Virus record (IMG/VR): IMGVR_UViG_3300031088_000782 | Location: 192,001-256,000 of that record | DNA length: 64,000 bases | Direction: 5' to 3' (one strand) | Origin: a virus | Lineage: Duplodnaviria; Caudoviricetes | Shown: positions 1 to 64,000 of the stretch, piece by piece | How positions within the stretch are numbered: position 1 is the first letter of the stretch | How the letters are laid out: each line of letters starts with the position of its first letter | Notes under the pieces: generated by a model | The model's database searches: none | What the model saw: only the letters and a program-made list of their open reading frames with translations | Told to the model about the DNA's origin: nothing | Program-made: the position numbers and the translations under genes

Positions 1-140
1 GCACCTATTACAGCATCAATAGGATCTATCATTCCAACATAATCGACCGTGGATGACTGTGTATGAGTATCAGAAATCGAAACACCACTGATGTTCTGTA
101 AAACATTCTGATACTCAACAACTTCATGTTTAAAATTCAT
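1..140 (-). CDS. Hypothetical protein, runs off the left edge (partial)
   Basis: ATG at 140-138 preceded by GGAGG; open frame MNFKHEVVEYQNVLQ... to the window edge. Confidence 0.4.
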   Translation of the reverse strand, partial: MNFKHEVVEYQNVLQNISGVSISDTHTQSSTVDYVGMIDPIDAVIG

Positions 141-277
141 ACACAACCCTCCCCGAGATTATGACTTCTATAATTCAATATCTTCTGTATCTGACAATTC
201 TTCAAAAATTTCTTTACTTAATCTTAACAGAACAATTCAATTAAGTCAAATAAGAGAAAATAATAAATCAATAATCG

Positions 278-1603
278 TCAGTTAGTGTTGAACATAGCTC
301 TCAGCTTAGAAAAAGGCCTTGATGAAACATACTTCTGAGACACGGATTCTGGCTCATCATCAAAATTTTCGGTATCGTTCAAAAGCACATTCAAAGCAAC
401 AACAAAATCAATTTCTTTATCTTCATTAATTTGACGAATGTTTTCAAGAATTTGCTCATTTAAAGCATCAACAGCTGCCTCAACTCGTCTGGTTCTTTTA
501 TCTGCCTTATTCCAGAAGGAGGGATTCTTAGAAATGTTCATATAATAATCAGTTCCGAGCAAGGAGTTCAATTTGTTCAAACGGTCAGTATACTCAACTT
601 CAACAGAAATTCGCCTACTTTCAGAAACATCTTTTGTTTTGATGATCCGTGCCAATTCATTCATGTTCACATAAACTTCATTAATCTTTCTCTCCAAAGA
701 CTTACTTCCGTCCAATTCTGAATGATGAAGTTTTATCATATTGTTTAAATCATACACAGCATTGATTAAACCTTCTGAATAATTTTGGAAAGTTTTCTTA
801 ATCGTTTTCTTTTCTTTCTTTTCGCGCAGCTTCTCAGATTTATTGCGTTTCCTGATAATATAAACAGTTGTTGTGGCACCTGCACCAAGGAGAACTATGA
901 TTCCAATAACTTTCCCAACAGCTTCCATATCTTTACCAAATTTAGCATTTTGCGCATCAATCTCTGCATGAATAACGTTGTCATAAGAAGAAATTAATTT
1001 ATCACTGTTAGAAATTAAGCTCCATCCAGCATCATCAACTGGGGTTTGTCCGAGAATATTATTGAATTCTTTTTCAACTTCACCCTGATCGCTTGAAACA
1101 GAAAAAGCATCTTGTTTTCCATCAGAAACAACAATAATAGTATCATATTGGTCACCTACGCCATCTTTGATAGCTTGAGTGATTTCATCAACGTTTTTGT
1201 TTTTCAGTGCAGATTCGGGAATGACAGTAATTCCGATGTCAGTATTAGAAAATTTTTGCGCTATTGTTTTACCCTCAGACAGAGACGTTCCTTTTTGTTT
1301 AAAAACCGTGTAATCGGATAGTCCAACAATAGAATCTTCGATAATGTTGCTATCTGTTTTTTGAGCAGAAACATTTTTTGCTTTTACATCAGATTTATTT
1401 TTCTCTTGCTTGTATTCAGTAGAGGCAGAATAGGAAACCGAATTCTCTTCAGCTTTATTTGCGAGTGCAGAATATCCCAAAAGTCCACCGAGCGTCAAAC
1501 TCAAAGTAATTCCAAGTGAAACAACAAGCTCTAACAATGTATATCCTGAATCATTTTTTGATAATTTTATTTTAAAAACAAACTTCTTGAACTTCTCCCT
1601 CAT
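278..1603 (-). CDS. Membrane protein with type IV prepilin-like N-terminus, extracellular domain, second TM helix and cytoplasmic tail
   Basis: Basic leader then KNDSG|YTLLELVVSLGITLSLTLGGLLGY (class III signal, Glu+5); second hydrophobic segment VIGIIVLLGAGATTTVYII followed by RKRNK; start taken at ATG 1603 (AAAGG RBS). Confidence 0.7.
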   Translation of the reverse strand: MREKFKKFVFKIKLSKNDSGYTLLELVVSLGITLSLTLGGLLGYSALANKAEENSVSYSASTEYKQEKNKSDVKAKNVSAQKTDSNIIEDSIVGLSDYTVFKQKGTSLSEGKTIAQKFSNTDIGITVIPESALKNKNVDEITQAIKDGVGDQYDTIIVVSDGKQDAFSVSSDQGEVEKEFNNILGQTPVDDAGWSLISNSDKLISSYDNVIHAEIDAQNAKFGKDMEAVGKVIGIIVLLGAGATTTVYIIRKRNKSEKLREKKEKKTIKKTFQNYSEGLINAVYDLNNMIKLHHSELDGSKSLERKINEVYVNMNELARIIKTKDVSESRRISVEVEYTDRLNKLNSLLGTDYYMNISKNPSFWNKADKRTRRVEAAVDALNEQILENIRQINEDKEIDFVVALNVLLNDTENFDDEPESVSQKYVSSRPFSKLRAMFNTN

Positions 1604-1717
1604 AACAAGCCTTTCTGAAATATGACACAATTATTTAAAATAATTCTACCAAACAGAAATAACATAGATTCGATATTCAATAATGCACAATAAAATAACT
1701 ACCGCGAATGGAGCAAT

Positions 1718-2287
1718 ATGTCTAATTTCTTACCTCACAACGAAGAAAATGCAAGAGCCTTAGAGGAAAAACTTAGCGAATCAATGTTCAGAAGTGTTAA
1801 AGATTTCGTTCAATTCTACAACTCTGGACTAATCAACAAAAGTTTCGATCTTGTCAAAGAAACAGCAAAAGAAATTACCGAAACTTTCAAAAATGTCAAA
1901 GAGAAAAGCGGTCAGCTTGTTCTCATTTCACAAGAAGAAGTTTTCTTAGAGGAAATTCTCGAAACTTTGAAGCCGTGGGAAGGTATTGTCAAAGCAAAAA
2001 GAGAAATCGAGTCAAGCGTCAAAGAGGGGAAGATTAACGAAAATACAATACTTGTTTTAGATGCTAACAAGTTCATTTTCGAAGCCATAAATAATGAAGG
2101 CGAAAGATTCAGTCTCAATGGAGAAAAATTATTCAACAAATCTGATAACATTGACACACTTTTGAAGAAATCATCCTATGGAGATGATTTTAATGAAGAA
2201 TATGATGGATATGTTTTCGCCGCAAAAGATCTGCTTGACATAGACACAAATTTTGTTCAAGCTATCAAAAGCAACCTTCCTCAATGA
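1718..2287 (+). CDS. Hypothetical protein
   Basis: 189-aa ORF with GGAG RBS; no motif recognised. Confidence 0.7.
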   Translation: MSNFLPHNEENARALEEKLSESMFRSVKDFVQFYNSGLINKSFDLVKETAKEITETFKNVKEKSGQLVLISQEEVFLEEILETLKPWEGIVKAKREIESSVKEGKINENTILVLDANKFIFEAINNEGERFSLNGEKLFNKSDNIDTLLKKSSYGDDFNEEYDGYVFAAKDLLDIDTNFVQAIKSNLPQ

Positions 2288-2307
2288 TAAGTAAAAAATA
2301 ATCAAAT

Positions 2308-2353
2308 AGTATTAAAGCCAACTACAATTAATTCAGTAGTTGGCTTTAATACT
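2308..2353. terminator. Bidirectional terminator-like inverted repeat between convergent genes
   Basis: 18-bp perfect arms agtattaaagccaactac / gtagttggctttaatact, 10-nt loop. Confidence 0.75.
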
Positions 2354-2381
2354 TATAAACCTTTGAAAAAGTTTTTAATTA

Positions 2382-3020
2382 TCAGATCATCACTATTTCT
2401 TGGACCATTCCACCCAAAGCTGTTTTTGTTTCCTCATTAGGCTCCACAAGAACAGAATAAGATGCGCTCTCAAAAAGCGGAGAATCTGACTGTGTATCAC
2501 CAAAGGCGAAGATATCCGCATACCTATTTAGCCCCAGAGTTGTCAAATACTTCCTCTTTGCATCTCCATTGAACATACCTTCAACCTTACCAGTGAAAAA
2601 ACCTTTACTATCAGTAATATAACGACTTCCAGCTGACTTGAATCCATAATGATCAGCAAATTTATCAACAAGATAACTAGGCGAACCGCTGATTAGAACA
2701 ACCTTAACTCCATTATTCTTAAATTCAACAAGACGATCAAGAATGCTATAAAAATTTTCATCATTTGAAACAACTTCAGCAATATATTCATCAACAAGAA
2801 GCTGTTCAGTGTTTTTGCCAATAATCTGTTTCCGGTAATTACTTGCCAGTTCGGTAATCAGATCTTCATTTTTCATATCTGAACGCCACATGTCAGGAAG
2901 ATCACCAAGATCAATAACACCCTTATCATGCAAAGTCGAAGCGTGATTAAGAACCAGAGACTTTTTGACAATAGTTCCATCAACATCACTGACTACAATC
3001 TTACTCATATCCTTTACCAT
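2382..3020 (-). CDS. HAD-IB (SerB-like) phosphatase
   Basis: Motif I DVDGT, motif II LISGSP, motif III/IV K...FGDTQSD. Confidence 0.85.
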   Translation of the reverse strand: MVKDMSKIVVSDVDGTIVKKSLVLNHASTLHDKGVIDLGDLPDMWRSDMKNEDLITELASNYRKQIIGKNTEQLLVDEYIAEVVSNDENFYSILDRLVEFKNNGVKVVLISGSPSYLVDKFADHYGFKSAGSRYITDSKGFFTGKVEGMFNGDAKRKYLTTLGLNRYADIFAFGDTQSDSPLFESASYSVLVEPNEETKTALGGMVQEIVMI

Positions 3021-3069
3021 AACTCAACAACCTTTCAAAATTCTTTCATATATATTTTCAATTACTTAC

Positions 3070-3098
3070 ATAATAGCCTAAAAAATAACGAAAGTCAA
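3070..3098 (-). promoter_or_regulatory. Sigma70-type promoter of the HAD gene
   Basis: On the minus strand TTGACT-17 nt-TATTAT, about 50 nt upstream of the start. Confidence 0.6.
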
Positions 3099-3247
3099 GT
3101 ATTATAAAATGTCGTATAATATACCCAAATTATGCCTATATTATACAGGTCAAAAACTTACACGGTATGTTCTAGCTTGTCGGAGGGGGTTTACGGGCTT
3201 TAAAAATCTTTCTTTAAAGACAAGTCCAAAAGCATTTAAAAACACAA

Positions 3248-3286
3248 GCAGTGGTGCATTATCACAGCATAATAATGCACCACTGC
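3248..3286 (-). terminator. Hairpin downstream of 3305..4588
   Basis: 15-bp arms gcagtggtgcattat / ataatgcaccactgc. Confidence 0.65.
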
Positions 3287-3304
3287 TGAATGATTTAAAA
3301 TTTA

Positions 3305-4588
3305 TCAATATTCGGAATCAAAATCTAAACTTTTAAGAATAGAATCTTCTTCTGACAAATTCTTATCTTTTTCAGGAGTTGGAAAATGTTCTTCTTTCCA
3401 TTCAGCGAAACCAGGTAATTTTTCAGACAAAATAGCATTCCAATCTAATCGTGGAGCATTTCTGATAAGAGTTTCGTCGTTATCCAAAGTCCCATTCTGA
3501 GCTTCTTTCATGAAATATGTCAAAGTTTTTGCAGCTCTTTGTCTTTCTTCTCCGCTTATCTCAGCATAGAACAAATTTTTAGAGTCAGCAGCATATGGCA
3601 AATCAGTTCCATTCCAGTTGGTTGTTCCATTGATAATGATACTATCTGTGTTTCTATGTTCATAAACTGAAAATGTTCGAGTATTCCCATCTGGACTCAT
3701 AACAGTATAAGCATTTCCCCATTCTCTACCATTTTCAAAAGGCGAAACAGACACATTTGAAATGTTTTCTCTATCCATTTCTTTTTTCAATTCATTGTCT
3801 GGAAATGCTGTAGCCAAATATAATTGATTTTCGTTTTCCAAACGATTCATAAACCGATCATGCTTAGGAGTGAAATAATGCTCATCCTCACCATCATATT
3901 CTTCGCCGTTAGCAACCCGATCCAAAGTTTTATCAAAATAATTAATTGCACTGTCACCCATAATTGTTTTTCCACTTGAACCCACCGTTTTATTAAAACT
4001 GTTGAAATTCTCTAATTGAGCTTCGCGCAAGCCTATAATTCTATCATTCACATCTCTTTCTGGAGCAGGATCTGGCTCAGGAATATCCATAATTCTGCGT
4101 TGTTTAATTAGCCCCTTTCCCAACTCTCGAATAGAATCTCCACGCCCCTCATCTTTAATCCACGGCATAGTTTTCTGATGTATAGACGGCTTCATATGTT
4201 TAGAAAGATTCTCTACTTCACACCAATCATCTTCGCTCAATTTCTTTTTATTCACAATAGACGAGATTTTTTCCAAACGATACAAATTTTCCTTGTCAAC
4301 CTCGCTCCAATATTTACGATCATCTTCTTGAATCTTTTTCATTTGATATTGAATCAAATCAAAATCTCGATTGTCATTATTATAAAAGTTTGAATTTTTC
4401 TCAATGAGGGAAACATATTTGTCTGTATCAATATTTTCAGAAGCCAAACTTATTTCAGCACCTTTTATTGCTTCTTCTTTGGTTTCGTAATGTTCTGCAT
4501 CACTCATATTGAAACGACATTTATACATTGCTTTACATTGATTTGCATTGCCTGTTTCAGGGTTAATATGGTATTTTACATCTGACAT
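3305..4588 (-). CDS. HCCH-module protein 1 (shared N-terminal module plus unknown C-terminal domain)
   Basis: N-terminus KYHINPETGNANQCKAMYKCRF...HYETKEEA matches three other ORFs; AAGGAG RBS. Confidence 0.8.
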   Translation of the reverse strand: MSDVKYHINPETGNANQCKAMYKCRFNMSDAEHYETKEEAIKGAEISLASENIDTDKYVSLIEKNSNFYNNDNRDFDLIQYQMKKIQEDDRKYWSEVDKENLYRLEKISSIVNKKKLSEDDWCEVENLSKHMKPSIHQKTMPWIKDEGRGDSIRELGKGLIKQRRIMDIPEPDPAPERDVNDRIIGLREAQLENFNSFNKTVGSSGKTIMGDSAINYFDKTLDRVANGEEYDGEDEHYFTPKHDRFMNRLENENQLYLATAFPDNELKKEMDRENISNVSVSPFENGREWGNAYTVMSPDGNTRTFSVYEHRNTDSIIINGTTNWNGTDLPYAADSKNLFYAEISGEERQRAAKTLTYFMKEAQNGTLDNDETLIRNAPRLDWNAILSEKLPGFAEWKEEHFPTPEKDKNLSEEDSILKSLDFDSEY

Positions 4589-4704
4589 TGAAAACTCCTT
4601 ATTTTACGATTATTAAATGTTTGTAAATATCTTTCATAGCTTTTTCTATCTCAAAAAAAAGTCAAAAAAAGAGAAACGAAAACACATAATTATGAGTGTC
4701 TATA

Positions 4705-4713
4705 TGATATAAT
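4705..4713 (+). promoter_or_regulatory. Extended -10 promoter upstream of ligA
   Basis: TGATATAAT (TGn+TATAAT) about 40 nt before the ATG. Confidence 0.55.
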
Positions 4714-4755
4714 AATATTGAGAAAACATTCGTAAAAACAAGACAGAAGGCGAGT

Positions 4756-6849
4756 ATGTTTATGACTGTAAGAGATGATTATCTTCAAAAAATCGAACAA
4801 ATAAAGAAGTTTTCAGAACACTATTATCATAAGAATGAAAGCCTAATTTCGGATCAAACATATGACCTTCTTGTTGAAGAAACCGCAAGAGCAGGGGAAG
4901 AAAACGGATGGACAGAGCATCTTCCTCTTGTTAAAGAAGTTGCCGCTGGGACAATAGATTACGAAGCTGACATTGAACACAAAACACGAATGTTATCTCT
5001 CAACAAAGTGAATTCAGAAGAAGAGCTGGAAAAGTTCATTACAAAACTTAATCCTGACGATGATAACAATTTCTTTATTATCGAACCTAAACTTGACGGA
5101 TTGGCTTTTCGTGTCTTTTACAACAAAGGAAAAAGAGAGTTAGTATCCTCTCGCGGCGATTCTTATTATGGGAAAAATCTCACTCTACGTGCCAACGAAT
5201 TAAATATCGAGGGACTTCCCAAAACTATTTCAAGCACACAAAAATTCGAAGTCAGAGGGGAACTGTTTATCACCAACGAAAACTATGCAAAAGTTCAACA
5301 ATTTAGAACTGCACGTTGGGCTAAGTACGAAACTGAAAAGAAGAAAGCGAAAGCAGAAAAGCGTAGATCGTCAATGACAGCACCTTCTAAACCTTTCTCA
5401 TTACAAAGGTCAGCTGTGTCAGGATCAATCAATGCAAAACCGGGAACCGACACAACCGAAATCATTCTCAGTTTCGCCGCTTATGATGTTCTCTTTGACA
5501 ATGAATCAAAACAGCCCGATACATATATTGAAGTATTGGATTTCGCCAAAGAAAACGGTATCTTAACAGCATTGTCGCTGATGACGGAAATTGATTCAAA
5601 TTTGAACACACTTGAACAAATTGAAGAATTCGGAAAGTTAAGAAATTTTCTACCTTATCCTACTGATGGATCTGTTGTGAAAGCAAATTATACAGAAACA
5701 AGAAAACTCTTAGGTGCCGGAGAAAAGCATCCGAATTGGGCAGTAGCCTACAAGTACGAAGAAGAGGTAAAACCGGCTGTAATGGCCCGTATTGAACGTT
5801 CTGTGGGCAAATCAGGTGCAATCTCCTATGTCGGAATATTTGAAAAACCTGTAGAACTTTCAGGATCGCAAGTCAGTCGAGCAACATTAAACAACGCAGA
5901 CATGATAAAAACTCTTGATGTAAGAATTGGAGATACTGTCATGGTTCGAAAAGCAAACGGTATTATCCCAGAAGTGCTTGCCGTGAGAATCGCTGATCGA
6001 GAAAAGAAAAATGTTGGAGAACCTTACGAGGCACCCACGACATGTCCACAATGCTCTGAAGATTTGGATACACAATCATCAATCATCTGGAGATGCCACA
6101 ATCCAAATTGCTCAAAACTTGAAACAATCATTTACGCAATCAGTAAAAAGAATCTAGACATACAAGGTTTAGGTCGATCCACTGTTGAAACACTTGTTGA
6201 ACAAGAAAAAATTAGTGACGTAGCAGACCTGTTTTCGATGACTCAACAAGATTGGGAAAATTTGATCATTCGATACAGCGAAGCAGGAAAGCCTGTCTAT
6301 TACGGAAAAACAAAAACAGTTACAACACTAAAAAGCTTAGCCAAAGCCCTTGAAGCACCATTAGAAAAAATTATCTCATCCCTGAACATTCGATTTGCAG
6401 GAAGCACATTCGGAAGAAGATTCGCTAAACATTACAAAAGTTTCGACAAGTTTGTCAGCACCAATATTTCTGAACTCACTCAAATCGAAGGAGTCAAAGA
6501 CAAAGCACAAATTATTATTGAAGAATTATCAAAGAAAAAAGACCTTGTTGATAAATACAGAAAAGTTGGTTTTGTCAATCTTGAAATAGAAGAAACATCT
6601 CAAAATGATTCTCAAACTATTTTCGACAATGAGAATATTGTGATCACAGGTGCTGTACCAGGATATTCACGAGATGAGATAAAGAGCCTTATTGTTAATT
6701 TTGGTGGTAAATCAGGCGGAAGTGTTTCAAGTAAGACAACGCTATTAGTAGCACCTGAAAATGAAAGAGAAACAACTAAAGCCAAAAAAGCAAAAGAATT
6801 AGGAATAAAAATAATTACGCCAGAAGAATTTTTAGACAAAATTCAATAA
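4756..6849 (+). CDS. ligA: NAD-dependent DNA ligase
   Basis: EPKLDG adenylation motif, EVRGE, DGSVVK, AVAYKY, OB domain, C4 zinc finger (CPQC...CHNPNC), HhH region, C-terminal BRCT. Confidence 0.95.
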   Translation: MFMTVRDDYLQKIEQIKKFSEHYYHKNESLISDQTYDLLVEETARAGEENGWTEHLPLVKEVAAGTIDYEADIEHKTRMLSLNKVNSEEELEKFITKLNPDDDNNFFIIEPKLDGLAFRVFYNKGKRELVSSRGDSYYGKNLTLRANELNIEGLPKTISSTQKFEVRGELFITNENYAKVQQFRTARWAKYETEKKKAKAEKRRSSMTAPSKPFSLQRSAVSGSINAKPGTDTTEIILSFAAYDVLFDNESKQPDTYIEVLDFAKENGILTALSLMTEIDSNLNTLEQIEEFGKLRNFLPYPTDGSVVKANYTETRKLLGAGEKHPNWAVAYKYEEEVKPAVMARIERSVGKSGAISYVGIFEKPVELSGSQVSRATLNNADMIKTLDVRIGDTVMVRKANGIIPEVLAVRIADREKKNVGEPYEAPTTCPQCSEDLDTQSSIIWRCHNPNCSKLETIIYAISKKNLDIQGLGRSTVETLVEQEKISDVADLFSMTQQDWENLIIRYSEAGKPVYYGKTKTVTTLKSLAKALEAPLEKIISSLNIRFAGSTFGRRFAKHYKSFDKFVSTNISELTQIEGVKDKAQIIIEELSKKKDLVDKYRKVGFVNLEIEETSQNDSQTIFDNENIVITGAVPGYSRDEIKSLIVNFGGKSGGSVSSKTTLLVAPENERETTKAKKAKELGIKIITPEEFLDKIQ

Positions 6850-6906
6850 ATTATTTAGAAAAGTTATATAACTTAGGTGTTTTTTATATAATTGGAGAGC
6901 GCTATT

Positions 6907-7963
6907 ATGGCTAAATTTCATGTTAACCCTGAAAGCGGAGAGCCGGGAGACTGCGCCGCTAATAAAGGCAAATGTCCATTCGGAGGAGAAAATGGATTAT
7001 CAAATCATTTTGAAACACATGAAGAAGCAGAAGCAGCTGGGCAAAAAATTTTACAGACTAAATATAGAAAAATAAATTCATTCAAGAAAGAACAAATTTA
7101 TCATCAATTGACAATAAATGATTTAAAAACTAATCAATGGTTTCAACTGCTCCCCAGAAAAAACGCTGAACAAGTTTTCAACATGCTCAAAGCCAACACA
7201 AATGAACAAGATGCAAATTTCATTCGATCAACAGCAGGCATAAAAAACAGTGATGCAAGAACACTTCGAGGAATAATTCAACAATGACTCAAAGAAAGAA
7301 TTCAAGAAAATCCTGCCGAATGGAAAGAAGGGCAAAAAATAGCAAGCAATCTTACAGGAGCAGAAAATAACCCTAAAAGAAAAGCCTACATTGAATCCAT
7401 CAACAACAAACACTTTGAGAAAAACGATATGGGCGGATCCAAATTCACTGACCATAGACTCACAAAAGCAGAAGATGCAATATCTCTTGCCATAGCACAA
7501 AGAGGCGGGTTGAAAGGTGATGACAGAAACAAACTTATCACTTCCGGAGCCGATCCTAATGCATTCTTACCACCAGAGTCAGGAGTAAGATATATTCAAA
7601 TTGAGGCAAAAGGAATCGAAGCCACAAAAAGCACAGCTGACATGAAAGATGATGAAATTCTTACAGTGCAAGCTAAAGACCCAAACGATCCAGAATCAAG
7701 CTTAAGCTTTGTAGCAACAGTAAAAGAACAACCAAAAACAAATGTAGGAACAATCATCATCGGGCCAAAAGAAGATGCCAATGGAGAATTGATCAAAGGA
7801 ACAGAAACACTCTGGACAATGCATCCCGGATCACCTACTCGAGGAATACGATCCAATGACATCCGAGAAAAAAGGACTTAATGATGGATCAACAATCACC
7901 GTTAAAGAACTTCGAGAAAAATTTGGAAAAGACATTAAAGCAAACACAAAAATAATTGAATAA
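6907..7963 (+). pseudogene. HCCH-module protein 2, interrupted by an in-frame TGA and a +1 frameshift
   Basis: ORFs 6892..7287 and 7429..7881 share one frame separated only by TGA 7285-7287; removing one A from the A6 run near 7868-7873 extends the protein to ...IREKGLNDGSTITVKELREKFGKDIKANTKIIE* ending at 7963. Confidence 0.7.
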
Positions 7964-8004
7964 AATATTGAAAGAAATATACAATTATTAACTTAAAAAC
8001 AATA

Positions 8005-8063
8005 ACCAATAGTTGCGAAACATTAAATTTATTAATTATTTTAAAAATTTCGCAACTATTGGT
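8005..8063. terminator. Inverted repeat between convergent genes
   Basis: 16-bp arms accaatagttgcgaaa / tttcgcaactattggt, 27-nt AT-rich loop. Confidence 0.6.
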
Positions 8064-8075
8064 TTTTAATGTAAT

Positions 8076-9971
8076 TTATGCCCTATACACAAAAATTCTA
8101 TTACCAGCAGTATAAATAGGTAAGAACCCATTATCTAACATTATCTCTCTATTATTCATTTTAGTTCTGTCGAAATCATTACCAAAATCAAGACCTAATA
8201 ATCTATCTGCACCAACCTTGACAACAGAAGAATTAGAATACTTCTTTTTTGTCTTCAAATTATAATGAACCAAAATCGGGCCATTCGATTTCATTTCATA
8301 AAAACCCAAAGAATTCAAGAATATATTTTTCTTAGTAGTATGATTGAAGTCAACATAACTTACAACAGAAGAAGGTTTTGCATCTTTTAAAAATAATTGA
8401 AAAAGCTTTCCCGAAGCCCCATGAATGATATAATCATCACGAACAGCATATCTAATAAACTCATATTCATATTTGCTATCAAAACGAGATTTGCCGAAAG
8501 TAGCAACAGACATCAGTTGATCATCTTGATAAAGCCCATAACAATAAATCTGTTTTTTAGCAACACCCTGAATATGAAACCTATGCAAGAAAATGTTAGC
8601 AGTCTCCTGATCGATTCTTCGACATGTCAATTTTCGAGCAGAAAGTTTAACAACATTCTTATTTGTTTTCATATTAATCATTTTAAGAATAGCATCCTCA
8701 GTATCCCAATCATAAACCTGAATCAAAGAAACATCATTATTGTGTGCTGCCATAGCTCTTTGATAGTGGTAGTATTTCGTTGGCTTTCTGTGCTTAGAGC
8801 AATTAACTATTTTGCAATTTGAAATAATACATCCAAATGACTTGACAATATTGTGAGAAATAGTAGGATTAATGTCAATTAACAAGCTACGATCATTAAT
8901 ATTTAGATCAAACTGAAATTTACCAACAGGATATTCAAAATCTATATTATATACATCATTACAGGACTCTTTTATTAGTTGAGCAAAAGCTTTGTTTAAA
9001 TTAGAGACTTTTCTGCTTTTTTGGTTTTTCCCATTTTTTAAATTTTCAGAAAATGTTTTTTGAGCCTTAGCAACAATGTCTGAATTCAGCATAACGTTTT
9101 CAAAACCATATTTTTCAATATTTGTCTTGATTCTCTTTTCTTTAACAATGTCTGATTGATTAGGATATTCAACGCCATACTTTTCCATGACAGTTTCCAT
9201 AATCTTTTTCTTAATAATTTTAGAGCCAAAAGGATTTTTTGATCCATACTTCTCCAAATTTGTATCATCTGCGCGTTTTCTGATTTCGGGATCTTGAATA
9301 GCGTATTTAACCCCATATTTTTCAAGATTAGTTCTAACGGTCTTTTCTTTGAATTCATCAAGCATCATAGGATGTTCAACACCATACTTGTCAATATTAG
9401 CTTTAATAATCTTCTGTTTTAATTCATCAGTTGATTGAGGATTCTCTACCCCATAATTTTTTAAACTTGTCTGCTTTCTCTTTTCTTGTGCATTTTTTCC
9501 ATTAATAATTTTAGATGCACAATCACTGCTACAATATTTTCTTTTAGACAAAGGATCTGGAAAATCAAATTTATTTCCGCATTCTAAGCATTCTTTTTGG
9601 TGGATATTTGTGCAGTATTTTTGAGTTGCTGAAGTTGGAATAAATCTTGTTTCGCACAATTCGCAAACTCTTTCCTCTGCTGATTCAGAAAAAGACTTAT
9701 TTCTTAATTCCTGTTCACACTTTAATGAGCAAGTTTTTGAAACCTTATAGAATTCTTTATTGCAAATAACACAATTACGCTTTTTCTTTTGAGAGGCACC
9801 ACGACATTTAGTAGAACAAAATACTTTATCAACCTTCATAGTTGATTTTAATTCAAATTCATTATCACAAACTAAACAATTTTTAAAATGTTTTTTAGCA
9901 CAACGCTTTTTTCTTCGTTTATCAGGTGTAAAAAGATCATTACATACTTCACAACAAATCTGATATTCCAT
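8076..9971 (-). CDS. Homing-endonuclease-like protein: Cys-rich zinc ribbons, KYG repeats, Vsr/PD-(D/E)XK-like nuclease, C-terminal GNAT-like domain
   Basis: Multiple CxxC...CSxxC units; six (E/D/K)-K/N-YG repeats; FEYPVGKFQFDL...LIDINP; C-terminal YEFIRYAV...GASGKLF...SYVD...LGF. Confidence 0.75.
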   Translation of the reverse strand: MEYQICCEVCNDLFTPDKRRKKRCAKKHFKNCLVCDNEFELKSTMKVDKVFCSTKCRGASQKKKRNCVICNKEFYKVSKTCSLKCEQELRNKSFSESAEERVCELCETRFIPTSATQKYCTNIHQKECLECGNKFDFPDPLSKRKYCSSDCASKIINGKNAQEKRKQTSLKNYGVENPQSTDELKQKIIKANIDKYGVEHPMMLDEFKEKTVRTNLEKYGVKYAIQDPEIRKRADDTNLEKYGSKNPFGSKIIKKKIMETVMEKYGVEYPNQSDIVKEKRIKTNIEKYGFENVMLNSDIVAKAQKTFSENLKNGKNQKSRKVSNLNKAFAQLIKESCNDVYNIDFEYPVGKFQFDLNINDRSLLIDINPTISHNIVKSFGCIISNCKIVNCSKHRKPTKYYHYQRAMAAHNNDVSLIQVYDWDTEDAILKMINMKTNKNVVKLSARKLTCRRIDQETANIFLHRFHIQGVAKKQIYCYGLYQDDQLMSVATFGKSRFDSKYEYEFIRYAVRDDYIIHGASGKLFQLFLKDAKPSSVVSYVDFNHTTKKNIFLNSLGFYEMKSNGPILVHYNLKTKKKYSNSSVVKVGADRLLGLDFGNDFDRTKMNNREIMLDNGFLPIYTAGNRIFVYRA

Positions 9972-10049
9972 AATGAATCCTAACTAACTTATTTATATAT
10001 TGTTTACTACTATTATTATAACAATTTTAAAGGAAAGAAAGCATTAATT

Positions 10050-10169
10050 ATGAAAATAAAATCAATAAAAGAAATTGCTCCTGAACCTGCAAGATGTATT
10101 GAAGTCGATTCACCTGACCGACTTTTTGCTGCCGGAGGAGAATTTGGGAATGCTTTCGTAACTCACAAT
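10050..10169 (+). mobile_element. Intein C-fragment (blocks F and G), class-3 type
   Basis: Block F Cys (ARCIEV), block G Thr-His-Asn, +1 Ser; own ATG and AAGGAAAG RBS. Confidence 0.85.
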
Positions 10170-11198
10170 TCTGTTGTTCAAAGAAACATCATTTTCGGTG
10201 CTATTATGAGGCCGGAGAGTTGGCGCTTCCTTGGGATAGACCTGAAAAAAGTTGAACTTTCTTCCTTTCGCGCTTACTCAAATGTTGTTCTAGGTATTGC
10301 AACAGAAATCGAAGATGCGCTAACTGTTTTGCGTTTTGCTCAACAAACAATGATGAAACGTTATGCAGAGATGGAACAACTTGGAGTAAATAACTTTTTG
10401 GATCTTCCAGAAAAAGGACAAGCTTTATTGGTAATGGTTGACGAGGCTGGTGAGCTTCTTTCTCCATCGGGTGTGAAATCAGAAGAAGCTAAGGCTGAAG
10501 ATGAGCTTAAAGGCGAGGCAGCTATGATTATTGGCTCGGTAGCGCGTTTGGGAAGAGCGGCGGGAGTTCATCTTGTAATTGCCACTCAGAGGCCGGACGC
10601 CAAGATAATATCGGGCGAAACTAAGGCTAACCTTGGTGTTCGAATTAACTGTGGGCGAACAGATTCCAACGCTTCGTCAATGATTTTGGGAACTGGTGAG
10701 GGAACAAGAGTAAAGGCTAATCCTCGCGGTCGTTTATATTTGAGAATCTATGGTAGTGGTAATCATGGGCAAGGATTTTTTGCTGACCAGTCTTGGATTG
10801 ACGAATATTTGGCAAGTAAGGGATTGAACCCTGATGGGACAGAAATCAACAGTGGAAAGAAGTCTCGTTTGGCTAATGTCACAGATATGTCTCAGTTCGA
10901 AACTGGCGATTTGGATGCTCGTGAGGGCGTAGACAATTCGTCAATTATTGAGCAAATCAGAGACGAAGAGAGCGATGAGAGTTTCAATAATGTCATGAGT
11001 CAAATTGATGGAGACGAGGAAGAGGACGATGATTGGGGATTCGATGATTCTGATGATACTTCTTCAACTCAACACGATGACGGAAAACTTGGTCGACCAG
11101 AATTGGGAACAGGAGAGAAAAATCCTGATAAATTTAAGAGACCAGAAGAGTCATGGGATCTAGATCTGGAAAGTTTGATTGAAGAAAACAACGAGTAA
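10050..11198 (+). CDS. Split-intein C-fragment fused to the C-terminal half of an FtsK/SpoIIIE-type (TcpA-like) ATPase
   Basis: First 40 aa end in ...RCIEVDSPDRLF...FVTHN|S; then IDLKKVEL, Walker B LLVMVDEAGEL, GRAAGVHLVIATQRPD; Walker A absent; acidic tail. Confidence 0.85.
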   Translation: MKIKSIKEIAPEPARCIEVDSPDRLFAAGGEFGNAFVTHNSVVQRNIIFGAIMRPESWRFLGIDLKKVELSSFRAYSNVVLGIATEIEDALTVLRFAQQTMMKRYAEMEQLGVNNFLDLPEKGQALLVMVDEAGELLSPSGVKSEEAKAEDELKGEAAMIIGSVARLGRAAGVHLVIATQRPDAKIISGETKANLGVRINCGRTDSNASSMILGTGEGTRVKANPRGRLYLRIYGSGNHGQGFFADQSWIDEYLASKGLNPDGTEINSGKKSRLANVTDMSQFETGDLDAREGVDNSSIIEQIRDEESDESFNNVMSQIDGDEEEDDDWGFDDSDDTSSTQHDDGKLGRPELGTGEKNPDKFKRPEESWDLDLESLIEENNE

Positions 11199-11264
11199 TA
11201 AGCATTTTCGCAAATATTTCGGTAAAATAATAAAAGTATAGAAAGTGTTATTTGAGGAGATTGT

Positions 11265-13259
11265 ATGCGAATTTGCAAACGTTGTGATAAAGAATTCACA
11301 CCTACCAAAGTTAATCAACAAGTGTGCGATAATCCTCATTTTTCTGTGTGTGAAAATTGTGGGAAAAGCTTTTCTTGGAGTAAGAGGAAGAAAACGTGCT
11401 CTACTGTTTGCACTGCGGAATTGAGAAAGAAGAATTCAAAAACAATTTCTTGCCAATGGGAAGGGTGCAACGGTTCTTTTCCTAATAATGGACGAACAAT
11501 ATACTGCGATAAAGAGCATACAAAAACTTGTGAAAGCTGTGGAAATGAATTTACTGTTGTAAACATGAATAAAATTTCTCGTTCATGCTCTCAAAGCTGC
11601 GCATCTGCTTTATCTCATAATGATTCTTCAAGAAAAAACCGCAAAGACAACAGTTTGAAAAAATATGGAACTGAATTTGTTACTCAAGCTGATTCTGTGA
11701 AGAAAAAAATCAAAGATGTGCTTGATAATGATTCTTCTAAAGATTTTCGTATTGGTAGTAAAAACTTTTCTCAAACTATTAAAGAGAAGTACGGTGTTGA
11801 CAATGTCAGTTCTGCAGATGAAATAAAGCAGAAAAAAGTTCAATCTTCATTGTTGAAGTATGGTGTTGATAACCCAATGCAGAGCAAAGAGGTTAAAGAC
11901 AGATTCAATAAATCTATTTTTGAAAAATATAATACTGATTTTTCATCTTTGGGACATAAGTATTTCAAGAACAATAACAATAATTTCACGTCTCCTTCGC
12001 AAATTCATATTAAAAATTTTTCTGAGTGGAAAAGTTTTGACAAATGGGTTGTTGATGAATATAATAAAACAGGAAAATTGCTTAATGTCGAAGAGGTAGC
12101 TAATTATTTCAATGTGCATCCTTTAACTATCCTTGGGAAAAAGAATAAGAATTTATTACAAAAATATTTTGAAGCTTCCATTGTTTCCAAAAAAGAGAAG
12201 AAGTTTATTGAATTCGTTGAACAAAATTTTCCAGATCTTCGTTATAAGCGAAACGATAGAACTGTTATCTATCCGAAAGAGTTAGATTTCTTTTTTCCAG
12301 ATCATAATCTTGCGGTTGAGATCTCTCCTACTTCCACTCATTTCAGTTTAGATGATTCTCTTGTTGATTCGGAAATATTGTTGAATTATTCTGGATGGAG
12401 CACTCCCAAGGATTCTGATTATCATTTGCAAAAACTATTGAAATGTGAAGAAAAAGGAATTGAACTTATTACTGTCTTCGATTGGATGCCTTGGGATAAA
12501 GTTGTTGAGATGATATCCCATAAGTTGATGAATGCTTCTCGAAAGATCTATGCCCGTAAAACAAAGGTTAACAGTATTGTCAAAAACCCGAACAATAAAT
12601 TTTCGAAGAGTTTGAGAATTTTGGTAAATGATTGGCATGTTTTGGGGTTCAATTCTAGGGGCACTGATTTCTATACTTATTTGGAATATGATGATGAAGT
12701 TGTCGCTGTTGCTTGTTGGGGAAAGCCACGAACTTTGAATATTCGTTCTTTGAAGAATAAAAGCGCAGATTCCAGACAAAAAGATAATACCTATGAACTT
12801 GTCCGAATGTGTTTTAAACCGGGGTTTAGTGTTCCTGGTGGAGCCTCAAAGTTGTTGAAGAATTTTTTGAGTTATATGAAAGAGAGCAACAATCAGGTAG
12901 ATAAATTAATTACTTTCAGCGATAACGATTTGGGTTCGGGAAACATCTATTCAACTATTGGGTTTGAAATGATCAATGTCCCCCAAGCTGGAAAAAATTA
13001 TGTGAATCCTTTCTATATAAAGAACAATAGCACTGATGAGTTGTTCCGAATTAAAGATACAAGTTTGCATTTTGCTGGTGCTGACAGGTTGTTGAAAAAT
13101 TTTCCTGGTTATGAATCTGTTGGTATGGAATGTAAGTGTGCGGACGAGTTTCATGAGAATGGATCATGTTTGCCGAATAATGAGCAGATTGTTTTGTCTT
13201 ATGGGTTCTTGCCTGTTTATGACTGCGGTTATAAGAAATGGGAATATATTGTCAATTGA
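11265..13259 (+). CDS. Homing-endonuclease-like protein, same architecture as 8076..9971
   Basis: N-terminal CxxC repeats, KYG repeats, KELDFFFPDHNLAVEISPTSTH, C-terminal ELVRMCF...VPGGASKLL...TFSD...GF. Confidence 0.75.
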   Translation: MRICKRCDKEFTPTKVNQQVCDNPHFSVCENCGKSFSWSKRKKTCSTVCTAELRKKNSKTISCQWEGCNGSFPNNGRTIYCDKEHTKTCESCGNEFTVVNMNKISRSCSQSCASALSHNDSSRKNRKDNSLKKYGTEFVTQADSVKKKIKDVLDNDSSKDFRIGSKNFSQTIKEKYGVDNVSSADEIKQKKVQSSLLKYGVDNPMQSKEVKDRFNKSIFEKYNTDFSSLGHKYFKNNNNNFTSPSQIHIKNFSEWKSFDKWVVDEYNKTGKLLNVEEVANYFNVHPLTILGKKNKNLLQKYFEASIVSKKEKKFIEFVEQNFPDLRYKRNDRTVIYPKELDFFFPDHNLAVEISPTSTHFSLDDSLVDSEILLNYSGWSTPKDSDYHLQKLLKCEEKGIELITVFDWMPWDKVVEMISHKLMNASRKIYARKTKVNSIVKNPNNKFSKSLRILVNDWHVLGFNSRGTDFYTYLEYDDEVVAVACWGKPRTLNIRSLKNKSADSRQKDNTYELVRMCFKPGFSVPGGASKLLKNFLSYMKESNNQVDKLITFSDNDLGSGNIYSTIGFEMINVPQAGKNYVNPFYIKNNSTDELFRIKDTSLHFAGADRLLKNFPGYESVGMECKCADEFHENGSCLPNNEQIVLSYGFLPVYDCGYKKWEYIVN

Positions 13260-13366
13260 GAAAAATCGCTAGTTTAAATTTGCGTAATATTTTTAATGTT
13301 AATTAAGCGTTTGATAATTAGATTAAACAGTTTCACGTTTTTAATACTGAAAAGAGGAGCTTTGCT

Positions 13367-14317
13367 ATGAATTTTGATTATTTTGATAAATCTTTGGGTT
13401 GTTTTCGTGGGTTGGCTGTCGGTGATGCACTGGGAGCCCCCGTAGAGTTTTCTCAGCGTGGTTCTTTTGTTCCTGTCACAAGTTATCGACCTTCTACTTT
13501 TCACGGCTTAAATGCGGGAGAATGGACTGATGATACTATTATGGCTCTTTGTTTGGCCGAGTCGATGATTGAGAGTAACGGATATGATTCTTTTTCAGTA
13601 ATGTCTTCTTATGTGAAATGGTACAAAGAAGGATATAATTCTCCCAAAGGAACTTGTTTTGACATTGGGAATCAAACAAGCACTGCTTTGGATATTTTCA
13701 TTGATTCACCTTTTTTAGATAAAAGTTCACAAACTTCTTCAGCAGGAAATGGAACAATTATGAGATTAGCTCCTGCATCTATTGTGTCTTTAAATTTGTC
13801 GGATGAAGATTCTAAAAAACTTTTTACTGTGAGTGCTTTGGATACACACAACAACAGTGAGACGATTGAGTCGACTATTCTTTTTGGGTTTATCCTCAAG
13901 GGGTTATTGAGCGGGAAAGATAAAAATGAATCTTTTGATTATGCAGTAGACTTGACAAATAACTATAATAATGTTGCAGACAATGTTCTTTCTGTAACTG
14001 ATGATACTGTTGGTAACAGTGGATATGTTGTTGTTTCTTTGGCTGCTGCTTGGTGGGCTTTCTCTACGACTGATAGCTTTAAAGATGCTGTTTTGAAGGC
14101 GGTGAATCTTGGCGGTGACGCTGACACAATTGCAGCTATTACAGGGCAATTGGCAGGATCTTTCTATGGAGATTCAGGCATTGATGAAATACTTAAATTA
14201 GGGCTTTATCAAACTGAACGTTTTGAACGATTAGCGAAATCTTTGTTGGAAGTAGAGCATGGTGTTATCAGGACAAGATACGAAAACGATACAGTAATTG
14301 CTGATAATTTTTTATAA
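13367..14317 (+). CDS. ADP-ribosylglycohydrolase (DraG/ARH family)
   Basis: GLAVGDALG, WTDDT, GNGTIMR, NLGGDADTIAAITGQLAG. Confidence 0.92.
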   Translation: MNFDYFDKSLGCFRGLAVGDALGAPVEFSQRGSFVPVTSYRPSTFHGLNAGEWTDDTIMALCLAESMIESNGYDSFSVMSSYVKWYKEGYNSPKGTCFDIGNQTSTALDIFIDSPFLDKSSQTSSAGNGTIMRLAPASIVSLNLSDEDSKKLFTVSALDTHNNSETIESTILFGFILKGLLSGKDKNESFDYAVDLTNNYNNVADNVLSVTDDTVGNSGYVVVSLAAAWWAFSTTDSFKDAVLKAVNLGGDADTIAAITGQLAGSFYGDSGIDEILKLGLYQTERFERLAKSLLEVEHGVIRTRYENDTVIADNFL

Positions 14318-14432
14318 AATATGGCAAAAGATTGTTGATAAAATAGTTTGTATAAAGTTTTGAAATAAATTATTAAATGAATTTATTTTTTAACTTTTTG
14401 GTAATGTTTATGAATAGATATACAACTATGTA

Positions 14433-15359
14433 ATGAAAACAATTTCTAAGGAAGCATATATGGCTGAAAATAATGTTGATGAGAGTAAAAATCCTAAACC
14501 TGCAAAAGTGGTGGTTGTTGTCAAAAATTATCCAATGAGAAATAGGGTTGCTTCTATTTTCTCTTTGCCGTTTTTAGTTTTAGCTTCTGCTATTTTTTCT
14601 GTTCCGCTTTTGCTTTTTGGAAAATTGGGGCTTTCTGCTGCTTTGACTTTGACTGTCGTATCTGAGATTATTATTGTTATTTTGGCATTGAATTATATTG
14701 ATCAATTGAAAAATTGGGCAAAAAAATTACGGTTAAATAATTTCAAATGGAGTAATGTGTTTATCGGCATTGGGTTTGGCTCTGTCATGTATTTCTTGCT
14801 TCAAGGGTTGGCAATAGGCATGAACTATTTGGGGATGCCTATCGTGTCGAGTGATACAAGTGTTGCTATTACTTCTTCAACTGGTTTGTCTTATGTTATT
14901 GCTTCCTTTATTCTTGCTCCTTTCATAGTTCCATTTGTTGAGGAGTTGTTTTTCAGAGGGTATGTTCTTGGGTTCTTTTATGACTCTTTCGAAGTTAAAG
15001 AAAAAATGCTTAAAGAATCTAAGAAAAAAATAAAAAATATTAAAAAACAAGAAAAAGATGACAGCGAAAAATTCGATGAAGAATCTAATTCTATCGTTTT
15101 TACTGAGGAAGAATTGAAAAATAAGAGCAGAAAAAATTGGGCTGTGTTTTGGTCTTTGTTGGTTTCTTCAATTGTTTTCAGCTTAGCTCATTTTCAGGGT
15201 TTATCAGATTCGACAGATATTTTCTTGTTGATTTGGATTGCGTTTATGGCATGTGTTAATGGTATTCTGTTTTTGAAAACGAAAAGTATTTACACATCTT
15301 TCTTTTTGCATATGACTTATAATGGATTGACTCTTCTTGTCCCCCTTCTTCTTGGCTAA
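14433..15359 (+). CDS. CPBP (CAAX protease/Abi) intramembrane metalloprotease
   Basis: Multiple TM helices, EELFFRG, FSLAHF, HMTYN. Confidence 0.88.
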   Translation: MKTISKEAYMAENNVDESKNPKPAKVVVVVKNYPMRNRVASIFSLPFLVLASAIFSVPLLLFGKLGLSAALTLTVVSEIIIVILALNYIDQLKNWAKKLRLNNFKWSNVFIGIGFGSVMYFLLQGLAIGMNYLGMPIVSSDTSVAITSSTGLSYVIASFILAPFIVPFVEELFFRGYVLGFFYDSFEVKEKMLKESKKKIKNIKKQEKDDSEKFDEESNSIVFTEEELKNKSRKNWAVFWSLLVSSIVFSLAHFQGLSDSTDIFLLIWIAFMACVNGILFLKTKSIYTSFFLHMTYNGLTLLVPLLLG

Positions 15360-15529
15360 AATCTTATCATTAAATCTGAATTCGAAGACAAGAATACATT
15401 AATATTTTTTGCTATAATCGTTTCAAAATGTTCCATAATTTAAAATTTAATAATTCAGTAATATTTTCGAAATTTTTTGTTGTTGATATAAGTTAACGAC
15501 AGCAGAAAACACGAGAAAGGAAAGTTATT

Positions 15530-15784
15530 ATGAAAATAGGATCCGCAATAGTTGTTTTTGTTTTAGGGGCAATCATGGCTTTCGCTGTGAAAGACGTTAT
15601 TCCTAATGTTAATCTGGAACTCATTGGGTTTATTCTTATGGGTGCTGGTCTTGTTGGTTTTCTTGTTACTTTGTTTTTCACAATGTATAATTCCAAAAAG
15701 GTTTCTACAACTAAAACAGGAATAGATGCAGATGGAAACAAAGTCACAAAACGAGAGTCAGATGGGATTGATAATTCGTTGTGA
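15530..15784 (+). CDS. Small two-TM protein resembling actinobacterial DUF6458
   Basis: MKIGSAIVVFVLGAIMAFAV...NLELIGFILMGAG pattern; strong RBS. Confidence 0.65.
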   Translation: MKIGSAIVVFVLGAIMAFAVKDVIPNVNLELIGFILMGAGLVGFLVTLFFTMYNSKKVSTTKTGIDADGNKVTKRESDGIDNSL

Positions 15785-15832
15785 AATTCTAGAATTTAAA
15801 AATATTATATAATATGTTCTAAATTAATTACG

Positions 15833-15885
15833 AATAACAGTTTCGAAAGTAGATTTAAAAAACGACTACTTTTGGAACTGTTATT
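15833..15885 (+). terminator. Imperfect hairpin followed by a T-run
   Basis: aataacagtttcgaaagtag / ctacttttggaactgttatt then tttttt. Confidence 0.6.
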
Positions 15886-15951
15886 TTTTTTATTTCGTTA
15901 AGATATTAATATGTATAAAAATCATTTTTAAAAACGAAAGAAAGAGGAAAA

Positions 15952-16281
15952 ATGAATATTTCTCAATTGCAAAAAGGCGAGTTTGCGTGGAGACCTAACA
16001 GAGATATTTCTGATCATGATTATGATGTTGTCTGTAAGTGGAATGGGCCATCTATCACGTCTTTCAAACTTTCTGAAGAAACTGTGATTGCTTGTGTTGT
16101 TGATGAACCTCAACCAAATGGAAAAGAAACATGGTTTTATGTTTCTTTAACAGAAGAAGAGTCGGATTTTTGGGAAACTGCGATGTTTGACGATGTTTTC
16201 GATATGATTGATTATATTGAAAAACTGACTAAGTATTCTGACAGATTAATTGTTGAAGTTGAGGATGGAAGAATAGCGTAA
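15952..16281 (+). CDS. Hypothetical acidic protein
   Basis: 109-aa ORF with GAGGA RBS. Confidence 0.7.
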   Translation: MNISQLQKGEFAWRPNRDISDHDYDVVCKWNGPSITSFKLSEETVIACVVDEPQPNGKETWFYVSLTEEESDFWETAMFDDVFDMIDYIEKLTKYSDRLIVEVEDGRIA

Positions 16282-16363
16282 CCTTAATAATTTGTTCGTA
16301 GGGATTTTCTAATATATTATTTTAAATTTATTTATATTGCTCAAATATTTAGAAATTCATAAA

Positions 16364-17218
16364 TTATTCAGCAATTATTTCCACAAATGGTTGAACTTCA
16401 TTATGTGCCTCATTTTCATAACCAGGATCCATAAACAGCATCCAGTTGTTTTTCTTATTATCAAGTGGAGCAATAGTTACTAATTCGTTTTCGTGGATTT
16501 CAGCAATATTTTGGAATTCAATGTCAGTGCCAGGGAAAAATCCTTGAATATCATGAAATAAATAAGGAAAAATATGCCCGACCGCTTGGTTAAATGTTAT
16601 TGAATTGATTTTGTTCCATAAAAACCATGACTCATGAATGCCATGTGACCAAATTGTTCCTGTGGGAGAGCTAATGTCACGCTCGATTCCCATCATCAAA
16701 CCAGGTTTATGAATATCTTCCAAAGGCAAAGATGAAATTACATTATTGTATTCTTCTACTGCATAATTTCTTAAAAACTTCTCCCAGAAAGGAAAAGAGA
16801 TTCCAGCGTGAGAAAATATAAGAGGATCCTCCAAAATATATTCTTTGTTGGAGGTTTTGATGATCGCACCAGCTGTAATAGTGTAAGTAAATTTCAAAAA
16901 TCCGTCATTATGCCAGCGTTTTAGAATTGATTGAGAAAACTCATTTAACAATCCTATTTTTCTGAAATAAACTCCACCTAAATACTGAGCTTCGTGATTA
17001 CCCATGATCTGAATCCACTGACCAGGGTTGATAATACGAATCTTTTCAACCATTTCTAAAATTTCTTTACTTTGTGGCCCTTTATGAATCAAGTCTCCAC
17101 AATGGATAATGATAGTGTTTTCAGGCAAATATAAGTCCTTTGTCATTCCTGCTTTCAATAACCCTCTATACAATTGCTGAAAATGTCCGCCTGTATCTCC
17201 GAAAACTATATATCTCAT
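16364..17218 (-). CDS. Calcineurin-like metallophosphoesterase
   Basis: GDTGGH, GDLIHKG, MGNHE, FSHAG, VGH motifs in the canonical order. Confidence 0.85.
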   Translation of the reverse strand: MRYIVFGDTGGHFQQLYRGLLKAGMTKDLYLPENTIIIHCGDLIHKGPQSKEILEMVEKIRIINPGQWIQIMGNHEAQYLGGVYFRKIGLLNEFSQSILKRWHNDGFLKFTYTITAGAIIKTSNKEYILEDPLIFSHAGISFPFWEKFLRNYAVEEYNNVISSLPLEDIHKPGLMMGIERDISSPTGTIWSHGIHESWFLWNKINSITFNQAVGHIFPYLFHDIQGFFPGTDIEFQNIAEIHENELVTIAPLDNKKNNWMLFMDPGYENEAHNEVQPFVEIIAE

Positions 17219-17451
17219 CGTGTCAATCTACCAGCCTTTGTCATCTCTTTGTTCTTTTTTTTAAAATTTTAATAAATGTTCCATAAGTTATATCTTTATG
17301 GAGCCAATATTCTTTTCTAATAAATAATGACAATCTTAACTTTGACAATTTCTGTTTCAATGTTGATAAAATAGCTAAAGAATAATTTATAAAAAATAGA
17401 TGAGCAAATACAAAAAGAATATACGTAAAAGAAAAGGTTGAGGTAGCGAAT

Positions 17452-18429
17452 ATGATGGATGAATTAGACGAGAAACTTGTAATTATGGACAAAGATGGAT
17501 TACATGTCAAGTCAGAAAAAGTTGCCGAAAAACTTGAAAAGAAAAACATTTCAGCTTCAATGGTGACAGGATTAAACCAATGTGCTGCTAAATGGCTCGC
17601 TGATTCCTTCGTTATTCGTGAACTTGTTGAAGAAGAGCCTGACAATGCAGCGAGACGTGGATCGCTATTTCACAAAGTTATGGAAGATTTCTTTGAATTG
17701 GAACCAGAAGCAAGAACACAAGCACAAGTGAAAGAAATTGTTACGCAAACTTTCAAATCAGAAGAATTTGCTGATCTTGCACAAATTGAAGATGTTCATG
17801 TATGGTTGAGACAAGCAATCAACAACTACTACTCAATGGGCGCAAACCCACAGAAAGTTCAAATTGCTGAAATTGTCATGAAAGAAGGAGAAGCCCCGAA
17901 AAAAGGCTTGGAACTGTTTGTCAAAGGAAAAATTGGCAACGCTAAAAGAGAAGTTCTTGGATTTATTGATCGCCTTGTTGTTGATGCAAAAAAAGATGAT
18001 GGGTCTGTTCTGATCGAAGATTGGAAATCAGGAACCAAGCCAAAGAAATGGAAATCACACACAAAATCGGATGAAGGTCTTGCCGAACAAAGACAACAAT
18101 TGATTTATCGAATTCTTCTTGAAAATCAGGGAGTGAAAGTTTCAGGAGCACGTCTCATCTATCCTGTTGCAAAAGAAATCGTGAATGTTGATTTCAACGA
18201 TCAAGAACTTTTCGATAGAGTTGTCAAAGATGTTGAAGAAACAGACAAAGCCCTTGATGCAATGATTGAAAAAAACACATTCGAATATACGCCATCATTT
18301 TTGTGTGCTTGGTGCCCACTGTCTCGAATCTGTATGTCCGCAACGATCAAGCCATATCCAAAAATGCAAGAAGCTTTCGCAAAACAACCTGATGCTGAAG
18401 TATTGCTAAAAGGTATTGAATTAAGATGA
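17452..18429 (+). CDS. RecB/AddB/Cas4-like PD-(D/E)XK nuclease with a probable 4-Cys Fe-S clamp
   Basis: QCAAKW, RGSLFHKVME, GFIDRL...IEDWKSG, C-terminal CAWCPLSRIC. Confidence 0.85.
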   Translation: MMDELDEKLVIMDKDGLHVKSEKVAEKLEKKNISASMVTGLNQCAAKWLADSFVIRELVEEEPDNAARRGSLFHKVMEDFFELEPEARTQAQVKEIVTQTFKSEEFADLAQIEDVHVWLRQAINNYYSMGANPQKVQIAEIVMKEGEAPKKGLELFVKGKIGNAKREVLGFIDRLVVDAKKDDGSVLIEDWKSGTKPKKWKSHTKSDEGLAEQRQQLIYRILLENQGVKVSGARLIYPVAKEIVNVDFNDQELFDRVVKDVEETDKALDAMIEKNTFEYTPSFLCAWCPLSRICMSATIKPYPKMQEAFAKQPDAEVLLKGIELR

Positions 18430-18436
18430 TTTTATG

Positions 18437-18487
18437 AATAGGATAGTATCTTCAAACAGATTAGAACCTTGAAGATACTATCCTATT
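18437..18487 (+). terminator. Hairpin after the nuclease gene
   Basis: 19-bp perfect arms aataggatagtatcttcaa / ttgaagatactatcctatt. Confidence 0.75.
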
Positions 18488-18565
18488 TTGCAAAAACTAT
18501 TGAAAATCATCTGATATTACAGTTAACCAACAATTTACACAAATATTCAACAATCGTCTAAGGAA

Positions 18566-18922
18566 GTGTATTTTATGAATGAGAAAAATGAAATACATGA
18601 TGAAACAACTGAATCTGGAATTGTTGAAGGTTCCGAAACCGTTTTTAAAGAAAATACCGATGACGAGAATATTAACAATGATTTCCATCAAGACGAGAAT
18701 GTCATTTATAAAAAAGAGAAGAATCCTTTCATAAAGATCGGTCTCTGGCTTGTTGGATCTATTACTGTATATTGTGTTGTGTTGTTTGCTGTGGGGTTCA
18801 TTATAGGTTTGAATGGGCTGAGACCACCTACTGTTGATCCTGATGCCATACAGAACCAATGGTATAAAATCACAGGTGAACAGCCGCCAACAGATCATTC
18901 ATCTGAACTTGATAAAAAATAA
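18566..18922 (+). CDS. Single-pass membrane protein with an acidic N-terminus
   Basis: One TM helix IGLWLVGSITVYCVVLFAVGFIIGL. Confidence 0.65.
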   Translation: MYFMNEKNEIHDETTESGIVEGSETVFKENTDDENINNDFHQDENVIYKKEKNPFIKIGLWLVGSITVYCVVLFAVGFIIGLNGLRPPTVDPDAIQNQWYKITGEQPPTDHSSELDKK

Positions 18923-19049
18923 TCATTGATAAAATGTTGATAAGATGTGACTATAAGAATGGATAGGCGCACACTCACAGATTCAATAGTTGTTATTAAA
19001 TTTCCTATCGATTTATATACAATTACTATCAACAGAGGAATAGTTATTT

Positions 19050-19634
19050 ATGAAAAAAGCAAAACAAGTAGATTTTCCCCAAGATCGTCATTTAACTTCT
19101 GAAGAATATGAAGAACTTTCGAAACACGCTTATAACAGTGCTTTATGGTATGTGACCAATTACAATAAAAACAGTTATCAGATCCGAACTAAACTCTACG
19201 ACAAAGGATATCTTAAAGATGAGGTTCCTGTTATTAAAAATGATGAAAAAACTTATCATAATATTGTTGAAGAAACCATTACAAAATTGAAAGATTTCAG
19301 TTATATCAATGATGAATCTTATGTTGAGAGCGCAATTTATTCGGGGTTAAGAAAAGGGAAAAGTATCTCATCTATTCGCACAAAACTTTTTCAAACCGGA
19401 CTACCGAAAGATCTGATTGACAAAGGAATGGAAAACTTCAGCGAAGAAGCGCAAACAGAAATGGAAGATGATGCTCTTGACAAAGCAGCTTCGAAAATCG
19501 TAAATTCATATTCATTCACAAAAATTACTGATCCATTCAAAGCGAAACAAAAAATAGTGCAGTCTTTGGCAACAAAAGGATTTCCTATGGGAAAGATTTT
19601 CGAATGGATTGATGAAAACTTAGATTTAGAATGA
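19050..19634 (+). CDS. recX: RecX-like regulator
   Basis: Three-helix repeats: ALWYV...IRTKLYDKG, KLKDFSYINDESYVES, KGKSISSIRTKL, QSLATKGF. Confidence 0.75.
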   Translation: MKKAKQVDFPQDRHLTSEEYEELSKHAYNSALWYVTNYNKNSYQIRTKLYDKGYLKDEVPVIKNDEKTYHNIVEETITKLKDFSYINDESYVESAIYSGLRKGKSISSIRTKLFQTGLPKDLIDKGMENFSEEAQTEMEDDALDKAASKIVNSYSFTKITDPFKAKQKIVQSLATKGFPMGKIFEWIDENLDLE

Positions 19635-19780
19635 ATTATTGAACATTCCCTAACTTTTATTAATTAATTTTTATAAGATTTTAGCCTATCGAATTCAATC
19701 GGAATAAAATGTTTTGTTGATAATAAATTATAGAGGAAAAATAAACAATATATGTTTCAACAATAAATCAAGGAGGACAC

Positions 19781-20260
19781 ATGCATATCAATTCGGATTT
19801 TTTAAGTTTGCGTATTGATTTTCTTCGTAAACTTTTATTTGGTCAACATGTTGTTCCTATTAGTCAATATGAAGTGGAATCTTTGAATAGATCTGAAGAT
19901 TTGATGCATATTGACAAATTGCATCAAAATAATGGACATGGAACTCTTTTATTTCTTCTTATCCGTTTAGATGGATTAGTGAAAACTGTTGATGCTGTCA
20001 TGTTCTTGTTAGATGTTGCTGAGAATGCCAACGATGAAGGATTAGAGATAGCACTAGAAACCCTAGAAGGGGCGGTAGAAGACAATTTGGTGCTGACTGC
20101 TGATAATCTCATAGAAGTATTTAAAGACTGCGCTAACGGGGACATGGCACCATCTCTGATGATCAATGTTGTTGGAGAAGAAAAGAAAGAAGAAGTTACC
20201 ACTGAACCTATTATTAAAAAATCATCATTAAATCTTGATGCAATGCGAGATTTCAAATAA
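19781..20260 (+). CDS. Hypothetical protein
   Basis: 159-aa ORF with AGGAGG RBS. Confidence 0.75.
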   Translation: MHINSDFLSLRIDFLRKLLFGQHVVPISQYEVESLNRSEDLMHIDKLHQNNGHGTLLFLLIRLDGLVKTVDAVMFLLDVAENANDEGLEIALETLEGAVEDNLVLTADNLIEVFKDCANGDMAPSLMINVVGEEKKEEVTTEPIIKKSSLNLDAMRDFK

Positions 20261-20534
20261 AAATAGATCAATTCTGCTATCTTTAAAAACGTTACAGAAT
20301 CGTTTTTAAGATGAATCGAAATGTTTTCAATACGTGACACATAAAACAACCTTTCTTGAAAATTCCCTTAAAATTACAGAAAAACATGCTGAAAACATAC
20401 CATAAAACCTAACGTTTTCAAGTGGCGTTCTCATTCCCTTTTTAAAGAGATCTATTTCATTGAAAAATGTTATAATAAACCATATAGATAATATAATAAA
20501 CCATCTATATTCAAAAGAAGAAGGTTGATGAAAA

Positions 20535-20744
20535 ATGGATAAACAAAAACGAAGAATTATAGAACTAGAATTCGATGAAAACGACACAAATATCACACAT
20601 CATAAAACGATGATAAATATTCGAGAATCACTTCATGTTCCCAAGATTACAGCATCAGAAAATGACACAGAAAAAGAAAACAATTTAAGAAGATTTGAAA
20701 ACGGGATAAGTTTTAAGTACACAACAAAAAGAAGTATCTTCTAA
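20535..20744 (+). CDS. Small hypothetical protein
   Basis: 69-aa ORF with GAAGG upstream; no motif. Confidence 0.35.
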   Translation: MDKQKRRIIELEFDENDTNITHHKTMINIRESLHVPKITASENDTEKENNLRRFENGISFKYTTKRSIF

Positions 20745-20887
20745 CAAACATTTATTAATTAATGAATGCATCATCTTAAAAACTGTAATCAAAGGAACAA
20801 AAAACAACAGATTGATTCTTGATTCCTTCTGAAAACAATGTTATAATATTCTTATATTTTGCGAATTTTCAAAAAGATAGGGAAAAA

Positions 20888-21604
20888 ATGACTACAGTAG
20901 ATAAGATTGCGCCCAAAAAAATAAAAACATTTAAAGAAACACATAAATGGATAAATGTCAGTATCAATCTTATTTCCATCTTAGTCACTATTACATTTTC
21001 TTTTAACGCATTTTTTATCAATTCATTCACTCCTGGAAGCATTCAAACAGGACACCAATCAAAGCTGTATAAAAAATTTGGAACAATATCAATATATTCA
21101 GCAGAAAATCTTAGTAGCGGAGGATTAGGCCCATTCAGTATAGGCACAATTGGATATGTTAATCTTTTAGAAGAAGAAAGAAACATTTACATTAACAAAA
21201 AGAAAATCAAGAAAACAGGAATTAACCAAACTCATTTTCTTTATCGTCACGAAATGGCTCACATCGAACAAAAACGTATAGTAGCTGACAAAGCTGGCGG
21301 ATATCCAAATTGGTCTAATCCAATCAAAACTGCCAAATACATCTACTACCTATTCAAACTTGATTCTGACTACAAAAAAGTTATGCCAAAAATAAGCTCT
21401 CATTATCATGGCAAAGTTATTTTCGAAGGATTAGAGACAGCTGCAGATTGTCGCTCTATCAAAAAAGACCAAACTGATGAAGGATACTTAAACTATATTG
21501 GAACACAACAATGCACAGAAAAACAAAGAATGATAGCCTACAATGCGATCTCAGGAGAATGGCCTAACATTCATCAAAATTCAAGCAAAGAAATTATTGA
21601 ATAA
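20888..21604 (+). CDS. Membrane-anchored protein with an HEXXH zinc-metallopeptidase-like motif
   Basis: N-terminal TM helix, RHEMAH, downstream E-x-x-A-D-C; start taken at ATG 20888. Confidence 0.6.
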   Translation: MTTVDKIAPKKIKTFKETHKWINVSINLISILVTITFSFNAFFINSFTPGSIQTGHQSKLYKKFGTISIYSAENLSSGGLGPFSIGTIGYVNLLEEERNIYINKKKIKKTGINQTHFLYRHEMAHIEQKRIVADKAGGYPNWSNPIKTAKYIYYLFKLDSDYKKVMPKISSHYHGKVIFEGLETAADCRSIKKDQTDEGYLNYIGTQQCTEKQRMIAYNAISGEWPNIHQNSSKEIIE

Positions 21605-21747
21605 ATTGCTGAATCATTTGTAAATAGTGATTAAATATATCATTGAATAGACGGACAGCCTTTCTTGAATATTGATAAAAATTGGCGTTTCTGCTGGTAA
21701 AAATTGGTAAAATAAGAGAGGAAAGATATTTGACAGGAGAGGGGTGA

Positions 21748-22887
21748 ATGGTGGATAGAGAGAATAAAGTGAAGTATAAAATATGCGATCAGTGTGGATA
21801 TTCAACTTCGAAAATCTTTGTGAAGTATTGTCATTCACAGTATTTTTATAAATGTGTTATTTGTAATTCTGATTTTATTCGTGAATGTAAAGCAAATACC
21901 CCTCAGACATGCTCAAAGAGCTGTAGTAGCAGATTAGTAAGATTAAATACAGGGAAAAAGAATGTAGTTAAATGCGAAATTTGCGAAGAATCTTTTCAAG
22001 GTCAATCAGCTAATTCTAAATACTGCAATAAAATAATAATTGTAAATTGTAATGGATTCGATAGTGATTTTGAAAGAAAATGCAATAACGAAAATGGAAG
22101 TTATTGTTCTACAAGTTGTCGAAATAAATATATGAGAAAAAACTTATACAAAATTAATTTCACAAAGAAATGCAAAAATTGCGGAAATGAATTTTACCCT
22201 ACTACAAGCGGACAAAGATTTTGCGATAATAATCATTATAGAAAATGTGAATATTGTGAAGATGATTATATTGTAAAAAACAACACTAACAAATATAATA
22301 ATTCTAAATTTTGCAGCAATTCATGCTCAACTTTTTCTCAGATGGATTCTCAATTTGATAAGAATTTGCTGCATGATTATAGAAATATTAACGAATGGGC
22401 GAAAAATTTTAAAAAAGAAAACAAAAGAAAGCCAAAACTTGCTGATTTTTTAATTTACTTCAATCTACAAAAGATACCTTCTTACGCTGACAGGTCTCTA
22501 TTTTCAAGATCTATTGATTCAAAAATAGAATTAATAGTTTTATATTATTTAAAATATATAGGACTTCATACTAATATAATTAGACGATATAGGAGAAGGA
22601 TTAATGGGAAATTATTAGAGATTGATATATTCTTTCCTGAATATAATTTTGGTTTCGAGATTCAAGATTTTGCTACTCACTGCAAAGAGAAAAGCGAAAA
22701 CTTATCAAAATTTGGAAGCCCTATGAAAGATGAAAGATATCATAATATGAAAAAAGATTATTTTAAAAGTGTTGGGATAAATATATATGAGTTATGGGAA
22801 GATGAAATTTACGATAAATCATTTCAATCTATTGTTGATGAAGTGTGTAAAAATATACCAAAAGACAACAAATGTAAAGTAAGTTGA
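21748..22887 (+). CDS. Homing-endonuclease-like protein: zinc ribbons plus Vsr-like nuclease
   Basis: About 8 CxxC / CSxxC units; LEIDIFFPEYNFGFEIQD...H; C-terminal IYELWEDE. Confidence 0.75.
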   Translation: MVDRENKVKYKICDQCGYSTSKIFVKYCHSQYFYKCVICNSDFIRECKANTPQTCSKSCSSRLVRLNTGKKNVVKCEICEESFQGQSANSKYCNKIIIVNCNGFDSDFERKCNNENGSYCSTSCRNKYMRKNLYKINFTKKCKNCGNEFYPTTSGQRFCDNNHYRKCEYCEDDYIVKNNTNKYNNSKFCSNSCSTFSQMDSQFDKNLLHDYRNINEWAKNFKKENKRKPKLADFLIYFNLQKIPSYADRSLFSRSIDSKIELIVLYYLKYIGLHTNIIRRYRRRINGKLLEIDIFFPEYNFGFEIQDFATHCKEKSENLSKFGSPMKDERYHNMKKDYFKSVGINIYELWEDEIYDKSFQSIVDEVCKNIPKDNKCKVS

Positions 22888-22960
22888 TATATAAAAATTG
22901 TTAAACTTATATTAAGAACGATTTTAAAGCAATTAAGCAAAACAAAAGTGAAGGAATAAA

Positions 22961-25096
22961 ATGGCTGATAAAGAACAAAATAGTAGCTATACAGCAGACG
23001 ATATCACAAAACTTGAATATCCATACAATGTTATAAAAAGACCGTCGATGTACTTAGGCGAAAGAGGATCACAACAAACGGTCGGTACTCGTGAGATCAT
23101 TGATAATGCTGTTGGAGAAAGCGTTAAAGGGTTCGCTAATCGCGTTAAGGTTACTTTCTGCAAAGACAAATCAGTCATTGTTCAAGATAACGGTAGAGGA
23201 CTTCCGACAGATACAAACAAAAAGACAGGGCTTAACGGAATTATTTTAACAATGGCAACACTTCACGCTGGAGCTAATTTTAGCAATAATGTAGCTGTTG
23301 GAAAAGCTGGTGCTGGGTTGAACGGTGTGGGAGGATCAGTCGTTACTGGGCTTTCAAAACGACTTGATGCCATAGTTTACAAGGGAGGAAAGAAATTTCA
23401 ACTGAGTTTCCAAGATGGATTTGCTGGTACTTTTAGTGGAGACACTCCAGAAGGAACATTCACTCGTTCAGATAAGATTATTGAAACAAAAGATGAACGT
23501 TCGGCAAAAGAAAAAAAGCTTTTTAAGCAAGGAACAATAATTCATTTTTGGTATAACGAAGAAAGATTCCCATCAGATGAAGCCATAGACATTGACGATC
23601 TTGTAGATAGGCTGAAATACACGGCCTATATTGTCCCTAAGCTAAACATTGATGTTGTTGATGAAAATAGACAATATGAAGACGGAACAAATTACAACTG
23701 GCACTTTTACAGTGAGCATGGTCTTGAAGAAATGGTAGAAGTTACTGCTCCTGATGAAAAGCTTCCCGGAACAGAATCAAAAGGTGACACATTCATTGAA
23801 AAAGGAATTTATCACCTTCAAACACAAGGTCACTATAATGAAGTCACAACAGATGAAAGCGGCAAAATAGCCGAAATTAAACGAACTGTCACCGCTGAAC
23901 TTGCTTTCCGTTATGGAACAGGGTATGAAAAGACTTTGGCAAGTTTCGTCAATACCATTCACACTCATTTGGGTGGAGTGCATGAGCAAGCTTTGGAAAA
24001 AGCTATTGTTGATAGTTTCGGAGCAAGAATGTCTTCAATGCGCGGTATCCTTACAGCCAAAGATGAACCACCTATCATTGATGATTTTTTTGAAGGCATG
24101 ACAGTTGCTCTATCCATTAATGTTCCTGAACCGCAGTTCGTTGGGCAGCAGAAAGATAAGCTGTCTGGTCCGGAAGTTCGTAAAGCATTGACAAAGGCTC
24201 TTACCGAATCTTTGACTAAATTTGCCAATGATTCAAGCAATCAGAAGTTTTTGAAACCAATGTTTGAAAAGGTTGCGCAAGCGTCTAAGAATCGCCGTGA
24301 AGCAGCTGTTGCAAAACTTGCTAAACGTAAAAACAGTCAGGTTTCTTCTTCCGCTATGCCAGCTAAATTGTCTGATTGTGATTTAATTGGAACCGAAGAA
24401 TCTGAATTGTTGATTTGCGAGGGTGACTCTGCAAAAGGAACAATTGTAAAAGCTCGTGATGCTACATATCAGGCTGTTATCCCTATTCGTGGAAAGATTC
24501 TCAATTCTTACAAAGCTGATATGAAACAAATTATGAACAACTCTGAAATCACCGATATTGCGAAAGCTCTTGGTGCAGGATTTGGTAAAGATTTTGATGT
24601 TGAGCGTATTCGTTATGGTAAAGTTTTGTTTGCCGCTGACGCTGATGTTGATGGTTCTCACATTAATATACTTCTTTACACAGTATTCAACAGAATGTTC
24701 AAGAAAATGATTGAAGAAGGAAGAGTTTACCAAACTGTTCCCCCTCTTTTCGAAATTACTTCAGGAACAGGAAGAAATCAGAAAGTTGAATATGTTTCGA
24801 ATGAAGCAGACTTGAATCAGGTTGTGAAAAAATTGGAAAAGTCTGGGAAAAAGTATAAAGTAGAGCGTAATAAAGGTCTTGGAGAGATGACACCGGAGGC
24901 TTTTTCTGAAACTGTGCTTGATCCTGAAACTCGTTCTCTACGCAGAATTACTTTGGAAGATGTTGAAAAAGCAGAACAGGCTTTGATTCTGACTATGGGA
25001 GATAACTCGCAAGAGAGAAAAGATTTCATTGGAGATAACTTCCAGACTGCTATCGACTCTGGTCTTGTTGAAGGGTTTGAATCAGGCAACGAGTAA
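22961..25096 (+). CDS. gyrB: Type IIA topoisomerase B subunit (GyrB/ParE-like)
   Basis: KRPSMYLG, REIIDN, VQDNGRGLP, GHKL lid, TOPRIM EGDSA, PIRGKILN, DADVDG, KGLGEM; gyrase versus topo IV not resolved. Confidence 0.92.
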   Translation: MADKEQNSSYTADDITKLEYPYNVIKRPSMYLGERGSQQTVGTREIIDNAVGESVKGFANRVKVTFCKDKSVIVQDNGRGLPTDTNKKTGLNGIILTMATLHAGANFSNNVAVGKAGAGLNGVGGSVVTGLSKRLDAIVYKGGKKFQLSFQDGFAGTFSGDTPEGTFTRSDKIIETKDERSAKEKKLFKQGTIIHFWYNEERFPSDEAIDIDDLVDRLKYTAYIVPKLNIDVVDENRQYEDGTNYNWHFYSEHGLEEMVEVTAPDEKLPGTESKGDTFIEKGIYHLQTQGHYNEVTTDESGKIAEIKRTVTAELAFRYGTGYEKTLASFVNTIHTHLGGVHEQALEKAIVDSFGARMSSMRGILTAKDEPPIIDDFFEGMTVALSINVPEPQFVGQQKDKLSGPEVRKALTKALTESLTKFANDSSNQKFLKPMFEKVAQASKNRREAAVAKLAKRKNSQVSSSAMPAKLSDCDLIGTEESELLICEGDSAKGTIVKARDATYQAVIPIRGKILNSYKADMKQIMNNSEITDIAKALGAGFGKDFDVERIRYGKVLFAADADVDGSHINILLYTVFNRMFKKMIEEGRVYQTVPPLFEITSGTGRNQKVEYVSNEADLNQVVKKLEKSGKKYKVERNKGLGEMTPEAFSETVLDPETRSLRRITLEDVEKAEQALILTMGDNSQERKDFIGDNFQTAIDSGLVEGFESGNE

Positions 25097-25106
25097 AACT
25101 AAAATT

Positions 25107-25172
25107 AATTATTAAAAATATGGAAAAGTTATTATACAACATTTTAATAACTTTTCCATATTTTTAATAATT
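25107..25172. repeat. Long perfect inverted repeat after gyrB
   Basis: 28-bp arms aattattaaaaatatggaaaagttatta / taataacttttccatatttttaataatt, 10-nt loop. Confidence 0.85.
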
Positions 25173-25245
25173 TTTAGTCATTTAACCTTTTGTTTTGATA
25201 GAATATTGTTATACATACTTTATAACGGAATCGGCGGCGATAAAA

Positions 25246-26775
25246 ATGAAAAATCTTTATGCTAGAAAAACTATTGTAAAGAAGATTGAAAATTTACAAG
25301 CACAAGAATTTGTTGAAGAACATCATTCTCAAGGTTCATCAAAAGGAACTTTTAGCAAAAATTCGATTGGAATGTTTTTCGAGGATGAATTGATTGCTGT
25401 TGCTCAATTCTGTTCACCAAGAACTCCTCTTAAAAAAGAAAAATATAACACTGAATTATTGAGATTGTGTTTTAAAGAAAATATTCGTGTTGTAGGAGGG
25501 GCTTCTAAACTTATTAAATATTATATTGAAAAATACAATCCATCTGACATTTTTACTTATCAAGACACTACTGGTGAAAACACAAATATATATGAAAATT
25601 GTGGATTCACATTAGTATCTCAGGATAAAAAGAAACAATATTTAATAGCTCCTGGAAAAAGAGTTTCAACCGCTAATAGAAAAGATAGGGAGATATTTTC
25701 TACTTCTTATGTTGCTCAATACGGACCTGACAGGATTTTAGGGACTAAATTAGGTGAGGTATTCGATAGTGATGGTTCACGAAAAACAAATATCCAATTA
25801 TTTAAAGATCTTGGCTGGCATATAGAGGAAACCACTGGAGATAAAGTGTATGAGTGGTTTAATCCTAACCTAAGTTTTTACACATATAAAATAACCGCTA
25901 CTGATTCCAATAAATACTACTATGGAGTTTCGAGTATAAAAATGCCTTTCAATAAGGTTACAGAAAACGATTGTGAAAACGATGGGTATTTTGGTAGCGG
26001 TGGAAACACTTTAAAAAACAACAAATTCAAAAACTGGAAGAAAAAGCACAAGAAAAATCTTAAAAAAGAGATTATTCAAATATTTGAAAAGAAGAATGTT
26101 GCTTATAATGCAGAAAGAAAACTAATTGGAGATCTATGGGAAACAGATAAATTGTGTTTAAATAGTGCTGCTGGTGGCGTTTATACAGGATTCAATAAAG
26201 GATGGAGAGAGAATGTTGATCTGAAGAGATGCCCTACTCATGGTATTACTAAACATCGAGGGAATGCTTGCTACAAATGTTTCATGAATAAATTAGTCAA
26301 TACTCAGGTGTGCTCTATTCATGGTGAAACTAAATTCCAAGGCAACTCTTGTTCTAAGTGTTCAGTTGACAAAACTTTCAGTGAAAAAGTGTGCGAAATT
26401 CATGGATTAACTAAGTTTTCAGGAAATCATTGCAGAAAATGTACTGTCTCAAAAACAGTGAATATGAAAGAATGCTCTATTCATGGTTTGACAAAGCATC
26501 AGGGAGACGTATGCAATTCTTGTAATGCTTTGAGTAGTATTTCTGTGAAAAACTGCCCCACTCACGGAGAAACTAAGTTCACTGGGGACAAGTGCCGCAA
26601 ATGCATTTCATCTAAAAACAACAACATGAAAGAATGCTCGATTCATGGACTTTCTAATTATCGTGGATCAAAATGTATGAAGTGCAGTGCGCAGAAACGT
26701 AAACATAATAACAATCTTCACGATAACAAGGCAGAATCTTTGTGTTATTTATGTCTGGGTATCTCCATAGATTAA
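25246..26775 (+). CDS. GNAT-like domain, GIY-YIG endonuclease and six CHCC zinc-finger repeats
   Basis: LYARK...ELLRLCF...VVGGASKLI...TYQD; YTYKITAT...KYYYG...GYFGSG...E...N; 6 x CxxHGxTK(F/H)xGxxCxxC; start taken at ATG 25246. Confidence 0.8.
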   Translation: MKNLYARKTIVKKIENLQAQEFVEEHHSQGSSKGTFSKNSIGMFFEDELIAVAQFCSPRTPLKKEKYNTELLRLCFKENIRVVGGASKLIKYYIEKYNPSDIFTYQDTTGENTNIYENCGFTLVSQDKKKQYLIAPGKRVSTANRKDREIFSTSYVAQYGPDRILGTKLGEVFDSDGSRKTNIQLFKDLGWHIEETTGDKVYEWFNPNLSFYTYKITATDSNKYYYGVSSIKMPFNKVTENDCENDGYFGSGGNTLKNNKFKNWKKKHKKNLKKEIIQIFEKKNVAYNAERKLIGDLWETDKLCLNSAAGGVYTGFNKGWRENVDLKRCPTHGITKHRGNACYKCFMNKLVNTQVCSIHGETKFQGNSCSKCSVDKTFSEKVCEIHGLTKFSGNHCRKCTVSKTVNMKECSIHGLTKHQGDVCNSCNALSSISVKNCPTHGETKFTGDKCRKCISSKNNNMKECSIHGLSNYRGSKCMKCSAQKRKHNNNLHDNKAESLCYLCLGISID

Positions 26776-26815
26776 AACTCGCCAATAATGAAGTTTAGCG
26801 CACATCTGATGTTTT

Positions 26816-26863
26816 AATGTGCGGGAATTCTTTCACAAACGAATATAAGAATTCCCGCACATT
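26816..26863. terminator. Bidirectional hairpin between convergent genes
   Basis: 17-bp arms aatgtgcgggaattctt / aagaattcccgcacatt. Confidence 0.75.
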
Positions 26864-26875
26864 TTATTATGTTTA

Positions 26876-27346
26876 TTAAAGTTTGCGATTAATCCTCACA
26901 TCATCTTCTGTGTCATAAACAGCGTAGAATGATTTTTCATCAGAATTGGTTTTTCTCCATTCGACAATATATTTTTCAATATTTTCATCAAATTTTACGG
27001 AAACACATTCAGCATAAGTGTTTGCATAATCGGAAGATCCTGGTTTATCCAAATACCTTGCATAATCTCCTACTGTAAGATCAGAAACGCTGATGCTTTG
27101 AAAAATAGATTTCTCAAAGTAAGGTAACTCCCCTGATTTTTTTGACAATTTTACATATCTTCTGAAAGACAATTCGTTTTTGATTTCACACATATAACAA
27201 TCCCAATCAATGTGCATATATTCATCTTCTTCATTGTCATACTCGTAATTATGTTCAATTACTTCGCCAGCTGTTGTTGATTCATTTTTGACAATATAAA
27301 TCAATTCGTCATCACTGAAGTTATTGAATTTCTCGTTGCTTGGCAT
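26876..27346 (-). CDS. Hypothetical acidic protein
   Basis: ORF with AGGTG RBS before ATG 27346; no motif. Confidence 0.65.
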   Translation of the reverse strand: MPSNEKFNNFSDDELIYIVKNESTTAGEVIEHNYEYDNEEDEYMHIDWDCYMCEIKNELSFRRYVKLSKKSGELPYFEKSIFQSISVSDLTVGDYARYLDKPGSSDYANTYAECVSVKFDENIEKYIVEWRKTNSDEKSFYAVYDTEDDVRINRKL

Positions 27347-27467
27347 TTTTTCACCTATCATCGGTTTATAAAATTTTATTCATCGTTCATATTATCAGAA
27401 TTTTTCGCAACAGTCAAGAAAAGAAATATTGATAAAATGAGCCGTGTAGAGATATTATTTTTTGTAA

Positions 27468-27488
27468 ACAATTTGTTAAAATGATATA
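27468..27488 (+). repeat. 21-bp direct repeat, left copy
   Basis: acaatttgttaaaatgatata, identical to 29472..29492. Confidence 0.9.
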
Positions 27489-27528
27489 AGAAATTGTTGT
27501 TTTTTTTGAATTTTCTGGGAGCTTGTAG

Positions 27529-29472
27529 ATGAGAATATATGCGAGAAAAACCTTTATTGAAGAGATTGAATATGGTGTTGCCCAAAAATTTGTTTCTGAA
27601 AATCATATGCAAAAAGAATCAAAACACAATGGAAAAATTCTGTCTTTTGGATTGTTTCATGAAAATAATTTAGTAGGAGTTGCTCAATTCTGCTATCCAC
27701 GAACACCGGCTAAAAAACGTGAATACACTACTGAGCTTTTAAGATTGTGCTTCAAGAAAAACATTTATATTGTCGGTGGCGCATCTAAACTTATTAAATA
27801 TTACATAAATTTACATAACCCTACTGACATTTTTACTTATCAAGATACTACCGGCGAGAATACTGATGTTTATGAGCAGTGCGGGTTTATTTTGAGATCA
27901 ATTGAAAAGAAAAAGCAATATCTTGTCAAAAATGGATTAACTATTCATCAAGGACATAATAATAGCGCAGAAAGAGAAGAGTATTATACTATTTCTCAAG
28001 TAGTCAATCGTGGCCCCGACTCCTTGCTTGGAACAAAACTTGGAGAACAATTTCATAAAAAGCCTGATGGAACATTATCAAACAAAAGAAAAACAAATAT
28101 TGAGCTATTTATTGATTTAGGGTGGCATATAGAGGAAACCACTGGAGATAAAATATATGAGTGGTTTAATCCTAATTTAAGTTTCTACACTTACAGAATA
28201 ACTGCTTCTGATTCTGACAAATACTACTATGGTGTTCGATCTATTAAAATCCCTTTTGATGAATTAACTATTAAAGACTGTTTGAAAGATGATTATATGG
28301 GTAGCGGAGGAAGAAAATTTGCTACATGGAGAAATAAACACAAAGCTAATCTTAGAAAAAATATTATCGAAATGTTCCCAAAGAAGTTTATGGCATACAA
28401 CAATGAGAAAATATTAGTTGGCGATTCTTATTTAACAGATCCTTTGTGTTTGAACAGTTCAGAAGGTGGTGTTCAATATGAGAAAAAATTTAGCGAAGGA
28501 AGAAATAAATTTTATCTTAGTGAATGTCAAACTCATGGATTAGTCAAACATATTAATGAAAAATGCGTTACTTGTGCTGTCTATAAAAACATTAGCTATC
28601 AAATGTGCGAAATTCATGGATTAACTAAGTTTAGAGGAGCTTTCTGCTCTAAGTGCGTTTCCGCAAAAAACCTTAAAATAGAAGTGTGTAGAGTTCACGG
28701 GGAAACAAAGCATATTAACAAAAAATGTTTAAAATGCGCTAATCAATCTTCTTTCATCGAAAAATTGTGCGATAAGCATGATCTTGTTGTTCATCATGGA
28801 AATGTATGCTTAAAATGCGTTAAAGAAAATTCTATCACTATGCAAATATGCCTAACGCATGGTGAAACAAAGCATGTTGGAGAAAAATGCTTTAAATGCT
28901 TCACAAGTGAAAGTTTCTCAACACGATTTTGCAAAATTCATGGTGAAACTGTATTTCGTGGAGACAATTGCGAAAAATGTAAAAATGATAATTTGGTCAG
29001 TGTAAAAACATGCCCTACGCATGGTGAGGTTAAGCATATCGGAGATAAATGCTATAAGTGCCGAAAAAACGTTTTTAATATTCAGATGTGTGATATTCAT
29101 GGTGAAACAAAACACCAGAAAGGTTCCTGTTTGCAGTGTACTAACGACAAGAAAATAACAATTAAAATTTGCTCTACTCACGGAGAAACAAAACATTTTG
29201 GAAATACTTGCGGAAAGTGCAATTCTTTGAAAATGTTCTATTTTGACACCTGTTCAGTTCATGGAGAAACGAAGTTCAAAAAGAATGAATGCGTCAAGTG
29301 TAAAGCACAGAAAGCTTTTGTTATTAAAGTTTGTGAAATTCACGGTGAGACTAAATTCAAAGGAAAATCTTGTTGTCAATGTGTTAGCGAAAAGACAGCT
29401 CACAAAAGATGGCATAAAGAAAAACAAAAACAAGGCTGTGTTTATTGCGAAAAGATTATTCAATCAGTTTGA
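27529..29472 (+). CDS. GNAT-like domain, GIY-YIG endonuclease and eleven CHCC zinc-finger repeats (paralog of 25246..26775)
   Basis: Same domain order; near-identical DNA around GWHIEETTGDK.YEWFNPNLSFYTY; 11 x 27-aa repeats. Confidence 0.8.
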   Translation: MRIYARKTFIEEIEYGVAQKFVSENHMQKESKHNGKILSFGLFHENNLVGVAQFCYPRTPAKKREYTTELLRLCFKKNIYIVGGASKLIKYYINLHNPTDIFTYQDTTGENTDVYEQCGFILRSIEKKKQYLVKNGLTIHQGHNNSAEREEYYTISQVVNRGPDSLLGTKLGEQFHKKPDGTLSNKRKTNIELFIDLGWHIEETTGDKIYEWFNPNLSFYTYRITASDSDKYYYGVRSIKIPFDELTIKDCLKDDYMGSGGRKFATWRNKHKANLRKNIIEMFPKKFMAYNNEKILVGDSYLTDPLCLNSSEGGVQYEKKFSEGRNKFYLSECQTHGLVKHINEKCVTCAVYKNISYQMCEIHGLTKFRGAFCSKCVSAKNLKIEVCRVHGETKHINKKCLKCANQSSFIEKLCDKHDLVVHHGNVCLKCVKENSITMQICLTHGETKHVGEKCFKCFTSESFSTRFCKIHGETVFRGDNCEKCKNDNLVSVKTCPTHGEVKHIGDKCYKCRKNVFNIQMCDIHGETKHQKGSCLQCTNDKKITIKICSTHGETKHFGNTCGKCNSLKMFYFDTCSVHGETKFKKNECVKCKAQKAFVIKVCEIHGETKFKGKSCCQCVSEKTAHKRWHKEKQKQGCVYCEKIIQSV

Positions 29473-29492
29473 CAATTTGTTAAAATGATATA
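29472..29492 (+). repeat. 21-bp direct repeat, right copy (probable gyrA promoter region)
   Basis: acaatttgttaaaatgatata, identical to 27468..27488. Confidence 0.9.
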
Positions 29493-29530
29493 GATAAAGT
29501 AAATATTGTAAGGAAAGGCGAAAACGACAA

Positions 29531-31987
29531 ATGGCAAAACGTAAAAAGATTACTGAAGATGACATTAAAGAGAAAAAGATTAAATTTGAGAAAATTGCAG
29601 ATAATCTTGAAGAAATTTCAGTAGACAATTTTTTAAAAGATAATTTTCTTCCCTACTCGTGGAGCGTTATTTTAGATCGTGCCCTTACCGACGTTACTGG
29701 ACTCAAACCAGTTCAGCGAAGAATTCTTTACACAATGTATGAAATGGGTCTTTCACCAAACAGTTCACGTTCAAAAGTTGCTACACTTGCAGGTCGTGTT
29801 TTGGCTTACCACCCTCACGGTGACGCATCGGTTTCTGACGCTTTGAAAAACATTGCTCGTCCTCACATTTTCCGCGTTCCGCTTATTGATGGTAAAGGTG
29901 ATTTCGGCTCCCCAGGAACTCCGGGTGCAGCTGCTCGTTATATTGAGGCACGCTTGAACAAAGCAGCTTGGTTAAATGTTGAAGATATTGCAGAACATGC
30001 TACCCGTATGGTTCCCAATTATGATGATAGCACAGTAGAACCCGTTGAGATACCCGTAAAATGGCCTGTATCAATCGTAAATGGCGGATCTGGTATCGCG
30101 GTGGGATATGCAGCTAATATGCCCTCTCACAACCCCACAGAGATTATGAAGGCATGTAAAGCTTTGTTGCGTAATCCTGATATGACTGATGAAGCTTTAA
30201 GTAAGATTGTTCTCGGTCCCGATTTCAATATGGGTGGAACAATTACCTCTAATGACGGGATTAAACAATACTTGAAAACAGGTAGTGGCTCATTTAAGAT
30301 TCGCGCTAATTATGAAGTGACTCCGGGTGCAAGAAACTCTCATCGTATCGAATTCTATGAAATTCCATTCGGTACTTATCCTGAAAAAATTATTGAGGAA
30401 ATTCAGAAACAATCAGATAAAGGTAAATTTGCTGAAATTTCCACGTATAAAGATCTGTCTGATTTGAAGCATCCTATTCGAGTGATTATTGATACTAAGC
30501 CCAGCTCTAATTACAAAAAGGTTCTTCAAGACTTGTTCAAATACACCAGTCTTGAAACCAGCTTCTCTTCAAATATGACAACAGTTGTTGAGAACAAGCC
30601 TGTTCAGTCATCAATGAAAAATCTTTTGTTGAACTTTATCGAATTCCGCAAAGAATGTATTGCCAACAAAACCAAATATATTCTTCCTAAACGAGAGAAT
30701 CGTCTGCACCTTATTGAAGGTTTGTTGAAGACTCTTCTTGACATTGACAAGGCTATTAGTATTATTCGTAAGTCTGACAATACTGAGATTGCAAACGAAA
30801 AACTTCAGAAAGCTTTCAAACTTGACAAAGATCAGGCTGAGTATGTTTTGTCATTGCAGTTGCGTCGTTTGACAAAGATGGACAGTGTTGCTTTGAAAAA
30901 CGAGAAAAAAGATTTGGTTGATGAAGTCAAGTATTTGAACAGTCTTCTCTCTGATTATGATGTTTTGCAGTCATATCTTCTTGATGAATTTGACAATACA
31001 TTGAAGGTTATCGGTGATGAACGTAAGACAGAAATCAATTCAATGTCTGCTGAAGATTTTGCTGAATCCGAAAAGAGCATTGTTAAAGAGTTGAAGAACT
31101 TGGATAAGAATCTTCCTTGCTATATCACTCGTTTTGCTAATGGTGGAATTATGAAAACTTCTGAACCTTTCACTTACATGCAGGGTGCAAAGAAGTTGGC
31201 TAACTCTCCTATTATTGAACAAATCAAAATGAATACTCAAGATTTTGCTGTTATTATCGGTAGTGATGGAATTGGGCATAAGGTTCCTTTGTCTCACATT
31301 TTCGAAGACAAACTCTGCACCCCTAAAGATATGGGAATCACTATTGACAAAGGCGTGCGAATTGTTGGTGTAGCCAAGTATGCAAGTATGAAGTCTGACA
31401 TTGGAATTGCTATTGGAACAAAGAATGGTGGAGTTAAAATTGCTAAGACTGATTTCCCGAAGGGTGGCGAAGAATTCCCGGTAATCACTCTTGATGATTC
31501 TGATGAGGTTGTTGACACTCGCTGGTTGGGTAAAGCCTTAACAGGAAGCTATTTCACTTTCGTTTCTAAAGCCGGAAATATTCTTGTGTTTGATGCGAAA
31601 ACCATTAGAGCATCAGGTCACAAAGCGGGTAGCGTTAAGGGAATGAAACTCAAAGGCGATAAAGATGAGGTAATCCACTTTGGTTTGATCAATGATATCA
31701 AGAATTCTGATAATATGCTTGTTACTTATTCTGGAATAACTATTAAGAGCACACTTATTTCAGAGATTCCGACAAAGAATAAAGGTGGCATGGGTGTTGC
31801 TACTCAGATTTTCAAGAGTGGTGAAACTGAACTTAAAACTGCTTATGCAGGTTTGAATGTAGCTACCTGTGTCAATAAATCTACACATAACACTATCTCT
31901 GTCCCGCCAGTTCAGAAACGTTCTGCAAGGGGTACTGATTTTAATATTGACATAATTTTGGGAACGTCAGAACCCGTTATTATGTGA
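29531..31987 (+). CDS. gyrA: Type IIA topoisomerase A subunit (GyrA/ParC-like)
   Basis: GLKPVQRR, YHPHGD, AAARYIEARL (catalytic Tyr), GSGIAVG, GPDF, beta-pinwheel C-terminal blades. Confidence 0.92.
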   Translation: MAKRKKITEDDIKEKKIKFEKIADNLEEISVDNFLKDNFLPYSWSVILDRALTDVTGLKPVQRRILYTMYEMGLSPNSSRSKVATLAGRVLAYHPHGDASVSDALKNIARPHIFRVPLIDGKGDFGSPGTPGAAARYIEARLNKAAWLNVEDIAEHATRMVPNYDDSTVEPVEIPVKWPVSIVNGGSGIAVGYAANMPSHNPTEIMKACKALLRNPDMTDEALSKIVLGPDFNMGGTITSNDGIKQYLKTGSGSFKIRANYEVTPGARNSHRIEFYEIPFGTYPEKIIEEIQKQSDKGKFAEISTYKDLSDLKHPIRVIIDTKPSSNYKKVLQDLFKYTSLETSFSSNMTTVVENKPVQSSMKNLLLNFIEFRKECIANKTKYILPKRENRLHLIEGLLKTLLDIDKAISIIRKSDNTEIANEKLQKAFKLDKDQAEYVLSLQLRRLTKMDSVALKNEKKDLVDEVKYLNSLLSDYDVLQSYLLDEFDNTLKVIGDERKTEINSMSAEDFAESEKSIVKELKNLDKNLPCYITRFANGGIMKTSEPFTYMQGAKKLANSPIIEQIKMNTQDFAVIIGSDGIGHKVPLSHIFEDKLCTPKDMGITIDKGVRIVGVAKYASMKSDIGIAIGTKNGGVKIAKTDFPKGGEEFPVITLDDSDEVVDTRWLGKALTGSYFTFVSKAGNILVFDAKTIRASGHKAGSVKGMKLKGDKDEVIHFGLINDIKNSDNMLVTYSGITIKSTLISEIPTKNKGGMGVATQIFKSGETELKTAYAGLNVATCVNKSTHNTISVPPVQKRSARGTDFNIDIILGTSEPVIM

Positions 31988-32033
31988 TTAGATAAAATTG
32001 AAGTATATAATTAAATATTGATTTTATTAGTTT

Positions 32034-32075
32034 ATGCAGCTACACAATCACAAACAAAAGATTGTGTAGCTGCAT
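32034..32075 (+). terminator. Hairpin after gyrA
   Basis: 16-bp arms atgcagctacacaatc / gattgtgtagctgcat. Confidence 0.7.
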
Positions 32076-32119
32076 TGATATTCAACCCTATATACTTTAT
32101 ATTTCCGAAGGGTTTATTG

Positions 32120-33007
32120 ATGAAAATATTTACACACTTTAAAGAATCTTTTTTGAAGCGACAGAGAAATGAAGATGGATTTATGGGATATACTCATGCT
32201 TTGAGTGCTTTGGCTGTTGTTATGATGCTGTTAGCTTTTGTTCCTATGTTCGTCCCTAAAATCGTCGGAAATGAAAATATATGGGTTATCTGCATGTTTG
32301 TATTGGGGACAATCGGAGCAAGCATGATTCCAGATTTGGATAACAGTACTTCTCGCGCAAAAAGCGATTTAGGTATTTTCGGTATAGCTATCAGCGGATT
32401 CTTCCGTGTCTCATCAACAATTATTCAAACAACTATCAGAACAAAACGTGATGATCCCGACCCTAATCCTCACCGTGGATTCTGGCACACTATCCCAGCC
32501 GCTCTGTTTCTTGGACTCTTAGCTTATTTAGCAACTCTTGTCAAAGGCGAAATAAACATCCCTGTATTCGGGGCTATGACTTGGGGAACAGTTTTTGCTA
32601 TGTTGATTGTTGCCATTTTGATTCACCTAACCTTGTCAACACTGTTCAAAGAAGCTATGGACAAATTGAAAAAATCAGAATTTGTTGGTGAATTTATTGC
32701 TTTATTGATTTCTTTAAGTATTGCTTTCACATTGTTCTTAAATATTCCAAAAAATGAAAGTTTTTGGTGGGTTGGAGTATCCGTTGCTTTAGGCATGATT
32801 ATCCACGATTTTGGAGATGCGTTTACAAAAAGCGGAAACGTCCTGCTTTTTCCTTGTTCTGCATTTCTGAAAGGAAAATTTTGGTGGACAACGAGATTTA
32901 CTCATATGAAAGCTGGAGGAACAGCCGAAAAAATGCTTGTTGTTCCTATTTGTGTGATACTTACCTGTGTTGCAATTGTTAAAATGAGTATAGAATATTT
33001 TAGTTGA
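32120..33007 (+). CDS. Inner-membrane metal-dependent hydrolase (YdjM-like)
   Basis: THA, PDLD, HRGFWH, HDFGDAFT motifs with TM helices; start taken at ATG 32120. Confidence 0.8.
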   Translation: MKIFTHFKESFLKRQRNEDGFMGYTHALSALAVVMMLLAFVPMFVPKIVGNENIWVICMFVLGTIGASMIPDLDNSTSRAKSDLGIFGIAISGFFRVSSTIIQTTIRTKRDDPDPNPHRGFWHTIPAALFLGLLAYLATLVKGEINIPVFGAMTWGTVFAMLIVAILIHLTLSTLFKEAMDKLKKSEFVGEFIALLISLSIAFTLFLNIPKNESFWWVGVSVALGMIIHDFGDAFTKSGNVLLFPCSAFLKGKFWWTTRFTHMKAGGTAEKMLVVPICVILTCVAIVKMSIEYFS

Positions 33008-33039
33008 TTAATTATTTATTATGTCAGTGAGTAAAGAAA

Positions 33040-34428
33040 ATGAGAAAACAAAACTATCAAGAAGTGAAATTCTTAGAAAAATATTGGAATAATGAAAAGA
33101 ACAATATAGATCTTATTAATGCTAAACTTGAGAACAAATTTATGTATTGGTGGTTTTGTCAAGATTTTGATCATTCTTTTGAAAAAACTATTCGCTCAAT
33201 GGAGAAGAATCAATCTTGTATGGTTTGCATTGGAAAGCAATTATTGTCTGGATTTAATGATTTCGAAACTGCTGGTGTTGAATATATGCATGAATGGGAT
33301 TATGAGAAAACCGTTGTTCAGCCAAACGAAATTCTTAAAAGTTCTAAAACATTAATTTGGTGGAAATGTAAGCTAAATCATTCTTGGCAAGCGAATACTC
33401 AAGATAAAATAAGAAATCGTGGTGGTTGCCCATATTGTGCAAATCAAAGGTTATTAAAAGGATTTAATGATTTAGAGAGTCAATACCCAGAATTAACTGA
33501 GGAATGGGACTTTAATAAAAATTCATTAAAGCCAAGTGAGGTTAGGTATTCGAGCACTAAAAATATTAGCTGGATTTGTAAAAACAATCATCAATGGGAT
33601 ACTGCTCCTTTTAATAGAACAAACAAGAAAAGATGCTGGAGTTGTCCTTATTGCACAAATAGAAAAGTTTTAAAAGGGTATAATGATTTAGCAACTACTC
33701 ATCCTCATATGATTGAACAATGGGACTATGCGAAAAACAAGATAAATCCTACTGAACTCACTTCTGGATCAAATAAAAAAGTTTGGTGGTTATGCAGAAA
33801 ATTTAATCATTCTTGGATTGTATCTATTAATGAAAAAACAAGATATGATTGCCCCTATTGTGGTAAGCAAAAAGCACTAAAAGGATTTAATGATCTAATT
33901 ACTACTCATCCAGAAATTATTCAATATTGGGATTACGAAAAGAATATTTTAAATCCTGATGAAATTAGTGCTGGATCAGATAAAATAGTTTGGTGGAATT
34001 GTGATTGCGGAAATAATTTTAGTCAATCTATCTACAATAGAACTAAAAAACAATATAGTTGCAACCGCTGCTCTTATCAAGGTTCTTCTCAGGGTGAAAA
34101 AGATCTGTTTAATTTTATAGAATCTTTGTTAAATGATGATGAAATTATTTTGAGTAATGTTAGGTCAGTCATTACTCCTTATGAATTAGATATTTATGTT
34201 CCTCATTTAAATATTGCTTTAGAGTATAATGGAACTTATTGGCATAGTGATGAAGTCATTCAGAATAATCATGGAATGTCTTCTGACGAGTATCATTTGA
34301 TGAAAACAGAGTTGTGCAATGATTTAGGAATCAAGCTTTTGCATATTGCTGAAGAAGATTGGACTAATAACAATTCTGAGTTGAAAAATCTTGTTGAAAG
34401 TTTCGTTAATTCATCAAAGATTGTTTAA
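33040..34428 (+). CDS. Homing-endonuclease-like protein: tandem treble-clef zinc ribbons plus Vsr/EDxHD-like nuclease
   Basis: Repeats of EWDY.KN...WW.C...H.W...R....CPYC; PYELDIYVP...LEYNGTYWHSD. Confidence 0.8.
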   Translation: MRKQNYQEVKFLEKYWNNEKNNIDLINAKLENKFMYWWFCQDFDHSFEKTIRSMEKNQSCMVCIGKQLLSGFNDFETAGVEYMHEWDYEKTVVQPNEILKSSKTLIWWKCKLNHSWQANTQDKIRNRGGCPYCANQRLLKGFNDLESQYPELTEEWDFNKNSLKPSEVRYSSTKNISWICKNNHQWDTAPFNRTNKKRCWSCPYCTNRKVLKGYNDLATTHPHMIEQWDYAKNKINPTELTSGSNKKVWWLCRKFNHSWIVSINEKTRYDCPYCGKQKALKGFNDLITTHPEIIQYWDYEKNILNPDEISAGSDKIVWWNCDCGNNFSQSIYNRTKKQYSCNRCSYQGSSQGEKDLFNFIESLLNDDEIILSNVRSVITPYELDIYVPHLNIALEYNGTYWHSDEVIQNNHGMSSDEYHLMKTELCNDLGIKLLHIAEEDWTNNNSELKNLVESFVNSSKIV

Positions 34429-34567
34429 TATTTTCAATTTTTTGTGTTAAATATATATTCTGATATTAAATTTGCTGCTATTTTGTGTTGTTGATCACTA
34501 TTGGTTAACTTCGTATAGTTTTTATATGTTAATTCTATGGTCTCTTATACCAAAGTGAGATAATTTA

Positions 34568-37500
34568 ATGAAAAATAAATTTTTTAACAAAGTTGTTGGA
34601 ATCGTTTTATCATCTAGTGTAATTCTTACGGGAATTATTAGTTCTCCACCAGCTTTCGCAGAAGAAAGCAGTTCAAATCAAGCACAATCAAGCAATAATA
34701 ATTCTCAACAATCAGATCCTATTGTCTACCCTAAAATAACTAGTTTCTCAATAATTAAAGAAAAATCTGATACAGTGTCGTTTTCTGTAAAGATTAGTGA
34801 AGATTTACAAACAAACAACAATACTCTTTATCTTTACAAAAAAGGAGATTCTAATATTGTTCAAGAAGTTTCATCTTCTTCAAACAAAACAATAGAATTA
34901 ACAATTGACCGACCGAAAACAAATATTGTTGAATACTATGTTTCTGTAGGAGATCAAAGATCAAAAGATTTAGCTGTTTATCCTCTTGAAAATAATGATA
35001 AATGGGGACTACAAGCTACTATAGACAAAACCTCTTTTTCAACATCTGATACAGTTTTGCCTAAGATAAGCTGGACTACGAAAACATACTCTAATGGAAA
35101 AAGTATTTATCTTGTTGATCAAGACAATAATGTAATTAAAAAGAATGGTTCAGGATTTGGAACTTCAGGAGAAATTTATATCAACACATTTTTCAATGAT
35201 TCTAAAACTTTTAAACTATATATTGCAGATTATACATCTTCTTCAGGTATTAAATTATCTCAGCTAAATGGTGTTGTTGCTTCAAGTAACGAAATGACCG
35301 TATATACTCAACCTTGGAATATTACAGGAAGTGTGGATTTAGAGGAATATTCTACGAATAATCCGAAACTTACCTTCACTTCAACATTAAATCAAAAAGT
35401 CGGCGGAAATATTGGAAATTTTCTTGTTGAGGAAAATTCTGGAAATGTTGTCAAACAAGTGTCATCTTCTTCTAGTTTAACTCAAAAAACCGAAATTGCG
35501 CCTAAATACTTGAATGAGAAAAATAATTATAAATTTTATGTTGCAAAATATTCTGGAACTATTACTAATAAAAATCAGTTTGAAGAAATTAAAGCTGAGA
35601 GTAACATAATGAAAACAAAGGCTCAAGAATGGGAAATTCAATTATCATCTAATTCTTATGTTTTTTATACTGAAGATAAAACTCCGCAATTGACAGTTAA
35701 AGCGAATCAACCATTTGGTGTAGGAAATAGCGGTAAAACCTTATATCTTGTTGATATGAACACAAATAAAATTCATTACATTACTCCGGGCGGAAAAACT
35801 GATAGTCAAAATTTGAACATACGAAGATTCTACACAGGATCAGGTAAATACAAAGTCATCATGAGTGATTTTGTATTTATGGGAGGAAATGGTTTTGACA
35901 TCAATATTGAAGATTTAGAACAAGATATAATCGCAGAAAGCAATATAATCACAATTGAACGCGGACCTTGGGAAATATACACTAACAAAATAGTTACATA
36001 TGATGATAACAATAAAGATGGATACAAAAATGTACGTGTAGGGTGGACACAAAATCAACTTCAATATGACTCAAACTGGAGCACAGACTATGGAGTTGAA
36101 GGACGATATCATTTTTATTTGTATGATAAAAAAGATAATAAAGTTGTTGGATGGGAAAGTTTATCGGCAATGGGCGGATCTATATACCCTAGATTTACAG
36201 AAGGCGGTATTCATAAATACGGAGTTGTACTAGCTGAACCTAATAGTGATTATCATAACAGAACTATTTATTATGATGAGCTAAAAGACATACAAGCAGA
36301 AAGTGATACTATAACTGTCAAACCTTCTAAATGGAATGTAAGCATTTCTAGTATTGAAGAAAAAAATTACAACTCTTCACACAATCAGACGGCTATAACA
36401 TATGTTAGCAATAAAACCATATCTTCAACAGGAGATTATTCAGTTTATTTTGTTAATGGAGTAACAGGTGATGTTTTGTCTAGCACAACAAGCAGCGCTA
36501 GAACAGCCTACGTTTTAGTTCCAAAAAATTATAATGGCACATATGTTATATATGTTGCTGACAGAAATGGCGCTAAAAATGTCTCTCAAATGACAAATAT
36601 AAGAGCAGTTAGTAATAGCTCTTACGCAAACGAATTAAATGGAGATTCAGGCATTAATTACGAAAGAAACACTCGATTTACTGGTGGCGGAAATCCATCA
36701 TCTTCTGATTGTGATCAAAATTGCTACGGTGATCCTGTCAATTCTTATAATGGGGAACTGTTTGAAAATAATGAAGACTTAACTATTGATGGAACATCTC
36801 CGCTTATTTTTTCAAGAAATTATTCAACTATTAAAAAAGACAAATTAGGTGCTTTTGGTTATGGATGGGATTTCAACTACAACATGAGAATAGAGGGAGA
36901 GTCAAGTAATCTATCCGACTCTCCTTATTTATCAATAATTCAAGAAAATGGCTCAACTGTCGTATTTGCTAAAAATGATAATGAAGAATTAGGTGATGAA
37001 GAATACCTTGTTGCTCCATCAATGAAAGTCAAACTTCGTCACAACGAAGATGATAACACTTTTGAGTTCGAAAGAAAAGATGGGACTATTTTTGTTTTTG
37101 AGGAAAATACTGGATTATTGAAATCACAAAAAGATAGAAACAATAATAGAATAGAAATCGAAAGGAATTCAAGCCACAAAATAACTAAAATAAAAAATTC
37201 TGACAATAGTTTAATTAATGTTGAATGGAATTCTGATGATTTAATTTCTTCAATAACTGACGGGATTCATACTGTTGATTATTCTTATAATTCGAACAAA
37301 GAATTAATTTCTGTTGATAACTCAATAATAAATAATAATAAAGAATATACTTACTATTCCGATCATAAGATTCAAAAAATAATTCATCCTAATGAAGGAG
37401 TTTATGAAACTTTTTATGATTCAAATAATAGAGTTGTTAAACAAATTGACCCTAAAAATAAAGAAACTAAATTTGAATATTCTGGAACTTCAAGAATAAT

Positions 37501-40500
37501 TACATTACCAGATGGAACAATTAATAAAGACATTTATAGCGAAAAAGGATTGCTTACATCACGGTCATTAGCCTTTGGAACTTCTGATGTGACAACATAT
37601 AGTTATGGATATGATTCTTCAAACAATCTTACTTATATAAAGTACCCTAACGGGAAAACCATAAGTTATTCGTATGATTCTAACGGGAACCTAATGTTTT
37701 CAAAAAATTCAAATGGTGGAGTTTTCAGATTTTCTTACAATAGCAATAACCTTTTGACAAAAACTATTAATCCTTTTGGAAAAATTTCTACAAATAAATA
37801 TGATTCTAATGGAAATATTATCGAATCAACAGACTATAATGGAAAAACAACAAAATTTGATAATGATTCAAAAGGAAGATTAGCAAAAACTCAATTGCCA
37901 AACGATTTAGAGACAACTAAATTTACAACATACAATTATAATAGTAATGGATTAGTTAATAAAACTATTGATACTTTGGGCAGAGAATCTGAAGTATCTT
38001 ACAATAACGCCAAGAATATGTCTAAGATAATCGATCCTATGGATAACGAAATCAAATTTGAATATTTTAACAACAATGCGGAAATGGTCAAGAAGATCAC
38101 CTATGAAAACGGCTCTTCTGATAAAAATTATTATGATGATTCTAACCGATTGATAAAAACTATTGGAACAGACGGGAATGCTGTGGAATATACTTATGAT
38201 TTGATGGATAATGTCACATCCGTTAAAAACGTATATGGAACAACATTTTATGAATATGACTCTAACAATAGAGTTATATCTACCACTGATCCTAAAAACG
38301 AAAAAGTAGAATATGAATATAATAAGTTAGGACTATTGACTAAAACTAAATATTCTAATGGATCTCAATTTGTTAATACTTACGATAAACAGGGTCTTTT
38401 AACTGATTCTACTGATGCAAAAGGAAATAAAATTACTTATTCTTATGATGCATCAGGAAATCTTCTTTCTATAAAAGATGCGTTGGGAAATACAGAAACT
38501 TATACGTATGACATTCTCAATCAAACTCTATCTCATAAGACACCAAAAGGATCTTATACTTATTATACTTATGATGATAATGGAAGAGTTGTTTCAACAA
38601 AAGATTCTCTAAATAGAATTACAGAAAACAAATATGATGACAATGGAAATTTGATTAAAGAAATTTACCCTAATAAAACTTTTTCAAAATACGAATATAA
38701 TTCTGAAAATATTCTCAAAAAATCAATTGACAGAGTTGGTAAATACAAAGAATATACTTATGATGATAATGATCGAATTATTGAGTTAAATAAAAATGGA
38801 AAAAAATTAATCAATTACACTTATGATAAATTAGATAATGTTAAGAAAATCAAATATGATAATGAATTTAGCATTGATTATGAATATGATTTAGCTGGAA
38901 AAATTCTTTCATCTCAAAGTTCTAATGATACGAGAACAAATTATTCATATGATTCTATAGGAAATCTAACTTCGCGTGGACCTCCGAATAAAGAAACTAA
39001 TTATACCTATAACAACTATGGAGAAATCACTAGTATTGACTATCCTTCTGGAAAATCAATAAATTATGAATACAATAACTTCTCTCAATTATCTAAAGTT
39101 AAGTCAGGGAGTCGAACTTTAGCTGAATATAATTATGACAGCAATTTTAACAATAATTCTACAACTTTCGGAAATGGAAATGTAGAAACGTATTCATTTG
39201 ATTATTTGAATAGAGTCAATAACATCAATGTCAAAAATTCTGATAATGCATCTCTTTATGAAAGGCAATTGGAATTTGATAAAGACAGTTATATAACCAA
39301 TGCTAAGAGTTTATTTAAAGGTTCTAAAACTGTTGACAAAACTTACACTTACAAACTCAGCGGAACTATTGACTCTGTTAAAAATAATCTTACAAGCAAG
39401 ACAGACAACTATACCTACGACGATTTTAATAATCTGACAAATTTGGGTAGCAGTAGTTTTAATTACGAAAATAATTACAATCTCAAATCTTCTTCAATAA
39501 ATTCAACAAACAAAAATTATGAATATGATGATTTAGGGAACAGAGTTTCTTCTAAAGTGGGGAATAAAGAAAACTCTTACAGTTGGAATATTGATGGAAC
39601 ATTAAAGAATGTCAATATTGATGCTGACACTAATGATGACAACAACCCTGAAAAAGAAATAGATTATACATATGATAATTCAGGTTTACTCAGTTCTAAA
39701 AAATTGAATAATGAATTAGTTGATGAATATGTTTGGGATTCTATTTCATCTGATGTGCCTGTTCTTTTGGAGGATTCATCATACGATTATATCTATGGTT
39801 TAGATTCCACTCCTTTTGCTCAAATTGATAAAGATTCTGGTGAAATTTATTACTTAACTGGTGATGAAAGAAATAGTGTTGTTCTTGCTACTGATAATAG
39901 CGGAAACAGTGTTTTAACGCGAGAATACGATGAGTATGGAAACCTTACACAAGAATCTACTGAAAGTGTCTTAAATGACGATTCTGGGAGTTCCGGAGAA
40001 TCTCAAACCACTGAACAAGAGAATCAAAATGGTTCTGATAATGAAACAGCTGATTTTAATACCAATTTCGGATATGCAGGAGAATACTTAGATAAAGATA
40101 CTGGTTTACACAATCTTCGTTCTCGTTGGTTTGAGCCATCAACAGGATCGTTTTTAAGTGTTGATCCTGCTTTTGATTTGACGAATGATGCTTATGGATA
40201 TGCGAGTGGCAATCCTGTTTCATTTACTGATCCGCTTGGTTTGTGGTCAACTGGTGGGGCTTTGTTAACGAGCGCGGCTGCTATTGTTGATGGTTCGATT
40301 GGTTTGCCTGTTGCTTCTGGCTTGATGAACAGTATGAGTCCTGGAAGTGTTGATAATTGTTCTTCACTGTATAAGGGATTGAGTATTGCTTCTGGTGTTG
40401 GATCAATGTTCATCCCAGGTGGCGGAATAATTAAAGGTGTTGGATTAGGTGTTGCAGTCAGTGTCAAATACGGACCAAAAATCGCCAAAGGGATAAGTAA

Positions 40501-40939
40501 ATTCGTTAAGAATATAAAATTTTCCAAGAAACCATTTAGCGTTACTGCTAAAGAAGGATTAACAACAGAGCAGGCAAGAAAAAACATTTTAAAATCAATG
40601 AAAAAAGCTCCACAAAATGGATCATCATATATTTATTTAAGAACAGATCCTTTAACACAGAAAATTTATGTAGGAAAAAGTAAAAGTGAAACTTCTTACA
40701 AGCTGAGGAAGGATGCACACAATAAAAAGCTGCAAAAACAAGTAGGAGATCCTTTGCTAGAATATGACTTCATTCCAATAGCTAGACCTAATGGACATAA
40801 AGAGACTAAGAGAACTGAAGAATACTTCATTAGGGCTGGTGGCGGGCCAAGCAATAAAAATAATCCATATGGAGTTTTAGAAAACAAAATTTATGCGTCA
40901 ATTGATAAAATATATCAAGCACTAGGAGGAGATTTCTAA
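34568..40939 (+). CDS. Secreted RHS/YD-repeat polymorphic toxin with a C-terminal GIY-YIG (URI-fold) nuclease-like tip
   Basis: Sec signal ending PAFA|EE; repeated beta-rich domains; GDPVN...GE (DUF6531-like); YD repeats; core end FGYAGEY...PVSFTDPLGL; tip YIYLRTD...IYVGKS...R...H...EEYFI...LENK. Confidence 0.9.
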   Translation: MKNKFFNKVVGIVLSSSVILTGIISSPPAFAEESSSNQAQSSNNNSQQSDPIVYPKITSFSIIKEKSDTVSFSVKISEDLQTNNNTLYLYKKGDSNIVQEVSSSSNKTIELTIDRPKTNIVEYYVSVGDQRSKDLAVYPLENNDKWGLQATIDKTSFSTSDTVLPKISWTTKTYSNGKSIYLVDQDNNVIKKNGSGFGTSGEIYINTFFNDSKTFKLYIADYTSSSGIKLSQLNGVVASSNEMTVYTQPWNITGSVDLEEYSTNNPKLTFTSTLNQKVGGNIGNFLVEENSGNVVKQVSSSSSLTQKTEIAPKYLNEKNNYKFYVAKYSGTITNKNQFEEIKAESNIMKTKAQEWEIQLSSNSYVFYTEDKTPQLTVKANQPFGVGNSGKTLYLVDMNTNKIHYITPGGKTDSQNLNIRRFYTGSGKYKVIMSDFVFMGGNGFDINIEDLEQDIIAESNIITIERGPWEIYTNKIVTYDDNNKDGYKNVRVGWTQNQLQYDSNWSTDYGVEGRYHFYLYDKKDNKVVGWESLSAMGGSIYPRFTEGGIHKYGVVLAEPNSDYHNRTIYYDELKDIQAESDTITVKPSKWNVSISSIEEKNYNSSHNQTAITYVSNKTISSTGDYSVYFVNGVTGDVLSSTTSSARTAYVLVPKNYNGTYVIYVADRNGAKNVSQMTNIRAVSNSSYANELNGDSGINYERNTRFTGGGNPSSSDCDQNCYGDPVNSYNGELFENNEDLTIDGTSPLIFSRNYSTIKKDKLGAFGYGWDFNYNMRIEGESSNLSDSPYLSIIQENGSTVVFAKNDNEELGDEEYLVAPSMKVKLRHNEDDNTFEFERKDGTIFVFEENTGLLKSQKDRNNNRIEIERNSSHKITKIKNSDNSLINVEWNSDDLISSITDGIHTVDYSYNSNKELISVDNSIINNNKEYTYYSDHKIQKIIHPNEGVYETFYDSNNRVVKQIDPKNKETKFEYSGTSRIITLPDGTINKDIYSEKGLLTSRSLAFGTSDVTTYSYGYDSSNNLTYIKYPNGKTISYSYDSNGNLMFSKNSNGGVFRFSYNSNNLLTKTINPFGKISTNKYDSNGNIIESTDYNGKTTKFDNDSKGRLAKTQLPNDLETTKFTTYNYNSNGLVNKTIDTLGRESEVSYNNAKNMSKIIDPMDNEIKFEYFNNNAEMVKKITYENGSSDKNYYDDSNRLIKTIGTDGNAVEYTYDLMDNVTSVKNVYGTTFYEYDSNNRVISTTDPKNEKVEYEYNKLGLLTKTKYSNGSQFVNTYDKQGLLTDSTDAKGNKITYSYDASGNLLSIKDALGNTETYTYDILNQTLSHKTPKGSYTYYTYDDNGRVVSTKDSLNRITENKYDDNGNLIKEIYPNKTFSKYEYNSENILKKSIDRVGKYKEYTYDDNDRIIELNKNGKKLINYTYDKLDNVKKIKYDNEFSIDYEYDLAGKILSSQSSNDTRTNYSYDSIGNLTSRGPPNKETNYTYNNYGEITSIDYPSGKSINYEYNNFSQLSKVKSGSRTLAEYNYDSNFNNNSTTFGNGNVETYSFDYLNRVNNINVKNSDNASLYERQLEFDKDSYITNAKSLFKGSKTVDKTYTYKLSGTIDSVKNNLTSKTDNYTYDDFNNLTNLGSSSFNYENNYNLKSSSINSTNKNYEYDDLGNRVSSKVGNKENSYSWNIDGTLKNVNIDADTNDDNNPEKEIDYTYDNSGLLSSKKLNNELVDEYVWDSISSDVPVLLEDSSYDYIYGLDSTPFAQIDKDSGEIYYLTGDERNSVVLATDNSGNSVLTREYDEYGNLTQESTESVLNDDSGSSGESQTTEQENQNGSDNETADFNTNFGYAGEYLDKDTGLHNLRSRWFEPSTGSFLSVDPAFDLTNDAYGYASGNPVSFTDPLGLWSTGGALLTSAAAIVDGSIGLPVASGLMNSMSPGSVDNCSSLYKGLSIASGVGSMFIPGGGIIKGVGLGVAVSVKYGPKIAKGISKFVKNIKFSKKPFSVTAKEGLTTEQARKNILKSMKKAPQNGSSYIYLRTDPLTQKIYVGKSKSETSYKLRKDAHNKKLQKQVGDPLLEYDFIPIARPNGHKETKRTEEYFIRAGGGPSNKNNPYGVLENKIYASIDKIYQALGGDF

Positions 40940-41592
40940 TGAAGACAAGAAGAATAAGAATGAATACTGGAGATGTATTTTTAGCACCATTTAATCAAAA
41001 AGATGCTATTTATAGTCAAGAATGGAACTGGCAATGGGAACCGCAAGAAGGAGAAGAGTGCTTCCTAATGCAGAATATTGGAATGCAAGATTACTCTTAT
41101 AGTGGAATACTCACTGCCTTGTTTAATAAGGTTTATTATTATGGTATTGATACTGATAATATTGATGTTTCTAAATTAGAAGTTATTGCTATTGTTGATG
41201 TAATTGCTCCTTCTTTTACCGCTGGCGAATTTAAAAAAATAGACAATCAATTAATACCAGAAAATATGCCTTACATGGCATACCATAGAGTGCATAAATA
41301 TATAACTCCACTACCAGATTGCGACATCATTATTCCAACTAATTACATTAAATCGAGGCATTTACCATATTCAGGATTGTCAGTAACAGGTGGTTACATG
41401 TATTGGATCGCAAATTATTTCATCAAAAAAAACAGGAACAAGTATTTACGCGAGGATATTATTGATTCAGTTAGAATTCGCCCTAAAGCTGCTATCCATA
41501 TTTTTTTTCCTGAAGCAAAGAACAATCCTAACTGGGTTATTTCTCAATACAATAATCCAAAACTACAAGATAGATCAAAACATAATATTTAA
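40939..41592 (+). CDS. Putative immunity protein of the RHS toxin
   Basis: TAATG stop/start overlap with the toxin; N-terminal GDVFLAP is reminiscent of Imm26-type proteins. Confidence 0.7.
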   Translation: MKTRRIRMNTGDVFLAPFNQKDAIYSQEWNWQWEPQEGEECFLMQNIGMQDYSYSGILTALFNKVYYYGIDTDNIDVSKLEVIAIVDVIAPSFTAGEFKKIDNQLIPENMPYMAYHRVHKYITPLPDCDIIIPTNYIKSRHLPYSGLSVTGGYMYWIANYFIKKNRNKYLREDIIDSVRIRPKAAIHIFFPEAKNNPNWVISQYNNPKLQDRSKHNI

Positions 41593-41763
41593 AAAACAAA
41601 TTTTTTAAATATTAGAAATTCTTTAGATAGCAATAATCAGTTCTTGTTATAATGCTTTTGTTGAAGATATTGTCTAATTGTTTGAAAATATTTGATGAAT
41701 CTTCATATACAGTTCAAAAATTCGTTAGATAATATATTGTAAAATTTTCAGGGGGAGTTGGGC

Positions 41764-42336
41764 ATGAAATATCACATTAATGATGACTATGAAGTAAAAC
41801 CTTGTAGTGCTACTGTGGATGGTCGCTGCCCTTTTTGGGGAAAACACAATGGAGATAACCATTATAACAGTGAAAATGATGCCATAGAAGCTATCGAAAC
41901 AATTCTCTCCAAAAAACACACATTTTCGTTCAAAAAGAAACATATGCAGGATGCTCAATTCATCAAACAACGAGAAGAAACACGAAAAAACCTCATTAAT
42001 TATGCGAATGTTGATGAATCTGATTTAACTCCTGTTTCAAATGTTGATGAAATGGTTAAACAATGGTTCAGTGGAGATAGAAACAAATATGATTCTTTCC
42101 AAGAAACTGCAACAAATGAAAATCTCAAAGACAACACAAAACAAGCTGTGTCCGGTTTTCTTCAAAAAGGAATGTCTGTAAATAACACTAAAAGCGTAAA
42201 AGACATTCCTTTCGAAAATACTTCAGAAAGTTTAGATGACTTTGATTCCAGCGAGATCACCTTAATTGATGACGTTCCAGATAAACTTTCATGGGATGAT
42301 CTGCGAAGCGGAGCACTCAAAGCATTTAAGCACTGA
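41764..42336 (+). CDS. HCCH-module protein 3 (short C-terminal domain)
   Basis: MKYHINDDYEVKPCSATVDGRCPF...HYNSENDA; GGGAG RBS before ATG 41764. Confidence 0.8.
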   Translation: MKYHINDDYEVKPCSATVDGRCPFWGKHNGDNHYNSENDAIEAIETILSKKHTFSFKKKHMQDAQFIKQREETRKNLINYANVDESDLTPVSNVDEMVKQWFSGDRNKYDSFQETATNENLKDNTKQAVSGFLQKGMSVNNTKSVKDIPFENTSESLDDFDSSEITLIDDVPDKLSWDDLRSGALKAFKH

Positions 42337-42470
42337 CATTGTTTTTAATAAACGATAATTTTGTTGAACTATTGAACAACTATCAAATTCAACTTTGTCA
42401 AGTTTAAATTGTTAAAATATTCATGAAAGATTATATTTTTGAATATTTATGAATTGTGGGTAATTATAGA

Positions 42471-43859
42471 ATGGCTAAGAATAAAACTGTTTACAAATGT
42501 TTGAGCTGCGGTAAAGAATATGTTCGTGAACCTATTGGCAAGTGCTCTTCATGTGGAGCTTTTCAAAATTTCACAGAAGTTCAGGAATCATCTGTCAATC
42601 AAAGCTCCTCACAGGCTGGATTGAAAACCTCTGGGGCTTTGAAACCAAGCACAAAAGCAAGAACAATCAATGAGTTAAAGAATAACCCTATCAGCAGAAC
42701 AAAGACAGGAATTGAAGAGTTCGACAGGGTTCTTGGTGGAGGTTTTGTTGATGCAGAAGTTGTCTTAGTTGGAGGACAAGCGGGAACAGGAAAATCTACT
42801 ATCGCCTTAGATATAGCTTCGAGATATGCAAAACTTGGAAAAACAGTGCTTTATTCGTCTGGTGAAGAATCAGAACAGCAAATCGGATTAAGAGCTTCGA
42901 GAATGGGTATTGTTAATGAAAACATTAAAATAGTCAACGAAACCAGTCTTGAAGTTCTTTTAGGTCATATTGCTGATGAAAAACCTGAATTACTTATTGT
43001 TGATTCTCTTCAAACTCTTGCTTCCAGTGAAATTTCCAGTTCTATCGGATCCATTCAACAATCCAAAGAAGCAGCGCACACCCTCACTCGTTTGGCTAAA
43101 AATGAGAAAATTACAATGATTTTAGTCAATCAGCTAGTAAAGAGCGGCGAATATGCTGGTTCAGAAAGTATCAAGCATATAGTCGATGCTGCATTAATGT
43201 TTGAAAGCGATTCTGAAACACCGTTAAAGTTCCTCAGAGCCGAGAAAAATCGTTTTGGCGACACGAGTGAGGTTGGCATATTCCAACACTCAGAAACGGG
43301 TTTAGAAGAGGTTACAGACCCGAGTGGTGTGTTTATAGACAATGACAACAACGAATCTCTTTCTGGAACGTCATTAAGCTTCATCAGTGAAGGAGTGAGA
43401 CAGATTCCAGTAGAAATTCAAGCATTGGCAAGTTCATCAAATCTTCCTACCCCAAGGAAGCAATTCAACGGAGTTAATTTCAATCGTGGTCAAATTGTTT
43501 GTGCAATTCTTGATAAATTTTGCCGAACAAGACTATATGAGAATGATGTTTTCGTCAATACAATTTCAGGTATCAAAATCAATGATCCTTTAGCTGACCT
43601 TTCAATCGCTGCTTCTCTGTTGTCCTCCCTAAAAAACAAAACCTTCAAAGACAGAACAGCTTTCATCGGTGAATTGAGTCTTACAGGCCAAGTTAGAGGA
43701 GCTTTTATGATTGAAAACAAAATTAGAGAAGCTGACAGATTAGGTTTCGACAGAATAGTTATTCCGAAAACCGCTATGAAGAATCTCAGTAGCAGAAAAT
43801 ACAAAATCAAGGTTGAAACAATTTCTTCTATTAAAGACATTGAGAAAATGCTTTCCTAA
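42471..43859 (+). CDS. radA: DNA repair protein RadA/Sms
   Basis: C4 zinc finger, Walker A GQAGTGKST, IVDSLQT, KNRFG motif, Lon-like C-terminal domain. Confidence 0.93.
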   Translation: MAKNKTVYKCLSCGKEYVREPIGKCSSCGAFQNFTEVQESSVNQSSSQAGLKTSGALKPSTKARTINELKNNPISRTKTGIEEFDRVLGGGFVDAEVVLVGGQAGTGKSTIALDIASRYAKLGKTVLYSSGEESEQQIGLRASRMGIVNENIKIVNETSLEVLLGHIADEKPELLIVDSLQTLASSEISSSIGSIQQSKEAAHTLTRLAKNEKITMILVNQLVKSGEYAGSESIKHIVDAALMFESDSETPLKFLRAEKNRFGDTSEVGIFQHSETGLEEVTDPSGVFIDNDNNESLSGTSLSFISEGVRQIPVEIQALASSSNLPTPRKQFNGVNFNRGQIVCAILDKFCRTRLYENDVFVNTISGIKINDPLADLSIAASLLSSLKNKTFKDRTAFIGELSLTGQVRGAFMIENKIREADRLGFDRIVIPKTAMKNLSSRKYKIKVETISSIKDIEKMLS

Positions 43860-43953
43860 CAATTAACGAAAACTAAATAAAAACTAACAATTTTTAGCAC
43901 GAGTTTGATATTTTCAATAACTTGCATGAAAATTTTGACAGGAGACCTCAATT

Positions 43954-44625
43954 ATGGCAATTCCAACGAGAAAACCCCCATCTGGCGCGTCTGACAGTGG
44001 AGACAATAATGACAACAATATGATGGGAAAAACTCCTGTACAGCCCAAACAGAGGCGTACAGGCGACAGTCAGCAACCATCTCAAACTCGTCAACCTGCG
44101 AAACGTAAAAAAGCTCCAGCAAAACGAGACCCATATGCTGAGAGAGCCGTTTATGTTGAGGATAATTCTGAAAAAGATTCAACAAATTATGCTGAAATGT
44201 CAAAAAAGCAGTTAGATTCTGAAGATGATTCAAAGAAACAGAAGAAAGCTCCCGATAAGTATGAAGAAATTGACGTAAGTTCTATTAGCGTATCTGTGGA
44301 CACTGATGCTCTGAACAATCCAGACTTTGCCAAAGACCCTATTACCGGAAAAATTTATCAAAAAATTCCGAAAACAAAAATGGATTCTAATGGTATGCCT
44401 ATGATTCAGACAGATATTGATGATTTAGATCTGGAGGGAGCGGCAAATAAATTCCTTGCTCATCTTCGTGTTCCTCCTTCAAAAGAAGAAATTGAAAAGA
44501 TGCGTCAAGAAAGAATCGAAAGAGCAAAGCAAGAAAGAATTAGACAACAGCAAAGGAAGCAGAATAAAAATCGTTCCGATGCTACACAAGAAGAATTAAA
44601 AAGACTTTATGACCAAAATAAGTGA
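43954..44625 (+). CDS. Hypothetical, highly charged and largely disordered protein
   Basis: AGGAG RBS; low-complexity K/E/Q/D composition. Confidence 0.7.
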   Translation: MAIPTRKPPSGASDSGDNNDNNMMGKTPVQPKQRRTGDSQQPSQTRQPAKRKKAPAKRDPYAERAVYVEDNSEKDSTNYAEMSKKQLDSEDDSKKQKKAPDKYEEIDVSSISVSVDTDALNNPDFAKDPITGKIYQKIPKTKMDSNGMPMIQTDIDDLDLEGAANKFLAHLRVPPSKEEIEKMRQERIERAKQERIRQQQRKQNKNRSDATQEELKRLYDQNK

Positions 44626-44694
44626 AACATTTTGATTAGAAAAGGTTATGTAACAGTCTTAATAAAATTTAATGAATTCTAGGAGAAACATCTG

Positions 44695-44910
44695 ATGAGT
44701 GGTGGTACTAAAAAAGCTGGCGGAAAAGCAATGCAATTTTTAGGGTTATTGGTTATTGTTGGCTTTGCTGTAGCCCTATTGAGGGTTTTTGATTGGGATC
44801 CTTTTGGTGTAATTGATTGGATAATCAATTGGGTTATCACAATCATCACTGCAATCTCTGACTGGTTCGGTGGAAATCAATACTTCCAAGCATTTACTGA
44901 CAAACGGTGA
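44695..44910 (+). CDS. Small membrane protein
   Basis: AGGAG RBS; hydrophobic helix followed by an amphipathic Trp-rich helix. Confidence 0.65.
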   Translation: MSGGTKKAGGKAMQFLGLLVIVGFAVALLRVFDWDPFGVIDWIINWVITIITAISDWFGGNQYFQAFTDKR

Positions 44911-45061
44911 CGGAATTTAAAAAATTAAAACCTTTTTTCTGTGAAAAATAATTTAAAAATAAATATTGAAAACTGATATTCGGGGCGTTTCTCTTGATAA
45001 AATAAGAGTAGAAACACCCCGAATATATTTTTGTAAGTAAGTAGATAAAAGGAGAAACAAT

Positions 45062-46045
45062 ATGGCCGAAGAAGGATTTTACACAACTGCTTTCACATCG
45101 CAGGATTTCGTTGAAGGAGATGCGATTGAAAGAGCAGAAGTGTTTGTTGTTGAAGGACAAGGCTTAGTAAATGATGTTGTTGAAAGCAGCTCAGGTAAGT
45201 CTCTGCAGGTTGTTATTGATGCCCATAAAGAATTTAAAGGGAAGCCTATGTATTCTAAAGGTTGGGCACCAGTAGATTCTGCAGTCATCAAAAAAGCACA
45301 AGAGGCACAAGAAAAAGGTATCGCTGTAGATTTCCGTATTGAGACAGTTCGTAATGCCAAAAACACCCGAACTGGCGAAAAGATAGACCGCTCCACGCCT
45401 ATTTCTGAACTTAAAAAAGGAATGGAAAATGCACGCGAAAACGTTATTCATTCTGTTGCTCGAATCAAACTTGCTGATGAAGATTCTTGGACAGACGGAA
45501 TTATGCGAACAAACCCTAAAGAAGACACAAAGAGAACTGGACGAAGCGCACTCGACCTCTCCGATGATGAAATTTCAAGCAACTCAGGAAATTCATCAAA
45601 CTCTTCCGCAAATGTTTCCACCTACACAGGTCTTGAGCCTCAGCCTTGGGCAACTCGAAACAGTGCAGGAGATGTCAATCCCGGATCGCTTGCTGTCAGT
45701 GTTCCTCTTACACTTTACAGTTTCGTAGCAGCATGGAACAAAAACAACGATTCTAATGTAGAGATTTCCGAAAAACAACGAATGGTTTTGACAAAGGCAC
45801 TTCTGTCCGTGTCAAACAAACTTCAAGTTTCAATCTATGAAGGAAAACTTGAATCACCAGATCTGTCTCTTGGAAGCCACACCAGAGCACGAGCCTTAGT
45901 GTTCAATGTTGTTGAAGTATTCTTCCCTATTACAGAGGAAGTCGCTTCAAGCAACGAAAACGTCAAAGAATGGATGAATGAAATCCATGATAAAGCTCTT
46001 GCAATGTGGAAGTGGAGTATTGGAGAGATTGACAAACTTTCCTGA
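45062..46045 (+). CDS. Hypothetical two-domain protein (beta-rich N-domain, Ser-rich linker, helical C-domain)
   Basis: AAAGGAG RBS; 327 aa; no family recognised. Confidence 0.75.
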   Translation: MAEEGFYTTAFTSQDFVEGDAIERAEVFVVEGQGLVNDVVESSSGKSLQVVIDAHKEFKGKPMYSKGWAPVDSAVIKKAQEAQEKGIAVDFRIETVRNAKNTRTGEKIDRSTPISELKKGMENARENVIHSVARIKLADEDSWTDGIMRTNPKEDTKRTGRSALDLSDDEISSNSGNSSNSSANVSTYTGLEPQPWATRNSAGDVNPGSLAVSVPLTLYSFVAAWNKNNDSNVEISEKQRMVLTKALLSVSNKLQVSIYEGKLESPDLSLGSHTRARALVFNVVEVFFPITEEVASSNENVKEWMNEIHDKALAMWKWSIGEIDKLS

Positions 46046-46100
46046 AATTATTTTTCAAAAAAGTAAAATAAACAACAACTGAATATAAATGCTATAAACA

Positions 46101-46146
46101 AAATAACAGCAATCATTTTCTTTCTGAACTTTGATTGCTGTTATTT
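46101..46146 (+). terminator. Hairpin after 45062..46045
   Basis: 15-bp arms aaataacagcaatca / tgattgctgttattt. Confidence 0.65.
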
Positions 46147-46253
46147 TTATTGTTTAGAAACTAATGTTGATATTATTATCGTGACTGATTCACTATGGTT
46201 GTCTCAAAGTGAGATAATCTAATTTTCAACAACTAGAACAAGGACAGGACGAA

Positions 46254-46556
46254 ATGGCATTTATCAGTAATATTAAAGCTTCATTCGCAACTGATGCTGC
46301 TGTCGAAGCAGAGCGCGACCGTGGTGACCTCGTGCAGACCCTCTTACTCGTAGCAGGGTTTGCCGTAGCCACATTACTTGCAGTAAACTGGTTAAGCACA
46401 GCTATGCTCAACAAGGCCGCAGACGCATCACAGTGCATTCAGGGTTCCAACACATATAACACAGCATCGGCATCTGACAATTGCCAAAGCGCAAACCACG
46501 CAGATAAAAAAGATTTTAAAGATGATGCGGGATATAAAGGACGTTTTAATAACTAA
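46254..46556 (+). CDS. flp: Flp/Tad pilin-like protein
   Basis: ERDRG|DLVQTLLLVAGFAVATLLAV cleavage and hydrophobic pattern; lies directly upstream of tadC-tadA-tadB. Confidence 0.7.
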   Translation: MAFISNIKASFATDAAVEAERDRGDLVQTLLLVAGFAVATLLAVNWLSTAMLNKAADASQCIQGSNTYNTASASDNCQSANHADKKDFKDDAGYKGRFNN

Positions 46557-46603
46557 TAGTGAATAATTAATTTTACTGAAAAATAAAACGTTCTAATACA
46601 CAC

Positions 46604-46640
46604 AAAAAGAGAGATTAGCTTCACCGCTATCTCTCTTTTT
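46604..46640 (+). terminator. Intrinsic terminator after the pilin gene
   Basis: aaaagagagattagc-ttcacc-gctatctctcttttt. Confidence 0.7.
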
Positions 46641-46878
46641 GGTCTTTCTTTTTAAATTTTAATAAATTTATTTATCAACATATGTTGTCATTGAAAAACA
46701 TTTATTAATTCAAAGAACAAACATTAACTAAACAATTACATTCAATAAAAATTTTAGAATATTTGAAAAATTATAAAATACAAAATTTAGTTATAATGTT
46801 AAAGAATCTTGTTTTAACAATAATCTTGATATTTCATATTGTTAAACTACCACTTAAAGAGAATGAAGAAGGAAATCT

Positions 46879-47784
46879 ATGACTGCTCCTTTTATAATTG
46901 GCGGACTTGTAGCTATAATGGCAGCTTTGGTGATGTATGCGCTGTTTATGCCAAAAGGAAATAACGGACAAGTATTCAGCTCAGAAGAAATGAAAGATTC
47001 AGGAACATTATTGAAAATCATGTCAAGTATTGGCAATGACTTCTACAATGCGCTTCCTGAAGGAATTGTCAAAACAAACAAGCGAGAAAGAGTAAATCCC
47101 CGCGTTGAATCTCTGATTGTCAGATCAGGAAATCCCTGGAATCTTAATGTCAATGAATTCGTCTTTCTCCAATATTTGGGTGCATTCTTAGGATTCATAG
47201 CCGGATGGATAGTCTGGTTTGGATTGAGCGTATTTACAAGCATCCCCTGGTTTGTTGTTGTGGGATTAGTAACCATCTTCGCATTCTTTATTCCCCGAAT
47301 CAAATACAACGACCAAGCAAAAGCAAGAGATTTAGAGTTCAAGCGTCAATTGCCTGAAGCACTCGACTTGCTTATTATTTCTTTGTCTGGTGGTAGGACA
47401 TTTACACAATCAGTTCGTGAAATAATTCCAAATATGAACGAAAGTGTTTTGAAAGAAGAATTCAAAAATATGGTGAAAGCCATCGACACAGGTAGAACAT
47501 TGAACGAAGCTCTTGATACTTTTGCATCAAAGTCACCTAATGAAAGTATCTTAACCTTTATTCGTTCCGTCCAATCAGCTACTGAAGTAAATGCTCCTCT
47601 TGTTGAAACTTTGGAAGCAAGAGCTGATGCGTCACGACAGGAATTCTTCGCTCTCATTCACGAAAAAACAGCCCAGCTTGAATCAAAAATATTCATGGCA
47701 TTGACTCCAACATTGATGCCAGCTGTTATGATCATTGCAATTGCCCCATCCGCATACTCCATGATGAGCACATTAGGAAGTTGA
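46879..47784 (+). CDS. tadC: Tad pilus platform protein TadC (T2SSF domain)
   Basis: RQLPEALDLL...GG, LEARAD...R, TM helices at both ends. Confidence 0.85.
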   Translation: MTAPFIIGGLVAIMAALVMYALFMPKGNNGQVFSSEEMKDSGTLLKIMSSIGNDFYNALPEGIVKTNKRERVNPRVESLIVRSGNPWNLNVNEFVFLQYLGAFLGFIAGWIVWFGLSVFTSIPWFVVVGLVTIFAFFIPRIKYNDQAKARDLEFKRQLPEALDLLIISLSGGRTFTQSVREIIPNMNESVLKEEFKNMVKAIDTGRTLNEALDTFASKSPNESILTFIRSVQSATEVNAPLVETLEARADASRQEFFALIHEKTAQLESKIFMALTPTLMPAVMIIAIAPSAYSMMSTLGS

Positions 47785-47795
47785 GATAATAAAAA

Positions 47796-50700
47796 ATGGT
47801 AGAATTCACCAATCCTTTCAGCAATAAGAAAAAGAACAAAGTCAATACCGAAGATAATCTTGTCATAGATTCAAGTATAGAGTCATTAGCAGATAATCCT
47901 CCAGCAGAAAACAATAATGAAATAACACTTGAAAATGTAGCTGAAGAGGCACTTAAAGATAACACTCCCCTTTCTCAGCCTATTGTTAATCAAAGTCAAA
48001 CAAGTAATTTACCCAGGCTTCCTAAAATAGCTCCTGCCGATGACAGAGCTTTCGCTGAACTTTTCGAAGAAGGCGACAATGAAGAGAGTGAATTATATAG
48101 GGCAAAACAAGAGACCAATTTTGGTGAATCTTACAAAAAAGAAGTTGAAGATAAGATTATCGAACTTATTGAACGAAACATCAATGATTTAAAAAAGAAA
48201 TACCCAACAGGCGGTATCAAAGCTTCACGTTATATTACAACCGAAGTTCTCATTATGGCACCAGCAGGATATTTTGACAAATATTTGAATGATGTCTCAA
48301 GAGGAGTCGATTATGTGAGGAATAAACTTGCTGATGCTGACAAATCCGACATGATTAGGACAGCACAAGATAATCCTACTGATGATGCACTTCAAGACAG
48401 GGCTTTCTTTCTTGTTCACAGTTTAGCTTCAGAATTTATGAAAAATTCGATGTGGAGAGAAACCAATAGGAGCATTGTTGTTTCGTTTATCTGTAACGAA
48501 ATAGTAGGATTTGGAAGAATCGATCCTTTGTGGAGAGATAGAAGTATTGATGAAATCATGTGTAATGGACCAAAAGACATTCAAATCGAAATTCGTGGTG
48601 AAATTACTAAAGTTCCTGGATGTTACTTCAATAATCAGGCGCATTTGATGGAGTTGATCGACAGACTATATGGTGCAATCGGAAAAACAGTAAGCATGAC
48701 AACAGCAATGGTGAAAGGTAGACTTCACGACAAAAGCCGTATGTATGCTACCCACCCTGTTATCTCTCCAGACGGTCCAAATTTTTCAATTAGAAGACAC
48801 CCAGAGAAGTTTTGGGCACCAAGCGATCTTGTTCAAAGAGGTTCAGCTTCACCCGAAATGATGTCATACATTGGAAATCTCATTTATAAAGGAGCTTCGG
48901 TAGCCATTACAGGAGGCACCCATAGCGGCAAGGAGATGGTGGCTGAAACAAAAGTTCACACCCCTTCTGGAATAACAACAATGGGCGAAATCCAAATAGG
49001 TGACCAAATTTTCGATCATCATGGAAATATAGCTACAGTGACAAATAAATTTCCTCAACCACTTAGACAAGTATACGAAATTTCCTTCAGTAACGGAGAA
49101 AAAAGTTACGTTGGTGCTAACCATAACTGGTTTATCTCTACTCACGAGTCTAGAAAATCCAACAAATACCGCGAATCAAACAAAAAGAATTCCGGCTGGA
49201 CAAGAAAAACTAATTATTCACCAGAAATTATCGACAAAATTGAGAAAAAACTTATAGAAGTTTCAGAAAATGATTATGTTAGTTTTGCAGAAGGTTTTCG
49301 TAATGTTGGATTAAAAACAACAGGATCTAAACACCTTACAAAGCAATTAAAATCTTTAGCAAAAATAAACAGAAAAGTTTTAGCTAAAGATTTCTACAAA
49401 ACACTTCTGGAATACGGAAAGAAAAATAAAAATGATCAGAGGCACAGAAGGTCTCCGTTATTCTCTGTCATGACTACTGAAGAAATGATGAATGTTGGTC
49501 TTTTGCATAAATCTTCGGTTGATGGTCACAAAAGATACAATTTTCATATTCCTGTTCTTGAAAATGCTGTTGAATATGATAATGGTAAATCACCTGAAGA
49601 TCTGCCTATTCATCCTTATTTGTTCGGACTGTGGTTAGGAGACGGAAGCTCAAGCAAGGCTGTTTTGACCGGAGCAGCTGATGATGTTGAATTCTATAAC
49701 AACTATTTTAACTACGCCCCTGAAACAAAAATATTCAAAACTATAGGAAAATCAGATAGTAACTGGAAGATTACTGTCCTCAATTTCAGAAACAATCTTC
49801 TTGAACTGGGTGTTGTCCAAAAAACAACCGCTGAAGGCTCTAAAAAGCATATCCCCGATATCTACAAGTATGCTAGTGTAGAGTCCCGTAGAATGCTCAT
49901 TGCTGGTCTTATAGATAGTGATGGTTGGGCTAACACAAGATGCCCCGGATGGATTTTCACCAATACTAACGAAACTCTTGTTAAAGATTATATTCAAGTT
50001 GCATCATCTTTGGCTTACAAGGTTTCACGAAGTAAGGATAAGCAAAAATATTTTGATTATAAGGGCGAGAAAAAAGCTGGAAAAACTTCATGGGATGTTT
50101 CTATTGTTACTCATGATTCTTTAGCATATCTCCCAAGAAAAATCGAAGCACATAAGAAAATGCTTAAACAATTCCCGGAGAGTTTGGGAAGACAAGATGA
50201 CATTTCTATTGTTGACATTAAACCTGTTGAGGGCAGAATTGAAAACATGGTATGTATTACTGTTGACTCTCCTGACTCTACCTACATGATAGAGAACAGC
50301 TTTATCACCACTCACAACACTTCTTTGTTAAACGCTTTGACAGGCTTTTATAAGCCAAGAGTAAGAATTTTAACACTTGAAGATAACATTGAAATGAAAC
50401 CCAACCCTAAGAAATATTTAGCTGCTGCAATGGAATGTCGCGCTCCTGCTGTTGACAGACCAAGCGATAAAGGGGTTTCTATGAGAGATTTAGTGAAGGG
50501 ATCTTTGCAGTTAAGACCAGATGCTATTATCGTAGGTGAGGTAACTGATGATGCAGCCTTCGATCTTTGTCAAGCATTGAATACAGGTCATGCAGGAATG
50601 TCAACAATTCACGCTAACAGCTCTATAGAAGCTATCCCGCGTATTGCATCTTTGATTGCGCAGGGTGGTTTAGTCACATCAGAAGGAAGCTTAGAGCTTA

Positions 50701-51005
50701 TTTCTTCCGCTTTTGATATCGTTGTCTCTGTTAAGCACTTCCCTCTTGATGGATCCCGCCGAATTGTCTCTGTTGATGAAGTAGGATCAACACCAGTAGA
50801 AATAAACGGAAGACTCACACTACCTGTTTATCCATTGTGGAAGTTCATTGATGAAGGACTAAATGCGGAAGGAAAAGTCATCGGCCATTGGGAGCAGGTA
50901 GGCGATATTAGTAAAGAACGACAAGAACGAAAACTTCTCAACATTGAAGAAAGCTTAAATTGGGAAGATTTGAAAGAACTCAGCAGCATCCCTGGACAGG
51001 AGTAA
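47796..51005 (+). CDS. tadA: Tad assembly ATPase TadA/CpaF containing an intein
   Basis: EIMCNG, DGPNFSIRR, Walker A GGTHSGK|T split by the intein, EDNIE, LRPDAIIVGEV, NTGH...STIHAN. Confidence 0.93.
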   Translation: MVEFTNPFSNKKKNKVNTEDNLVIDSSIESLADNPPAENNNEITLENVAEEALKDNTPLSQPIVNQSQTSNLPRLPKIAPADDRAFAELFEEGDNEESELYRAKQETNFGESYKKEVEDKIIELIERNINDLKKKYPTGGIKASRYITTEVLIMAPAGYFDKYLNDVSRGVDYVRNKLADADKSDMIRTAQDNPTDDALQDRAFFLVHSLASEFMKNSMWRETNRSIVVSFICNEIVGFGRIDPLWRDRSIDEIMCNGPKDIQIEIRGEITKVPGCYFNNQAHLMELIDRLYGAIGKTVSMTTAMVKGRLHDKSRMYATHPVISPDGPNFSIRRHPEKFWAPSDLVQRGSASPEMMSYIGNLIYKGASVAITGGTHSGKEMVAETKVHTPSGITTMGEIQIGDQIFDHHGNIATVTNKFPQPLRQVYEISFSNGEKSYVGANHNWFISTHESRKSNKYRESNKKNSGWTRKTNYSPEIIDKIEKKLIEVSENDYVSFAEGFRNVGLKTTGSKHLTKQLKSLAKINRKVLAKDFYKTLLEYGKKNKNDQRHRRSPLFSVMTTEEMMNVGLLHKSSVDGHKRYNFHIPVLENAVEYDNGKSPEDLPIHPYLFGLWLGDGSSSKAVLTGAADDVEFYNNYFNYAPETKIFKTIGKSDSNWKITVLNFRNNLLELGVVQKTTAEGSKKHIPDIYKYASVESRRMLIAGLIDSDGWANTRCPGWIFTNTNETLVKDYIQVASSLAYKVSRSKDKQKYFDYKGEKKAGKTSWDVSIVTHDSLAYLPRKIEAHKKMLKQFPESLGRQDDISIVDIKPVEGRIENMVCITVDSPDSTYMIENSFITTHNTSLLNALTGFYKPRVRILTLEDNIEMKPNPKKYLAAAMECRAPAVDRPSDKGVSMRDLVKGSLQLRPDAIIVGEVTDDAAFDLCQALNTGHAGMSTIHANSSIEAIPRIASLIAQGGLVTSEGSLELISSAFDIVVSVKHFPLDGSRRIVSVDEVGSTPVEINGRLTLPVYPLWKFIDEGLNAEGKVIGHWEQVGDISKERQERKLLNIEESLNWEDLKELSSIPGQE
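48933..50318 (+). mobile_element. 462-aa class-3-type intein with a LAGLIDADG endonuclease, inserted in the TadA Walker A
   Basis: Block A EMVAETKVHTPSG; block B ANHNW; LAGLIDADG motifs YLFGLWLGDG and LIAGLIDSDG; block F MVCITV; block G ITTHN|T. Confidence 0.9.
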
Positions 51006-51012
51006 CTACCAT

Positions 51013-51963
51013 ATGATTTACAGTGATTTTTTCCCATATGTTATAGCGGGAGGGATAACAGCCCTTCTCGTGCTACTCGGAGTACTCATATTTTTTGCTG
51101 TAAAAAGTAGTTCTCAGAAAATGAACTATAACGAACAGCTTGAAGCACTTATTCAAGACGATGATGAAGATCAAGTTCAAGTAAAAATGGGGCTTGTCCA
51201 AAAATGGAATCATTATTGGACAGAATTATTCAAAACCGCAGGATTCGCCAGATATAAAGAGGAAAACAGTTCTGCAGGTAGAGATGTTCTATTCGGAATG
51301 ATTATATTTGCAGTATTAGTATCACTCCTTGCAAGAAATCCTATCATCGGTGTTGCTGTATCTGTTGCTCTCACCTTTGGTATCTCTGTTATCGTCAAAA
51401 ATGTTTCCAATAAAAAATCAGATAGTATCAATTACCAATTACCAGGATTCATTTTCGCCCTCAAAGCTAACATTCAAGCATCAGAAACAAACGAAAGAGC
51501 TATGCTTAAAGTTATTGATAGTATGCCTTCGCCATTATATGAAGATCTTGTTATTGTCAAAAACAAACTGCTTGCCAGTGCATCATTTAAAGAAGCCTTG
51601 GAAAATCTTGCTGAAAAAACCGCTTCAAAAGACCTTAGATTCTTAGCTGCATGTATGATTCAAGCCGCAAACAGCGGAGCAAACCTTGAATCGCAGCTTG
51701 ATTCTATTCAAAAAGTTCTTGAACAAAGAAGAAAAGTAGCTGACGAAATTAATAGAGCTGTCAAATCAGCCCAACCTGCAATCTGGTTAGCATCAGTTGT
51801 TATCCCCGGATTGTTTTTAGCAAGCTACTTCTTCGATGTAAGTTCACGTTCATTCTGGTTTGTTGAACCTATATCCTGGTTTGCACTTATCGCAACAGTA
51901 GCCTGCTACATCGGCGGAATGGCATTAGTGAAAAAACAAGTCGATGGAATTAAGAACCTATAA
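51013..51963 (+). CDS. tadB: Tad pilus platform protein TadB (T2SSF domain)
   Basis: QLPGFI...SGANL...LDSI...QRR, TM helices; follows tadA. Confidence 0.85.
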   Translation: MIYSDFFPYVIAGGITALLVLLGVLIFFAVKSSSQKMNYNEQLEALIQDDDEDQVQVKMGLVQKWNHYWTELFKTAGFARYKEENSSAGRDVLFGMIIFAVLVSLLARNPIIGVAVSVALTFGISVIVKNVSNKKSDSINYQLPGFIFALKANIQASETNERAMLKVIDSMPSPLYEDLVIVKNKLLASASFKEALENLAEKTASKDLRFLAACMIQAANSGANLESQLDSIQKVLEQRRKVADEINRAVKSAQPAIWLASVVIPGLFLASYFFDVSSRSFWFVEPISWFALIATVACYIGGMALVKKQVDGIKNL

Positions 51964-51983
51964 AATATATTAAATACTTTTAA

Positions 51984-52039
51984 ATTATTGGATTAACTAT
52001 TAAAAATCAGCAAAATTAATTAATAGTTAATCCAATAAT
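51984..52039. terminator. Inverted repeat after tadB
   Basis: 20-bp arms attattggattaactattaa / ttaatagttaatccaataat. Confidence 0.7.
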
Positions 52040-52128
52040 GGTTTTTGATAAAATATTAGATAACAATTATAAACAAAATTAAAACAAATTAAAAGCATTA
52101 TAAACATAAAGAAAGAATGTGAAACAAC

Positions 52129-52722
52129 ATGAGAAAAGAACAAATAGAATTTACCATCAATAAAAAATATATTCTCAACTCAAACGTTGTCAAGCATCAT
52201 TTCGAAAAAGCAAAAATTGCATCATACCTGCGAAATCTTGCCTCTGAAGAGGGAATAGAGCGACACCCTGAAAGAGATCTTGCAGACAGAAGACTCAGCG
52301 AAATAAAAGACTTCGCAGCAAAAACCTTGAACAAATCACGAGCACGCAAAAAAATGAACAAACAAGGGGCGGATGAAGAAGAGATTCTGAAAAGACTTGA
52401 CGAAATTGAACAAGAAAGCGGAGAAATCAAAACAACACAAGTTCCTTTCATGTTCACTCATTTCAAAATCACTCTCACAGCCTGTCCTCCGACGAAAAGA
52501 AGGATGGACCCACCGAATCTCTACCCCACCCTCAAAGCCCTCATAGACGGGCTTACAGACGCTTCCTGGTGGGTTGATGATCAATTTGCAAACCTTGTTG
52601 AAGTATCATTCAAATATGGTGGAATTTCTGGAGAAAAGGATTATTTTAAACTTATCCTTGACATAGAAGAAGTAGAAGACTGTTCAGGTTATGTTCTCGT
52701 TCCAGAATTTGTCAAAAGATGA
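52129..52722 (+). CDS. RusA-like Holliday junction resolvase
   Basis: PPTKRRMDPPNLYPTLKALIDGLTD...WVDD, matching the RusA D-x-x-N...K...D...DD pattern. Confidence 0.75.
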   Translation: MRKEQIEFTINKKYILNSNVVKHHFEKAKIASYLRNLASEEGIERHPERDLADRRLSEIKDFAAKTLNKSRARKKMNKQGADEEEILKRLDEIEQESGEIKTTQVPFMFTHFKITLTACPPTKRRMDPPNLYPTLKALIDGLTDASWWVDDQFANLVEVSFKYGGISGEKDYFKLILDIEEVEDCSGYVLVPEFVKR

Positions 52723-52725
52723 ATA

Positions 52726-53910
52726 ATGATTGAACAACTATTGTTAGAATGGAATCCCAAAAACAAATTTTCGCTCACCGAAGATAAATTAGGATCCCAT
52801 AGAAAAGCATTATGGATTTGTGGAAAAAGCCATGAATACGAATCAGCAATAAGAAATAGAGCTAATGGGTCTCAATGTCCTTATTGTAGCGGAAAACTTG
52901 CTATTGCAGGGGAAACAGACCTAAAAACAACACATCCACATTTGATTAAAGAATGGGATGTTGAGAAAAACACAATTTATCCAAACAAAGTGAAAGCAGG
53001 AAGCAACAAGAAAGTTTGGTGGAAATGCTCTCTCAATCATGAATGGGAAGCTACCCCTAACAATAGAACATCTCAAACTTCCGGTTGTCCTTATTGTAAA
53101 AATAAAAAATTATTATCAGGATACAATGATGCAAAATCTGTTTATCCTCAATATGAAGAAGAATATGATACAGATAAAAACATTGAACAATATAATAAAA
53201 TATTTTTAAACACCAAGAAGAAGTATTGGTGGATTTGCAAACTCGAACATTCTTATGAATCAGCCGGGGAGAAGAAAGTGTTAGGTGAAGGATGTCCGTA
53301 TTGCGTTAACAGAAAAATTCTCAAAGGGTTTAATGATTTGGAAAGTCAATATCCTGAACTAGCTGAACAATGGGATTATGAAAAGAACGTAAGTTTAGTG
53401 CCCTCAGAAATAATTTCAGGGTCTCATACAAGAGTTTGGTGGAAATGCAAAAATGGACATAGTTGGATTACACAAGTGGCATTTCGCGCTACTCACATAA
53501 GAAAATCGGGCTGTCCAGATTGTTCTAAACGAGTATCAAAAGGAGAACAAGAAGTAAGAAAATTTGCCGAAAATATTCTTCAAGAAAAATCCTTAAACAA
53601 CAACAGAAAAATAATAACTCCTTACGAACTTGACATATATTTCCCTGAAAAGAAAATCGCTATTGAATTTAATGGTACCTACTGGCACAGCGATATTCAA
53701 ATACGGAAATCAAGAAACATGTCAGCTGAAGATTATCACAGTCATAAAATAGACAAATGTAGAGAAAAAGACATTATTTTACTCATTGTTTGGCAAGACG
53801 ATTGGGAGAGCAATGCAGATATTGTTAAAAGAGACATTGAAAAAGCCTTGTTGAATAACAAAATTTCTTCAATGTTGAGAAAAACAATTAACGGGGAAAA
53901 AGAGGAGTAA
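52726..53910 (+). CDS. Homing-endonuclease-like protein: zinc ribbons plus Vsr/EDxHD-like nuclease (paralog of 33040..34428)
   Basis: WW.C...H.W...CPYC repeats; ITPYELDIYFP...IEFNGTYWHSD. Confidence 0.8.
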   Translation: MIEQLLLEWNPKNKFSLTEDKLGSHRKALWICGKSHEYESAIRNRANGSQCPYCSGKLAIAGETDLKTTHPHLIKEWDVEKNTIYPNKVKAGSNKKVWWKCSLNHEWEATPNNRTSQTSGCPYCKNKKLLSGYNDAKSVYPQYEEEYDTDKNIEQYNKIFLNTKKKYWWICKLEHSYESAGEKKVLGEGCPYCVNRKILKGFNDLESQYPELAEQWDYEKNVSLVPSEIISGSHTRVWWKCKNGHSWITQVAFRATHIRKSGCPDCSKRVSKGEQEVRKFAENILQEKSLNNNRKIITPYELDIYFPEKKIAIEFNGTYWHSDIQIRKSRNMSAEDYHSHKIDKCREKDIILLIVWQDDWESNADIVKRDIEKALLNNKISSMLRKTINGEKEE

Positions 53911-53911
53911 A

Positions 53912-54391
53912 ATGTCTGATAGATACGTTTATACTGCCAACATGACGAACTTCTTTTCAAGAGAATTATATATGTATAGCCTCGGTGACATTAAATTCAA
54001 AAAACCGATTTCGTTGAAAAAGGTAGCTTATACAACTGCTTTCGTAATTATTTGGACACTTCCTATTATACTTATTTTTGGAATTCAGCTTAATCCATTC
54101 TATTTTGCTATTGTGCTTTTGCCGCCTTTTGTTTTGGGTAATTTTGCTGCTAAGCCTGTATGGGGCGGTAGAGGATTAGTTGATTTTATTAAAACTTTGA
54201 GTGGATTCATTGCTGAACCTAAAGGGTGGACGGATTTGAATGCTACTAATGTATTAGATAAAGAAGTTCTATTCATTGAACAAGAAATTTGGATAAGCCG
54301 ACGAAGAGAATTGTATCTTCTTGCTCAACTGAAAGAGCAGAAAGAGCGTGAGTCTGGAAAAATCAAACCCCGAAAGAAATTGAGAAAGTGA
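53912..54391 (+). CDS. TcpE-like conjugal transfer membrane protein
   Basis: YTANMT...F..E...YSLGD..F..PI, two TM helices; directly upstream of the VirB4-like ATPase. Confidence 0.7.
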   Translation: MSDRYVYTANMTNFFSRELYMYSLGDIKFKKPISLKKVAYTTAFVIIWTLPIILIFGIQLNPFYFAIVLLPPFVLGNFAAKPVWGGRGLVDFIKTLSGFIAEPKGWTDLNATNVLDKEVLFIEQEIWISRRRELYLLAQLKEQKERESGKIKPRKKLRK

Positions 54392-54397
54392 TAAAGC

Positions 54398-55594
54398 ATG
54401 GCAAACAAGTTTAATTATTCAACAAGTATGTTTATTGGAACTACGACTAATGGTATTGAAATGCCTGTATTCTTTGATACTCATACTCCTATCTTCAACA
54501 ACAACCCGCCTGGAATACTTATTACAGGTCAACCGGGTTCTGGTAAAACATTCTTGGCTATGACTTTGACAGCTATTTGTGCAATTATTGGAAAAATCAC
54601 AGTAGTGCTTGACCCTAAAGGTGATTTTCTTGCTCTCAATGAAATTAAAGAAGATGTTGGAGATATAAGTTTCTGGAATCTGGCAGATAGGAGACAAAAG
54701 GGAATATTAGATCCTTTTTATATGGCTGATGATAAGGGTGATCAATTGGATCTTGTTCTCAGTGTTATTGACATGTTTGTGGGAGGTTTGACTGGCGATC
54801 AGTTGACTCACCTTTCTCCTGTTGTCAAAGATGTTCAAGAAATGCATGTTCCCTCTCTTTTGGCGGTTACGGATGCTTTACAGACTTCGCCTCATTCAAT
54901 AGCTAGAAATTTGGGAGCGCATTTGGATCTTGTTAGAAGATTACCTTTTGCTGATTTGTGTTTCGCACCTGGTTCAAGGAAGAGAAAAAACGTTAAGTTT
55001 GATAGTGGTGTTACTGTTATTACATTGATTGGTCTTGAACTTACTCCTGAGTCGGACAATAATAATGTCAGCCAAACTAACGCAAATAAGAAACGACTTT
55101 CTTCAGCTATTTTCTTTCTTTTGACAGACTTTATTCGAAGAATCATGTACAATGATACTTCTGATAGTCCAAAAACTTTAATTATTGACGAAGCATGGGC
55201 TGTTTTATCTACCCCTGCTGGTGCTGAATGCATTAAATCGGTTGCCCGTCTTGGTCGTTCTAAGCGCCTTGCTATGATTCTTGTTACTCAAAACAATTCA
55301 GATGTGAAAAAGATGAGTATTGAAAACACAATTACAACACGTTTTGCTTTTAAAACAGATCCAACTGAGGCTTCTGACATTGTTGAAGGTATGCAGCTTC
55401 CTATTGGGGAAAGTTTTGAGAATGCTCTTATAGGTTTGAATAATGGAGAATGCCTGTTCAAGGACTTCCAGGGGCGTTATTCTACTATACAGATCAGCGA
55501 TTGGCGTAGAAGCTGGACTGAAGCGTTTGAAACTAATCCTCTTGAAAAAATGCGAGCACAAAAGAAAAAACAAGCGTTGGCAAAGAATAAGTAG
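54398..55594 (+). CDS. VirB4-like conjugation ATPase (ATPase domain only)
   Basis: ITGQPGSGKT, LDPKGD, IIDEAW, RLGRS...ILVTQN. Confidence 0.8.
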   Translation: MANKFNYSTSMFIGTTTNGIEMPVFFDTHTPIFNNNPPGILITGQPGSGKTFLAMTLTAICAIIGKITVVLDPKGDFLALNEIKEDVGDISFWNLADRRQKGILDPFYMADDKGDQLDLVLSVIDMFVGGLTGDQLTHLSPVVKDVQEMHVPSLLAVTDALQTSPHSIARNLGAHLDLVRRLPFADLCFAPGSRKRKNVKFDSGVTVITLIGLELTPESDNNNVSQTNANKKRLSSAIFFLLTDFIRRIMYNDTSDSPKTLIIDEAWAVLSTPAGAECIKSVARLGRSKRLAMILVTQNNSDVKKMSIENTITTRFAFKTDPTEASDIVEGMQLPIGESFENALIGLNNGECLFKDFQGRYSTIQISDWRRSWTEAFETNPLEKMRAQKKKQALAKNK

Positions 55595-55671
55595 ATTCTG
55601 ATATTCCTTTATGGAACAAGAACCACAACTACCACTTTATAGCTATTTTATGTAGGAAGGAATTGCTGAGT

Positions 55672-56565
55672 ATGGCATCTAAAGGAAAGAAAGGTCTGAA
55701 AAGTAACGGACTGATTCTCATAGCAATAGGCGTAGTATCTCTTATTCTGTTTGGAGTCGTTTTCTCAGTAGCTTCGAAACTATTTCAGACAGAAACATAT
55801 TACGTTCTTAAACAAGACGTTCCGACGAGAACACAGGTAACAGAAGAAATGCTTGAACCTGTTGTTACATCTGAGGGAACAGCACCAGAAGCAGCTATCG
55901 GTTTAGCTGACGTTCAGACAGGAAATGTTTACACCCAATACCCACTTCTGTCAGGAGATATTCTTACTATGTCTAATGTTGGAGCAATGGAAGACATTTC
56001 TGTTGGTATTCCTGATACTTGGGTTATCACAAACTTCTCAGTAAACGCGGATGATGCTGTTGGCGGAAGAATCCAAAGAGGAACATATTTTGACATTATG
56101 GTCACATCCGATGATGGTTCATTCTATCCTTTTGTCAATGTTCTTGCACTTGACACAACAGTAGATCTCAGCAATGCATCCTCTTCTGAAGCTGCTGATT
56201 CCGAAGAGGCACATGAAGGACAAACCTCACAATATGTTGTTGGTATGTCTCCTGAAAATGCCGCTAAATTACAAAACATTGTCAAAAAGTACAACAATGA
56301 CATCAAACTCGTTCTTTCACCAAGACAGAATGAATACGAGAAACCACAACTTGCTTCTTACAGCGGTAACTTCAAGTTTGCATCAGGTGACGAAACTATT
56401 GCACCAGGACAAGGTGAAGATGGAGAGCAAACTGACTACACATTCACTGATGTTGAACGTGATGCATTCGGAAGACCAGTTGAGAAACTTGAAAACTGTT
56501 CATCAGGAAACTCAAAGGTTGCTGGTGAAGATTGTAAAGACAGTGAAACACAATCTGATGAGTAA
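55672..56565 (+). CDS. cpaB: Flp pilus assembly protein CpaB/RcpC (SAF domain)
   Basis: N-terminal TM helix, SAF pattern YVLKQDVPTRTQVTEEML, GGRIQRGTYFDI, NVLAL. Confidence 0.8.
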   Translation: MASKGKKGLKSNGLILIAIGVVSLILFGVVFSVASKLFQTETYYVLKQDVPTRTQVTEEMLEPVVTSEGTAPEAAIGLADVQTGNVYTQYPLLSGDILTMSNVGAMEDISVGIPDTWVITNFSVNADDAVGGRIQRGTYFDIMVTSDDGSFYPFVNVLALDTTVDLSNASSSEAADSEEAHEGQTSQYVVGMSPENAAKLQNIVKKYNNDIKLVLSPRQNEYEKPQLASYSGNFKFASGDETIAPGQGEDGEQTDYTFTDVERDAFGRPVEKLENCSSGNSKVAGEDCKDSETQSDE

Positions 56566-56584
56566 TAGTTTAGATTAAGCAATA

Positions 56585-56637
56585 AAAACCATAGGGCTGT
56601 AGTAGGTTTGGAAACATTCATACAGCCCTATGGTTTT
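56585..56637 (+). terminator. Hairpin after cpaB
   Basis: 17-bp arms aaaaccatagggctgta / tacagccctatggtttt. Confidence 0.7.
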
Positions 56638-56786
56638 GTCTGAAAATACTATTCTGATATTAAAACATGGAAGCGTGAAAACTTCTAAATGAAAACCAAA
56701 AATAATTATTTCTTCGTCTACCACCACGAAGAAGAGGGTAAGATTATTCAGTAGATCACCCAACTTCTGAAAGAAAAGGGAAAAAC

Positions 56787-58142
56787 ATGCCAGTACGTCC
56801 AAAAGCAATATTTGTAGGGCCAGCAAAGCTTGGCGAACATTTAGAGAAATTGAGAAAAGGCTGGGACTTCGTTAGCATTGTGCCAGATATCGCAAGTCTT
56901 TGGAACGGCCTCAACAACCAGACTATTGATGACAATGTTCAGGTAATAATAACCTTAGACGGATTCTTCAAACCAGATTCGGAAGAAGATTCATCATTTG
57001 AGCAGTTAGTTGCCATGATGTCCCCCCATTGTTTCTTCTTAATTGTGTCTTATATGCCAGAATACGAAAGCCAAATGAGATCAAGAATCAGCTCAGAGTC
57101 TCATGCTGTCGGAAATGGTGGAAATGAAGAATACTTTTTCGTTGACCCAAAACGTCCCAACCTGACAATCGACAGAGCACTTGCAGAATATATTAAAAAC
57201 ACTGAAAACAAAGAAGTAGCCGCTATTCTTGATGGAAGAGAAATAGAGCAAGATCCCGCTACACAAGAACTGCAAGAAGTTCAACCAGCTCCTGTAGCCA
57301 CAGATTATAACTTTGATGACATTGAAAGTGACAAGTTGGGACAGGTTGTTGCTATCACATCAAGTAAAGGTGGATCCGGCAAGTCTACTGTTGCAACAAC
57401 CTTAGCAACATATTTAGCTCATTCTTCAATCAACTCCGTTAAAGAAGGACTAGAAGAAAAGCCACTCAAAATCTGTATTCTCGACTTGGACGTTAGGGAC
57501 GGTCAGATTGGATTCTTAACAGGAAACCTTCAGCCTACAGTTCTTCATATGAGATCGCATGGTATTGATCCTCAAACTCTCAGTGAAACAATCATTTACA
57601 GTGAAAGACTGAAAGTAGATTTGCTATTAGCACCTAAAAGACCAAGACTTTCAGATGATACTCCAGCTGAATTCTACTTAGAACTTATTCAATTTTTGAA
57701 ACGATTCTATGATTATGTCATTTTGGATACTTCTGTGAACTATCTTGATCCATTATTGGAGAAAGTTGCTTATCCGATTGCAGATCAAATTATTTTCGTT
57801 TCAGACATTGTTGTTCATTCTGTTTATTCAATGACACGATGGATTCAAGAGGTTACAAAACCTAAGAGTCAGCAGGGAATGGGAATAGACAAAAAGAAAA
57901 TCGGTATTGTTGTCAATAAATCAATGGCGAACATCAGCATGTCAGGCGAAAAAATCGCTAAAAGTGCACTTGGTCTCCCAGTTCTGACAGTTATACCAAA
58001 CAACGCTAAACTTTTGGCACACGCAGCTAACCTTCAGTCAATGGAGCAAGTTCTGAGACATGCAGATATCAAAAACTCTATCAGGCTATTAGCGCGTCGT
58101 ATCGTCGGTAAAAAATATAAACTTACTGATAACGTGTCATAA
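56787..58142 (+). CDS. CpaE/TadZ-type MinD/ParA-family ATPase with an N-terminal receiver-like domain
   Basis: SSKGGSGKST, ILDLD...GQ, YDYVILDT. Confidence 0.85.
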   Translation: MPVRPKAIFVGPAKLGEHLEKLRKGWDFVSIVPDIASLWNGLNNQTIDDNVQVIITLDGFFKPDSEEDSSFEQLVAMMSPHCFFLIVSYMPEYESQMRSRISSESHAVGNGGNEEYFFVDPKRPNLTIDRALAEYIKNTENKEVAAILDGREIEQDPATQELQEVQPAPVATDYNFDDIESDKLGQVVAITSSKGGSGKSTVATTLATYLAHSSINSVKEGLEEKPLKICILDLDVRDGQIGFLTGNLQPTVLHMRSHGIDPQTLSETIIYSERLKVDLLLAPKRPRLSDDTPAEFYLELIQFLKRFYDYVILDTSVNYLDPLLEKVAYPIADQIIFVSDIVVHSVYSMTRWIQEVTKPKSQQGMGIDKKKIGIVVNKSMANISMSGEKIAKSALGLPVLTVIPNNAKLLAHAANLQSMEQVLRHADIKNSIRLLARRIVGKKYKLTDNVS

Positions 58143-58175
58143 CAGATTTTCCCTCTTAACGGGCGGAAAAACACA

Positions 58176-58220
58176 CAACACAGGTTCCTAGTGGTAGGGG
58201 AGCCTGTGTTGTTTTTTTTT
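58176..58220 (+). terminator. Intrinsic terminator
   Basis: caacacaggttcc / ggagcctgtgttg stem followed by T9. Confidence 0.8.
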
Positions 58221-58315
58221 ATTCCCTCTTTTATCAACACCAGTAGACAAAATTTTATAAACATTATAGAAAGCACTTATAAGGCACAGAGACATTCTAC
58301 AAAAGGACAGCTGAC

Positions 58316-59524
58316 ATGGGCAAATTTCACATTAATGACAAAGATGAAGTAAAACCATGTAAAGCAACTATCAAAAAATGTAAATTTGGAGATAAGAAAC
58401 ATTTTTCAACAATTCATGAAGCAGAACAAGAATTAGTAGAAAATTTTAACAATAAAACTATAAAAACTCTATCAAAGATCAAACCTGACACTTTATCTGC
58501 AAACATCAGTAAAAACTACTCTCATTTGTCAATAATCTTCGACCACATGCACAACAGCGGCCACACAGGAAACGAACTTGAACAGTACTATTACAATTCC
58601 CCTGCTGGAAGGTTAGAACTTGAAAGAAGAACAGGAAAAGGGAATAACATAGACAAAACTTATATAAAAATAAAAGAAATAATTGACGATCCTGAATTCC
58701 AACCAATTGACACAAAAATTAACGAAAACAAACTTAATGAATCAATTCAAACAGGTTATGAAAGTTTTTCTGAAAAGTTTGGCGAAAAAGACAAAGAATT
58801 AGATTACGAATACAGCGATATTGATCCTAAAACAAATGAAATGAGACATGCTTTAGTGGAAGAATCTCACAAGTGGTATCTTAATCTTTCAACAGAACAG
58901 CAGGAAGCTATTTCCGAACTTACATCATCAGGATTTGAAAAACTTCAATATGCTCATGGAATCAAAACAAATTCACCAGCAAATTTTATTTTTGACACAG
59001 ACATAGATATAGATGAATTTTATGAAACTTATGATGGAAATGATTTTAAAGAAGAACTCAATAGAAGATTCTCATCAATAGGAGATGAATACAAGAAAAA
59101 TATTGATGAAGCTTTTAAACATACCCCCAAACTTGAAAAACCTATCATAACATACCGAGGAACAAGTTTAGAAGAAATCAAAGAAATAGCAGGATTCGAT
59201 TCAGAAACAGATGACAAACAATTCACAGAAAAAATGTTAAATGGAGAACTCGATAATCAGAATATTAGTGAAAAATCTAGATTAGCTAATTTACCTATTT
59301 CTTCAACAGTTTCAACAAACATTGCTAAAAGATTCGGTAAAGGAATATATTTAGAAATTAAACGTCACACATCAAGCAGTCCTGTATTGAACAGCGCATG
59401 GGGAAGCTACGAACAAGAATTTTTGACAAACCCGAACAGTAAATACAAAATAATCGAAGCAGTAGAAAGTCAAAATAAAAGAGACAAAGGATTGATCGTT
59501 CGAATAGAAGAAATAGCTAATTGA
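58316..59524 (+). CDS. HCCH-module protein 4 with a C-terminal R-S-E clade ADP-ribosyltransferase
   Basis: N-terminal KFHINDKDEVKPCKATIKKCKF...HFSTIHEA; ART motifs ITYRGT, ISSTVST, YEQEFL...SKYKI; W...LSTEQQEAI helix. Confidence 0.8.
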   Translation: MGKFHINDKDEVKPCKATIKKCKFGDKKHFSTIHEAEQELVENFNNKTIKTLSKIKPDTLSANISKNYSHLSIIFDHMHNSGHTGNELEQYYYNSPAGRLELERRTGKGNNIDKTYIKIKEIIDDPEFQPIDTKINENKLNESIQTGYESFSEKFGEKDKELDYEYSDIDPKTNEMRHALVEESHKWYLNLSTEQQEAISELTSSGFEKLQYAHGIKTNSPANFIFDTDIDIDEFYETYDGNDFKEELNRRFSSIGDEYKKNIDEAFKHTPKLEKPIITYRGTSLEEIKEIAGFDSETDDKQFTEKMLNGELDNQNISEKSRLANLPISSTVSTNIAKRFGKGIYLEIKRHTSSSPVLNSAWGSYEQEFLTNPNSKYKIIEAVESQNKRDKGLIVRIEEIAN

Positions 59525-59572
59525 ATAAAAACTATCCTAATTTTTAAAATTAAATAATTTTTTAGAATAATT

Positions 59573-59635
59573 AAAATAGAGCAGATAGACATTAGAAGAA
59601 TAATAATCCTTCACAACGCTCATCTGCTCTATTTT
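59573..59635. terminator. Inverted repeat between convergent genes
   Basis: 14-bp arms aaaatagagcagat / atctgctctatttt, about 35-nt loop. Confidence 0.55.
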
Positions 59636-59839
59636 TAATGGTTTTTAGGGAATTTTTAAATTCTTAAAACTCATTCTCTAACGGCATTCAAAAACGCCGC
59701 ATAAAACCTTGCTTATTTCAGGTATAAAAAGGTTATTTTTAAAGGGATTTTCTAAAAACCTTATTTTCCCTATCCCGGTACTAAAAACAGAAAAATTTCT
59801 CTCAAAATTCATTATGGAACTTTCAGCAAAATAAATTCT

Positions 59840-61474
59840 TCAATTGTCCATTTCATTTTCAAGCATCAAAGGAAGCATCAGAACAGGATTGATCTCAGCG
59901 TCAAAAAGATCACTGTCCAGAGCATTATGCCATTCTTGGAAGCTCGGGAAAGTTTCAATAGATAAAATATACATCATATTAAAAAATTCAACACATGATT
60001 TAAACCATTCATCACTGTTATCTTTAGACAAAATTTTAATAAAAATATCCAAACTATTATCAATATTGCTTGCCATGCTTCCAAAAACAACATTCTTCAT
60101 ATTTTCTTTACTCTGATAATTTAAAATAAAATCATCTTTAAAGCTCATATCTTTTCTATTAGAGTAGTTAACATAAGAAAAGCTAATAGTTTTGTCATCA
60201 TTTATCTTCTGTTTTTTAATACTGACGAAATTATAAAGAAAAACAAGATTAAATACATTATAAAGATCCTCAGCAGAAACACAGTCCTTCTTTCTATATA
60301 TCTCTTTCAGAAATCTCACAGCTAAAAAAGAATAATTCTCATCATGAAAATAATCAAGATCGTGCTTTTTAAAATATTTATTAAACTTGTTATAGATCTC
60401 TTTCAATTCAGAAATAACCTTCTCTTTATTTAAATCTGCATCAAAATACATCAAAGCCCACACAGCGTGCCTAGTCCAGTCAAAATGAGAACTGTAACTA
60501 CCGCGCTCAAAGAAATCAAACGCAAACATCTCCTTACTAGAAAGATAAATACTCGAATCAACATACATATGTTCAACCATTTCAATAAAACTATCAAACA
60601 TATTATTATCTTCTTTATTTTCGTATGCATCTACACGACTACGAAACCAAACAATCTCTTCATAAGCTTTCTCATTAAAACGAGAAACGGCTTTATCCAA
60701 ATCAATACGAGAAAGTTCAGAAAATGATTCACAAAACTTTAACAAAAAATTTCGTGAATAATTACTATCTGCAGGCTTAAACCCATAACCAATATAACGA
60801 CTCAAACGCTCAAGAGAAGAAGTAATAAAATAAAAGCCATCTGCATTTTCTTTTGAGAGATTTGGAACAAGAAGCCGATTATTCAAATGATCATAATAAT
60901 CTTTGTAATAGACACAAGAATAAGATTTTTTCGAATCTTCTACATAATCAACAGTAAAGTTTTCGCCAACAAAATCTTTGTCAATGATTCCTTTAACCAA
61001 AGCGAACTGAGTGACAGTATAATCAAAATCTGAAAGTATAGCCTCCGGAGATCCAAAATTTTTGCGCACCAAATCAATTGTCACATTATAAAAATAATCA
61101 TAGAACCCAATAGAATTTTCCGTGTCATATTTTTTCTCAAAACCAGGTCTTTCACTAAATAATTTAACAGCATCATTGAAATCCTCTTCGCTCTCAAAGA
61201 AAACATCAATATCCTTAATAGCTCTACTTGTCAAATAATCCTTAAAAACGCCTCCAGCAATAAAACCTTTATGCCCATCAAGAATGCTCTCAGCAAAAGC
61301 ACTCACAAACTTCTGCAAATCTTCTTCTTTATCATTATCTGTTGTAGCATTATCGGTGTCGGTGTTTCGTTCTACAAGAATTTCAGAGTTATCTTCAGAA
61401 ATTACTGAAGTACTGAAAGAACAATTCGCATTCACAACAACAGAATTCACTCCATAAGACAAGATAGCCTCCAC
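59840..61474 (-). CDS. Pol-beta superfamily (CCA/polyA-polymerase-like) nucleotidyltransferase head plus unknown C-terminal domain
   Basis: FIAGGVFKD...KDIDVFF, IDLV, FDYTVTQFA, RLSRYIGYGF. Confidence 0.7.
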   Translation of the reverse strand: MEAILSYGVNSVVVNANCSFSTSVISEDNSEILVERNTDTDNATTDNDKEEDLQKFVSAFAESILDGHKGFIAGGVFKDYLTSRAIKDIDVFFESEEDFNDAVKLFSERPGFEKKYDTENSIGFYDYFYNVTIDLVRKNFGSPEAILSDFDYTVTQFALVKGIIDKDFVGENFTVDYVEDSKKSYSCVYYKDYYDHLNNRLLVPNLSKENADGFYFITSSLERLSRYIGYGFKPADSNYSRNFLLKFCESFSELSRIDLDKAVSRFNEKAYEEIVWFRSRVDAYENKEDNNMFDSFIEMVEHMYVDSSIYLSSKEMFAFDFFERGSYSSHFDWTRHAVWALMYFDADLNKEKVISELKEIYNKFNKYFKKHDLDYFHDENYSFLAVRFLKEIYRKKDCVSAEDLYNVFNLVFLYNFVSIKKQKINDDKTISFSYVNYSNRKDMSFKDDFILNYQSKENMKNVVFGSMASNIDNSLDIFIKILSKDNSDEWFKSCVEFFNMMYILSIETFPSFQEWHNALDSDLFDAEINPVLMLPLMLENEMDN

Positions 61475-61624
61475 AATTTCTAAAAATATCTCACAAAAAC
61501 TTATACAAAAACAATCCTATCATAGAACACAATCAAAGTCAATGACAGTATTCCCAACTTAATCATTTATCCTTTTGATTGTATTCTTGAACAAACTATC
61601 ATTTCAACAAATAATAAAAATAGA

Positions 61625-61668
61625 AAAGTCCATAAGGTATATTATTCGTTATATACCTTATGGACTTT
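61625..61668 (-). terminator. Hairpin after the PilT-like gene
   Basis: 18-bp arms aaagtccataaggtatat / atataccttatggacttt. Confidence 0.7.
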
Positions 61669-61684
61669 ATTTTTCTAAAAACAT

Positions 61685-63409
61685 TTAACCAAGTTTTTTC
61701 AACAATTCGTTAAAACGGATAATGCTTGTGGCTTGACGGCGAGCAGCGTCTACCTCACATCTATCCTCAGAAACAGCCCTCACCAGAGCATGTTCCATTG
61801 TAATCTCACGATCTATCTGATACTGTTTGATCCCCTCAATGTCAGCATGAAGGATCATTCGTGAAACTTCTTCATCAACATTAAGAATTTCACGAACAGC
61901 AAATCTTGACTCGCCATCCTTCGACTGCAATAGAACCTGATTAGCAAAACCACGAACATTCTCTGACAATGAACCAAGAATTCGAATCTGATCATCTCCC
62001 TGATACAAAGAACGAATACGGTTTACAGTAGCCGGGGCTGAATTAGTGTGCATAGTCGAAATAGCCAAATGGCCTGTCTCAGCAGCTCTCAACAATTCAT
62101 TAACCTCAGTCTGATTCCTAACCTCACCAATCATTATAATGTCTGGTGCCTGACGCATAGCACTCGTCAAAGCGCCAGCAAAGGTTCGGGTATCTCTACC
62201 AACCTCACGTTGAGTAATCAATGCCTTACCCTCTGTTCCGTACATGAACTCAACAGGTCTCTCAACCGTAATAATCTTACAAGCCCTGTCCATCTGAATC
62301 TTATGTATCAAAGAAGCCAAAGTGCTCGATTTTCCAGTTCCCGTTGGCCCATTCATCATGACCAAACCATTCGGCAAATCACACCAATCAATCAAATCTT
62401 GCTCAACACCCAAATCTTCAGGCATAGGAATGATGTTACTGATAATACGGAACACCATAGCAAAATCTCCACCATTAGCCTTCAACACAGACAAACGCAA
62501 ACGTCTCCCCTGATACTTTCCCTTCTTTACGACATAAGAAGCATCCAATTCAAGATCCGTAGCAAAATCAGATTGCGCAACATGTGAAGTAATATTTGTG
62601 AAAATTCTCTGCACAATAGTAGCAGGAATAATACCAAAATCACTCACACGTCGAATGTCACCTAAAACAGTATAAGCAATATAATCATTCGGAGAAATAT
62701 GAATATCCGAAGCCTTCAAATCAATTCCAAAACCAATAATCGCATCAATATCAAACCCAGAAAACTCATCCTCAAAATCATCCTCACTCAAATCATAAGC
62801 ACCAGAGAAAGAATCCTCACTCTCATCCCCATTAAAAGCAGCATCTAAAATAGAATCAACATCATCCGAAACGGGATCATCACTATCATGCTCATCAATA
62901 GTATTCAAAACATTCTCAAACGAATCAAACTGAGCAGTGTCCTCAATACTATCATCTTCATCAATGTCTAAATCAGTATGAGAATCATAATCAGAATTTT
63001 CATAACCTTCATCAAACTCTTCATCAACAGAATCGTAAGAGCGAGAACGGTAATGTGAATCATAATCATCCTCATTGCCATTCACATCAACATAAAAATC
63101 AGGAATACTATGAGCAGATTCTTCGTATTCTCCATGCCCCTCATCTTTGACAACATACACATCCTCAACACCAGGCAAAGCATCATCCTCGATCTCATAA
63201 CCAATAAGATCTTCATTCGGATTACCCTCAATCAAATCACGAGAATGCTCAAAAGTTCCAGTAGACAAATTGCTCACATCAACATCAAGAGACATCAGAT
63301 CAAAACTATCCTCATACTCTTCCTCCTCATCAGAATCATCTAACAAAGGATTCACAACATCATCCTCATCGTCCAATAAAGGATTCGAGTCATCATTCAG
63401 ATCATCCAT
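61685..63409 (-). CDS. PilT/PilU-like type IV pilus ATPase with a very long acidic N-terminal extension
   Basis: ASDIHI, GPTGTGKSST, ITVERPVEF, QREVGRDT, RQAPDIIMIGEVR, AAETGHLAISTMHTN. Confidence 0.88.
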   Translation of the reverse strand: MDDLNDDSNPLLDDEDDVVNPLLDDSDEEEEYEDSFDLMSLDVDVSNLSTGTFEHSRDLIEGNPNEDLIGYEIEDDALPGVEDVYVVKDEGHGEYEESAHSIPDFYVDVNGNEDDYDSHYRSRSYDSVDEEFDEGYENSDYDSHTDLDIDEDDSIEDTAQFDSFENVLNTIDEHDSDDPVSDDVDSILDAAFNGDESEDSFSGAYDLSEDDFEDEFSGFDIDAIIGFGIDLKASDIHISPNDYIAYTVLGDIRRVSDFGIIPATIVQRIFTNITSHVAQSDFATDLELDASYVVKKGKYQGRRLRLSVLKANGGDFAMVFRIISNIIPMPEDLGVEQDLIDWCDLPNGLVMMNGPTGTGKSSTLASLIHKIQMDRACKIITVERPVEFMYGTEGKALITQREVGRDTRTFAGALTSAMRQAPDIIMIGEVRNQTEVNELLRAAETGHLAISTMHTNSAPATVNRIRSLYQGDDQIRILGSLSENVRGFANQVLLQSKDGESRFAVREILNVDEEVSRMILHADIEGIKQYQIDREITMEHALVRAVSEDRCEVDAARRQATSIIRFNELLKKLG

Positions 63410-64000
63410 AAATCTCTCTCCTTAAACACACCGTCTTCAGTAATAACAGGAACGATATCAATACGCCCCTCCTGCCATAAACCAATCTCTTTAGAAATCT
63501 GCTCCAACTTACGAGCAGGGCCAATATTTTTACACACCCAAATAACTTTCTTATACAATCTATTATCAGCACGATAAGCTCTCAAAGTTTTCTCATAAGA
63601 ACCACTCGCTTTATTGTTAATCTCAATCTCCACAGCAATACTCTCCGGTGTTCCATCCTCATTTCTTGGACGAACAACAACAAGGTCAGGAACATGGTAA
63701 GCCAAACGAATATTGAAAGGCGGCATCAAAGCCCACATGTACTCATTCCCCAAAACTTGCTCAGGGCTTGGGCCGAAATTAACACCACCAGCACGCTCCC
63801 AAGAACGAAATTGTTTCTCAATCTCAGCCAACAATTCAGGACGATACACATCAGATTTATCAAACATCTTAATCTTTCCAAAAGCAGATTGAATCTCCAG
63901 CTCACTCACAAGCTTCTCACCAAACACCATCTCCCCCTTACCATCAACACGATTACGCACAGGAAATTCAGGAAGATTAAGAACATTCACATTAGCACCC
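63397..64000 (-). CDS. Partial protein (5' end outside the window) with a PD-(D/E)XK-like, replication-relaxation-type C-terminal domain
   Basis: HVPDLVV...IAVEIEINNK...YEKTLRAY; frame open to the window edge. Confidence 0.55.
   Translation of the reverse strand, partial: GANVNVLNLPEFPVRNRVDGKGEMVFGEKLVSELEIQSAFGKIKMFDKSDVYRPELLAEIEKQFRSWERAGGVNFGPSPEQVLGNEYMWALMPPFNIRLAYHVPDLVVVRPRNEDGTPESIAVEIEINNKASGSYEKTLRAYRADNRLYKKVIWVCKNIGPARKLEQISKEIGLWQEGRIDIVPVITEDGVFKERDLWMI

What the first reader, a model, noticed from the sequence alone, without database searches (positions are those of the whole stretch)
1..64000. Large low-GC conjugative element with its own replication/recombination toolkit and actinobacterial-type genes
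Seen: LigA, topoisomerase B and A, RadA, RecX, RusA-like and RecB-like genes are interleaved with Tad, TcpE, VirB4-like and FtsK-like genes; there are no ribosomal, metabolic or virion genes. Known: ordinary plasmids rarely carry both an NAD ligase and a complete type IIA topoisomerase; class-3 inteins are best known from Actinobacteria and their phages, and DUF6458-type proteins are actinobacterial. Inference: this is a megaplasmid-scale element whose GC content is far below that of its likely host.
Basis: partly seen in the sequence, partly recalled or inferred. Interest (0 to 1): 0.65.

Follow-up and report, generated by a model that had tools for sequence, protein, structure and literature searches.

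The report
Giant capsid-less conjugative element, replication core
This window is the DNA-repair and cell-to-cell transfer core of a roughly 682-kb, AT-rich mobile element that virus catalogues file as a prophage. I found no virion or cell-core genes in the 309 kb I could read, so it most likely belongs to a widespread, undescribed family of giant conjugative plasmid-like elements.

Summary

The "would refute" tests came out negative as far as they could be run:
- The IMG/VR record is a 309.5-kb "provirus" slice. Its proteins sit on one contig of 681,645 bp (Logan/ENA) and 681,631 bp (JGI).
- VirB4 relatives at 49-83% identity lie on 0.5-0.83-Mb contigs in many samples.
- Ten capsid, terminase, portal and sheath families are absent from this record. 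Eight of them are also absent from all five relatives, including a circular 248-kb one.
- 16S rRNA, RpoB, ribosomal protein S2 and EF-Tu-type GTPases are absent from all six records. Tyrosine integrase, ParB and DnaA are absent from the five tested.
- The shared core is a Gram-positive-type type IV secretion system, a Tad pilus, a bacterial-type replisome and recombination genes, tRNA arrays and, in four of the five assembled records, a tmRNA.

New here: VirB4 is split into two genes, and the window holds only the ATPase half. The window's FtsK-like gene is only the C-terminal half and starts with a 40-residue intein C-fragment.

An actinobacterial host is suggested but not shown.

This scan already reached the same overall reading on another window of this genome (e1-5375882). 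The other 372 kb of the parent contig could not be read.

The parts
4756..6849 (+). NAD-dependent DNA ligase (LigA) with adenylation, OB, HhH and BRCT domains
   Evidence: Pfam. Orthologs in relatives are only 25-30% identical.
8076..9971 (-). Homing-endonuclease-like gene (DUF7487/HNH). It belongs to a 13-member paralog family; the other window members are 11265-13259, 25195-26775, 27529-29472, 33040-34428 and 52726-53910.
   Evidence: Pfam; PHROGs; self-BLAST clustering.
10050..11198 (+). C-terminal half of a split FtsK-like DNA translocase. Residues 1-40 (nt 10050-10169) are an intein C-fragment ending THN, followed by Ser. Walker B is present and Walker A is absent.
   Evidence: PF01580 profile positions 53-219 only. 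The intein-like start is conserved in G002-G004. Motifs. The N-half with Walker A lies at record 86429-87853.
13367..14317 (+). ADP-ribosylglycohydrolase. Cargo gene with no ortholog in the relatives.
   Evidence: Pfam E 2.6e-60.
15530..15784 (+). DUF6458 small membrane protein. Cargo gene present only in this record.
   Evidence: Pfam E 1.7e-12. Atlas look-alike clusters are mostly Actinomycetota.
17452..18429 (+). PD-(D/E)XK (RecB/Cas4-like) nuclease, conserved in all four assembled relatives
   Evidence: Pfam.
19050..19634 (+). RecX-like regulator of RecA
   Evidence: Three RecX HTH domains, E 6e-7 to 1.4e-5.
22961..25096 (+). GyrB/ParE-type topoisomerase IIA B subunit
   Evidence: Pfam. 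Orthologs are 37-40% identical in all four relatives but lie elsewhere in their maps.
29531..31987 (+). GyrA/ParC-type topoisomerase IIA A subunit
   Evidence: Pfam E 4.5e-118. Syntenic in the relatives. Best database matches are only 30-34% identical.
34568..40939 (+). 2123-aa RHS-repeat polymorphic toxin-like protein. Cargo gene with the lowest GC in the window (29-30%).
   Evidence: Pfam RHS_repeat and DUF6531. No ortholog in relatives. GC.
42456..43859 (+). RadA/Sms recombination protein
   Evidence: Pfam. Relatives are 55-68% identical.
45062..46045 (+). Conserved 327-aa protein with an N-terminal OB fold resembling SSB and a helical C-terminal domain. Candidate transfer-associated ssDNA-binding protein (tentative).
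   Evidence: AF2 model, pLDDT 68. Foldseek best hits are actinobacterial and other SSBs, E 5e-3, prob 0.97. Present in all four relatives.
46254..46556 (+). 100-aa protein with one hydrophobic helix, directly upstream of the tadB-like gene. Candidate pilin, but it lacks a canonical Flp motif.
   Evidence: Hydropathy and sequence. Orthologs in G002 and G004.
46879..47784 (+). TadB-like platform protein (T2SSF)
   Evidence: Pfam.
47796..51005 (+). CpaF/TadA-like pilus ATPase interrupted in its Walker A loop by a 462-residue class 3 intein with a LAGLIDADG endonuclease (nt 48933-50318)
   Evidence: Pfam. Alignment with intein-free orthologs from G002 and G003 and the intein-bearing G004 ortholog. 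Boundaries.
51013..51963 (+). TadC-like platform protein (T2SSF)
   Evidence: Pfam.
52129..52722 (+). RusA-like Holliday-junction resolvase
   Evidence: phrog_34, E 3.9e-17.
53912..54391 (+). TcpE-family small membrane protein of Gram-positive type IV secretion systems
   Evidence: Pfam E 8e-10.
54398..55594 (+). C-terminal ATPase half of a split VirB4 (AAA_10, Walker A GQPGSGKT)
   Evidence: Pfam E 8e-52. It matches residues about 448-813 of an 847-aa Nocardiopsis plasmid VirB4. All 120 listed homologs are 358-415 aa. The N-domain gene lies at record 39537-40922.
55663..56565 (+). RcpC/CpaB-like protein (weak match) with an N-terminal membrane anchor
   Evidence: Pfam E 5.6e-4, below cut-off. 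Hydropathy.
56787..58142 (+). TadZ/CpaE-like ParA-family ATPase
   Evidence: Pfam CbiA/AAA_31. Present in all four relatives.
61685..63409 (-). Second traffic ATPase (T2SSE; PilT/VirB11-like), overlapping the stop of the next gene
   Evidence: Pfam E 4e-33.
63397..64000 (-). C-terminal part of an 801-aa relaxase-like protein that continues beyond the window
   Evidence: Weak Replic_Relax match, E 0.0015, below cut-off. No plasmid-database match. Orthologs in G002, G004 and G005.

Best explanation
The window is the maintenance-and-transfer core of a giant extrachromosomal conjugative element of about 682 kb and 35% GC. Its family ranges from 0.25 to 0.83 Mb.

Proposed mechanism (inferred, not shown):
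- A Tad-type pilus brings cells together. Its parts are the CpaF-like ATPase, TadB/C, a TadZ-like ATPase and a candidate pilin.
- A Gram-positive-type type IV secretion channel passes DNA. Its parts are TcpE, the two-piece VirB4, three VirB6-like proteins, TcpC, a wall hydrolase, a VirD4-like coupling protein and an FtsK-like translocase made from two halves.
- The DNA is processed by the relaxase-like protein at the window's right edge.
- In the recipient, the element's own primase, DnaE replisome, LigA and GyrA/B rebuild and supercoil the very long incoming strand.
- RecA, RadA, RecX, RecG, RusA, SbcCD and the PD-(D/E)XK nuclease repair it.
- A 66-gene tRNA array covering all 20 amino acids, a tmRNA and an SRP RNA make expression of the AT-rich genes largely independent of the host.

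The gene content, its conservation, and the absence of virion and cell-core genes are shown. The transfer mechanism, the topology and the host are inferred.
For: Size:
- Window and record-end proteins lie on one contig of 681,645 bp (Logan/ENA) and 681,631 bp (JGI).
- VirB4 relatives sit on contigs of 504-828 kb. One cluster recurs at 513-541 kb and is seen on 135 contigs.

Not a phage as far as can be seen:
- PF03237, PF05065, PF07068, PF17289, PF04466, PF04984, PF07230 and PF04451 are absent from all six records.
- PF03354 and PF04860 are absent from this record.
- In all cases the control genomes gave matches.
- PHROGs found no virion gene among the window's unknowns.

Not a cell:
- No SSU rRNA, EF-Tu-type GTPase, RpoB or S2 in six records, about 1.8 Mb in total.
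- No relative above 35% identity in GTDB species genomes.

Conjugative:
- TcpE, the VirB4 C-half and Tad genes are in the window.
- A VirD4-like coupling protein, TcpC, VirB6/TrbL-like, NikA-like and hydrolase genes, plus the VirB4 N-domain, lie at 34-51 kb of the record.
- The relatives share this content. Most of these genes are also in the circular 248-kb G005, but the TadB/C, CpaF-like and hydrolase genes had no G005 match.

Replisome and repair core.

tRNA, tmRNA and SRP RNA.

No integrase: no tyrosine integrase in the five records tested and no serine recombinase in this record.
Against: - Only 309.5 kb of the roughly 682-kb contig could be read. The pipeline that cut the record treated the remainder as non-viral, and I could not see what it holds.
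- Circularity is inferred only from two assemblies that agree in length.
- Hallmark searches were sequence-profile searches. Very divergent capsid proteins would be missed, and only two core unknowns were folded, one of them poorly (pLDDT 47).
- The relaxase call is weak (E 0.0015).
- No ParB, DnaA or known plasmid initiator was found, so replication start and partition are unexplained.
- G002-G004 may be fragments or misassemblies.
Confidence: 0.72

Rival explanations
1. It is a true huge phage. Its virion and packaging genes are either in the unread 372 kb or too divergent for profile searches, and the secretion and pilus genes are accessory.
For: - IMG/VR and CheckV class all six records as viral.
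- tRNA arrays, tmRNA, homing endonucleases, inteins, PhoH and a private replisome are typical of huge phages (PMC7162821).
- Several large core proteins remain unassigned.
Against: - Ten hallmark families are absent. This includes the circular 248-kb relative and the untrimmed 345-438-kb contigs.
- The universally shared unknowns of capsid-like size resolved to the VirB4 N-domain, VirB6 paralogs and an OB-fold protein.
- The part cut away was judged non-viral, so it is unlikely to be the virion module.
- A complete secretion system is conserved in synteny across a GC range of 31-47%.
Confidence: 0.12
2. It is an integrated element (a giant ICE or a defective prophage) inside the chromosome of a low-GC bacterium, and the 682-kb contig is a chromosome fragment.
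For: - IMG/VR labels this record and G001 as 'provirus'. That means flanks with cell-like markers were trimmed at gene boundaries.
- No plasmid initiator or ParB was found.
Against: - No tyrosine integrase in the five records tested and no serine recombinase in this record.
- Two assemblies end within 14 bp of the same length.
- Relatives recur at similar sizes in many samples, and one is circular.
- No relative was found in any of about 185,000 GTDB species genomes.
Confidence: 0.1
3. It is part of the genome of an ultra-small cell, for example a Patescibacteria-like episymbiont of 0.5-0.8 Mb. That would explain the replisome, repair genes, tRNAs, tmRNA, SRP RNA, pili and secretion genes.
For: - Contig sizes of 0.5-0.83 Mb and GC of 31-47% fit such cells.
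- The gene set looks chromosomal.
Against: - No 16S rRNA, RpoB, S2 or any EF-Tu-family GTPase in about 1.8 Mb from six relatives, although all 14 control genomes gave matches.
- 66 tRNAs with many duplicates are packed into about 30 kb.
- There are 13 homing-endonuclease-like paralogs and several inteins.
- The family is absent from GTDB.
- A circular relative is only 248 kb.
Confidence: 0.03

Closest known systems
'Hodor' conjugative megaplasmids (Yuan et al., bioRxiv 2026, PMC12934698)
   Same: - Very large elements recovered from metagenomes.
- Filed as huge phages by virus-detection pipelines.
- No TerL of their own.
- Encode VirB4, VirD4 and a hard-to-detect VirB6.
   Different: Hodors:
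- are 211-389 kb and 45-47% GC, from human gut, with Bacillota-like genes
- have Rep_3, ParA/ParB and ParM
- have a MOBH-like relaxase, sortases and giant surface proteins.

This element:
- is about 682 kb
- lacks ParB
- has a DnaE replisome, gyrase, ligase, RecA and RadA, a 66-tRNA array, tmRNA, SRP RNA, a Tad pilus, a split VirB4 and inteins.

No sequence kinship was tested directly. It resembles the Hodors in concept but is not shown to be a member.
Actinobacterial megaplasmids with tRNA arrays or tmRNA: Bifidobacterium breve pMP7017 (190 kb, conjugative, 20 tRNAs and a tmRNA), Curtobacterium pusillum pCPAA3 (567 kb, tmRNA, Pol III subunits) and the giant linear plasmids of Mycobacterium avium (PMC10832533, PMC8929003, PMC12803027)
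   Same: - Large plasmids that carry translation-support RNAs. pMP7017 is shown to be conjugative.
- In pCPAA3, DNA polymerase III genes as well.
- Curtobacterium also carries small plasmids of 32-35% GC in a host of about 70% GC, a precedent for a large GC gap.
   Different: - pCPAA3 is 66.7% GC.
- None of the plasmid-database records exceeds about 35% identity to this element's VirB4, GyrA, FtsK or DnaE, and the relaxase-like protein has no match at all.
- pMP7017 could not be fetched for a direct comparison.
Tcp conjugation system of Clostridium perfringens pCW3 and related Gram-positive type IV secretion systems, and VirB4 of actinomycete plasmids (e.g. Nocardiopsis changdeensis NZ_CP074136.1)
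   Same: - TcpE, TcpC, a VirB4-type ATPase, VirB6-like proteins, a wall hydrolase and an FtsK or VirD4-type coupling ATPase.
- The nearest cultured VirB4 is from Nocardiopsis, at 34% identity.
   Different: - Here VirB4 is two genes. In the circular relative the C-half is upstream of the N-half.
- The FtsK-like ATPase is split by an intein.
- A Tad pilus module is interleaved with the secretion genes.
- The element is more than ten times larger.
Huge phages (Al-Shayeb et al. 2020, PMC7162821)
   Same: - Size class.
- tRNA arrays and tmRNA.
- A private replication and repair toolkit.
- Homing endonucleases.
   Different: No detectable capsid, portal, terminase or sheath gene, and a conserved conjugation apparatus instead.

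Membership tests
Gram-positive-type conjugative type IV secretion system (Tcp/MPF-FATA-like) | VirB4-family ATPase | tested here: met
   AAA_10, E 8e-52. The N-domain gene matches residues 12-436 of a full-length plasmid VirB4, hhalign 99.7%, E 5e-26. It is present as two genes.
Gram-positive-type conjugative type IV secretion system (Tcp/MPF-FATA-like) | Coupling protein (VirD4/TcpA-type) | tested here: met
   TrwB_AAD_bind and TraG-D_C domains in the 811-aa protein at record 34346-36781, plus the split FtsK-like ATPase.
Gram-positive-type conjugative type IV secretion system (Tcp/MPF-FATA-like) | TcpC (VirB8-like), TcpE and VirB6-like channel proteins | tested here: met
   - TcpC, E 4e-11.
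- TcpE, E 8e-10.
- TrbL/VirB6, E 4e-5, just below cut-off, with two large paralogs.
Gram-positive-type conjugative type IV secretion system (Tcp/MPF-FATA-like) | Relaxase and oriT | tested here: inconclusive
   Replic_Relax match of only E 0.0015, below cut-off. A NikA-like accessory protein is present. I did not examine oriT.
Gram-positive-type conjugative type IV secretion system (Tcp/MPF-FATA-like) | Demonstrated cell-to-cell transfer | not testable with these tools
   The element is uncultured.
Tad (type IVc) pilus | CpaF/TadA ATPase with TadB and TadC platform proteins | tested here: met
   T2SSE and two T2SSF proteins lie in one cluster that is conserved in G002-G004.
Tad (type IVc) pilus | Flp-type prepilin with a G/XXXXEY processing motif | tested here: inconclusive
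   The 100-aa candidate at 46254-46556 has one hydrophobic helix but no canonical motif.
Tad (type IVc) pilus | Prepilin peptidase (TadV) | not tested
   No search was made for Peptidase_A24.
Tailed phages (Caudoviricetes) | Large terminase | tested here: not met
   - PF03237, PF17289 and PF04466 absent from six records.
- PF03354 absent from this record.
Tailed phages (Caudoviricetes) | HK97-fold major capsid protein and portal | tested here: not met
   - PF05065, PF07068 and PF07230 absent from six records.
- PF04860 absent from this record.
- These were profile searches only; no exhaustive fold screen was run.
Double-jelly-roll capsid viruses with FtsK/HerA-type packaging ATPase | Double-jelly-roll major capsid protein | tested here: not met
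   PF04451 absent from six records. Only this one family was tested.
Class 3 inteins | No Cys/Ser at position 1, Trp in block B, Cys at block F position 4, Thr in block G, and terminal Asn with a +1 nucleophile | tested here: met
   Glu1; His-Asn-Trp at residues 443-445; Val-Cys-Ile-Thr-Val-Asp at 819; Thr-His-Asn followed by Thr. Splicing itself was not tested.
Hodor megaplasmids | Rep_3 initiator with ParA/ParB partition genes, and a human-gut, Bacillota-like gene pool | tested here: not met
   ParB_N is absent from the five records tested. Rep_3, sortases and MOBH were not tested. The nearest cultured homologs are actinomycete, not Bacillota.
Cellular genome | rRNA, ribosomal proteins, RNA polymerase and translation GTPases | tested here: not met
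   RF00177, PF00318, PF00562 and PF00009 are absent from six records, while all 14 controls were positive. The unread 372 kb was not tested.
Integrative conjugative element | Integrase at an element end | tested here: not met
   No PF00589 match in the five records tested. No PF00239 match in this record.

The most novel reading that the evidence does not exclude
These are members of an undescribed, globally distributed lineage of near-autonomous conjugative replicons of up to about 0.83 Mb. They carry a complete bacterial-type replisome, a recombination system and a full tRNA set with tmRNA and SRP RNA. That would let them persist at 31-47% GC in high-GC Actinomycetota. They would be a third kind of giant element alongside huge phages and chromids. 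Their key motor proteins (VirB4, FtsK, DnaE) are routinely encoded in pieces.
Probability: 0.35. Interest if true: 0.85.

Novelty: new variant of a known kind. Interest (0 to 1): 0.66.

Why it matters
Virus catalogues and huge-phage collections would contain a whole family of half-megabase conjugative elements counted as phages. That distorts estimates of phage size, host range and auxiliary genes.

Such elements would show how far a plasmid can go towards autonomy. This one has its own replisome, gyrase, ligase, recombination system, tRNAs, tmRNA and SRP RNA. They would also offer natural examples of split VirB4 and split FtsK motors.

If the host is a high-GC actinobacterium, this would be an extreme case of a replicon living at half its host's GC content.

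Tried and rejected
An exact-match scan of metagenome contigs found nothing. The second metagenome scan returned only short relatives.
- Close relatives. None were found in phage or plasmid databases by DNA or protein search. A single-protein scan of viral contigs also found none.
- WhiB as an actinobacterial marker: absent.
- ADP-ribosylglycohydrolase as a host clue: its look-alikes come from mixed phyla.
- RecA and RadA best hits. An actinomycete record scores highest, but by trivial margins.
- PDB sequence searches of four core unknowns: empty.
- Fold of the VirB4 N-domain: too poor to use (pLDDT 47).
- pMP7017: not fetched, because the accession I recalled is not in the collection.
- Terminal repeats as evidence of linear replicons: rejected. 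G002's 55-bp inverted repeat and G004's 110-kb exact foldback look like assembly artefacts.
- Trees for GyrB, LigA and RadA: not built, because no tool gave taxon-labelled homologs across phyla.

Full report
**What is in the window**

- Replication, repair and recombination: LigA, GyrB, GyrA, RadA, a RecX-like protein, a RusA-like resolvase and a PD-(D/E)XK nuclease.
- Tad pilus module: TadB/TadC-like proteins, a CpaF-like ATPase, a TadZ-like ATPase and a weak RcpC-like match.
- Secretion and transfer: TcpE, a VirB4-like AAA_10 ATPase, an FtsK-like gene and a second traffic ATPase.
- Other: DUF6458.

The window has no tRNA, no Rfam family and no virion, ribosomal or core-metabolic gene. GC is 29-40% throughout.

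The intein in the CpaF-like ATPase sits in the Walker A loop and spans residues 380-841. It has the class 3 signature: Glu at position 1, His-Asn-Trp in block B, Cys in block F, and Thr-His-Asn followed by Thr. It also has LAGLIDADG motifs. The orthologs in two relatives lack it and a third carries it, so it is mobile.

**The parent sequence**

The held record is one 309,534-bp contig at 35% GC. IMG/VR classes it as a "provirus", and it begins and ends at gene boundaries.

Exact-sequence look-ups place proteins from the window and from the record's far end on a single contig. That contig is 681,645 bp in Logan/ENA and 681,631 bp in JGI. Two assemblies that agree within 14 bp suggest a complete replicon. 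This is an inference.

The record carries 66 tRNA genes for all 20 amino acids, plus a suppressor, packed into about 30 kb. It also carries a tmRNA and, just upstream of it, a small SRP RNA.

**Relatives**

The VirB4-like protein has 270 homologs, and the best 120 are 49-83% identical. Many lie on contigs of 504-828 kb. One cluster recurs at 513-541 kb and is seen on 135 contigs.

Nothing above about 35% identity exists in PLSDB, in INPHARED or in one genome per GTDB species.

Six IMG/VR relatives of 189-438 kb were found. I assembled four of them locally.
- GC ranges from 31.5% to 47%.
- All four have tRNA arrays of 28-50 genes.
- Three have a tmRNA.
- One (G005, 247,792 bp) has a 55-bp direct terminal repeat and is therefore circular.
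- The "inverted terminal repeats" of two others are a 55-bp k-mer artefact and a 110-kb exact foldback, which is a misassembly.

Record positions 24-257 kb, including nearly the whole window, are collinear with three relatives.

**Phage, cell or plasmid**

- Phage test. Ten hallmark families were searched. Eight were searched in all six records and two in this record only. They cover terminase (four families), HK97 and T4 capsids, the NCLDV capsid, two portal families and the tail sheath. None gave a match, while control genomes did.
- Cell test. SSU rRNA, ribosomal protein S2, RpoB and EF-Tu-family GTPases are absent from all six records, about 1.8 Mb in total, although all 14 control genomes were positive.
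- Integration and plasmid maintenance. Tyrosine integrase, ParB and DnaA are absent from the five records tested. There is no serine recombinase in this record.

The genes shared even with the circular relative fall into two groups.
- Replication and repair: DnaG, a two-piece DnaE, DnaX, Pol III delta, RecA, RecG and SbcCD.
- Secretion system: a VirD4-like coupling protein, TcpC, a VirB6/TrbL-like protein and a NikA-like protein.

A wall hydrolase is shared with three of the four relatives but not with G005.

Two giant unknowns of 1360 and 1019 aa are paralogs of the VirB6-like protein. So the conserved unknowns of capsid-like size are accounted for by secretion-system parts.

**Two corrections to the gene list**

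First, VirB4 is split.
- The window's 398-aa protein matches only residues about 448-813 of an 847-aa Nocardiopsis plasmid VirB4.
- A 461-aa universally conserved unknown at record 39537-40922 matches residues 12-436 of the same protein (hhalign 99.7%, E 5e-26).
- All listed family members of the window protein are short, 358-415 aa.
- In the circular relative the C-half gene lies upstream of the N-half, with the TadZ-like gene between them. This is therefore a stable, permuted split and not a frameshift.
- I found no paper that describes a split VirB4.

Second, the FtsK-like gene is only a C-terminal half.
- It covers profile positions 53-219 and has a Walker B motif but no Walker A.
- Its first 40 residues are an intein C-fragment, conserved in three relatives.
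- The N-half, carrying Walker A, lies about 114 kb upstream at record 86429-87853.
- This agrees with earlier scan notes about a multi-piece split intein.

**Host**

For:
- DUF6458 look-alike clusters are mostly Actinomycetota.
- The intein is class 3.
- The SRP RNA is the small type.
- The best-scoring PLSDB record for VirB4, GyrA, DnaE (all of the top 20), RecA and RadA is an actinomycete.
- The only GTDB hits to VirB4 with good scores are Actinomycetota.
- Low-GC plasmids in high-GC Curtobacterium are a precedent.

Against:
- Identities are only 30-50% and several margins are trivial.
- WhiB is absent from all six records.
- No high-GC island of host-derived genes exists. The only window of 47% GC or more is non-coding and lies beyond this window.
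- Even cargo genes such as the RHS toxin are AT-rich.

I put an actinobacterial host at about 50%. Shine-Dalgarno motifs are enriched upstream of genes, and the secretion system is of the single-membrane type, so a Gram-positive-type host is likely.

**Verdict**

The best explanation is a giant capsid-less conjugative element, and this window holds its repair, topology and transfer core.

The nearest published concept is the Hodor megaplasmids, which were also misfiled as huge phages. This family differs from them in size, habitat, replication genes, RNA cargo, pilus and split motors.

The same overall reading was reached earlier in this scan on another window of this genome (e1-5375882). I re-tested it independently and added the contig size, the cell-marker tests, the split VirB4 and the location of the FtsK C-half.

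Noticed in passing
window 54398-55594 and L003:7537-8922 (record 39537-40922): VirB4 is encoded as two separate genes, an N-domain and a C-terminal ATPase. They lie 207 kb apart here. In the circular relative G005 they are adjacent but in C-then-N order. No description was found in the papers searched.
   Followed up: partly
window 10050-10169: The FtsK-like gene begins with a 40-residue intein C-fragment ending Thr-His-Asn, followed by Ser. Its Walker A half lies at record 86429-87853 and ends in a roughly 15-residue tail after the P-loop. A free-standing intein middle piece lies at record 95764-96396.
   Followed up: partly
window 8076-9971, 11265-13259, 25195-26775, 27529-29472, 33040-34428, 52726-53910 and seven more sites in the record: A 13-member paralog family of large homing-endonuclease-like proteins (DUF7487, DUF4379 treble-clef repeats, Mom-like N-terminal domains). 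Two copies sit between gyrB and gyrA.
   Followed up: partly
window 34568-41592: A 2123-aa RHS-repeat toxin-like gene and the small gene after it are absent from all relatives and have the lowest GC in the window. The toxic tip and any immunity gene were not identified.
   Followed up: no
window 4756-6849 and 22961-25096: LigA is only 25-30% identical to the ligases of relatives, so it may have been acquired separately. GyrB lies next to gyrA only in this element; in the relatives it is far away.
   Followed up: no
record 145134-175763 (outside the window): The tRNA array includes a suppressor-type tRNA with anticodon TTA. It also includes tRNAs with A at position 34 for Leu (AAG), Pro (AGG) and Thr (AGT), which are unusual in bacteria.
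   Followed up: no
G004 (L092-L113) and G002 (L041-L058): The inverted terminal repeats that IMG/VR records for these relatives are a 110,183-bp exact foldback and a 55-bp k-mer-length repeat. These are assembly artefacts and do not indicate linear replicons.
   Followed up: yes
whole record and relatives: No DnaA, ParB or tyrosine integrase in the five records tested. How replication starts and how copies are partitioned is unexplained.
   Followed up: partly
L004:8286-9572 (record 56286-57572): A 428-aa protein conserved in all relatives has no family or PDB match. By eye, its consensus resembles a DNA-binding or sigma-like factor. This was not tested.
   Followed up: no

Follow-up and report, generated by a model that had tools for sequence, protein, structure and literature searches.

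The four proteins A to D encoded in the window (the whole 64,000-nt stretch of DNA analysed here) begin with the same small His-Cys-Cys-His (HCCH) module, followed in each case by a different C-terminal region. The most likely role of this module is that of an exchangeable handle by which a set of host-takeover or anti-defence proteins docks. As the sequence-only reading of this DNA had described, all four ORFs start with M-x(0-3)-K-[YF]-H-[IV]-N...C-x-A...C-x-F...H-[YF]-x-[ST]-xx-[ED]-A. The genes, their modules and the sequence boxes preceding them are listed below.

3305 to 4588, minus strand: HCCH-headed protein A, 427 residues (ORF; HMM E-value 4.8e-20), its cargo a conserved family with a fold that was not recognised
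4439 to 4588, minus strand: HCCH module of protein A, residues 1-50 (alignments and full-length model)
4643 to 4648, minus strand: TAGAAA box, 60 nt upstream of the gene A start
6855 to 6861, plus strand: TTAGAAA box, 52 nt upstream of the gene B start
6907 to 7287, plus strand: HCCH-headed protein B, 126 residues, with a short cargo (ATG at 6907; HMM E-value 3.1e-24)
6907 to 7056, plus strand: HCCH module of protein B, the sequence modelled with AF2
41725 to 41731, plus strand: TTAGATA box, 39 nt upstream of the gene C start
41764 to 42336, plus strand: HCCH-headed protein C, 190 residues (ORF; HMM E-value 5.5e-22)
41764 to 41913, plus strand: HCCH module of protein C (alignments)
58175 to 58212, plus strand: terminator-like hairpin closing the upstream CpaE-like gene, just before the gene D box
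58267 to 58272, plus strand: TAGAAA(G) box, 49 nt upstream of the gene D start
58316 to 59524, plus strand: HCCH-headed ADP-ribosyltransferase D, 402 residues (ORF; HMM E-value 2.3e-17; phrog_3895)
58316 to 58465, plus strand: HCCH module of protein D (alignments)
59096 to 59512, plus strand: catalytic region of protein D, residues ~261-399, with R, S-T-S and E-x-E motifs

A search of the six-frame translation of the complete 309,534-bp record (G000) with an HMM derived from the HCCH N-termini, as the sequence-only reading had suggested, returned 11 ORFs with E-values of 2.6e-26 to 1.7e-4, the next best match having an E-value of 0.48; the count of four tagged genes therefore holds for the window, while the record carries 11. 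The module occupies the extreme N-terminus in 11 of 11, and the regions that follow it share no significant pairwise BLASTP similarity (best E-value 0.027, between two ADP-ribosyltransferases, ARTs), which agrees with the earlier description of completely different C-terminal domains and, given the varied enzymes represented, of a portable module on unrelated effector-type cargo. No N-terminus contains a hydrophobic signal-like stretch, so the statement that Sec signals are absent also stands. The genes had been regarded as monocistronic, but this fails for the gene of a tagged CCA-adding enzyme outside the window, since this gene and the tagged ART gene before it share 8 nt.

Protein D was correctly recognised as an ART and is one of three among the 11 tagged genes of the record. 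It matches phrog_3895 ('ADP-ribosyltransferase exoenzyme toxin') over residues 261-399 with an E-value of 4e-4, its homologues (38-59% identity) carry PF03496/PF01129, and the R (ITYRGTS), S-T-S (ISSTVST) and E-x-E (YEQEF) motifs are readable, while the protein itself has no Pfam match at E≤1. By profile and catalytic motifs, protein D is classified as an R-S-E ADP-ribosyltransferase (PF03496). Downstream of gene D lies a Gad2-like gene in convergent orientation. Neither protein B nor protein C matched a family in Pfam, PHROG or NCBIfam, and a fold search with the 427-residue protein A gave no informative match for its cargo. An Rfam scan of the window found nothing.

Sequence and predicted fold of the HCCH module

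Alignment of the four window N-termini reveals invariant K, H, N, C, A, C, F, H and A columns. The H, C, C, H and A residues remain invariant across hundreds of relatives, a pattern that fits a metal site, and around 20 further positions are conserved beside the H/C/C/H set in 4,923 clusters from loci of 35-59% GC. The module may constitute an autonomous mini-domain of ~50 residues, predicted to consist of a pair of short strands, a basic loop (Cys-x6-Cys), another strand bearing the last His and an acidic helix. Two independent AF2 models present the same fold: the isolated module of protein B (pLDDT 86.7) has strands at residues 4-6 and 13-15 and a helix at 38-54, and full-length protein A (pLDDT 91.7, pTM 0.85) has strands at 5-8 and 15-18 and a helix at 37-50. 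In the model of protein A the head packs directly on the helical body with no low-confidence linker; thus a bead-on-a-string arrangement does not hold for every HCCH head.

The module is probably zinc-binding, and is probably held by one metal ion at His5, Cys16, Cys23 and His34. The putative ligands, spaced H-x10-C-x6-C-x10-H without a CxxC pair, each lie on a separate element: the first in strand 1, the second where strand 2 ends, the third in the loop and the fourth in strand 3. Zinc ribbon, treble clef and zinc knuckle folds were rejected because the module lacks paired CxxC/CxxH knuckle ligands. Net charge is close to zero (mean -0.3); the best-conserved helix, E-E-A..A-Y-E, is acidic, Lys and Arg are abundant in the loop joining the two Cys, and positions 3-4 are nearly always [KR]-[YF].

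Searches with the module matched no entry in Pfam, NCBIfam, PHROG or the PDB sequences, in agreement with the earlier statement that it belongs to no named family, and full-text literature searches found no relevant paper for the peptide motif and nothing fitting on giant actinobacterial elements. Judged by sequence, the HCCH head is undescribed in every family library searched. Foldseek against PDB and AFDB, together with VIA-align, gave sub-threshold Kunitz, Ada and RNase H1-N look-alikes only. The nearest named fold, below significance, is the Ada_Zn_binding-type N-domain that Bacillota fuse to Endonuclea_NS_2 nucleases, with TM values of 0.45-0.6 over 38-46 residues; for Ada-type domains in general the TM values are 0.43-0.6, all Foldseek E-values being above 1 and VIA Z no higher than 3.3. 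The Ada-type domain (PF02805) of these fusions is a small N-terminal metal domain placed before an enzyme, an arrangement that the putative metal domain of the HCCH proteins would share. There is, however, no sequence match: with a threshold as loose as E≤10, PF02805 matched none of 100 modules, and the full proteins were also negative. The Ada zinc site has four Cys (C-x3-C...C-x2-C), whereas the HCCH ligands would be H-x10-C-x6-C-x10-H.

These properties bear on a reading in which the head is a zinc-dependent DNA- or RNA-binding tether that gathers repair enzymes, nucleases and modifying enzymes at the nucleic acid of the element or host, or by which they travel on transferred DNA. Nucleic acids are the target of many cargoes (CCA-adding enzyme, Rnl1-type RNA ligase, 2H-SAK, HD, RNase_T, YqaJ), the inter-cysteine loop is basic, the nuclease-borne Ada-type N-domains are the nearest fold (TM 0.45-0.6), a weak resemblance to the RNase H1 N-terminal hybrid-binding domain recurs, and the tandem copies described below are typical of nucleic-acid-binding modules. 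The near-zero charge and acidic helix nevertheless argue against a tether, as do the absence of a PF02805 match, the different ligand pattern and the peptidase, Fic and Zeta cargoes, which need no nucleic acid, and every structural match is below significance. We consider nucleic-acid tethering rather unlikely.

Cargo domains and exchange of heads

Each protein combines one head with at most one recognisable cargo domain. The repertoire includes ADPrib_exo_Tox, ART-PolyVal, 2H-SAK, LPD1, ATLF, Zeta_toxin, Fic and RNase_T domains, as well as YqaJ, Peptidase_M78, DUF6782, M48, RNA_lig_T4_1, HD and the CCA-adding enzyme. The family formed by the cargo of protein A comprises 101 clusters, 63 with the module at the N-terminus and 64 with it anywhere; the 37 others have no HCCH match, and most of them bear different, non-homologous heads. 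The tree of this cargo contains at least four well-supported gains or losses of the module (13 by parsimony). That one orthologous cargo bears HCCH in certain elements but a non-homologous head elsewhere indicates that heads have been swapped, and comparison of these sequences supports the behaviour expected of an address or adaptor domain. A 495-kb sister contig bears another head (DKNGxxTTVYRK) on at least four different cargoes, including an Arr-like ART; no upstream motif common to the DKNG-headed genes of L046 was seen. Independent replacement by other conserved heads suggests that some head is required.

The upstream T-TAGA(A/G)A box

A T-TAGA[AGT]A box lies 37-78 nt upstream of 36 of 45 HCCH genes from elements of 35-59% GC. 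In an enrichment test that used crude gene calls, the box preceded 25 of 34 HCCH ORFs and 54 of 369 other ORFs (Fisher p 8e-13), and in high-GC loci nearly all copies of the 7-mer precede an HCCH gene. This conserved element before most HCCH genes suggests, at the level of sequence, a regulon. Each head-plus-cargo gene would usually form its own transcription unit behind a T-TAGA(A/G)A box, and the sharing of one box makes the gene set look co-regulated.

Two further explanations take in the association of box and head. A promoter-plus-leader-domain unit may be copied before new genes, the head being a well-expressed, well-folding start with no targeting role: box and head do travel together, and the N-terminal position would follow from the mechanism. 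Conservation of H/C/C/H and ~20 other positions in 4,923 clusters spanning 35-59% GC speaks against such an inherited cassette, as does the apparent requirement for some head, and we regard it as very improbable. Alternatively, a common inhibitor, chaperone or protease adaptor could hold the head and restrain dangerous enzymes in the producing cell by keeping them inactive or shortening their lifetime, for instance if cleavage after Lys3 exposed a Tyr/Phe N-degron for ClpS. Toxic cargoes (ART, Fic, Zeta, nucleases) for which no adjacent immunity gene was noticed around the window genes, the [KR]-[YF] pair, the apparent co-regulation and a ClpS gene among the HCCH genes of one relative are compatible with such control. 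This evidence is purely circumstantial, however, ClpS was noticed at that one locus, and cleavage after Lys3 would destroy the domain, whose first strand spans residues 4-6. Control of this kind is improbable, and docking on a common partner remains the preferred function.

Distribution of the module

At E≤1e-3, 4,923 metagenome protein clusters match the module, nearly always at residues 1-50, and it falls within the first 20 residues in 148 of the top 150 clusters. Massive expansion of the module marks giant contigs (345 to 828 kb); the searched cellular genomes, plasmids and phages contain few copies or none. The complete 344,889-bp sister element G405, bounded by inverted terminal repeats, encodes 13 N-terminal copies, and dense clusters were found on a 63-kb contig (at least seven copies in 20 kb), an 828-kb contig (at least 11 in 20 kb) and a MAG contig (at least eight in 21 kb). 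Some proteins carry two or three modules in tandem, others are built as module-coiled coil-module, and in two proteins the module is solely C-terminal.

An alignment-based locus search found matches in four Actinomycetota MAGs and one IMG/VR record; searches for related loci with single HCCH proteins as query gave no match, and neither did 400 other Actinomycetota genomes contain the module. Actinomycetota MAGs also provide a single chromosomal copy in an ordinary context, with neither box nor mobile surroundings, and this lone copy counts against a strict N-terminal export signal and against the docking explanation. With tblastn, 50,697 sequenced phages and 72,556 plasmids gave only chance-level matches to the module (two Martelella, E-value 0.9); its absence from these plasmids, many of which have a type IV secretion system (T4SS), weighs against docking linked to transfer.

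Transfer-type genes of the carrier elements

The record had been described as an element with conjugation or pilus machinery, and both T4SS-like and Tad-like genes are indeed present. A Pfam scan of the window located the following.

46879 to 58142, plus strand: Tad-like and T4SS-like gene block
46879 to 47784 and 51013 to 51963, plus strand: T2SSF genes
47796 to 51005, plus strand: T2SSE ATPase gene with an intein
54398 to 55594, plus strand: VirB4-like AAA_10 ATPase gene
55663 to 56565, plus strand: RcpC/CpaB-like gene
56787 to 58142, plus strand: CpaE/MinD-like ATPase gene

Both giant records, G000 and G405, hold VirB4-like AAA_10, T2SSE/T2SSF, CpaB/CpaE-like and split FtsK-like genes, the latter being split by inteins. 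In one relative an HCCH gene lies within a T4SS-type cluster of TraG/TcpC/TrbL-like genes.

If the carriers were instead giant phages with unrecognisable structural genes, the head could load enzymes into the capsid for injection, as does the T4 capsid-targeting sequence (CTS) or a MuF fusion. The CTS of Alt and the internal proteins and the MuF effectors are likewise N-terminal addresses on a polymorphic set that includes an ART, and variable internal-protein genes of T4 also travel with small promoter cassettes. IMG/VR lists both giant records as viruses, and the matching ESM Atlas clusters are labelled Viruses/Uroviricota. The ART cargo parallels T4 Alt (PMC5512222). The record, moreover, represents only 45% of its 681,645-bp contig, ENA ERZ27247443 k141_1824489, so virion genes could lie outside it. 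The CTS is a ~10-residue peptide cut off by the prohead protease, whereas HCCH is a folded 50-residue putative metal domain, and the terminase (TerL PF03354, PF03237, PF17289), portal (PF04860) and HK97 capsid (PF05065) families had no match in G000 or in the complete 345-kb G405, which carry T4SS-type genes instead. Together with the negative search of sequenced phages, this makes virion packaging improbable.

Proposed role of the HCCH head

The setting would be a clade of uncultivated mobile elements, giant in size (0.2 to 0.8 Mb) and equipped with T4SS-like and Tad-like genes, where many effector enzymes with a single domain bear HCCH as an exchangeable head. We infer that the head docks all tagged enzymes onto one common partner; in the preferred version, the candidate partner lies in, or travels with, the DNA-transfer process of the element, and the tagged enzymes would then act at the earliest stage in the new host. 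Taken as a whole, a putative metal mini-domain serving as interchangeable effector head of a box-linked set and docking on one common partner is, on balance, the probable explanation.

Delivery of the tagged proteins through the T4SS-like machinery is plausible. The earlier proposal of an address tag is partly supported in that head swapping fits an address or adaptor, but copies in tandem or at the C-terminus fit a binding domain and speak against an export signal bound strictly to the N-terminus. Known T4SS signals are C-terminal or internal. For the CCA-adding enzyme, RNA ligase and 2H phosphoesterase cargoes, action in the producing cell could equally be possible. A bolder version envisages a dedicated delivery route of giant Gram-positive-type elements, in which a T4SS-like or FtsK-like machine reads the folded N-terminal putative metal signal, an element-specific promoter (T-TAGARA) drives an early regulon, and non-homologous heads (DKNG..TTVYRK, MCxxGGPRC) do the same job in rival lineages; it is tentative and, in our estimate, unlikely.

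Even as a mere binding domain, the module would represent a widespread, undescribed putative metal-binding fold with an unusual ligand arrangement. If it is an address or docking domain, the head would mark the entire set of effectors in a large clade of giant elements that is still unstudied, and would point to a new type of recognition signal with a matching class of promoter. With thousands of tagged proteins, many with unrecognised folds, it would permit a one-step harvest of candidate anti-defence and host-takeover enzymes.

Comparison with known systems

Polymorphic toxins and HCCH proteins both join a constant N-terminal head to variable C-terminal enzyme cargo, and the occurrence of the same cargo under alternative heads is a further toxin-like feature. 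In contrast with polymorphic toxins, no secretion system is tied to the HCCH head, repeats and pre-toxin domains are missing, adjacent immunity genes were not noticed and the cargoes include repair-type enzymes. The head matched none of the known trafficking domains (T5SS, T6SS, T7SS, Sec) in Pfam or NCBIfam, and no signal peptide is evident.

The polyvalent proteins (Iyer, Burroughs, Anand, de Souza and Aravind 2017; PMC5512222) combine 2-15 disparate domains per polypeptide, with effector domains proposed to be delivered with the invading DNA and to act early in invasion; a keyword search of that article found no mention of a head domain of the HCCH kind. Both groups draw on a common pool of ART-PolyVal, 2H-SAK, LPD1, ATLF-like/M78 metallopeptidases, pol-beta NTase and RNase-type nucleases, and both reside on invasive elements with T4SS-type genes. 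The HCCH enzymes, however, are separate proteins sharing one common head, unlike the multi-domain polypeptides, and the tagged set may thus be viewed as the unbundled counterpart of the polyvalent proteins.

Tagged genes of the record

The sequence-only reading had grouped four window genes by a common His-Cys-Cys-His (HCCH) motif at the N-terminus, and both the coordinates and the position of the motif were reproduced:

3305-4588, minus strand: gene A
6907-7287, plus strand: gene B
41764-42336, plus strand: gene C
58316-59524, plus strand: gene D, encoding an ADP-ribosyltransferase (ART)

The window spans positions 192,001-256,000 of a 309,534-bp record (35% GC, IMG/VR class "provirus"). With an HMM built from the N-termini, a scan of the entire record, translated in all six frames, retrieved 11 tagged ORFs with E values of 2.6e-26 to 1.7e-4, all with the module at the extreme N-terminus. 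The next-best match had an E value of 0.48, and chance is therefore excluded. The regions following the module (the cargoes) share no significant pairwise similarity among the 11 proteins, which bears out the proposal of completely different C-terminal domains, while the assignment of 58316-59524 as an ART stands, since it matches phrog_3895 and its homologues have PF03496/PF01129. Recognisable cargoes comprise three ARTs (one in the window) and a CCA-adding enzyme (PF01743); the remaining tagged proteins of the record have none. In the part of the record beyond the window, the gene for one tagged ART (G000:C1 167218-168138, record coordinates) overlaps that of the tagged CCA-adding enzyme (168131-169564) by 8 nt; the latter gene lacks an upstream box (see below) of its own, and Asn replaces the fourth ligand His in its product. 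Convergent to gene D lies a gene (59840-61474, minus strand) with a precomputed Pfam match to PF26128 (Gad2), which we take to be the family of a phage anti-Gabija protein and which would fit an anti-defence neighbourhood.

Sequence family and fold of the HCCH module

Neither the PDB sequences nor the models of Pfam, PHROGs and NCBIfam contain a match to the module; the sequence-only reading likewise recognised no named family in it. A profile of the 11 copies retrieved 4,923 proteins at E<=1e-3 (640 at E<=1e-10) from 1.84 billion cluster representatives. Among the 150 best-scoring of these 4,923, a single N-terminal module is present in 142, two or three modules in six (including three small proteins with a module-coiled coil-module layout) and an exclusively C-terminal module in two. 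The consensus is M-x-K-[YF]-H-[IV]-N-P-E-T-G-x4-C-x-A-x4-C-[PRK]-[FY]-G-G-x-x-G-x-x-N-H-[YF]-x-[TS]-K-E-E-A-x-x-A-Y-E, followed by a weaker K-[YH]-G...K-K patch; the two His, the two Cys and the E-E-A helix Ala do not vary. Judging from this residue conservation, the module would bind a metal.

AlphaFold2 modelling from a 100-sequence alignment gave a confident small fold (pLDDT 86.7): residues 4-6 and 13-15 form strands, a further short strand lies at the final His, and residues 38-54 form a helix. This fold recurs in a second model, that of the full 427-aa protein A. Each of the four putative ligands comes from a separate structural element and no CxxC knuckle is present, so that a classical zinc ribbon or treble clef is ruled out. 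Structure searches with the module model returned no significant match, the recurrent weak neighbours, all non-significant, being Kunitz domains, the RNase H1 N-domain and Ada-type zinc domains, some of the last fused to Endonuclea_NS_2 nucleases of Bacillota. A rival explanation, in which the head is a nucleic-acid tether, draws on the Ada-like resemblance, a basic Cys loop in the head and cargoes that act on nucleic acids, whereas the module is neutral (net charge ~0) and its conserved helix is acidic.

Exchange of heads and cargoes

In 179 relatives, Pfam domains found after the head are ADPrib_exo_Tox, ART-PolyVal, 2H-SAK, LPD1, ATLF, Zeta_toxin, Fic, RNase_T, YqaJ, Peptidase_M78, DUF6782, Peptidase_M48, RNA_lig_T4_1, HD and NTP_transf_2. 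The cargo of gene A (3305-4588) itself belongs to a conserved family; its members, on contigs reaching 828 kb, fall into 101 clusters, of which 63 have an N-terminal HCCH and 64 the module at any position. The other 37 have no HCCH match, and most of them carry other conserved, non-homologous heads, such as MCxxGGPRCxxHL, PYKHADGSNCWTKDCRLGH, DKNGxxTTVYRK and NGKEY..GGNYGSW. On a maximum-likelihood cargo tree the HCCH label changes at least four times over well-supported branches (13 times by parsimony), and clades with HCCH contain nested members with other heads. The DKNG head occurs on at least four different cargoes of a 495-kb contig (L046), including an Arr-like ART and an RlaP nucleotidyltransferase; no HCCH was found in the 21 kb of this contig examined.

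DKNG-headed genes of L046 (common N-terminus I-V-D-K-N-G-K-x-T-T-V-Y-R-K-P)
8702-9289, minus strand
10001-11311
11367-12263
19441-20814, minus strand

This set includes an orthologue of gene A. A third type of head, M-C-x-x-G-G-P-R-C-A-x-H-L, at the N-termini of gene A cargo family members P0193, P0196, P0198, P0200 and P0204, is Cys/His-rich, as is HCCH. L046 also encodes four large proteins (529-950 aa) with a near-identical type IV pilin-like N-terminus, AENSIMQTI.IAVSAILIAAGLVTAPGLINNARDNNA, which resemble giant pilin-like proteins whose bodies vary:

1010-2680, minus strand: large pilin-like gene
6370-7959, minus strand: large pilin-like gene
13724-16204, minus strand: large pilin-like gene
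16285-19137, minus strand: large pilin-like gene

The pairing of one head with many cargoes and of one cargo with many heads is what marks an adaptor or address domain. A rival explanation of the shared N-termini holds that the head is a functionless inherited 5' cassette.

A box upstream of HCCH genes

The motif T-TAGA[A/G/T]A lies 37-78 nt ahead of the module in 36 of 45 HCCH genes; the genes come from seven independent elements with GC contents of 35-59% (G000, the whole record; G405, a sister element; and L030, L031, L035, L037 and L038). Its positions in the window are:

4643-4648, minus strand: box of gene A
6855-6861: box of gene B
41725-41731: box of gene C
58267-58272: box of gene D

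At -95 to -15, 25/34 HCCH ORFs have the 6-mer, compared with 54/369 of the remaining ORFs (odds ratio 16, Fisher p 8e-13); these figures rest on crude gene calls and on a motif noticed post hoc. Specificity is lower in the AT-rich record, where 9/10 HCCH ORFs and 44/269 others have it; the 7-mer is rare in high-GC loci, where it precedes an HCCH ORF in 4/4 (L030) and 8/12 (L031) occurrences. A terminator-like hairpin often lies just 5' of the box, as at 58175-58212 before gene D. The box is a candidate for a dedicated, element-specific promoter or operator, in which case the HCCH genes would form a regulon of stand-alone units.

Distribution and carriers

The module is rare in cells. Within a sample of the phylum Actinomycetota it matched one of 401 genomes, the query MAG itself, and tblastn searches of 72,556 plasmids and of 50,697 phages did not find it. 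Four Actinomycetota MAGs each keep one degenerate copy in an ordinary chromosomal context, next to an RNase T gene; in one of them (L034 10001-10537, 69% GC) it forms a 178-aa protein encoded immediately 3' of the RNase_T gene, with no box upstream. The chromosomal copy could represent the module's cellular ancestor or else a domesticated form.

On giant uncultivated contigs the module is strongly expanded, with 13 copies on IMGVR_UViG_3300045988_179014 (G405; 344,889 bp, inverted terminal repeats). On a 63-kb and an 828-kb contig, stretches of 20 kb contain at least seven and at least 11 copies, respectively, and 21 kb of one GCA_020049675.1 contig contain at least eight. The 309.5-kb record is part of a 681,645-bp phyllosphere metagenome contig (ENA ERZ27247443 k141_1824489), which extends ~359 kb past its start and ~13 kb past its end. 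Orthologues of one tagged protein reside on contigs of 495, 573, 683, 728 and 828 kb, and the carriers therefore seem to form a clade, either of very large elements or of very small genomes. The HCCH gene cluster of GCA_020049675.1 (L035, contig JAHZTT010000015.1) is interspersed with genes for SecY, ClpS, a PNKP-like kinase/phosphatase, SIR2, Peptidase_M50B and an MscS-like channel, which look cell-like on an element otherwise of the same type.

Both the record and G405 encode a VirB4-like AAA_10 ATPase, several T2SSE ATPases and a split FtsK-like ATPase. The FtsK/SpoIIIE-like ORFs (G000:C1 202170-202595, about 10170-10595 of the window; G405:C1 62768-63193) both begin past the Walker A region (profile positions 53-219). 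TadB/C-like, CpaB-like and CpaE-like genes lie in the window, and a TraG/TcpC/TrbL-like cluster encloses the HCCH gene of one relative. Within the Tad/T4SS-like block, 52726-53910 (plus strand) encodes a 394-aa protein in which the DUF4379 repeat ("probable treble clef zinc finger") occurs four times (E 1.3e-61); comparable DUF4379 proteins are encoded on a 220-kb contig (L047). Three terminase families, one portal family and the HK97 capsid family have no match in the record or G405. On present evidence, and despite the viral labels of such sequences in IMG/VR and the ESM Atlas, the T4SS-like and Tad-like genes and the lack of terminase, portal and capsid matches place this giant mobile element, whose type is not settled, nearer to conjugative elements than to tailed phages.

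Proposed role and relation to known systems

The best-supported reading, which we consider somewhat probable, is that HCCH is a swappable docking domain that brings co-regulated effector enzymes to one partner; a rival would make the head a handle for a common inhibitor or for degradation. A strict N-terminal signal is disfavoured by the tandem and C-terminal copies, by one AlphaFold2 model (427-aa protein A) in which the head packs tightly against the protein body, by cargoes for which the producing cell could itself be the site of action and by the existence of a chromosomal copy. The preferred version of the docking reading couples it to the DNA-transfer process, a tentative and rather improbable extension that rests on the range of cargoes, on the T4SS contexts and on the failure to find virion genes, the last of which also speaks against the rival in which the head is a virion-packaging signal.

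HCCH proteins share the already known plan of a constant head and a variable effector with polymorphic toxins, T4 CTS proteins, MuF fusions and polyvalent proteins. The last are proposed by Iyer et al. (PMC5512222) to be delivered together with invading DNA, and their domain repertoire as described there overlaps that of HCCH cargoes; in HCCH proteins, by contrast, these domains are unbundled, one per protein, each under the common head. As far as the literature was searched, it describes neither the HCCH domain with its ligand arrangement, nor the promoter-like box linked to it, nor the exchange of heads between giant elements.

What the first reader, a model, noticed from the sequence alone, without database searches (positions are those of the whole stretch)
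8076..29472. GNAT-like domain fused to two different nuclease families in four genes: possible single-chain restriction-modification or self-protecting homing elements
Seen: the same ~200-aa domain (ARK...F...H.Q...YGL...VAV..F..PR...EL.R.CF...V.GGASKL...TY.D...G..Y...GF...G[AP]D.LLG...N) lies C-terminal to a Vsr-like nuclease in 8076..9971 and 11265..13259, and N-terminal to a GIY-YIG nuclease in 25246..26775 and 27529..29472. Known: phage Mu Mom is a GNAT-fold DNA-adenine modifying enzyme; similar proteins are often labelled homing endonucleases. Inference: the domain is shuffled independently of nuclease type, which fits a modification or protection partner for the nuclease rather than a passive DNA-binding domain.
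Basis: partly seen in the sequence, partly recalled or inferred. Interest (0 to 1): 0.75.

Follow-up and report, generated by a model that had tools for sequence, protein, structure and literature searches.

The report
Homing endonucleases carrying a Mom-like domain
A huge phage carries at least seven selfish DNA-cutting genes, from two unrelated nuclease families, each fused to a domain related to phage Mu's DNA-modifying enzyme Mom; one fusion type is already published, the other appears undescribed, and the role of the Mom-like domain has not been tested.

Summary
All four ORFs share a ~200-aa domain. It is a GNAT fold, and for the GIY-type protein its best solved match is phage Mu Mom (PDB 8bv8).

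- **Nucleases.** Two genes place the domain after a Vsr-like "EDxHD" nuclease. These are Hef-like homing endonucleases, a known family. Two place it before a Seg-like GIY-YIG nuclease followed by 6 or 11 zinc fingers of 27 aa.
- **Copy number.** The 309-kb record holds three more Mom fusions, plus nuclease-only relatives.
- **Active site.** The equivalents of Mom R111, S124, D149, H58 and Y159 are kept in more than 87% of 368 family members. R151, essential in Mu Mom, is not kept.
- **Selection.** dN/dS for the Mom domain is about 0.1, similar to the nuclease domains.
- **Mobility.** The genes sit beside topoisomerase II, FtsK-like, primase and RNR genes, and related phages gain, lose or swap them.

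They are therefore mobile homing-endonuclease genes. That the Mom domain modifies DNA to protect the carrier genome is an untested inference.

Iyer et al. 2021 already described jumbo-phage Mom-REase fusions and predicted restriction-modification-like action. This scan has noted the family before in other genomes. I found no paper on the GIY-YIG fusion, so I rate it a new variant of a known kind.

The parts
8076..9971 (-). Hef-like gene P0001 (631 aa). Zn ribbons 9507-9971; DUF7487 'KYGV' repeats 9072-9503; Vsr-like EDxHD nuclease 8652-9008; Mom-like GNAT 8079-8651, the most divergent copy (GGASK changed to HGASGK, Tyr159 equivalent changed).
11265..13259 (+). Hef-like gene P0002 (664 aa). Zn ribbons 11265-11624; DUF7487 repeats 11637-11942; Vsr-like EDxHD nuclease 12183-12539; Mom-like GNAT 12540-13256.
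25246..26775 (+). Mom-GIY-YIG gene P0003 (509 aa from the ATG). Mom 25246-25866; GIY-YIG 25867-26229; six 27-aa CxxHG-x9-CxxC fingers 26230-26685.
27529..29472 (+). Mom-GIY-YIG gene P0004 (647 aa). Mom 27529-28173; GIY-YIG 28174-28503; eleven 27-aa zinc fingers 28525-29382.
27468..27488 (+). Copy 1 of an exact 21-bp direct repeat, 41 nt before the P0004 ATG. It duplicates the gyrA-upstream promoter-like sequence.
29472..29492 (+). Copy 2 of the 21-bp repeat, starting at the last base of the P0004 stop codon and 39 nt before the gyrA-like ATG. This is the ancestral copy, since it is conserved upstream of gyrA in L004, which lacks P0004. Together the two copies bracket a 2004-bp unit.
21748..22887 (+). 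P0007: Zn ribbons plus a Vsr-like nuclease (22516-22878) with no Mom domain. The slot holds a different gene in relative L003.
33040..34428 (+). A second nuclease-only relative (462 aa). The Vsr-like domain at 34084-34425 ends the protein and its catalytic motifs are intact.
10050..11198 (+). FtsK/SpoIIIE-like ATPase gene flanked by P0001 and P0002. It is the probable homing target or neighbour. In relative L008 the same gene is broken after codon 144 by about 5.3 kb that carries two Mom-nuclease genes.
22961..25096 (+). Topoisomerase II GyrB-like gene, upstream flank of the Mom-GIY-YIG pair.
29531..31987 (+). Topoisomerase II GyrA-like gene, downstream flank of the Mom-GIY-YIG pair.
26876..27361 (-). 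161-aa ORF of no known family between the two Mom-GIY-YIG genes. It is present in L003 and absent, together with P0004, from L004.

Best explanation
These are free-standing homing-endonuclease genes of two classes. One class is Hef-like: DNA-binding Zn ribbons and repeats, then a Vsr-like EDxHD nuclease, then Mom. The other is Seg-like: Mom, then a GIY-YIG nuclease, then an array of 27-aa zinc fingers. In both, a Mom-family GNAT domain has been added directly onto the nuclease end of a canonical homing-endonuclease layout. The result is a compact nuclease-Mom unit tethered to DNA by the finger array.

Shown here: the identity of the domains, the mobility of the genes, retention of most of the Mom active site, and purifying selection on all domains.

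Inferred: the Mom domain is an active acyl- or aminoacyl-transferase that modifies an adenine in or near the nuclease's target. DNA of the carrier phage would then enter the next cell already resistant, while unmodified DNA of co-infecting relatives is cut and repaired by copying the gene. That would make each gene a mobile, single-chain, restriction-modification-like homing element.

The acyl donor could be an aminoacyl-tRNA, as for Mu Mom, or an acyl-CoA. The GxG/A loop typical of CoA-using GNATs is present here and absent from Mu Mom.

I put about 0.9 on 'homing-endonuclease genes with a genuine Mom-family domain'. The 0.4 given below is for the whole mechanism, including site protection.
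For: **Fold**
- The P0004 1-335 model (pLDDT 92.8) has Mu Mom 8bv8 as its top PDB hit, E 1.6e-8.
- The P0002 305-664 model (pLDDT 91.5) matches GNATs at Z 11-13.4. Mom scores Z 12.0 with 148 aligned residues, among the longest alignments in the list.

**Active site**
- HMM alignment to Mu Mom shows the equivalents of H58, E108, R111, S124, D149 and Y159 kept in 148-166 of 169 GIY-class proteins and 174-199 of 199 REase-class proteins.
- R111, S124 and D149 are needed for Mu Mom activity (PMC13219725).

**Selection**
- dN/dS for Mom is 0.08-0.15. The nuclease domains give 0.06-0.21 and the DNA-binding arrays 0.03-0.14.

**Nucleases**
- The first class has I-Bth0305I (3r3p) as best PDB sequence hit. 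Taylor et al. place Hef in that EDxHD family (PMC3239194).
- The second class matches Seg-like GIY-YIG structures.

**Niche**
- Every copy flanks a DNA-metabolism gene: FtsK-like, topoisomerase II B and A, primase, RNR.

**Mobility**
- L004 has one gene, not two, between gyrB and gyrA. L003 has an extra gene there and a swapped neighbour.
- L008 has the FtsK-like gene fractured by two Mom-nuclease genes.
- A 21-bp duplication brackets P0004.
- dS of the elements (0.45-1.7) exceeds dS of gyrA (0.19) against the same relative.

**Module behaviour**
- Between the window and L003, the finger array of P0003 is 97% identical but its Mom-GIY block only about 70%. Mom and the nuclease therefore travel as one block.

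**Layout**
- There is no linker between Mom and the nuclease in either class, and the two-domain models have pTM 0.83 and 0.87.

**Precedent**
- In a T4-type coliphage a Hef-like gene sits between genes 23 and 24.
- Hef of phage U5 is reported to cleave nrdB next to its own gene (PMC2988022; PMC3322345).
Against: - No modification, cleavage or homing was measured here.
- R151, whose alanine mutant abolishes Mu Mom activity, is Thr/Ser in the GIY class and mostly Asp in the REase class. Y59 and the dimer residue W48 are also not kept. The chemistry may therefore differ or be lost.
- Nuclease-only paralogues with intact catalytic motifs coexist in the same genome and in relatives. The nuclease does not strictly need a fused protector.
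- EDxHD and Seg homing endonucleases in general work without Mom.
- P0001's Mom motif is degenerate.
- To my knowledge (not checked here), momylated adenine has not been reported in bulk nucleoside analyses of phages rich in Hef-like genes. That would fit only rare, site-specific marks.
Confidence: 0.4

Rival explanations
1. Genome-wide restriction-modification-like weapon, as Iyer et al. 2021 proposed. The Mom domains modify many adenines across the phage genome to block host restriction enzymes. The fused nucleases degrade unmodified host or competitor DNA. Homing-like mobility is secondary.
For: This is a published prediction for jumbo-phage Mom-REase fusions, with several copies per genome in PA5oct (PMC7824862). 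This genome has seven copies. Most of the active site is kept. Mu Mom itself is a broad anti-restriction enzyme (PMC13219725).
Against: Long DNA-binding arrays of 6-11 fingers imply long, rare sites, which are poor for degrading host DNA. Placement next to conserved replication genes, presence/absence among close relatives, a fractured target gene and an insertion footprint are hallmarks of homing. Homologues are the Hef-like family, whose founder cuts beside its own gene.
Confidence: 0.2
2. Non-catalytic accessory domain. The Mom-derived fold has been retained as a DNA clamp, adenine-flipping recognition module or dimerisation module that positions the nuclease. It performs no acyl transfer.
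For: R151 (essential in Mu Mom), Y59 and W48 are not conserved. Three of the four window copies fall below the Pfam Mom threshold. Homing endonucleases commonly accrete DNA-binding modules. The domain abuts the nuclease on the side opposite the finger array, where a second DNA contact would be useful. Mu Mom binds dsDNA and is modelled to flip the target adenine.
Against: Near-invariance of the R111, S124, D149, H58 and Y159 equivalents and of the GGASK loop across 368 diverse proteins is hard to explain without ligand binding or catalysis. dN/dS is as low as for the nuclease.
Confidence: 0.2
3. The GNAT domain acts on something other than DNA, such as tRNA, the nuclease itself or a host protein. 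It would regulate or time the nuclease rather than mark DNA.
For: GNATs acylate very diverse substrates. The REase-class profile matches GCN5-type acetyltransferases by sequence, E 2e-4, with the CoA-loop GxG/A signature aligned. Some members hit Acetyltransf_1.
Against: The closest solved relative of the GIY-class domain is the DNA-modifying Mom. Viral Mom proteins are also among the nearest viral folds. The domain has become fixed next to two unrelated DNases and to no other partner in my sample.
Confidence: 0.1

Closest known systems
Hef of T-even phage U5 and 'Hef-like' free-standing homing endonucleases (Campylobacter CP220/CPt10/IBB_35, Acinetobacter Acj9/KARL-1, Dickeya LIMEstone, PA5oct)
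   Same: P0001 and P0002 match these proteins over 73-87% of their length and fall in phrog_3339 'homing endonuclease'. A T4-type homologue retrieves proteins named Hef-like, including Acj9's. The layout is the same (DNA-binding N-terminus, Vsr-like nuclease, Mom-like C-terminus), and so is the niche beside conserved genes.
   Different: I could not obtain U5 Hef itself, so the link runs through annotations, Taylor et al. 2011 and an unchecked scan note. The N-terminal modules differ here (DUF7487 or DUF4379). Papers on Hef do not discuss the Mom-like domain.
Phage Mu Mom (PDB 8bv8), a Gly-tRNA-dependent N6-adenine DNA modifying GNAT
   Same: It is the best solved structural match of the GIY-class domain. 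The equivalents of H58, E108, R111, S124, D149 and Y159 are shared. A helical insertion lies between the last GNAT strands in the model.
   Different: Sequence identity is 14-16%. R151, Y59 and W48 are not kept. The Mu loop NSESR is replaced by GGASK, which looks like the CoA loop of ordinary GNATs. The domain is fused to a nuclease rather than standing alone under Com control.
Jumbo-phage Mom-REase fusions described by Iyer, Anantharaman, Krishnan, Burroughs and Aravind 2021 (PMC7824862)
   Same: The fusion is the same (Mom plus a restriction-endonuclease-fold DNase), there are several copies per jumbo phage, and the predicted logic is modification plus restriction.
   Different: That paper does not mention homing endonucleases, Vsr or GIY-YIG. 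Here the genes are shown to be mobile, and a second nuclease class is involved.
I-Bth0305I and the EDxHD (Vsr-like) homing endonucleases of 'fractured genes' (Taylor et al. 2011, PMC3239194)
   Same: It is the best PDB sequence match of the nuclease profile, with the catalytic Asp column aligned. Relative L008 shows a fractured FtsK-like gene, with intein-like extensions, that holds such genes.
   Different: I-Bth0305I has NUMOD/HTH modules and no Mom domain.
Seg-type GIY-YIG homing endonucleases of T4 (SegA-G, I-TevI)
   Same: The fold matches and Pfam SegE_GIY-YIG gives sub-threshold hits. The catalytic domain lies N-terminal to the DNA-binding part. The position between topoisomerase II genes is the same kind of site that such genes occupy in T4-type phages.
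   Different: There is an extra N-terminal Mom domain. The DNA-binding part is a periodic array of 27-aa CxxHG-x9-CxxC fingers. The conserved Arg of the motif was not located.

Membership tests
Mom family (Pfam PF25680; Mu Mom-type GNAT) | GNAT fold with Mu Mom among the closest solved structures | tested here: met
   P0004 model: 8bv8 ranks first, E 1.6e-8. P0002 model: GNATs at Z 11-13.4, Mom at Z 12.0 with 148 aligned residues.
Mom family (Pfam PF25680; Mu Mom-type GNAT) | Score over the Pfam gathering threshold (27.1 bits) | tested here: inconclusive
   P0004 scores 35.6 bits and passes. P0002 (25.0), P0003 (22.4) and P0001 (15.6) do not. In the six-frame genome search, 4 of 6 places pass. 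32 of 48 REase-class relatives match at E<=0.01.
Mom family (Pfam PF25680; Mu Mom-type GNAT) | Residues needed for Mu Mom activity: R111, S124, D149 | tested here: met
   Equivalents are present in five of the six copies checked, P0002 to P0006. In P0001 the Ser is shifted by one position. Across 368 family members they are kept in 161/169 and 199/199, 158/169 and 174/199, and 148/169 and 177/199.
Mom family (Pfam PF25680; Mu Mom-type GNAT) | R151, essential in Mu Mom | tested here: not met
   Thr/Ser in the GIY class. In the REase class it is Asp in 108 proteins and Arg in only 27.
Mom family (Pfam PF25680; Mu Mom-type GNAT) | Transfer of glycine from Gly-tRNA to N6 of adenine in dsDNA | not testable with these tools
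   This needs biochemistry. The donor may differ, because the GxG/A CoA-type loop is present.
EDxHD / Vsr-like homing endonucleases (Hef-like) | Vsr-like nuclease domain with the conserved Glu, Asp and His catalytic residues | tested here: met
   Profile A6 has 3r3p (I-Bth0305I) as its best PDB hit, E 7.5e-4, with the Asp column aligned. The conserved Glu, Asp and His columns are seen in all copies. The fold was not searched on its own, because the GNAT domain filled the lists.
EDxHD / Vsr-like homing endonucleases (Hef-like) | Free-standing gene beside a conserved gene, variably present in related genomes | tested here: met
EDxHD / Vsr-like homing endonucleases (Hef-like) | Site-specific cleavage near its own locus, and homing | not testable with these tools
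   Reported for U5 Hef, but only through secondary citations. The primary paper is not held.
GIY-YIG homing endonucleases (Seg-like) | GIY-YIG fold | tested here: met
   BFVD matches to GIY-YIG_SegABCDEFG and Seg-like proteins: rmsd 1.8-2.4 A over about 100 columns, 31-33% identity, E 7.5e-6. The model shows the beta-beta-alpha-alpha-beta-alpha order.
GIY-YIG homing endonucleases (Seg-like) | Motif residues: Tyr of GIY, Tyr-x-Gly of YIG, Arg, Glu, Asn | tested here: inconclusive
   Tyr/Tyr-Tyr-Gly, Glu80 and Asn96 (domain numbering) are invariant or nearly so in 34 sequences. The Arg was not identified. Pfam hits are below threshold.
Classical single-chain restriction-modification enzymes (Type IIG/IIC) | SAM-dependent methyltransferase domain fused to the nuclease, in a cellular defence role | tested here: not met
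   The modification-type domain is a GNAT, not a methyltransferase. The genes lie in a phage at homing sites. The resemblance is one of logic only.

The most novel reading that the evidence does not exclude
A homing endonuclease that carries its own immunity. A Mom-type acyl- or aminoacyl-transferase is rigidly joined to the nuclease and steered by a modular zinc-finger array. It hypermodifies one adenine at the enzyme's target, so the carrier phage keeps an intact, conserved target sequence yet is not cut, while unmodified relatives are cut and converted. This would be the first hypermodification-based self-protection in homing endonucleases. It would have evolved on two unrelated nuclease scaffolds, and would be a natural, targetable, site-specific DNA acylation tool.
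Probability: 0.3. Interest if true: 0.75.

Novelty: new variant of a known kind. Interest (0 to 1): 0.45.

Why it matters
Hef-like genes are among the commonest selfish genes of large phages. In my searches, more than 8,000 protein clusters at 50% identity matched this domain. At least 3,829 proteins matched one Hef-like query. Half of each such protein is a Mom-like domain whose role nobody has tested.

Mu Mom has now been shown to use Gly-tRNA to modify adenine in dsDNA (PMC13219725). That makes the question directly testable: do these fusions write a site-specific DNA mark, and does the mark give immunity?

The same domain became fixed on a second, unrelated nuclease. It evolves under the same constraint as that nuclease and moves with it as one block. 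This argues that nuclease and Mom work together.

If the fusions do write a site-specific mark, they would explain how free-standing homing endonucleases avoid cutting their own genome. They would also offer a finger-array-guided DNA-modifying and DNA-cutting scaffold.

Tried and rejected
- **megablast of 8000-30000 against GenBank phages:** no match.
- **The search for related loci with the GyrA-like protein in viral contigs:** nothing confirmed. I used the look-up of encoding contigs on homologues instead.
- **PDB sequence searches:** profiles A1, A2 and A7 gave only chance hits such as histone H3, an antibody and penicillin acylase. Mom was found only by fold, and GIY-YIG only by fold plus weak Pfam hits.
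- **pdb_via_wide on the Vsr+Mom model:** the list was filled by GNATs, so the nuclease part was not tested by structure.
- **hhalign of A2 and A3 against the single Mu Mom sequence:** weak (E 2.5e-4 and 5.7e-3), and the two alignments disagreed by four residues at the S124 helix. I took the Ser-to-Ser register from the HMM alignment. This register is an inference.
- **Papers not held:** Sandegren et al. 2005 and Iyer et al. 2009. One literature search returned only noise.
- **P0288 look-up:** not on record.
- **Idea rejected, free shuffling:** the tree shows essentially one GIY-class clade. Sampling was biased towards this genome's relatives, and the root is a single distant outgroup.
- **Idea rejected, decaying pseudo-domains:** dN/dS is about 0.1.
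- **Not run:** a dimer prediction for the Mom domain, because no claim in this report depends on it.

Full report
**Where the window lies.** The window is bases 192001-256000 of a 309.5-kb IMG/VR virus record. The same proteins are on record on a 681,645-bp contig. Relatives lie on contigs of 0.3-0.83 Mb. This is a huge phage. GC content is about 30-39%.

**The observation.** The four ORFs exist as stated.
- A four-way alignment of the shared segment has 24 invariant columns.
- BLASTP between a Vsr-type and a GIY-type copy gives E 1e-10 over that segment alone.
- The two Vsr-type proteins align end to end at 25% identity, E 6e-42. The two GIY-type proteins align at 53% identity, E 1e-173.

**What the shared domain is.**
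- Pfam Mom (PF25680) hits all four copies, but only P0004 passes the gathering score.
- PHROGs files the proteins under 'homing endonuclease', 'HNH endonuclease' and, for P0004, 'Mom-like DNA modification protein'.
- An AlphaFold2 model of P0004 1-335 (pLDDT 92.8) has the crystal structure of Mu Mom, 8bv8, as its best PDB match (E 1.6e-8). Ordinary GNAT acetyltransferases follow.
- The model of P0002 305-664 (pLDDT 91.5) matches GNATs at Z 11-13.4. Mom scores Z 12.0 with 148 aligned residues.
- The REase-class profile also matches GCN5 by sequence, E 2e-4, with its GGASK loop on the CoA-binding GxG/A loop.

**The active site.** Silva et al. 2026 showed that Mu Mom transfers glycine from Gly-tRNA to N6 of adenine in dsDNA. 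They also showed that R111, S124, D149 and R151 are required, with H58, Y59, Y159 and W48 contributing (PMC13219725). I aligned Mu Mom to a family HMM and tallied 368 fusion proteins.
- Kept in roughly 88-100% of proteins: the equivalents of H58, E108, R111, S124, D149 and Y159.
- Not kept: R151, Y59 and W48.
- P0001 is the most degenerate copy.
- Against orthologues in related contigs, dN/dS of the Mom domain is 0.08-0.15. The nucleases give 0.06-0.21 and the DNA-binding arrays 0.03-0.14.

The domain is therefore maintained by selection and probably binds a ligand or catalyses a reaction. Its chemistry need not be that of Mu Mom.

**The nucleases.**
- A profile of the first nuclease has I-Bth0305I (3r3p) as its best PDB sequence hit, E 7.5e-4. 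I-Bth0305I is the prototype of the Vsr-like EDxHD homing endonucleases, and Taylor et al. explicitly place phage Hef proteins in that family (PMC3239194).
- tblastn of P0002 finds 369 phage records, annotated 'Hef', 'Hef-like homing endonuclease' or 'homing endonuclease'. They include Campylobacter, Acinetobacter, Yersinia, Dickeya and Escherichia phages and PA5oct.
- The second nuclease matches Seg-type GIY-YIG viral models, rmsd 1.8 A over 100 columns. It gives sub-threshold SegE_GIY-YIG and GIY-YIG Pfam hits.
- Behind the GIY-YIG domain lie 6, 11 and 9 fingers of exactly 27 aa, of the form CxxHG-x9-CxxC, in P0003, P0004 and P0005.
- No GenBank phage record covers more than about a quarter of P0004. 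In metagenomes, however, 233 proteins match the Mom+GIY-YIG part (residues 1-330), and those listed cover 81-100% of it. One BFVD entry aligns over both domains.

**Copy number and architecture.**
- The genome search with Pfam Mom finds six places.
- The two outside the window are P0005 (Mom, GIY-YIG, 9 fingers) and P0006 (DUF4379 ribbons, Vsr-like nuclease, Mom).
- My family HMM finds a seventh, directly upstream of P0006.
- Two window genes, 21748-22887 and 33040-34428, have the Vsr-like nuclease with intact motifs but no Mom domain.
- Among 508 fetched proteins the architectures are 315 vsr-mom, 168 mom-giy and 19 Mom alone, which are probably mostly fragments.
- In both classes Mom abuts the nuclease with no linker, on the side away from the DNA-binding array.
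- In a tree of the Mom domains, 155 of 157 GIY-class domains form one clade nested among REase-class domains. The GIY-YIG fusion therefore looks like a single ancient recombination, not repeated shuffling.

**Mobility.**
- Every copy flanks a DNA-metabolism gene: an FtsK-like ATPase (P0001, P0002), topoisomerase II B and A subunits (P0003, P0004, P0007), primase (P0005) and ribonucleotide reductase (P0006 and its neighbour).
- Between gyrB and gyrA the window has two Mom-GIY-YIG genes. L004 has one. L003 has two plus an FtsK-like gene. The slot upstream of gyrB holds unrelated genes in different relatives.
- P0004 is bracketed by an exact 21-bp direct repeat, 2004 bp apart. The downstream copy is the conserved gyrA-upstream sequence also seen in L004.
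- In L008 the FtsK-like gene is broken after codon 144, just past its Walker-B-like VMVDEAGE segment. The break is about 5.3 kb and holds two Mom-nuclease genes. The two gene halves carry extensions that look like split-intein pieces. This is the 'fractured gene' arrangement of EDxHD elements.
- Synonymous divergence of the elements is well above that of gyrA against the same relative.
- The finger array of P0003 is 97% identical to its L003 counterpart, while the Mom-GIY block is about 70% identical. That indicates modular exchange with Mom and the nuclease moving together.
- In a T4-type coliphage a Hef-like gene sits between genes 23 and 24.

**Interpretation.** The genes are free-standing homing-endonuclease genes. 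What the Mom domain does is not known.
- The reading I favour is site-directed adenine modification that protects the carrier genome. DNA packaged in the previous cycle would arrive marked, and unmarked relatives would be cut. I put about 0.4 on the whole mechanism.
- This agrees in logic with the restriction-modification prediction of Iyer et al. 2021 for jumbo-phage Mom-REase fusions. That paper does not mention homing, Vsr or GIY-YIG.
- Against my reading stand the missing R151 and the intact nuclease-only paralogues.
- From memory only, since the paper was not available: Sandegren et al. 2005 reported that Hef cuts its own phage's DNA in vitro as well as DNA lacking the gene. That would fit a need for protection in vivo.

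**Prior notes of this scan.** Other agents reported Hef-like genes with a Mom-like domain, and GNAT + GIY-YIG + 27-aa finger proteins, in other genomes. They also reported the 21-bp repeat and FtsK split inteins in this genome. I re-tested the repeat and the finger period here.

**Verdict.** The REase-Mom fusion is known. The Mom-GIY-YIG-finger fusion is a new variant. The functional idea is plausible, already published in part, and now directly testable.

Noticed in passing
L008:2378-3157 and L008:7996-8865 (relative contig), matching window 10050-11198: The FtsK-like gene is split after codon 144 into a 259-aa and a 289-aa gene, about 5.3 kb apart. The N-piece carries a 115-aa extension. The C-piece starts with about 45 extra residues ending in ...THN just before the resumed FtsK sequence, which looks like a split intein. 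Two Mom-nuclease genes and a 187-aa ORF lie between the halves.
   Followed up: partly
window 27468-27488 and 29472-29492: An exact 21-bp direct repeat brackets P0004 (0.03 matches with up to 3 mismatches expected by chance). The downstream copy is the conserved gyrA-upstream, promoter-like sequence also present in L004, which lacks P0004.
   Followed up: yes
window 26876-27361 (-): A 161-aa ORF with no Pfam or PHROG match lies between the two Mom-GIY-YIG genes. It is conserved in L003 (156 aa) and missing, together with P0004, from L004. It may be part of the cassette or a partner gene.
   Followed up: no
L002:1417-3123 (genome C1:123416-125122): A seventh Mom-fusion gene (four DUF4379 ribbons, Vsr-like nuclease, Mom) sits directly upstream of P0006 and next to the RNR large-subunit gene. 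The Pfam Mom model missed it. My family HMM found it at E 1.3e-24, matching only HMM positions 2-142.
   Followed up: partly
window 25246-26775 versus L003:8001-9542: These are mosaic orthologues. The zinc-finger array is 97% identical, but the Mom and GIY-YIG parts are only 69-71% identical. A recombination breakpoint seems to lie between the nuclease and the array.
   Followed up: partly
L008:11897-14053 versus window 17452-18429: The Cas4-like PD-(D/E)XK exonuclease is 325 aa in the window. In L008 it is 718 aa with a weak LAGLIDADG_3 hit, which suggests an intein insertion in the relative.
   Followed up: no
L004:1805-3109: An IS605 OrfB/TnpB-type gene sits among several DUF4379 nuclease genes upstream of gyrB in the 727-kb relative. 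This is one more mobile element in the same hotspot.
   Followed up: no
whole record: IMG/VR labels the 309.5-kb record a provirus. Its proteins are on record on a 681,645-bp contig, and close relatives lie on 727-828-kb contigs with the same gene order. The whole contig may be one huge phage genome rather than a prophage in a cell.
   Followed up: no
window 34568-40939 (+): A 2123-aa ORF lies just downstream of the region studied. I did not examine it.
   Followed up: no
window 13367-14317 and 14433-15359: An ADP-ribosylglycohydrolase gene and a CAAX/Rce1-like protease gene follow P0002. L008 has the protease gene, but no ADP-ribosylglycohydrolase gene was called at the matching place.
   Followed up: no

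Follow-up and report, generated by a model that had tools for sequence, protein, structure and literature searches.

A natural three-piece split intein of class 3 probably assembles, by protein trans-splicing, a membrane-anchored FtsK/SpoIIIE-like ATPase of a jumbo phage. The gene for the C-terminal piece (C-piece, or C-half when its ATPase part is meant as well) lies in the window, by which we mean the whole 64-kb stretch of DNA that was analysed, bases 192001-256000 of a 309,534-bp IMG/VR virus record with 35% G+C. An earlier note, made from the letters of the window, had read this gene as part of a naturally split intein with a class-3 signature and of an FtsK-like ATPase cut at Walker A, and had predicted a distant partner and long-range assembly. 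Our analysis supports the reading, and the predicted partner, a gene for the N-terminal half (N-half), is found 114 kb upstream on the phage genome. The C-piece gene is thus not the orphan it had been called, since the same phage record encodes both the N-half and a middle piece of the intein (Table 1). The intein consists of three pieces, which supersedes the two-piece reading, and the middle-piece gene is located outside the window. The DNA belongs to a jumbo phage, which excludes a plasmid or conjugative element and leaves no basis for the note's transfer or coupling protein. An identical copy of the C-piece protein is encoded on a 681,645-bp contig, and therefore the phage genome may be larger than the 309,534-bp record.

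Table 1 Features of the split ATPase and its surroundings (window numbering unless marked genome; a slash within a motif marks the splice junction)
Feature	Position	Strand	Remarks
Homing-endonuclease-like gene, 631 aa	8076-9971	-	phrog_3339, E 1.9e-63; DUF7487; divergent from C-piece gene
AT-rich intergenic spacer, 78 bp	9972-10049	.	Between divergent endonuclease gene and C-piece gene
Shine-Dalgarno-like AAGGAAAG	10030-10037	+	12 nt 5' of C-piece ATG; direct reading
C-piece ORF	10050-11198	+	382 aa, own ATG
IntC, 40 aa, blocks F and G	10050-10169	+	Aligns with C-terminal part of DnaB intein
TGT, Cys16, block F position 4 (F4), putative class-3 branch-point nucleophile	10095-10097	+	In R-C-I-E-V
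Thr38-His39-Asn40, block G; Asn for putative succinimide formation	10161-10169	+	Residue conservation
TCT, Ser41, putative +1 extein nucleophile, also Ser of Walker A GxxGxGK-S	10170-10172	+	Invariant in alignment A2
C-extein, FtsK/SpoIIIE ATPase core	10170-11198	+	PF01580, phrog_1358
Paralogous homing-endonuclease-like gene, 664 aa	11265-13259	+	phrog_3339, E 1.2e-61; DUF7487; downstream of C-piece gene
N-half, 474 aa	genome 86429-87853	+	114 kb upstream of C-piece gene; outside window
Two phrog_3339 paralogs	genome 87920-88891, 88972-91239		Directly after N-half gene
Middle piece, free-standing, 208-210 aa	genome 95764-96396 (likely ATG 95770)	+	No extein
Contiguous class-3 DnaB intein	genome 104925-107225		A-L-S-L-D-T, H-R-W, V-R-C-I-Q-V-D, P-T-H-N/T

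The reading frame of the C-piece is closed in translation by a stop codon at 9981-9983, 22 codons 5' of the ATG. Therefore, it has no upstream extension and hides no contiguous intein. The Shine-Dalgarno-like site in front of the ATG indicates an independent translation start for the C-fragment, and a promoter-like match at 9992-10019 was no better than those found in shuffled sequences. Chance and a misassembly at 9972-10049, the latter named in the note as a possible source of error, are contradicted by the homologs: 712 C-half homologs were found at E<=1e-10, and of the 120 listed, all those whose N-terminus is complete open with a C-fragment of about 40 residues. The fusion of the 40-residue intein C-fragment (IntC), with its Cys16, T-H-N motif and +1 Ser, to the ATPase sequence that follows Walker A was confirmed by the ORF, by PF01580 and by the class-3 DnaB inteins that are the best PDB sequence matches of IntC residues 2-30 (6rix residues 110-138, E 0.003; 6bs8, E 0.03). 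Cys is present at F4 in 111 of 111 scored C-halves, and [S/T]-H-N-S, comprising the penultimate His, the Asn and Ser +1, in all but one of them (110/111). The columns of Cys16, His39, Asn40 and Ser41 are invariant in alignment A2.

The C-extein begins with the helix that follows the P-loop, includes Walker B and the arginine-finger region, and ends in an acidic tail. Its match to Pfam FtsK_SpoIIIE (PF01580; E 3.7e-13, 49.9 bits against a cut-off of 24) starts at residue 41 of the protein and at position 53 of the 221 positions of the profile, which is directly after Walker A. The C-half also matches the FtsK/SpoIIIE-like phrog_1358 (E 2e-34) and contains the motifs VDEAGEL, LGRAAGVH and ATQRP. 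The protein thus has the sequence of an FtsK/SpoIIIE P-loop ATPase, with Walker A on the N-half and the other motifs on the C-half. Intein-less homologs read GSGK/SV..N at the corresponding site, and therefore the insertion point lies between the Lys and Ser of the P-loop. No close relatives were found in deposited phages, where the best matches are intein-less FtsK-like proteins of Bacillus phages with about 31% identity. Alignments to these proteins that start at query residue 18 were rejected as spurious extensions over the P-loop.

The absence of an N-half from the window, stated in the note, was borne out, since genome-wide searches with intein and FtsK models, combined with the reading of ORFs, placed the partners outside it. 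The note had proposed to search the replicon for an ORF that ends in the GK of Walker A followed by intein blocks A and B. An ORF that runs from GGGK into block A exists, but block B is encoded by a separate gene. The N-half contains transmembrane segments and a conserved N-domain, followed by a contiguous class-1 mini-intein of 141 residues (C-L-T-G-D-T ... V-Q-V-H-N/C), an 11-residue extein C-F-I-G-G-G-T-G-G-G-K with the Walker A motif GGGTGGGK, and an intein tail. The mini-intein is situated 11 residues upstream of the site of the split intein. The tail consists of the 15 residues S-L-S-V-D-T-L-V-E-I-I-N-K-E-Q, which contain block A, and is terminated by a stop codon.

We found 186 homologs of the N-half and examined the 120 listed ones, which are 46-96% identical. 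In 119 of the 120, the protein ends with the 11 residues of block A, a short tail and a stop, and the consensus after G-x-G-K is [S 81 / A 38]-L-[S/A]-x-[D/N/E]-T(114)-x-[V/I](117)-x-V-hydrophobic. The tails have a median length of 17 residues and are variable after residue 11. The direct succession of a conserved block A and a variable remainder indicates selection on the 11 intein residues. Position 7 of the tail is Pro in 25 listed N-halves, as in DnaB class-3 inteins, and none of the 120 listed homologs carries a full N-intein. The tail does not have a Pfam or PHROG family of its own. It is short, and its alignment to the helix that follows the P-loop of VirB11 was non-significant (E 0.7). 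We rejected the possibility that the tail is a normal helix after the P-loop, because the C-half already supplies this helix (SVVQRNIIFGAIM, corresponding to SVVLNGILHTAL of the intein-less homologs). The consensus, rich in beta-branched residues, and the frequent Pro7, both like block A of class-3 DnaB inteins, and the variability of everything beyond residue 11 also contradict it.

The free-standing middle piece starts with K-K-F-G-D-L-E-V-G-D-V-I-L-G, the type of sequence found after block A of inteins. Block B is present as S-G-N-H-L-W, with His B10 and Trp B12. An insert of about 110 residues comes next, and finally I-V-G-R-I-M-N-T-E-Q-M ... I-P, the usual last strands of the N-lobe of an intein. 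Homologs at E<=1e-10 form 94 clusters at 50% identity, and nearly all of the clusters are stand-alone proteins of 200-250 residues that match end to end. The His of block B is invariant, and the Trp is present in 58 of 80 sequences and replaced in about a quarter. Fused forms, whether of the middle piece with the C-half or of the N-half with a full N-intein, were absent from the 120 N-half, 120 C-half and 150 middle-piece matches listed. The middle piece has weak matches to the Pfam Hint and Intein_splicing models and does not belong to a Pfam or PHROG family of its own; in deposited phages its only matches are terminase inteins. An AlphaFold2 model calculated from the alignment of its homologs is confident (pLDDT 93.9). 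For the fold of the insert, no PDB entry reached E<=0.001 in a Foldseek search. The high-probability rows of this search were exclusively class-3 DnaB inteins, matched along 55 residues, and rows resembling MarR had probabilities of about 0.2 or less. The best score of a wide VIA-align search, Z 4.0, is at an uninformative level.

Concatenation of the N-tail, middle piece and IntC in this order gives a sequence that can be aligned over all four blocks (A, B, F and G) with this phage's own contiguous class-3 DnaB intein. The insertion is at GK/S of Walker A. Residues 6-58 of the middle piece match residues 17-69 of the class-3 intein MchDnaB-1 (6rix, E 2.6e-5). Given the range matched by IntC, the N-tail would correspond to what remains at the start, roughly residues 1-11. 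As judged from these alignments, the three pieces tile one HINT domain, for which the N-tail or IntC without the middle piece is insufficient. A prediction of the complex of the N-tail (35 residues), the middle piece and residues 1-110 of the C-half, calculated with a single-sequence model, scored 0.11 against a mark of 0.34, at a fold confidence below 50, a level that is uninformative about binding in either direction.

The class-3 signature of this phage consists of the Trp in S-G-N-H-L-W, the Cys in R-C-I-E-V and the Thr in T-H-N. Across the family, the Cys occurs in every scored homolog, the Trp in 58/80, and position G5 is Thr or Ser. Intein position 1 is Ser in this phage and Ala in 38 of 119 N-halves. 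Therefore, the class-1 mechanism is ruled out for the members with Ala1, and the family most likely follows the class-3 route. The copy of this phage, given its Ser1, may use a class-1-like first step.

The three pieces are separate genes with their own starts and stops, conserved in relatives, as in a naturally split intein. The N-half (N), middle-piece (M) and C-piece (C) genes occur together on at least nine large contigs with 40-75% identity: this phage (G000), G001, G002, G004-G007 and two IMG/VR records ending in _179014 and _187329. The order is N, M, C on one strand in this phage (N-M 7.9 kb, M-C 105.7 kb), in G001 (about 0.9 and 116 kb), in G002 (about 5.5 and 94 kb), in _179014 and _187329 (about 5 and 84 kb) and in G007 (about 5 and 74 kb). 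The distance between M and C is 74-116 kb in the seven contigs with this order on one strand. In G004 the order differs, with C 52 kb upstream of N and with N and M about 1 kb apart. In every relative searched over its whole record, the middle-piece gene is about 1-8 kb downstream of the N-half gene. Because the three genes are conserved and co-occur in relatives, this comparison of sequences rules out a misassembly and recent decay.

The C-piece gene is flanked, as the note had stated, by paralogous endonuclease genes, both of which match phrog_3339 and DUF7487. The product of the downstream gene contains a weak Mom-like C-terminal domain besides DUF7487. A homolog of the divergent upstream gene is at the same place in G002 (L015, 4121-5854) and absent in G001, and therefore this gene is a mobile insertion. 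Relatives lack some or all of the phrog_3339 genes. As in 'fractured genes' (PMC2677866), the endonuclease genes are mobile insertions at both break points. The middle-piece gene is preceded in this phage, G001, G004 and L031 by a gene for a protein of 280-356 residues, the stop of which overlaps or abuts the start of the middle piece. This protein has an FtsK-like fold without Walker A (Atlas features 0.94-0.96; TM 0.60-0.65 to FtsK/EssC clusters). A frameshift joining the 287-residue gene to the middle piece was rejected, because the frames overlap by a few bases only and because the product of the 287-residue gene is FtsK-like in fold, lacks a P-loop and has a C-terminus without block A.

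Based on the anatomy, tiling, conservation and co-occurrence of the pieces, we infer that they associate and splice, and the following mechanism can be proposed. The N-piece would contribute the transmembrane N-domain, the P-loop GGGTGGGK, the scissile Lys-Ser1 bond and block A. The middle piece would add the rest of the intein N-lobe, including the His and Trp of block B, and the C-piece would bring Cys F4, the penultimate His, the Asn, Ser +1 and the remainder of the ATPase. The three chains would fold jointly into one HINT domain, in which Cys16 of the C-piece would attack the Lys-Ser1 bond of the N-piece to form a branched thioester at block F. The N-extein would then be transferred to Ser +1, and cyclization of Asn40 and an O-N shift would yield an intact Walker A, GGGTGGGK-SVVQR. 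In this phage, the class-1 mini-intein 11 residues upstream would have to splice out as well.

Splicing could have been lost, with the intein pieces retained as high-affinity association modules and the ATPase working as a non-covalent complex of the N-half, middle piece and C-half. Tight binding is known for split-intein fragments (PMC7891396), and association alone could explain the conservation and co-occurrence of the three pieces. However, the residues needed only for the chemistry (Cys F4, the block B His, the penultimate His and Ser +1) are kept, with at most one exception each, in the scored sequences, and the terminal Asn is invariant in alignment A2, among homologs that are 50-95% divergent. 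The break, moreover, falls inside the P-loop (GK/S), where a non-covalent insertion of 250 residues would probably hinder nucleotide binding. We therefore regard the loss of splicing as unlikely. It is quite improbable that the middle piece belongs to another split gene or has a separate function, so that the N-tail and C-piece have some other partner or are not partners of each other. The genome does contain several other inteins and fractured genes, the large extra domain of the middle piece has no fold match, and in L033 the gene directly after the N-half encodes something other than a middle piece. Nevertheless, the 11 conserved residues of the N-tail and the 40 residues of IntC cannot alone form a HINT fold, and the middle piece begins where the N-tail ends. 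Its gene keeps its place 1-8 kb downstream of the N-half in every fully searched relative, and it shares with IntC the class-3 DnaB inteins as best PDB matches. No other orphan N- or C-fragment of an intein was found genome-wide; absence from the searches with TIGR01445 and PF14890 is weak evidence because they miss class-3 N-termini, and left the Tad intein in the window and the DnaB intein unreported. The Tad intein is located within the 64-kb window.

The note had also allowed for a dead remnant, and the pieces could be functionless, decaying parts of a contiguous intein gene that was broken by endonuclease insertions and rearrangement. Paralogous homing-endonuclease genes are indeed present at both break points in this phage, and the G008 lineage, in which the P-loop and the middle piece are missing and the C-half is further broken, looks decayed. 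Against this stand the intact ORFs, motifs and catalytic residues conserved in hundreds of homologs and on at least nine large contigs, and the conserved block A directly before the variable tail, which reflects selection on 11 intein residues. A remnant is very improbable. The trans-splicing of three pieces remains the reading that we prefer, and we speculate tentatively on a role for it: the middle piece could be a diffusible licensing factor in a natural three-input AND gate for the FtsK-like motor. The motor would be active only when the membrane-anchored N-half, the middle intein and the distant C-half are all present. The middle intein, with its conserved 110-residue domain, would be translationally coupled to the Walker-less FtsK-like pseudo-ATPase, and the C-half, about 100 kb away, possibly belongs to a different temporal gene class. 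The cis-splicing class-1 intein would add a fourth condition in this phage.

Natural inteins are known as single-gene or two-gene elements, and three-piece ones have only been engineered. The split points of the phage intein are the same as the S1 and S0 sites of the Ssp DnaB intein, of which S1 reportedly lies after residue 11. According to the account of Sun et al. 2004 given in PMC11766414, trans-splicing persists when the Ssp DnaB intein is cut at these two sites to give three fragments. Other engineered three-piece inteins, synthetic Npu DnaE and gp41-1, also trans-splice, and according to the 2023 preprint describing them, no intein in more than two pieces had been demonstrated in nature (bioRxiv 10.1101/2023.01.30.526203). 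The phage intein resembles the engineered ones in its very short N-piece with block A, its free middle piece with block B and its C-piece of about 40 residues, cut at the canonical endonuclease-insertion site. All three pieces of the engineered inteins are needed for trans-splicing. These are laboratory constructs from class-1 inteins, whereas the phage pieces are natural genes of class-3 type, with an extra domain of about 110 residues in the middle piece and a C-piece gene about 100 kb away.

In the AceL TerL and VidaL inteins, the natural N-fragment is said in papers from the Mootz laboratory to comprise about 15-25 residues with block A, and the remaining intein reportedly forms one C-fragment fused to the C-extein. 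The phage intein shares the short N-fragment with them, but its remainder is split again into the free middle piece and the 40-residue C-piece. AceL NrdHF is the first reported naturally split class-3 intein and is active with Met-Cys-Thr (PMC7891396), a variant with Met for Trp that also occurs in G001. Both AceL NrdHF and the phage intein come from phage-like metagenomic DNA and have the block F Cys and an association with homing endonucleases. AceL NrdHF does not have an obligatory N-terminal nucleophile, and the family of the phage intein, with its Ala1 members, cannot depend on residue 1 either. AceL NrdHF has two pieces (98 + 48 residues) encoded by adjacent genes in a ribonucleotide reductase, whereas the phage intein has three pieces spread over 116 kb in an FtsK-like P-loop and retains Trp-Cys-Thr and both catalytic His residues.

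In fractured genes, the N-part, endonuclease and C-part are adjacent on one strand, and the intein is in two pieces (Dassa et al. 2009, PMC2677866). The phage gene shares with them the phage context and the free-standing homing-endonuclease genes directly at the break points. It differs in having two breaks and in its lack of adjacency: the C-part is separated from the N-part by 114 kb and from the middle piece by 106 kb, and is 74-116 kb from the rest in all but one related contig in which the genes were located. The best matches of the middle piece and IntC are the contiguous class-3 DnaB inteins (MchDnaB-1, 6rix; Msm DnaBi1, 6bs8; and the one in this genome). They have in common with the phage intein the site after the Walker A Lys, Trp-Cys-Thr and Ser or Thr at +1. 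The contiguous inteins are single chains in DnaB helicase, whereas the phage one is split three ways in an FtsK-like ATPase.

A full-text literature search found no report of a natural three-piece intein. Short intein fragments such as the N-tail and the middle piece, for which dedicated Pfam or PHROG families do not exist, escape standard annotation. If our reading is correct, protein logic with three inputs could draw on naturally optimized N, M and C parts, and semisynthetic labelling on an N-tag of 11 residues. The family would join AceL NrdHF as the second lineage of naturally split class-3 inteins, and a much larger one, and evolution would have reached a three-piece state and kept it across a whole clade of huge phages. 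This raises the question of whether multi-piece splicing serves as a timer for the activation of DNA-motor ATPases in phages.

Three class-3 inteins of this genome occupy the P-loop site between GK and S/T, the third of them within a Tad/VirB11-type secretion ATPase, where it is inserted directly behind the Walker A GK. This intein begins with Glu at position 1, carries the motifs H-N-W (block B), V-C-I-T-V-D (block F) and T-T-H-N followed by T (block G), and includes a LAGLIDADG endonuclease domain. The nearest full-length kin within the same genome of the three-piece intein, which is divided among the N-half and C-half genes of the FtsK-like ATPase and the gene of the free-standing middle piece, is the intein of the DnaB helicase (Ala1, H-R-W, V-R-C-I-Q-V-D and P-T-H-N followed by T).

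Features of the FtsK-like ATPase loci and of other intein-containing genes
Feature	Position	Strand	Remarks
Class-1 mini-intein, 141 aa, in N-half gene	genome 87350-87772 (L012 3350-3772)		Cys1 ... His-Asn followed by Cys+1
Paralogous proteins with common N-terminal motif	window 6892-7287; genome 93253-94521		
287-aa protein, FtsK-like fold	genome 94904-95767 (L012 10904-11767)		lacks Walker A and B
DnaB helicase with contiguous class-3 intein and endonuclease domain	genome 104925-107225, outside window (L013)		intein motifs read
ADP-ribosylglycohydrolase gene	window 13367-14317		Pfam E 2.6e-60
Membrane protein, CPBP-type-protease-like	window 14433-15359		motif likeness
Tad/VirB11-type secretion ATPase, 1069 aa, with contiguous class-3 intein	window 47796-51005	+	intein blocks B, F, G read
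Two tandem degenerate copies of C-half ATPase region	L050 2151-3288 (phage contig G004)		without intein C-fragment

Paralogous proteins that share the N-terminal motif M-x-K-F-H-V-N-x-E-[ST]-G ... C ... G-x-C-P are encoded near both loci. The one at window 6892-7287 lies upstream of the C-half locus, and the other in the stretch that separates the N-half gene from the middle-piece gene; the pair may have been left behind by a rearrangement or duplication through which the N-half and middle-piece locus was parted from that of the C-half. The stop codon of the 287-aa FtsK-like gene lies 2 nt ahead of the ATG of the middle piece, and this gene pair is kept in the relatives G001 and G004 and in locus L031. 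In G004, the degenerate ATPase copies are located immediately upstream of the intact C-half gene. Downstream of the C-half of the studied phage, the ADP-ribosylglycohydrolase gene sits between the endonuclease gene and that of a membrane protein, which by its motif looks like a CPBP-type protease. The homologous membrane protein gene of G001 directly adjoins the C-half on its downstream side, and therefore the endonuclease and ADP-ribosylglycohydrolase genes are insertions.

The C-half protein of the window is also recorded on a contig of 681,645 bp, and contigs of 670-727 kb carry homologs of it. Possibly, the 309.5-kb 'provirus' record was cut out of a far larger megaphage contig.

In the N-half, no more than 11 residues separate the class-1 mini-intein from the split-intein junction downstream of it, and the P-loop is therefore bracketed by two inteins. 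Among the matches listed, 18 of 120 N-half homologs reach the length expected with the mini-intein (at least 460 aa), and the remaining ones read TSPM-[A/V]-F-[I/V]-GGG. The ATPase core of the C-half homolog P0153 is interrupted behind S-G-V-K by an additional class-3 intein (A-L-A-A-N-T ... H-Y-W ... Y-C-L-R-V ... T-T-H-N followed by T), which is contiguous and includes an endonuclease domain. Twenty-eight other C-half homologs are likewise at least 480 aa long, and their length is probably due to this insert or one like it. The FtsK-like gene is a hot spot for inteins, with up to three insertion sites.
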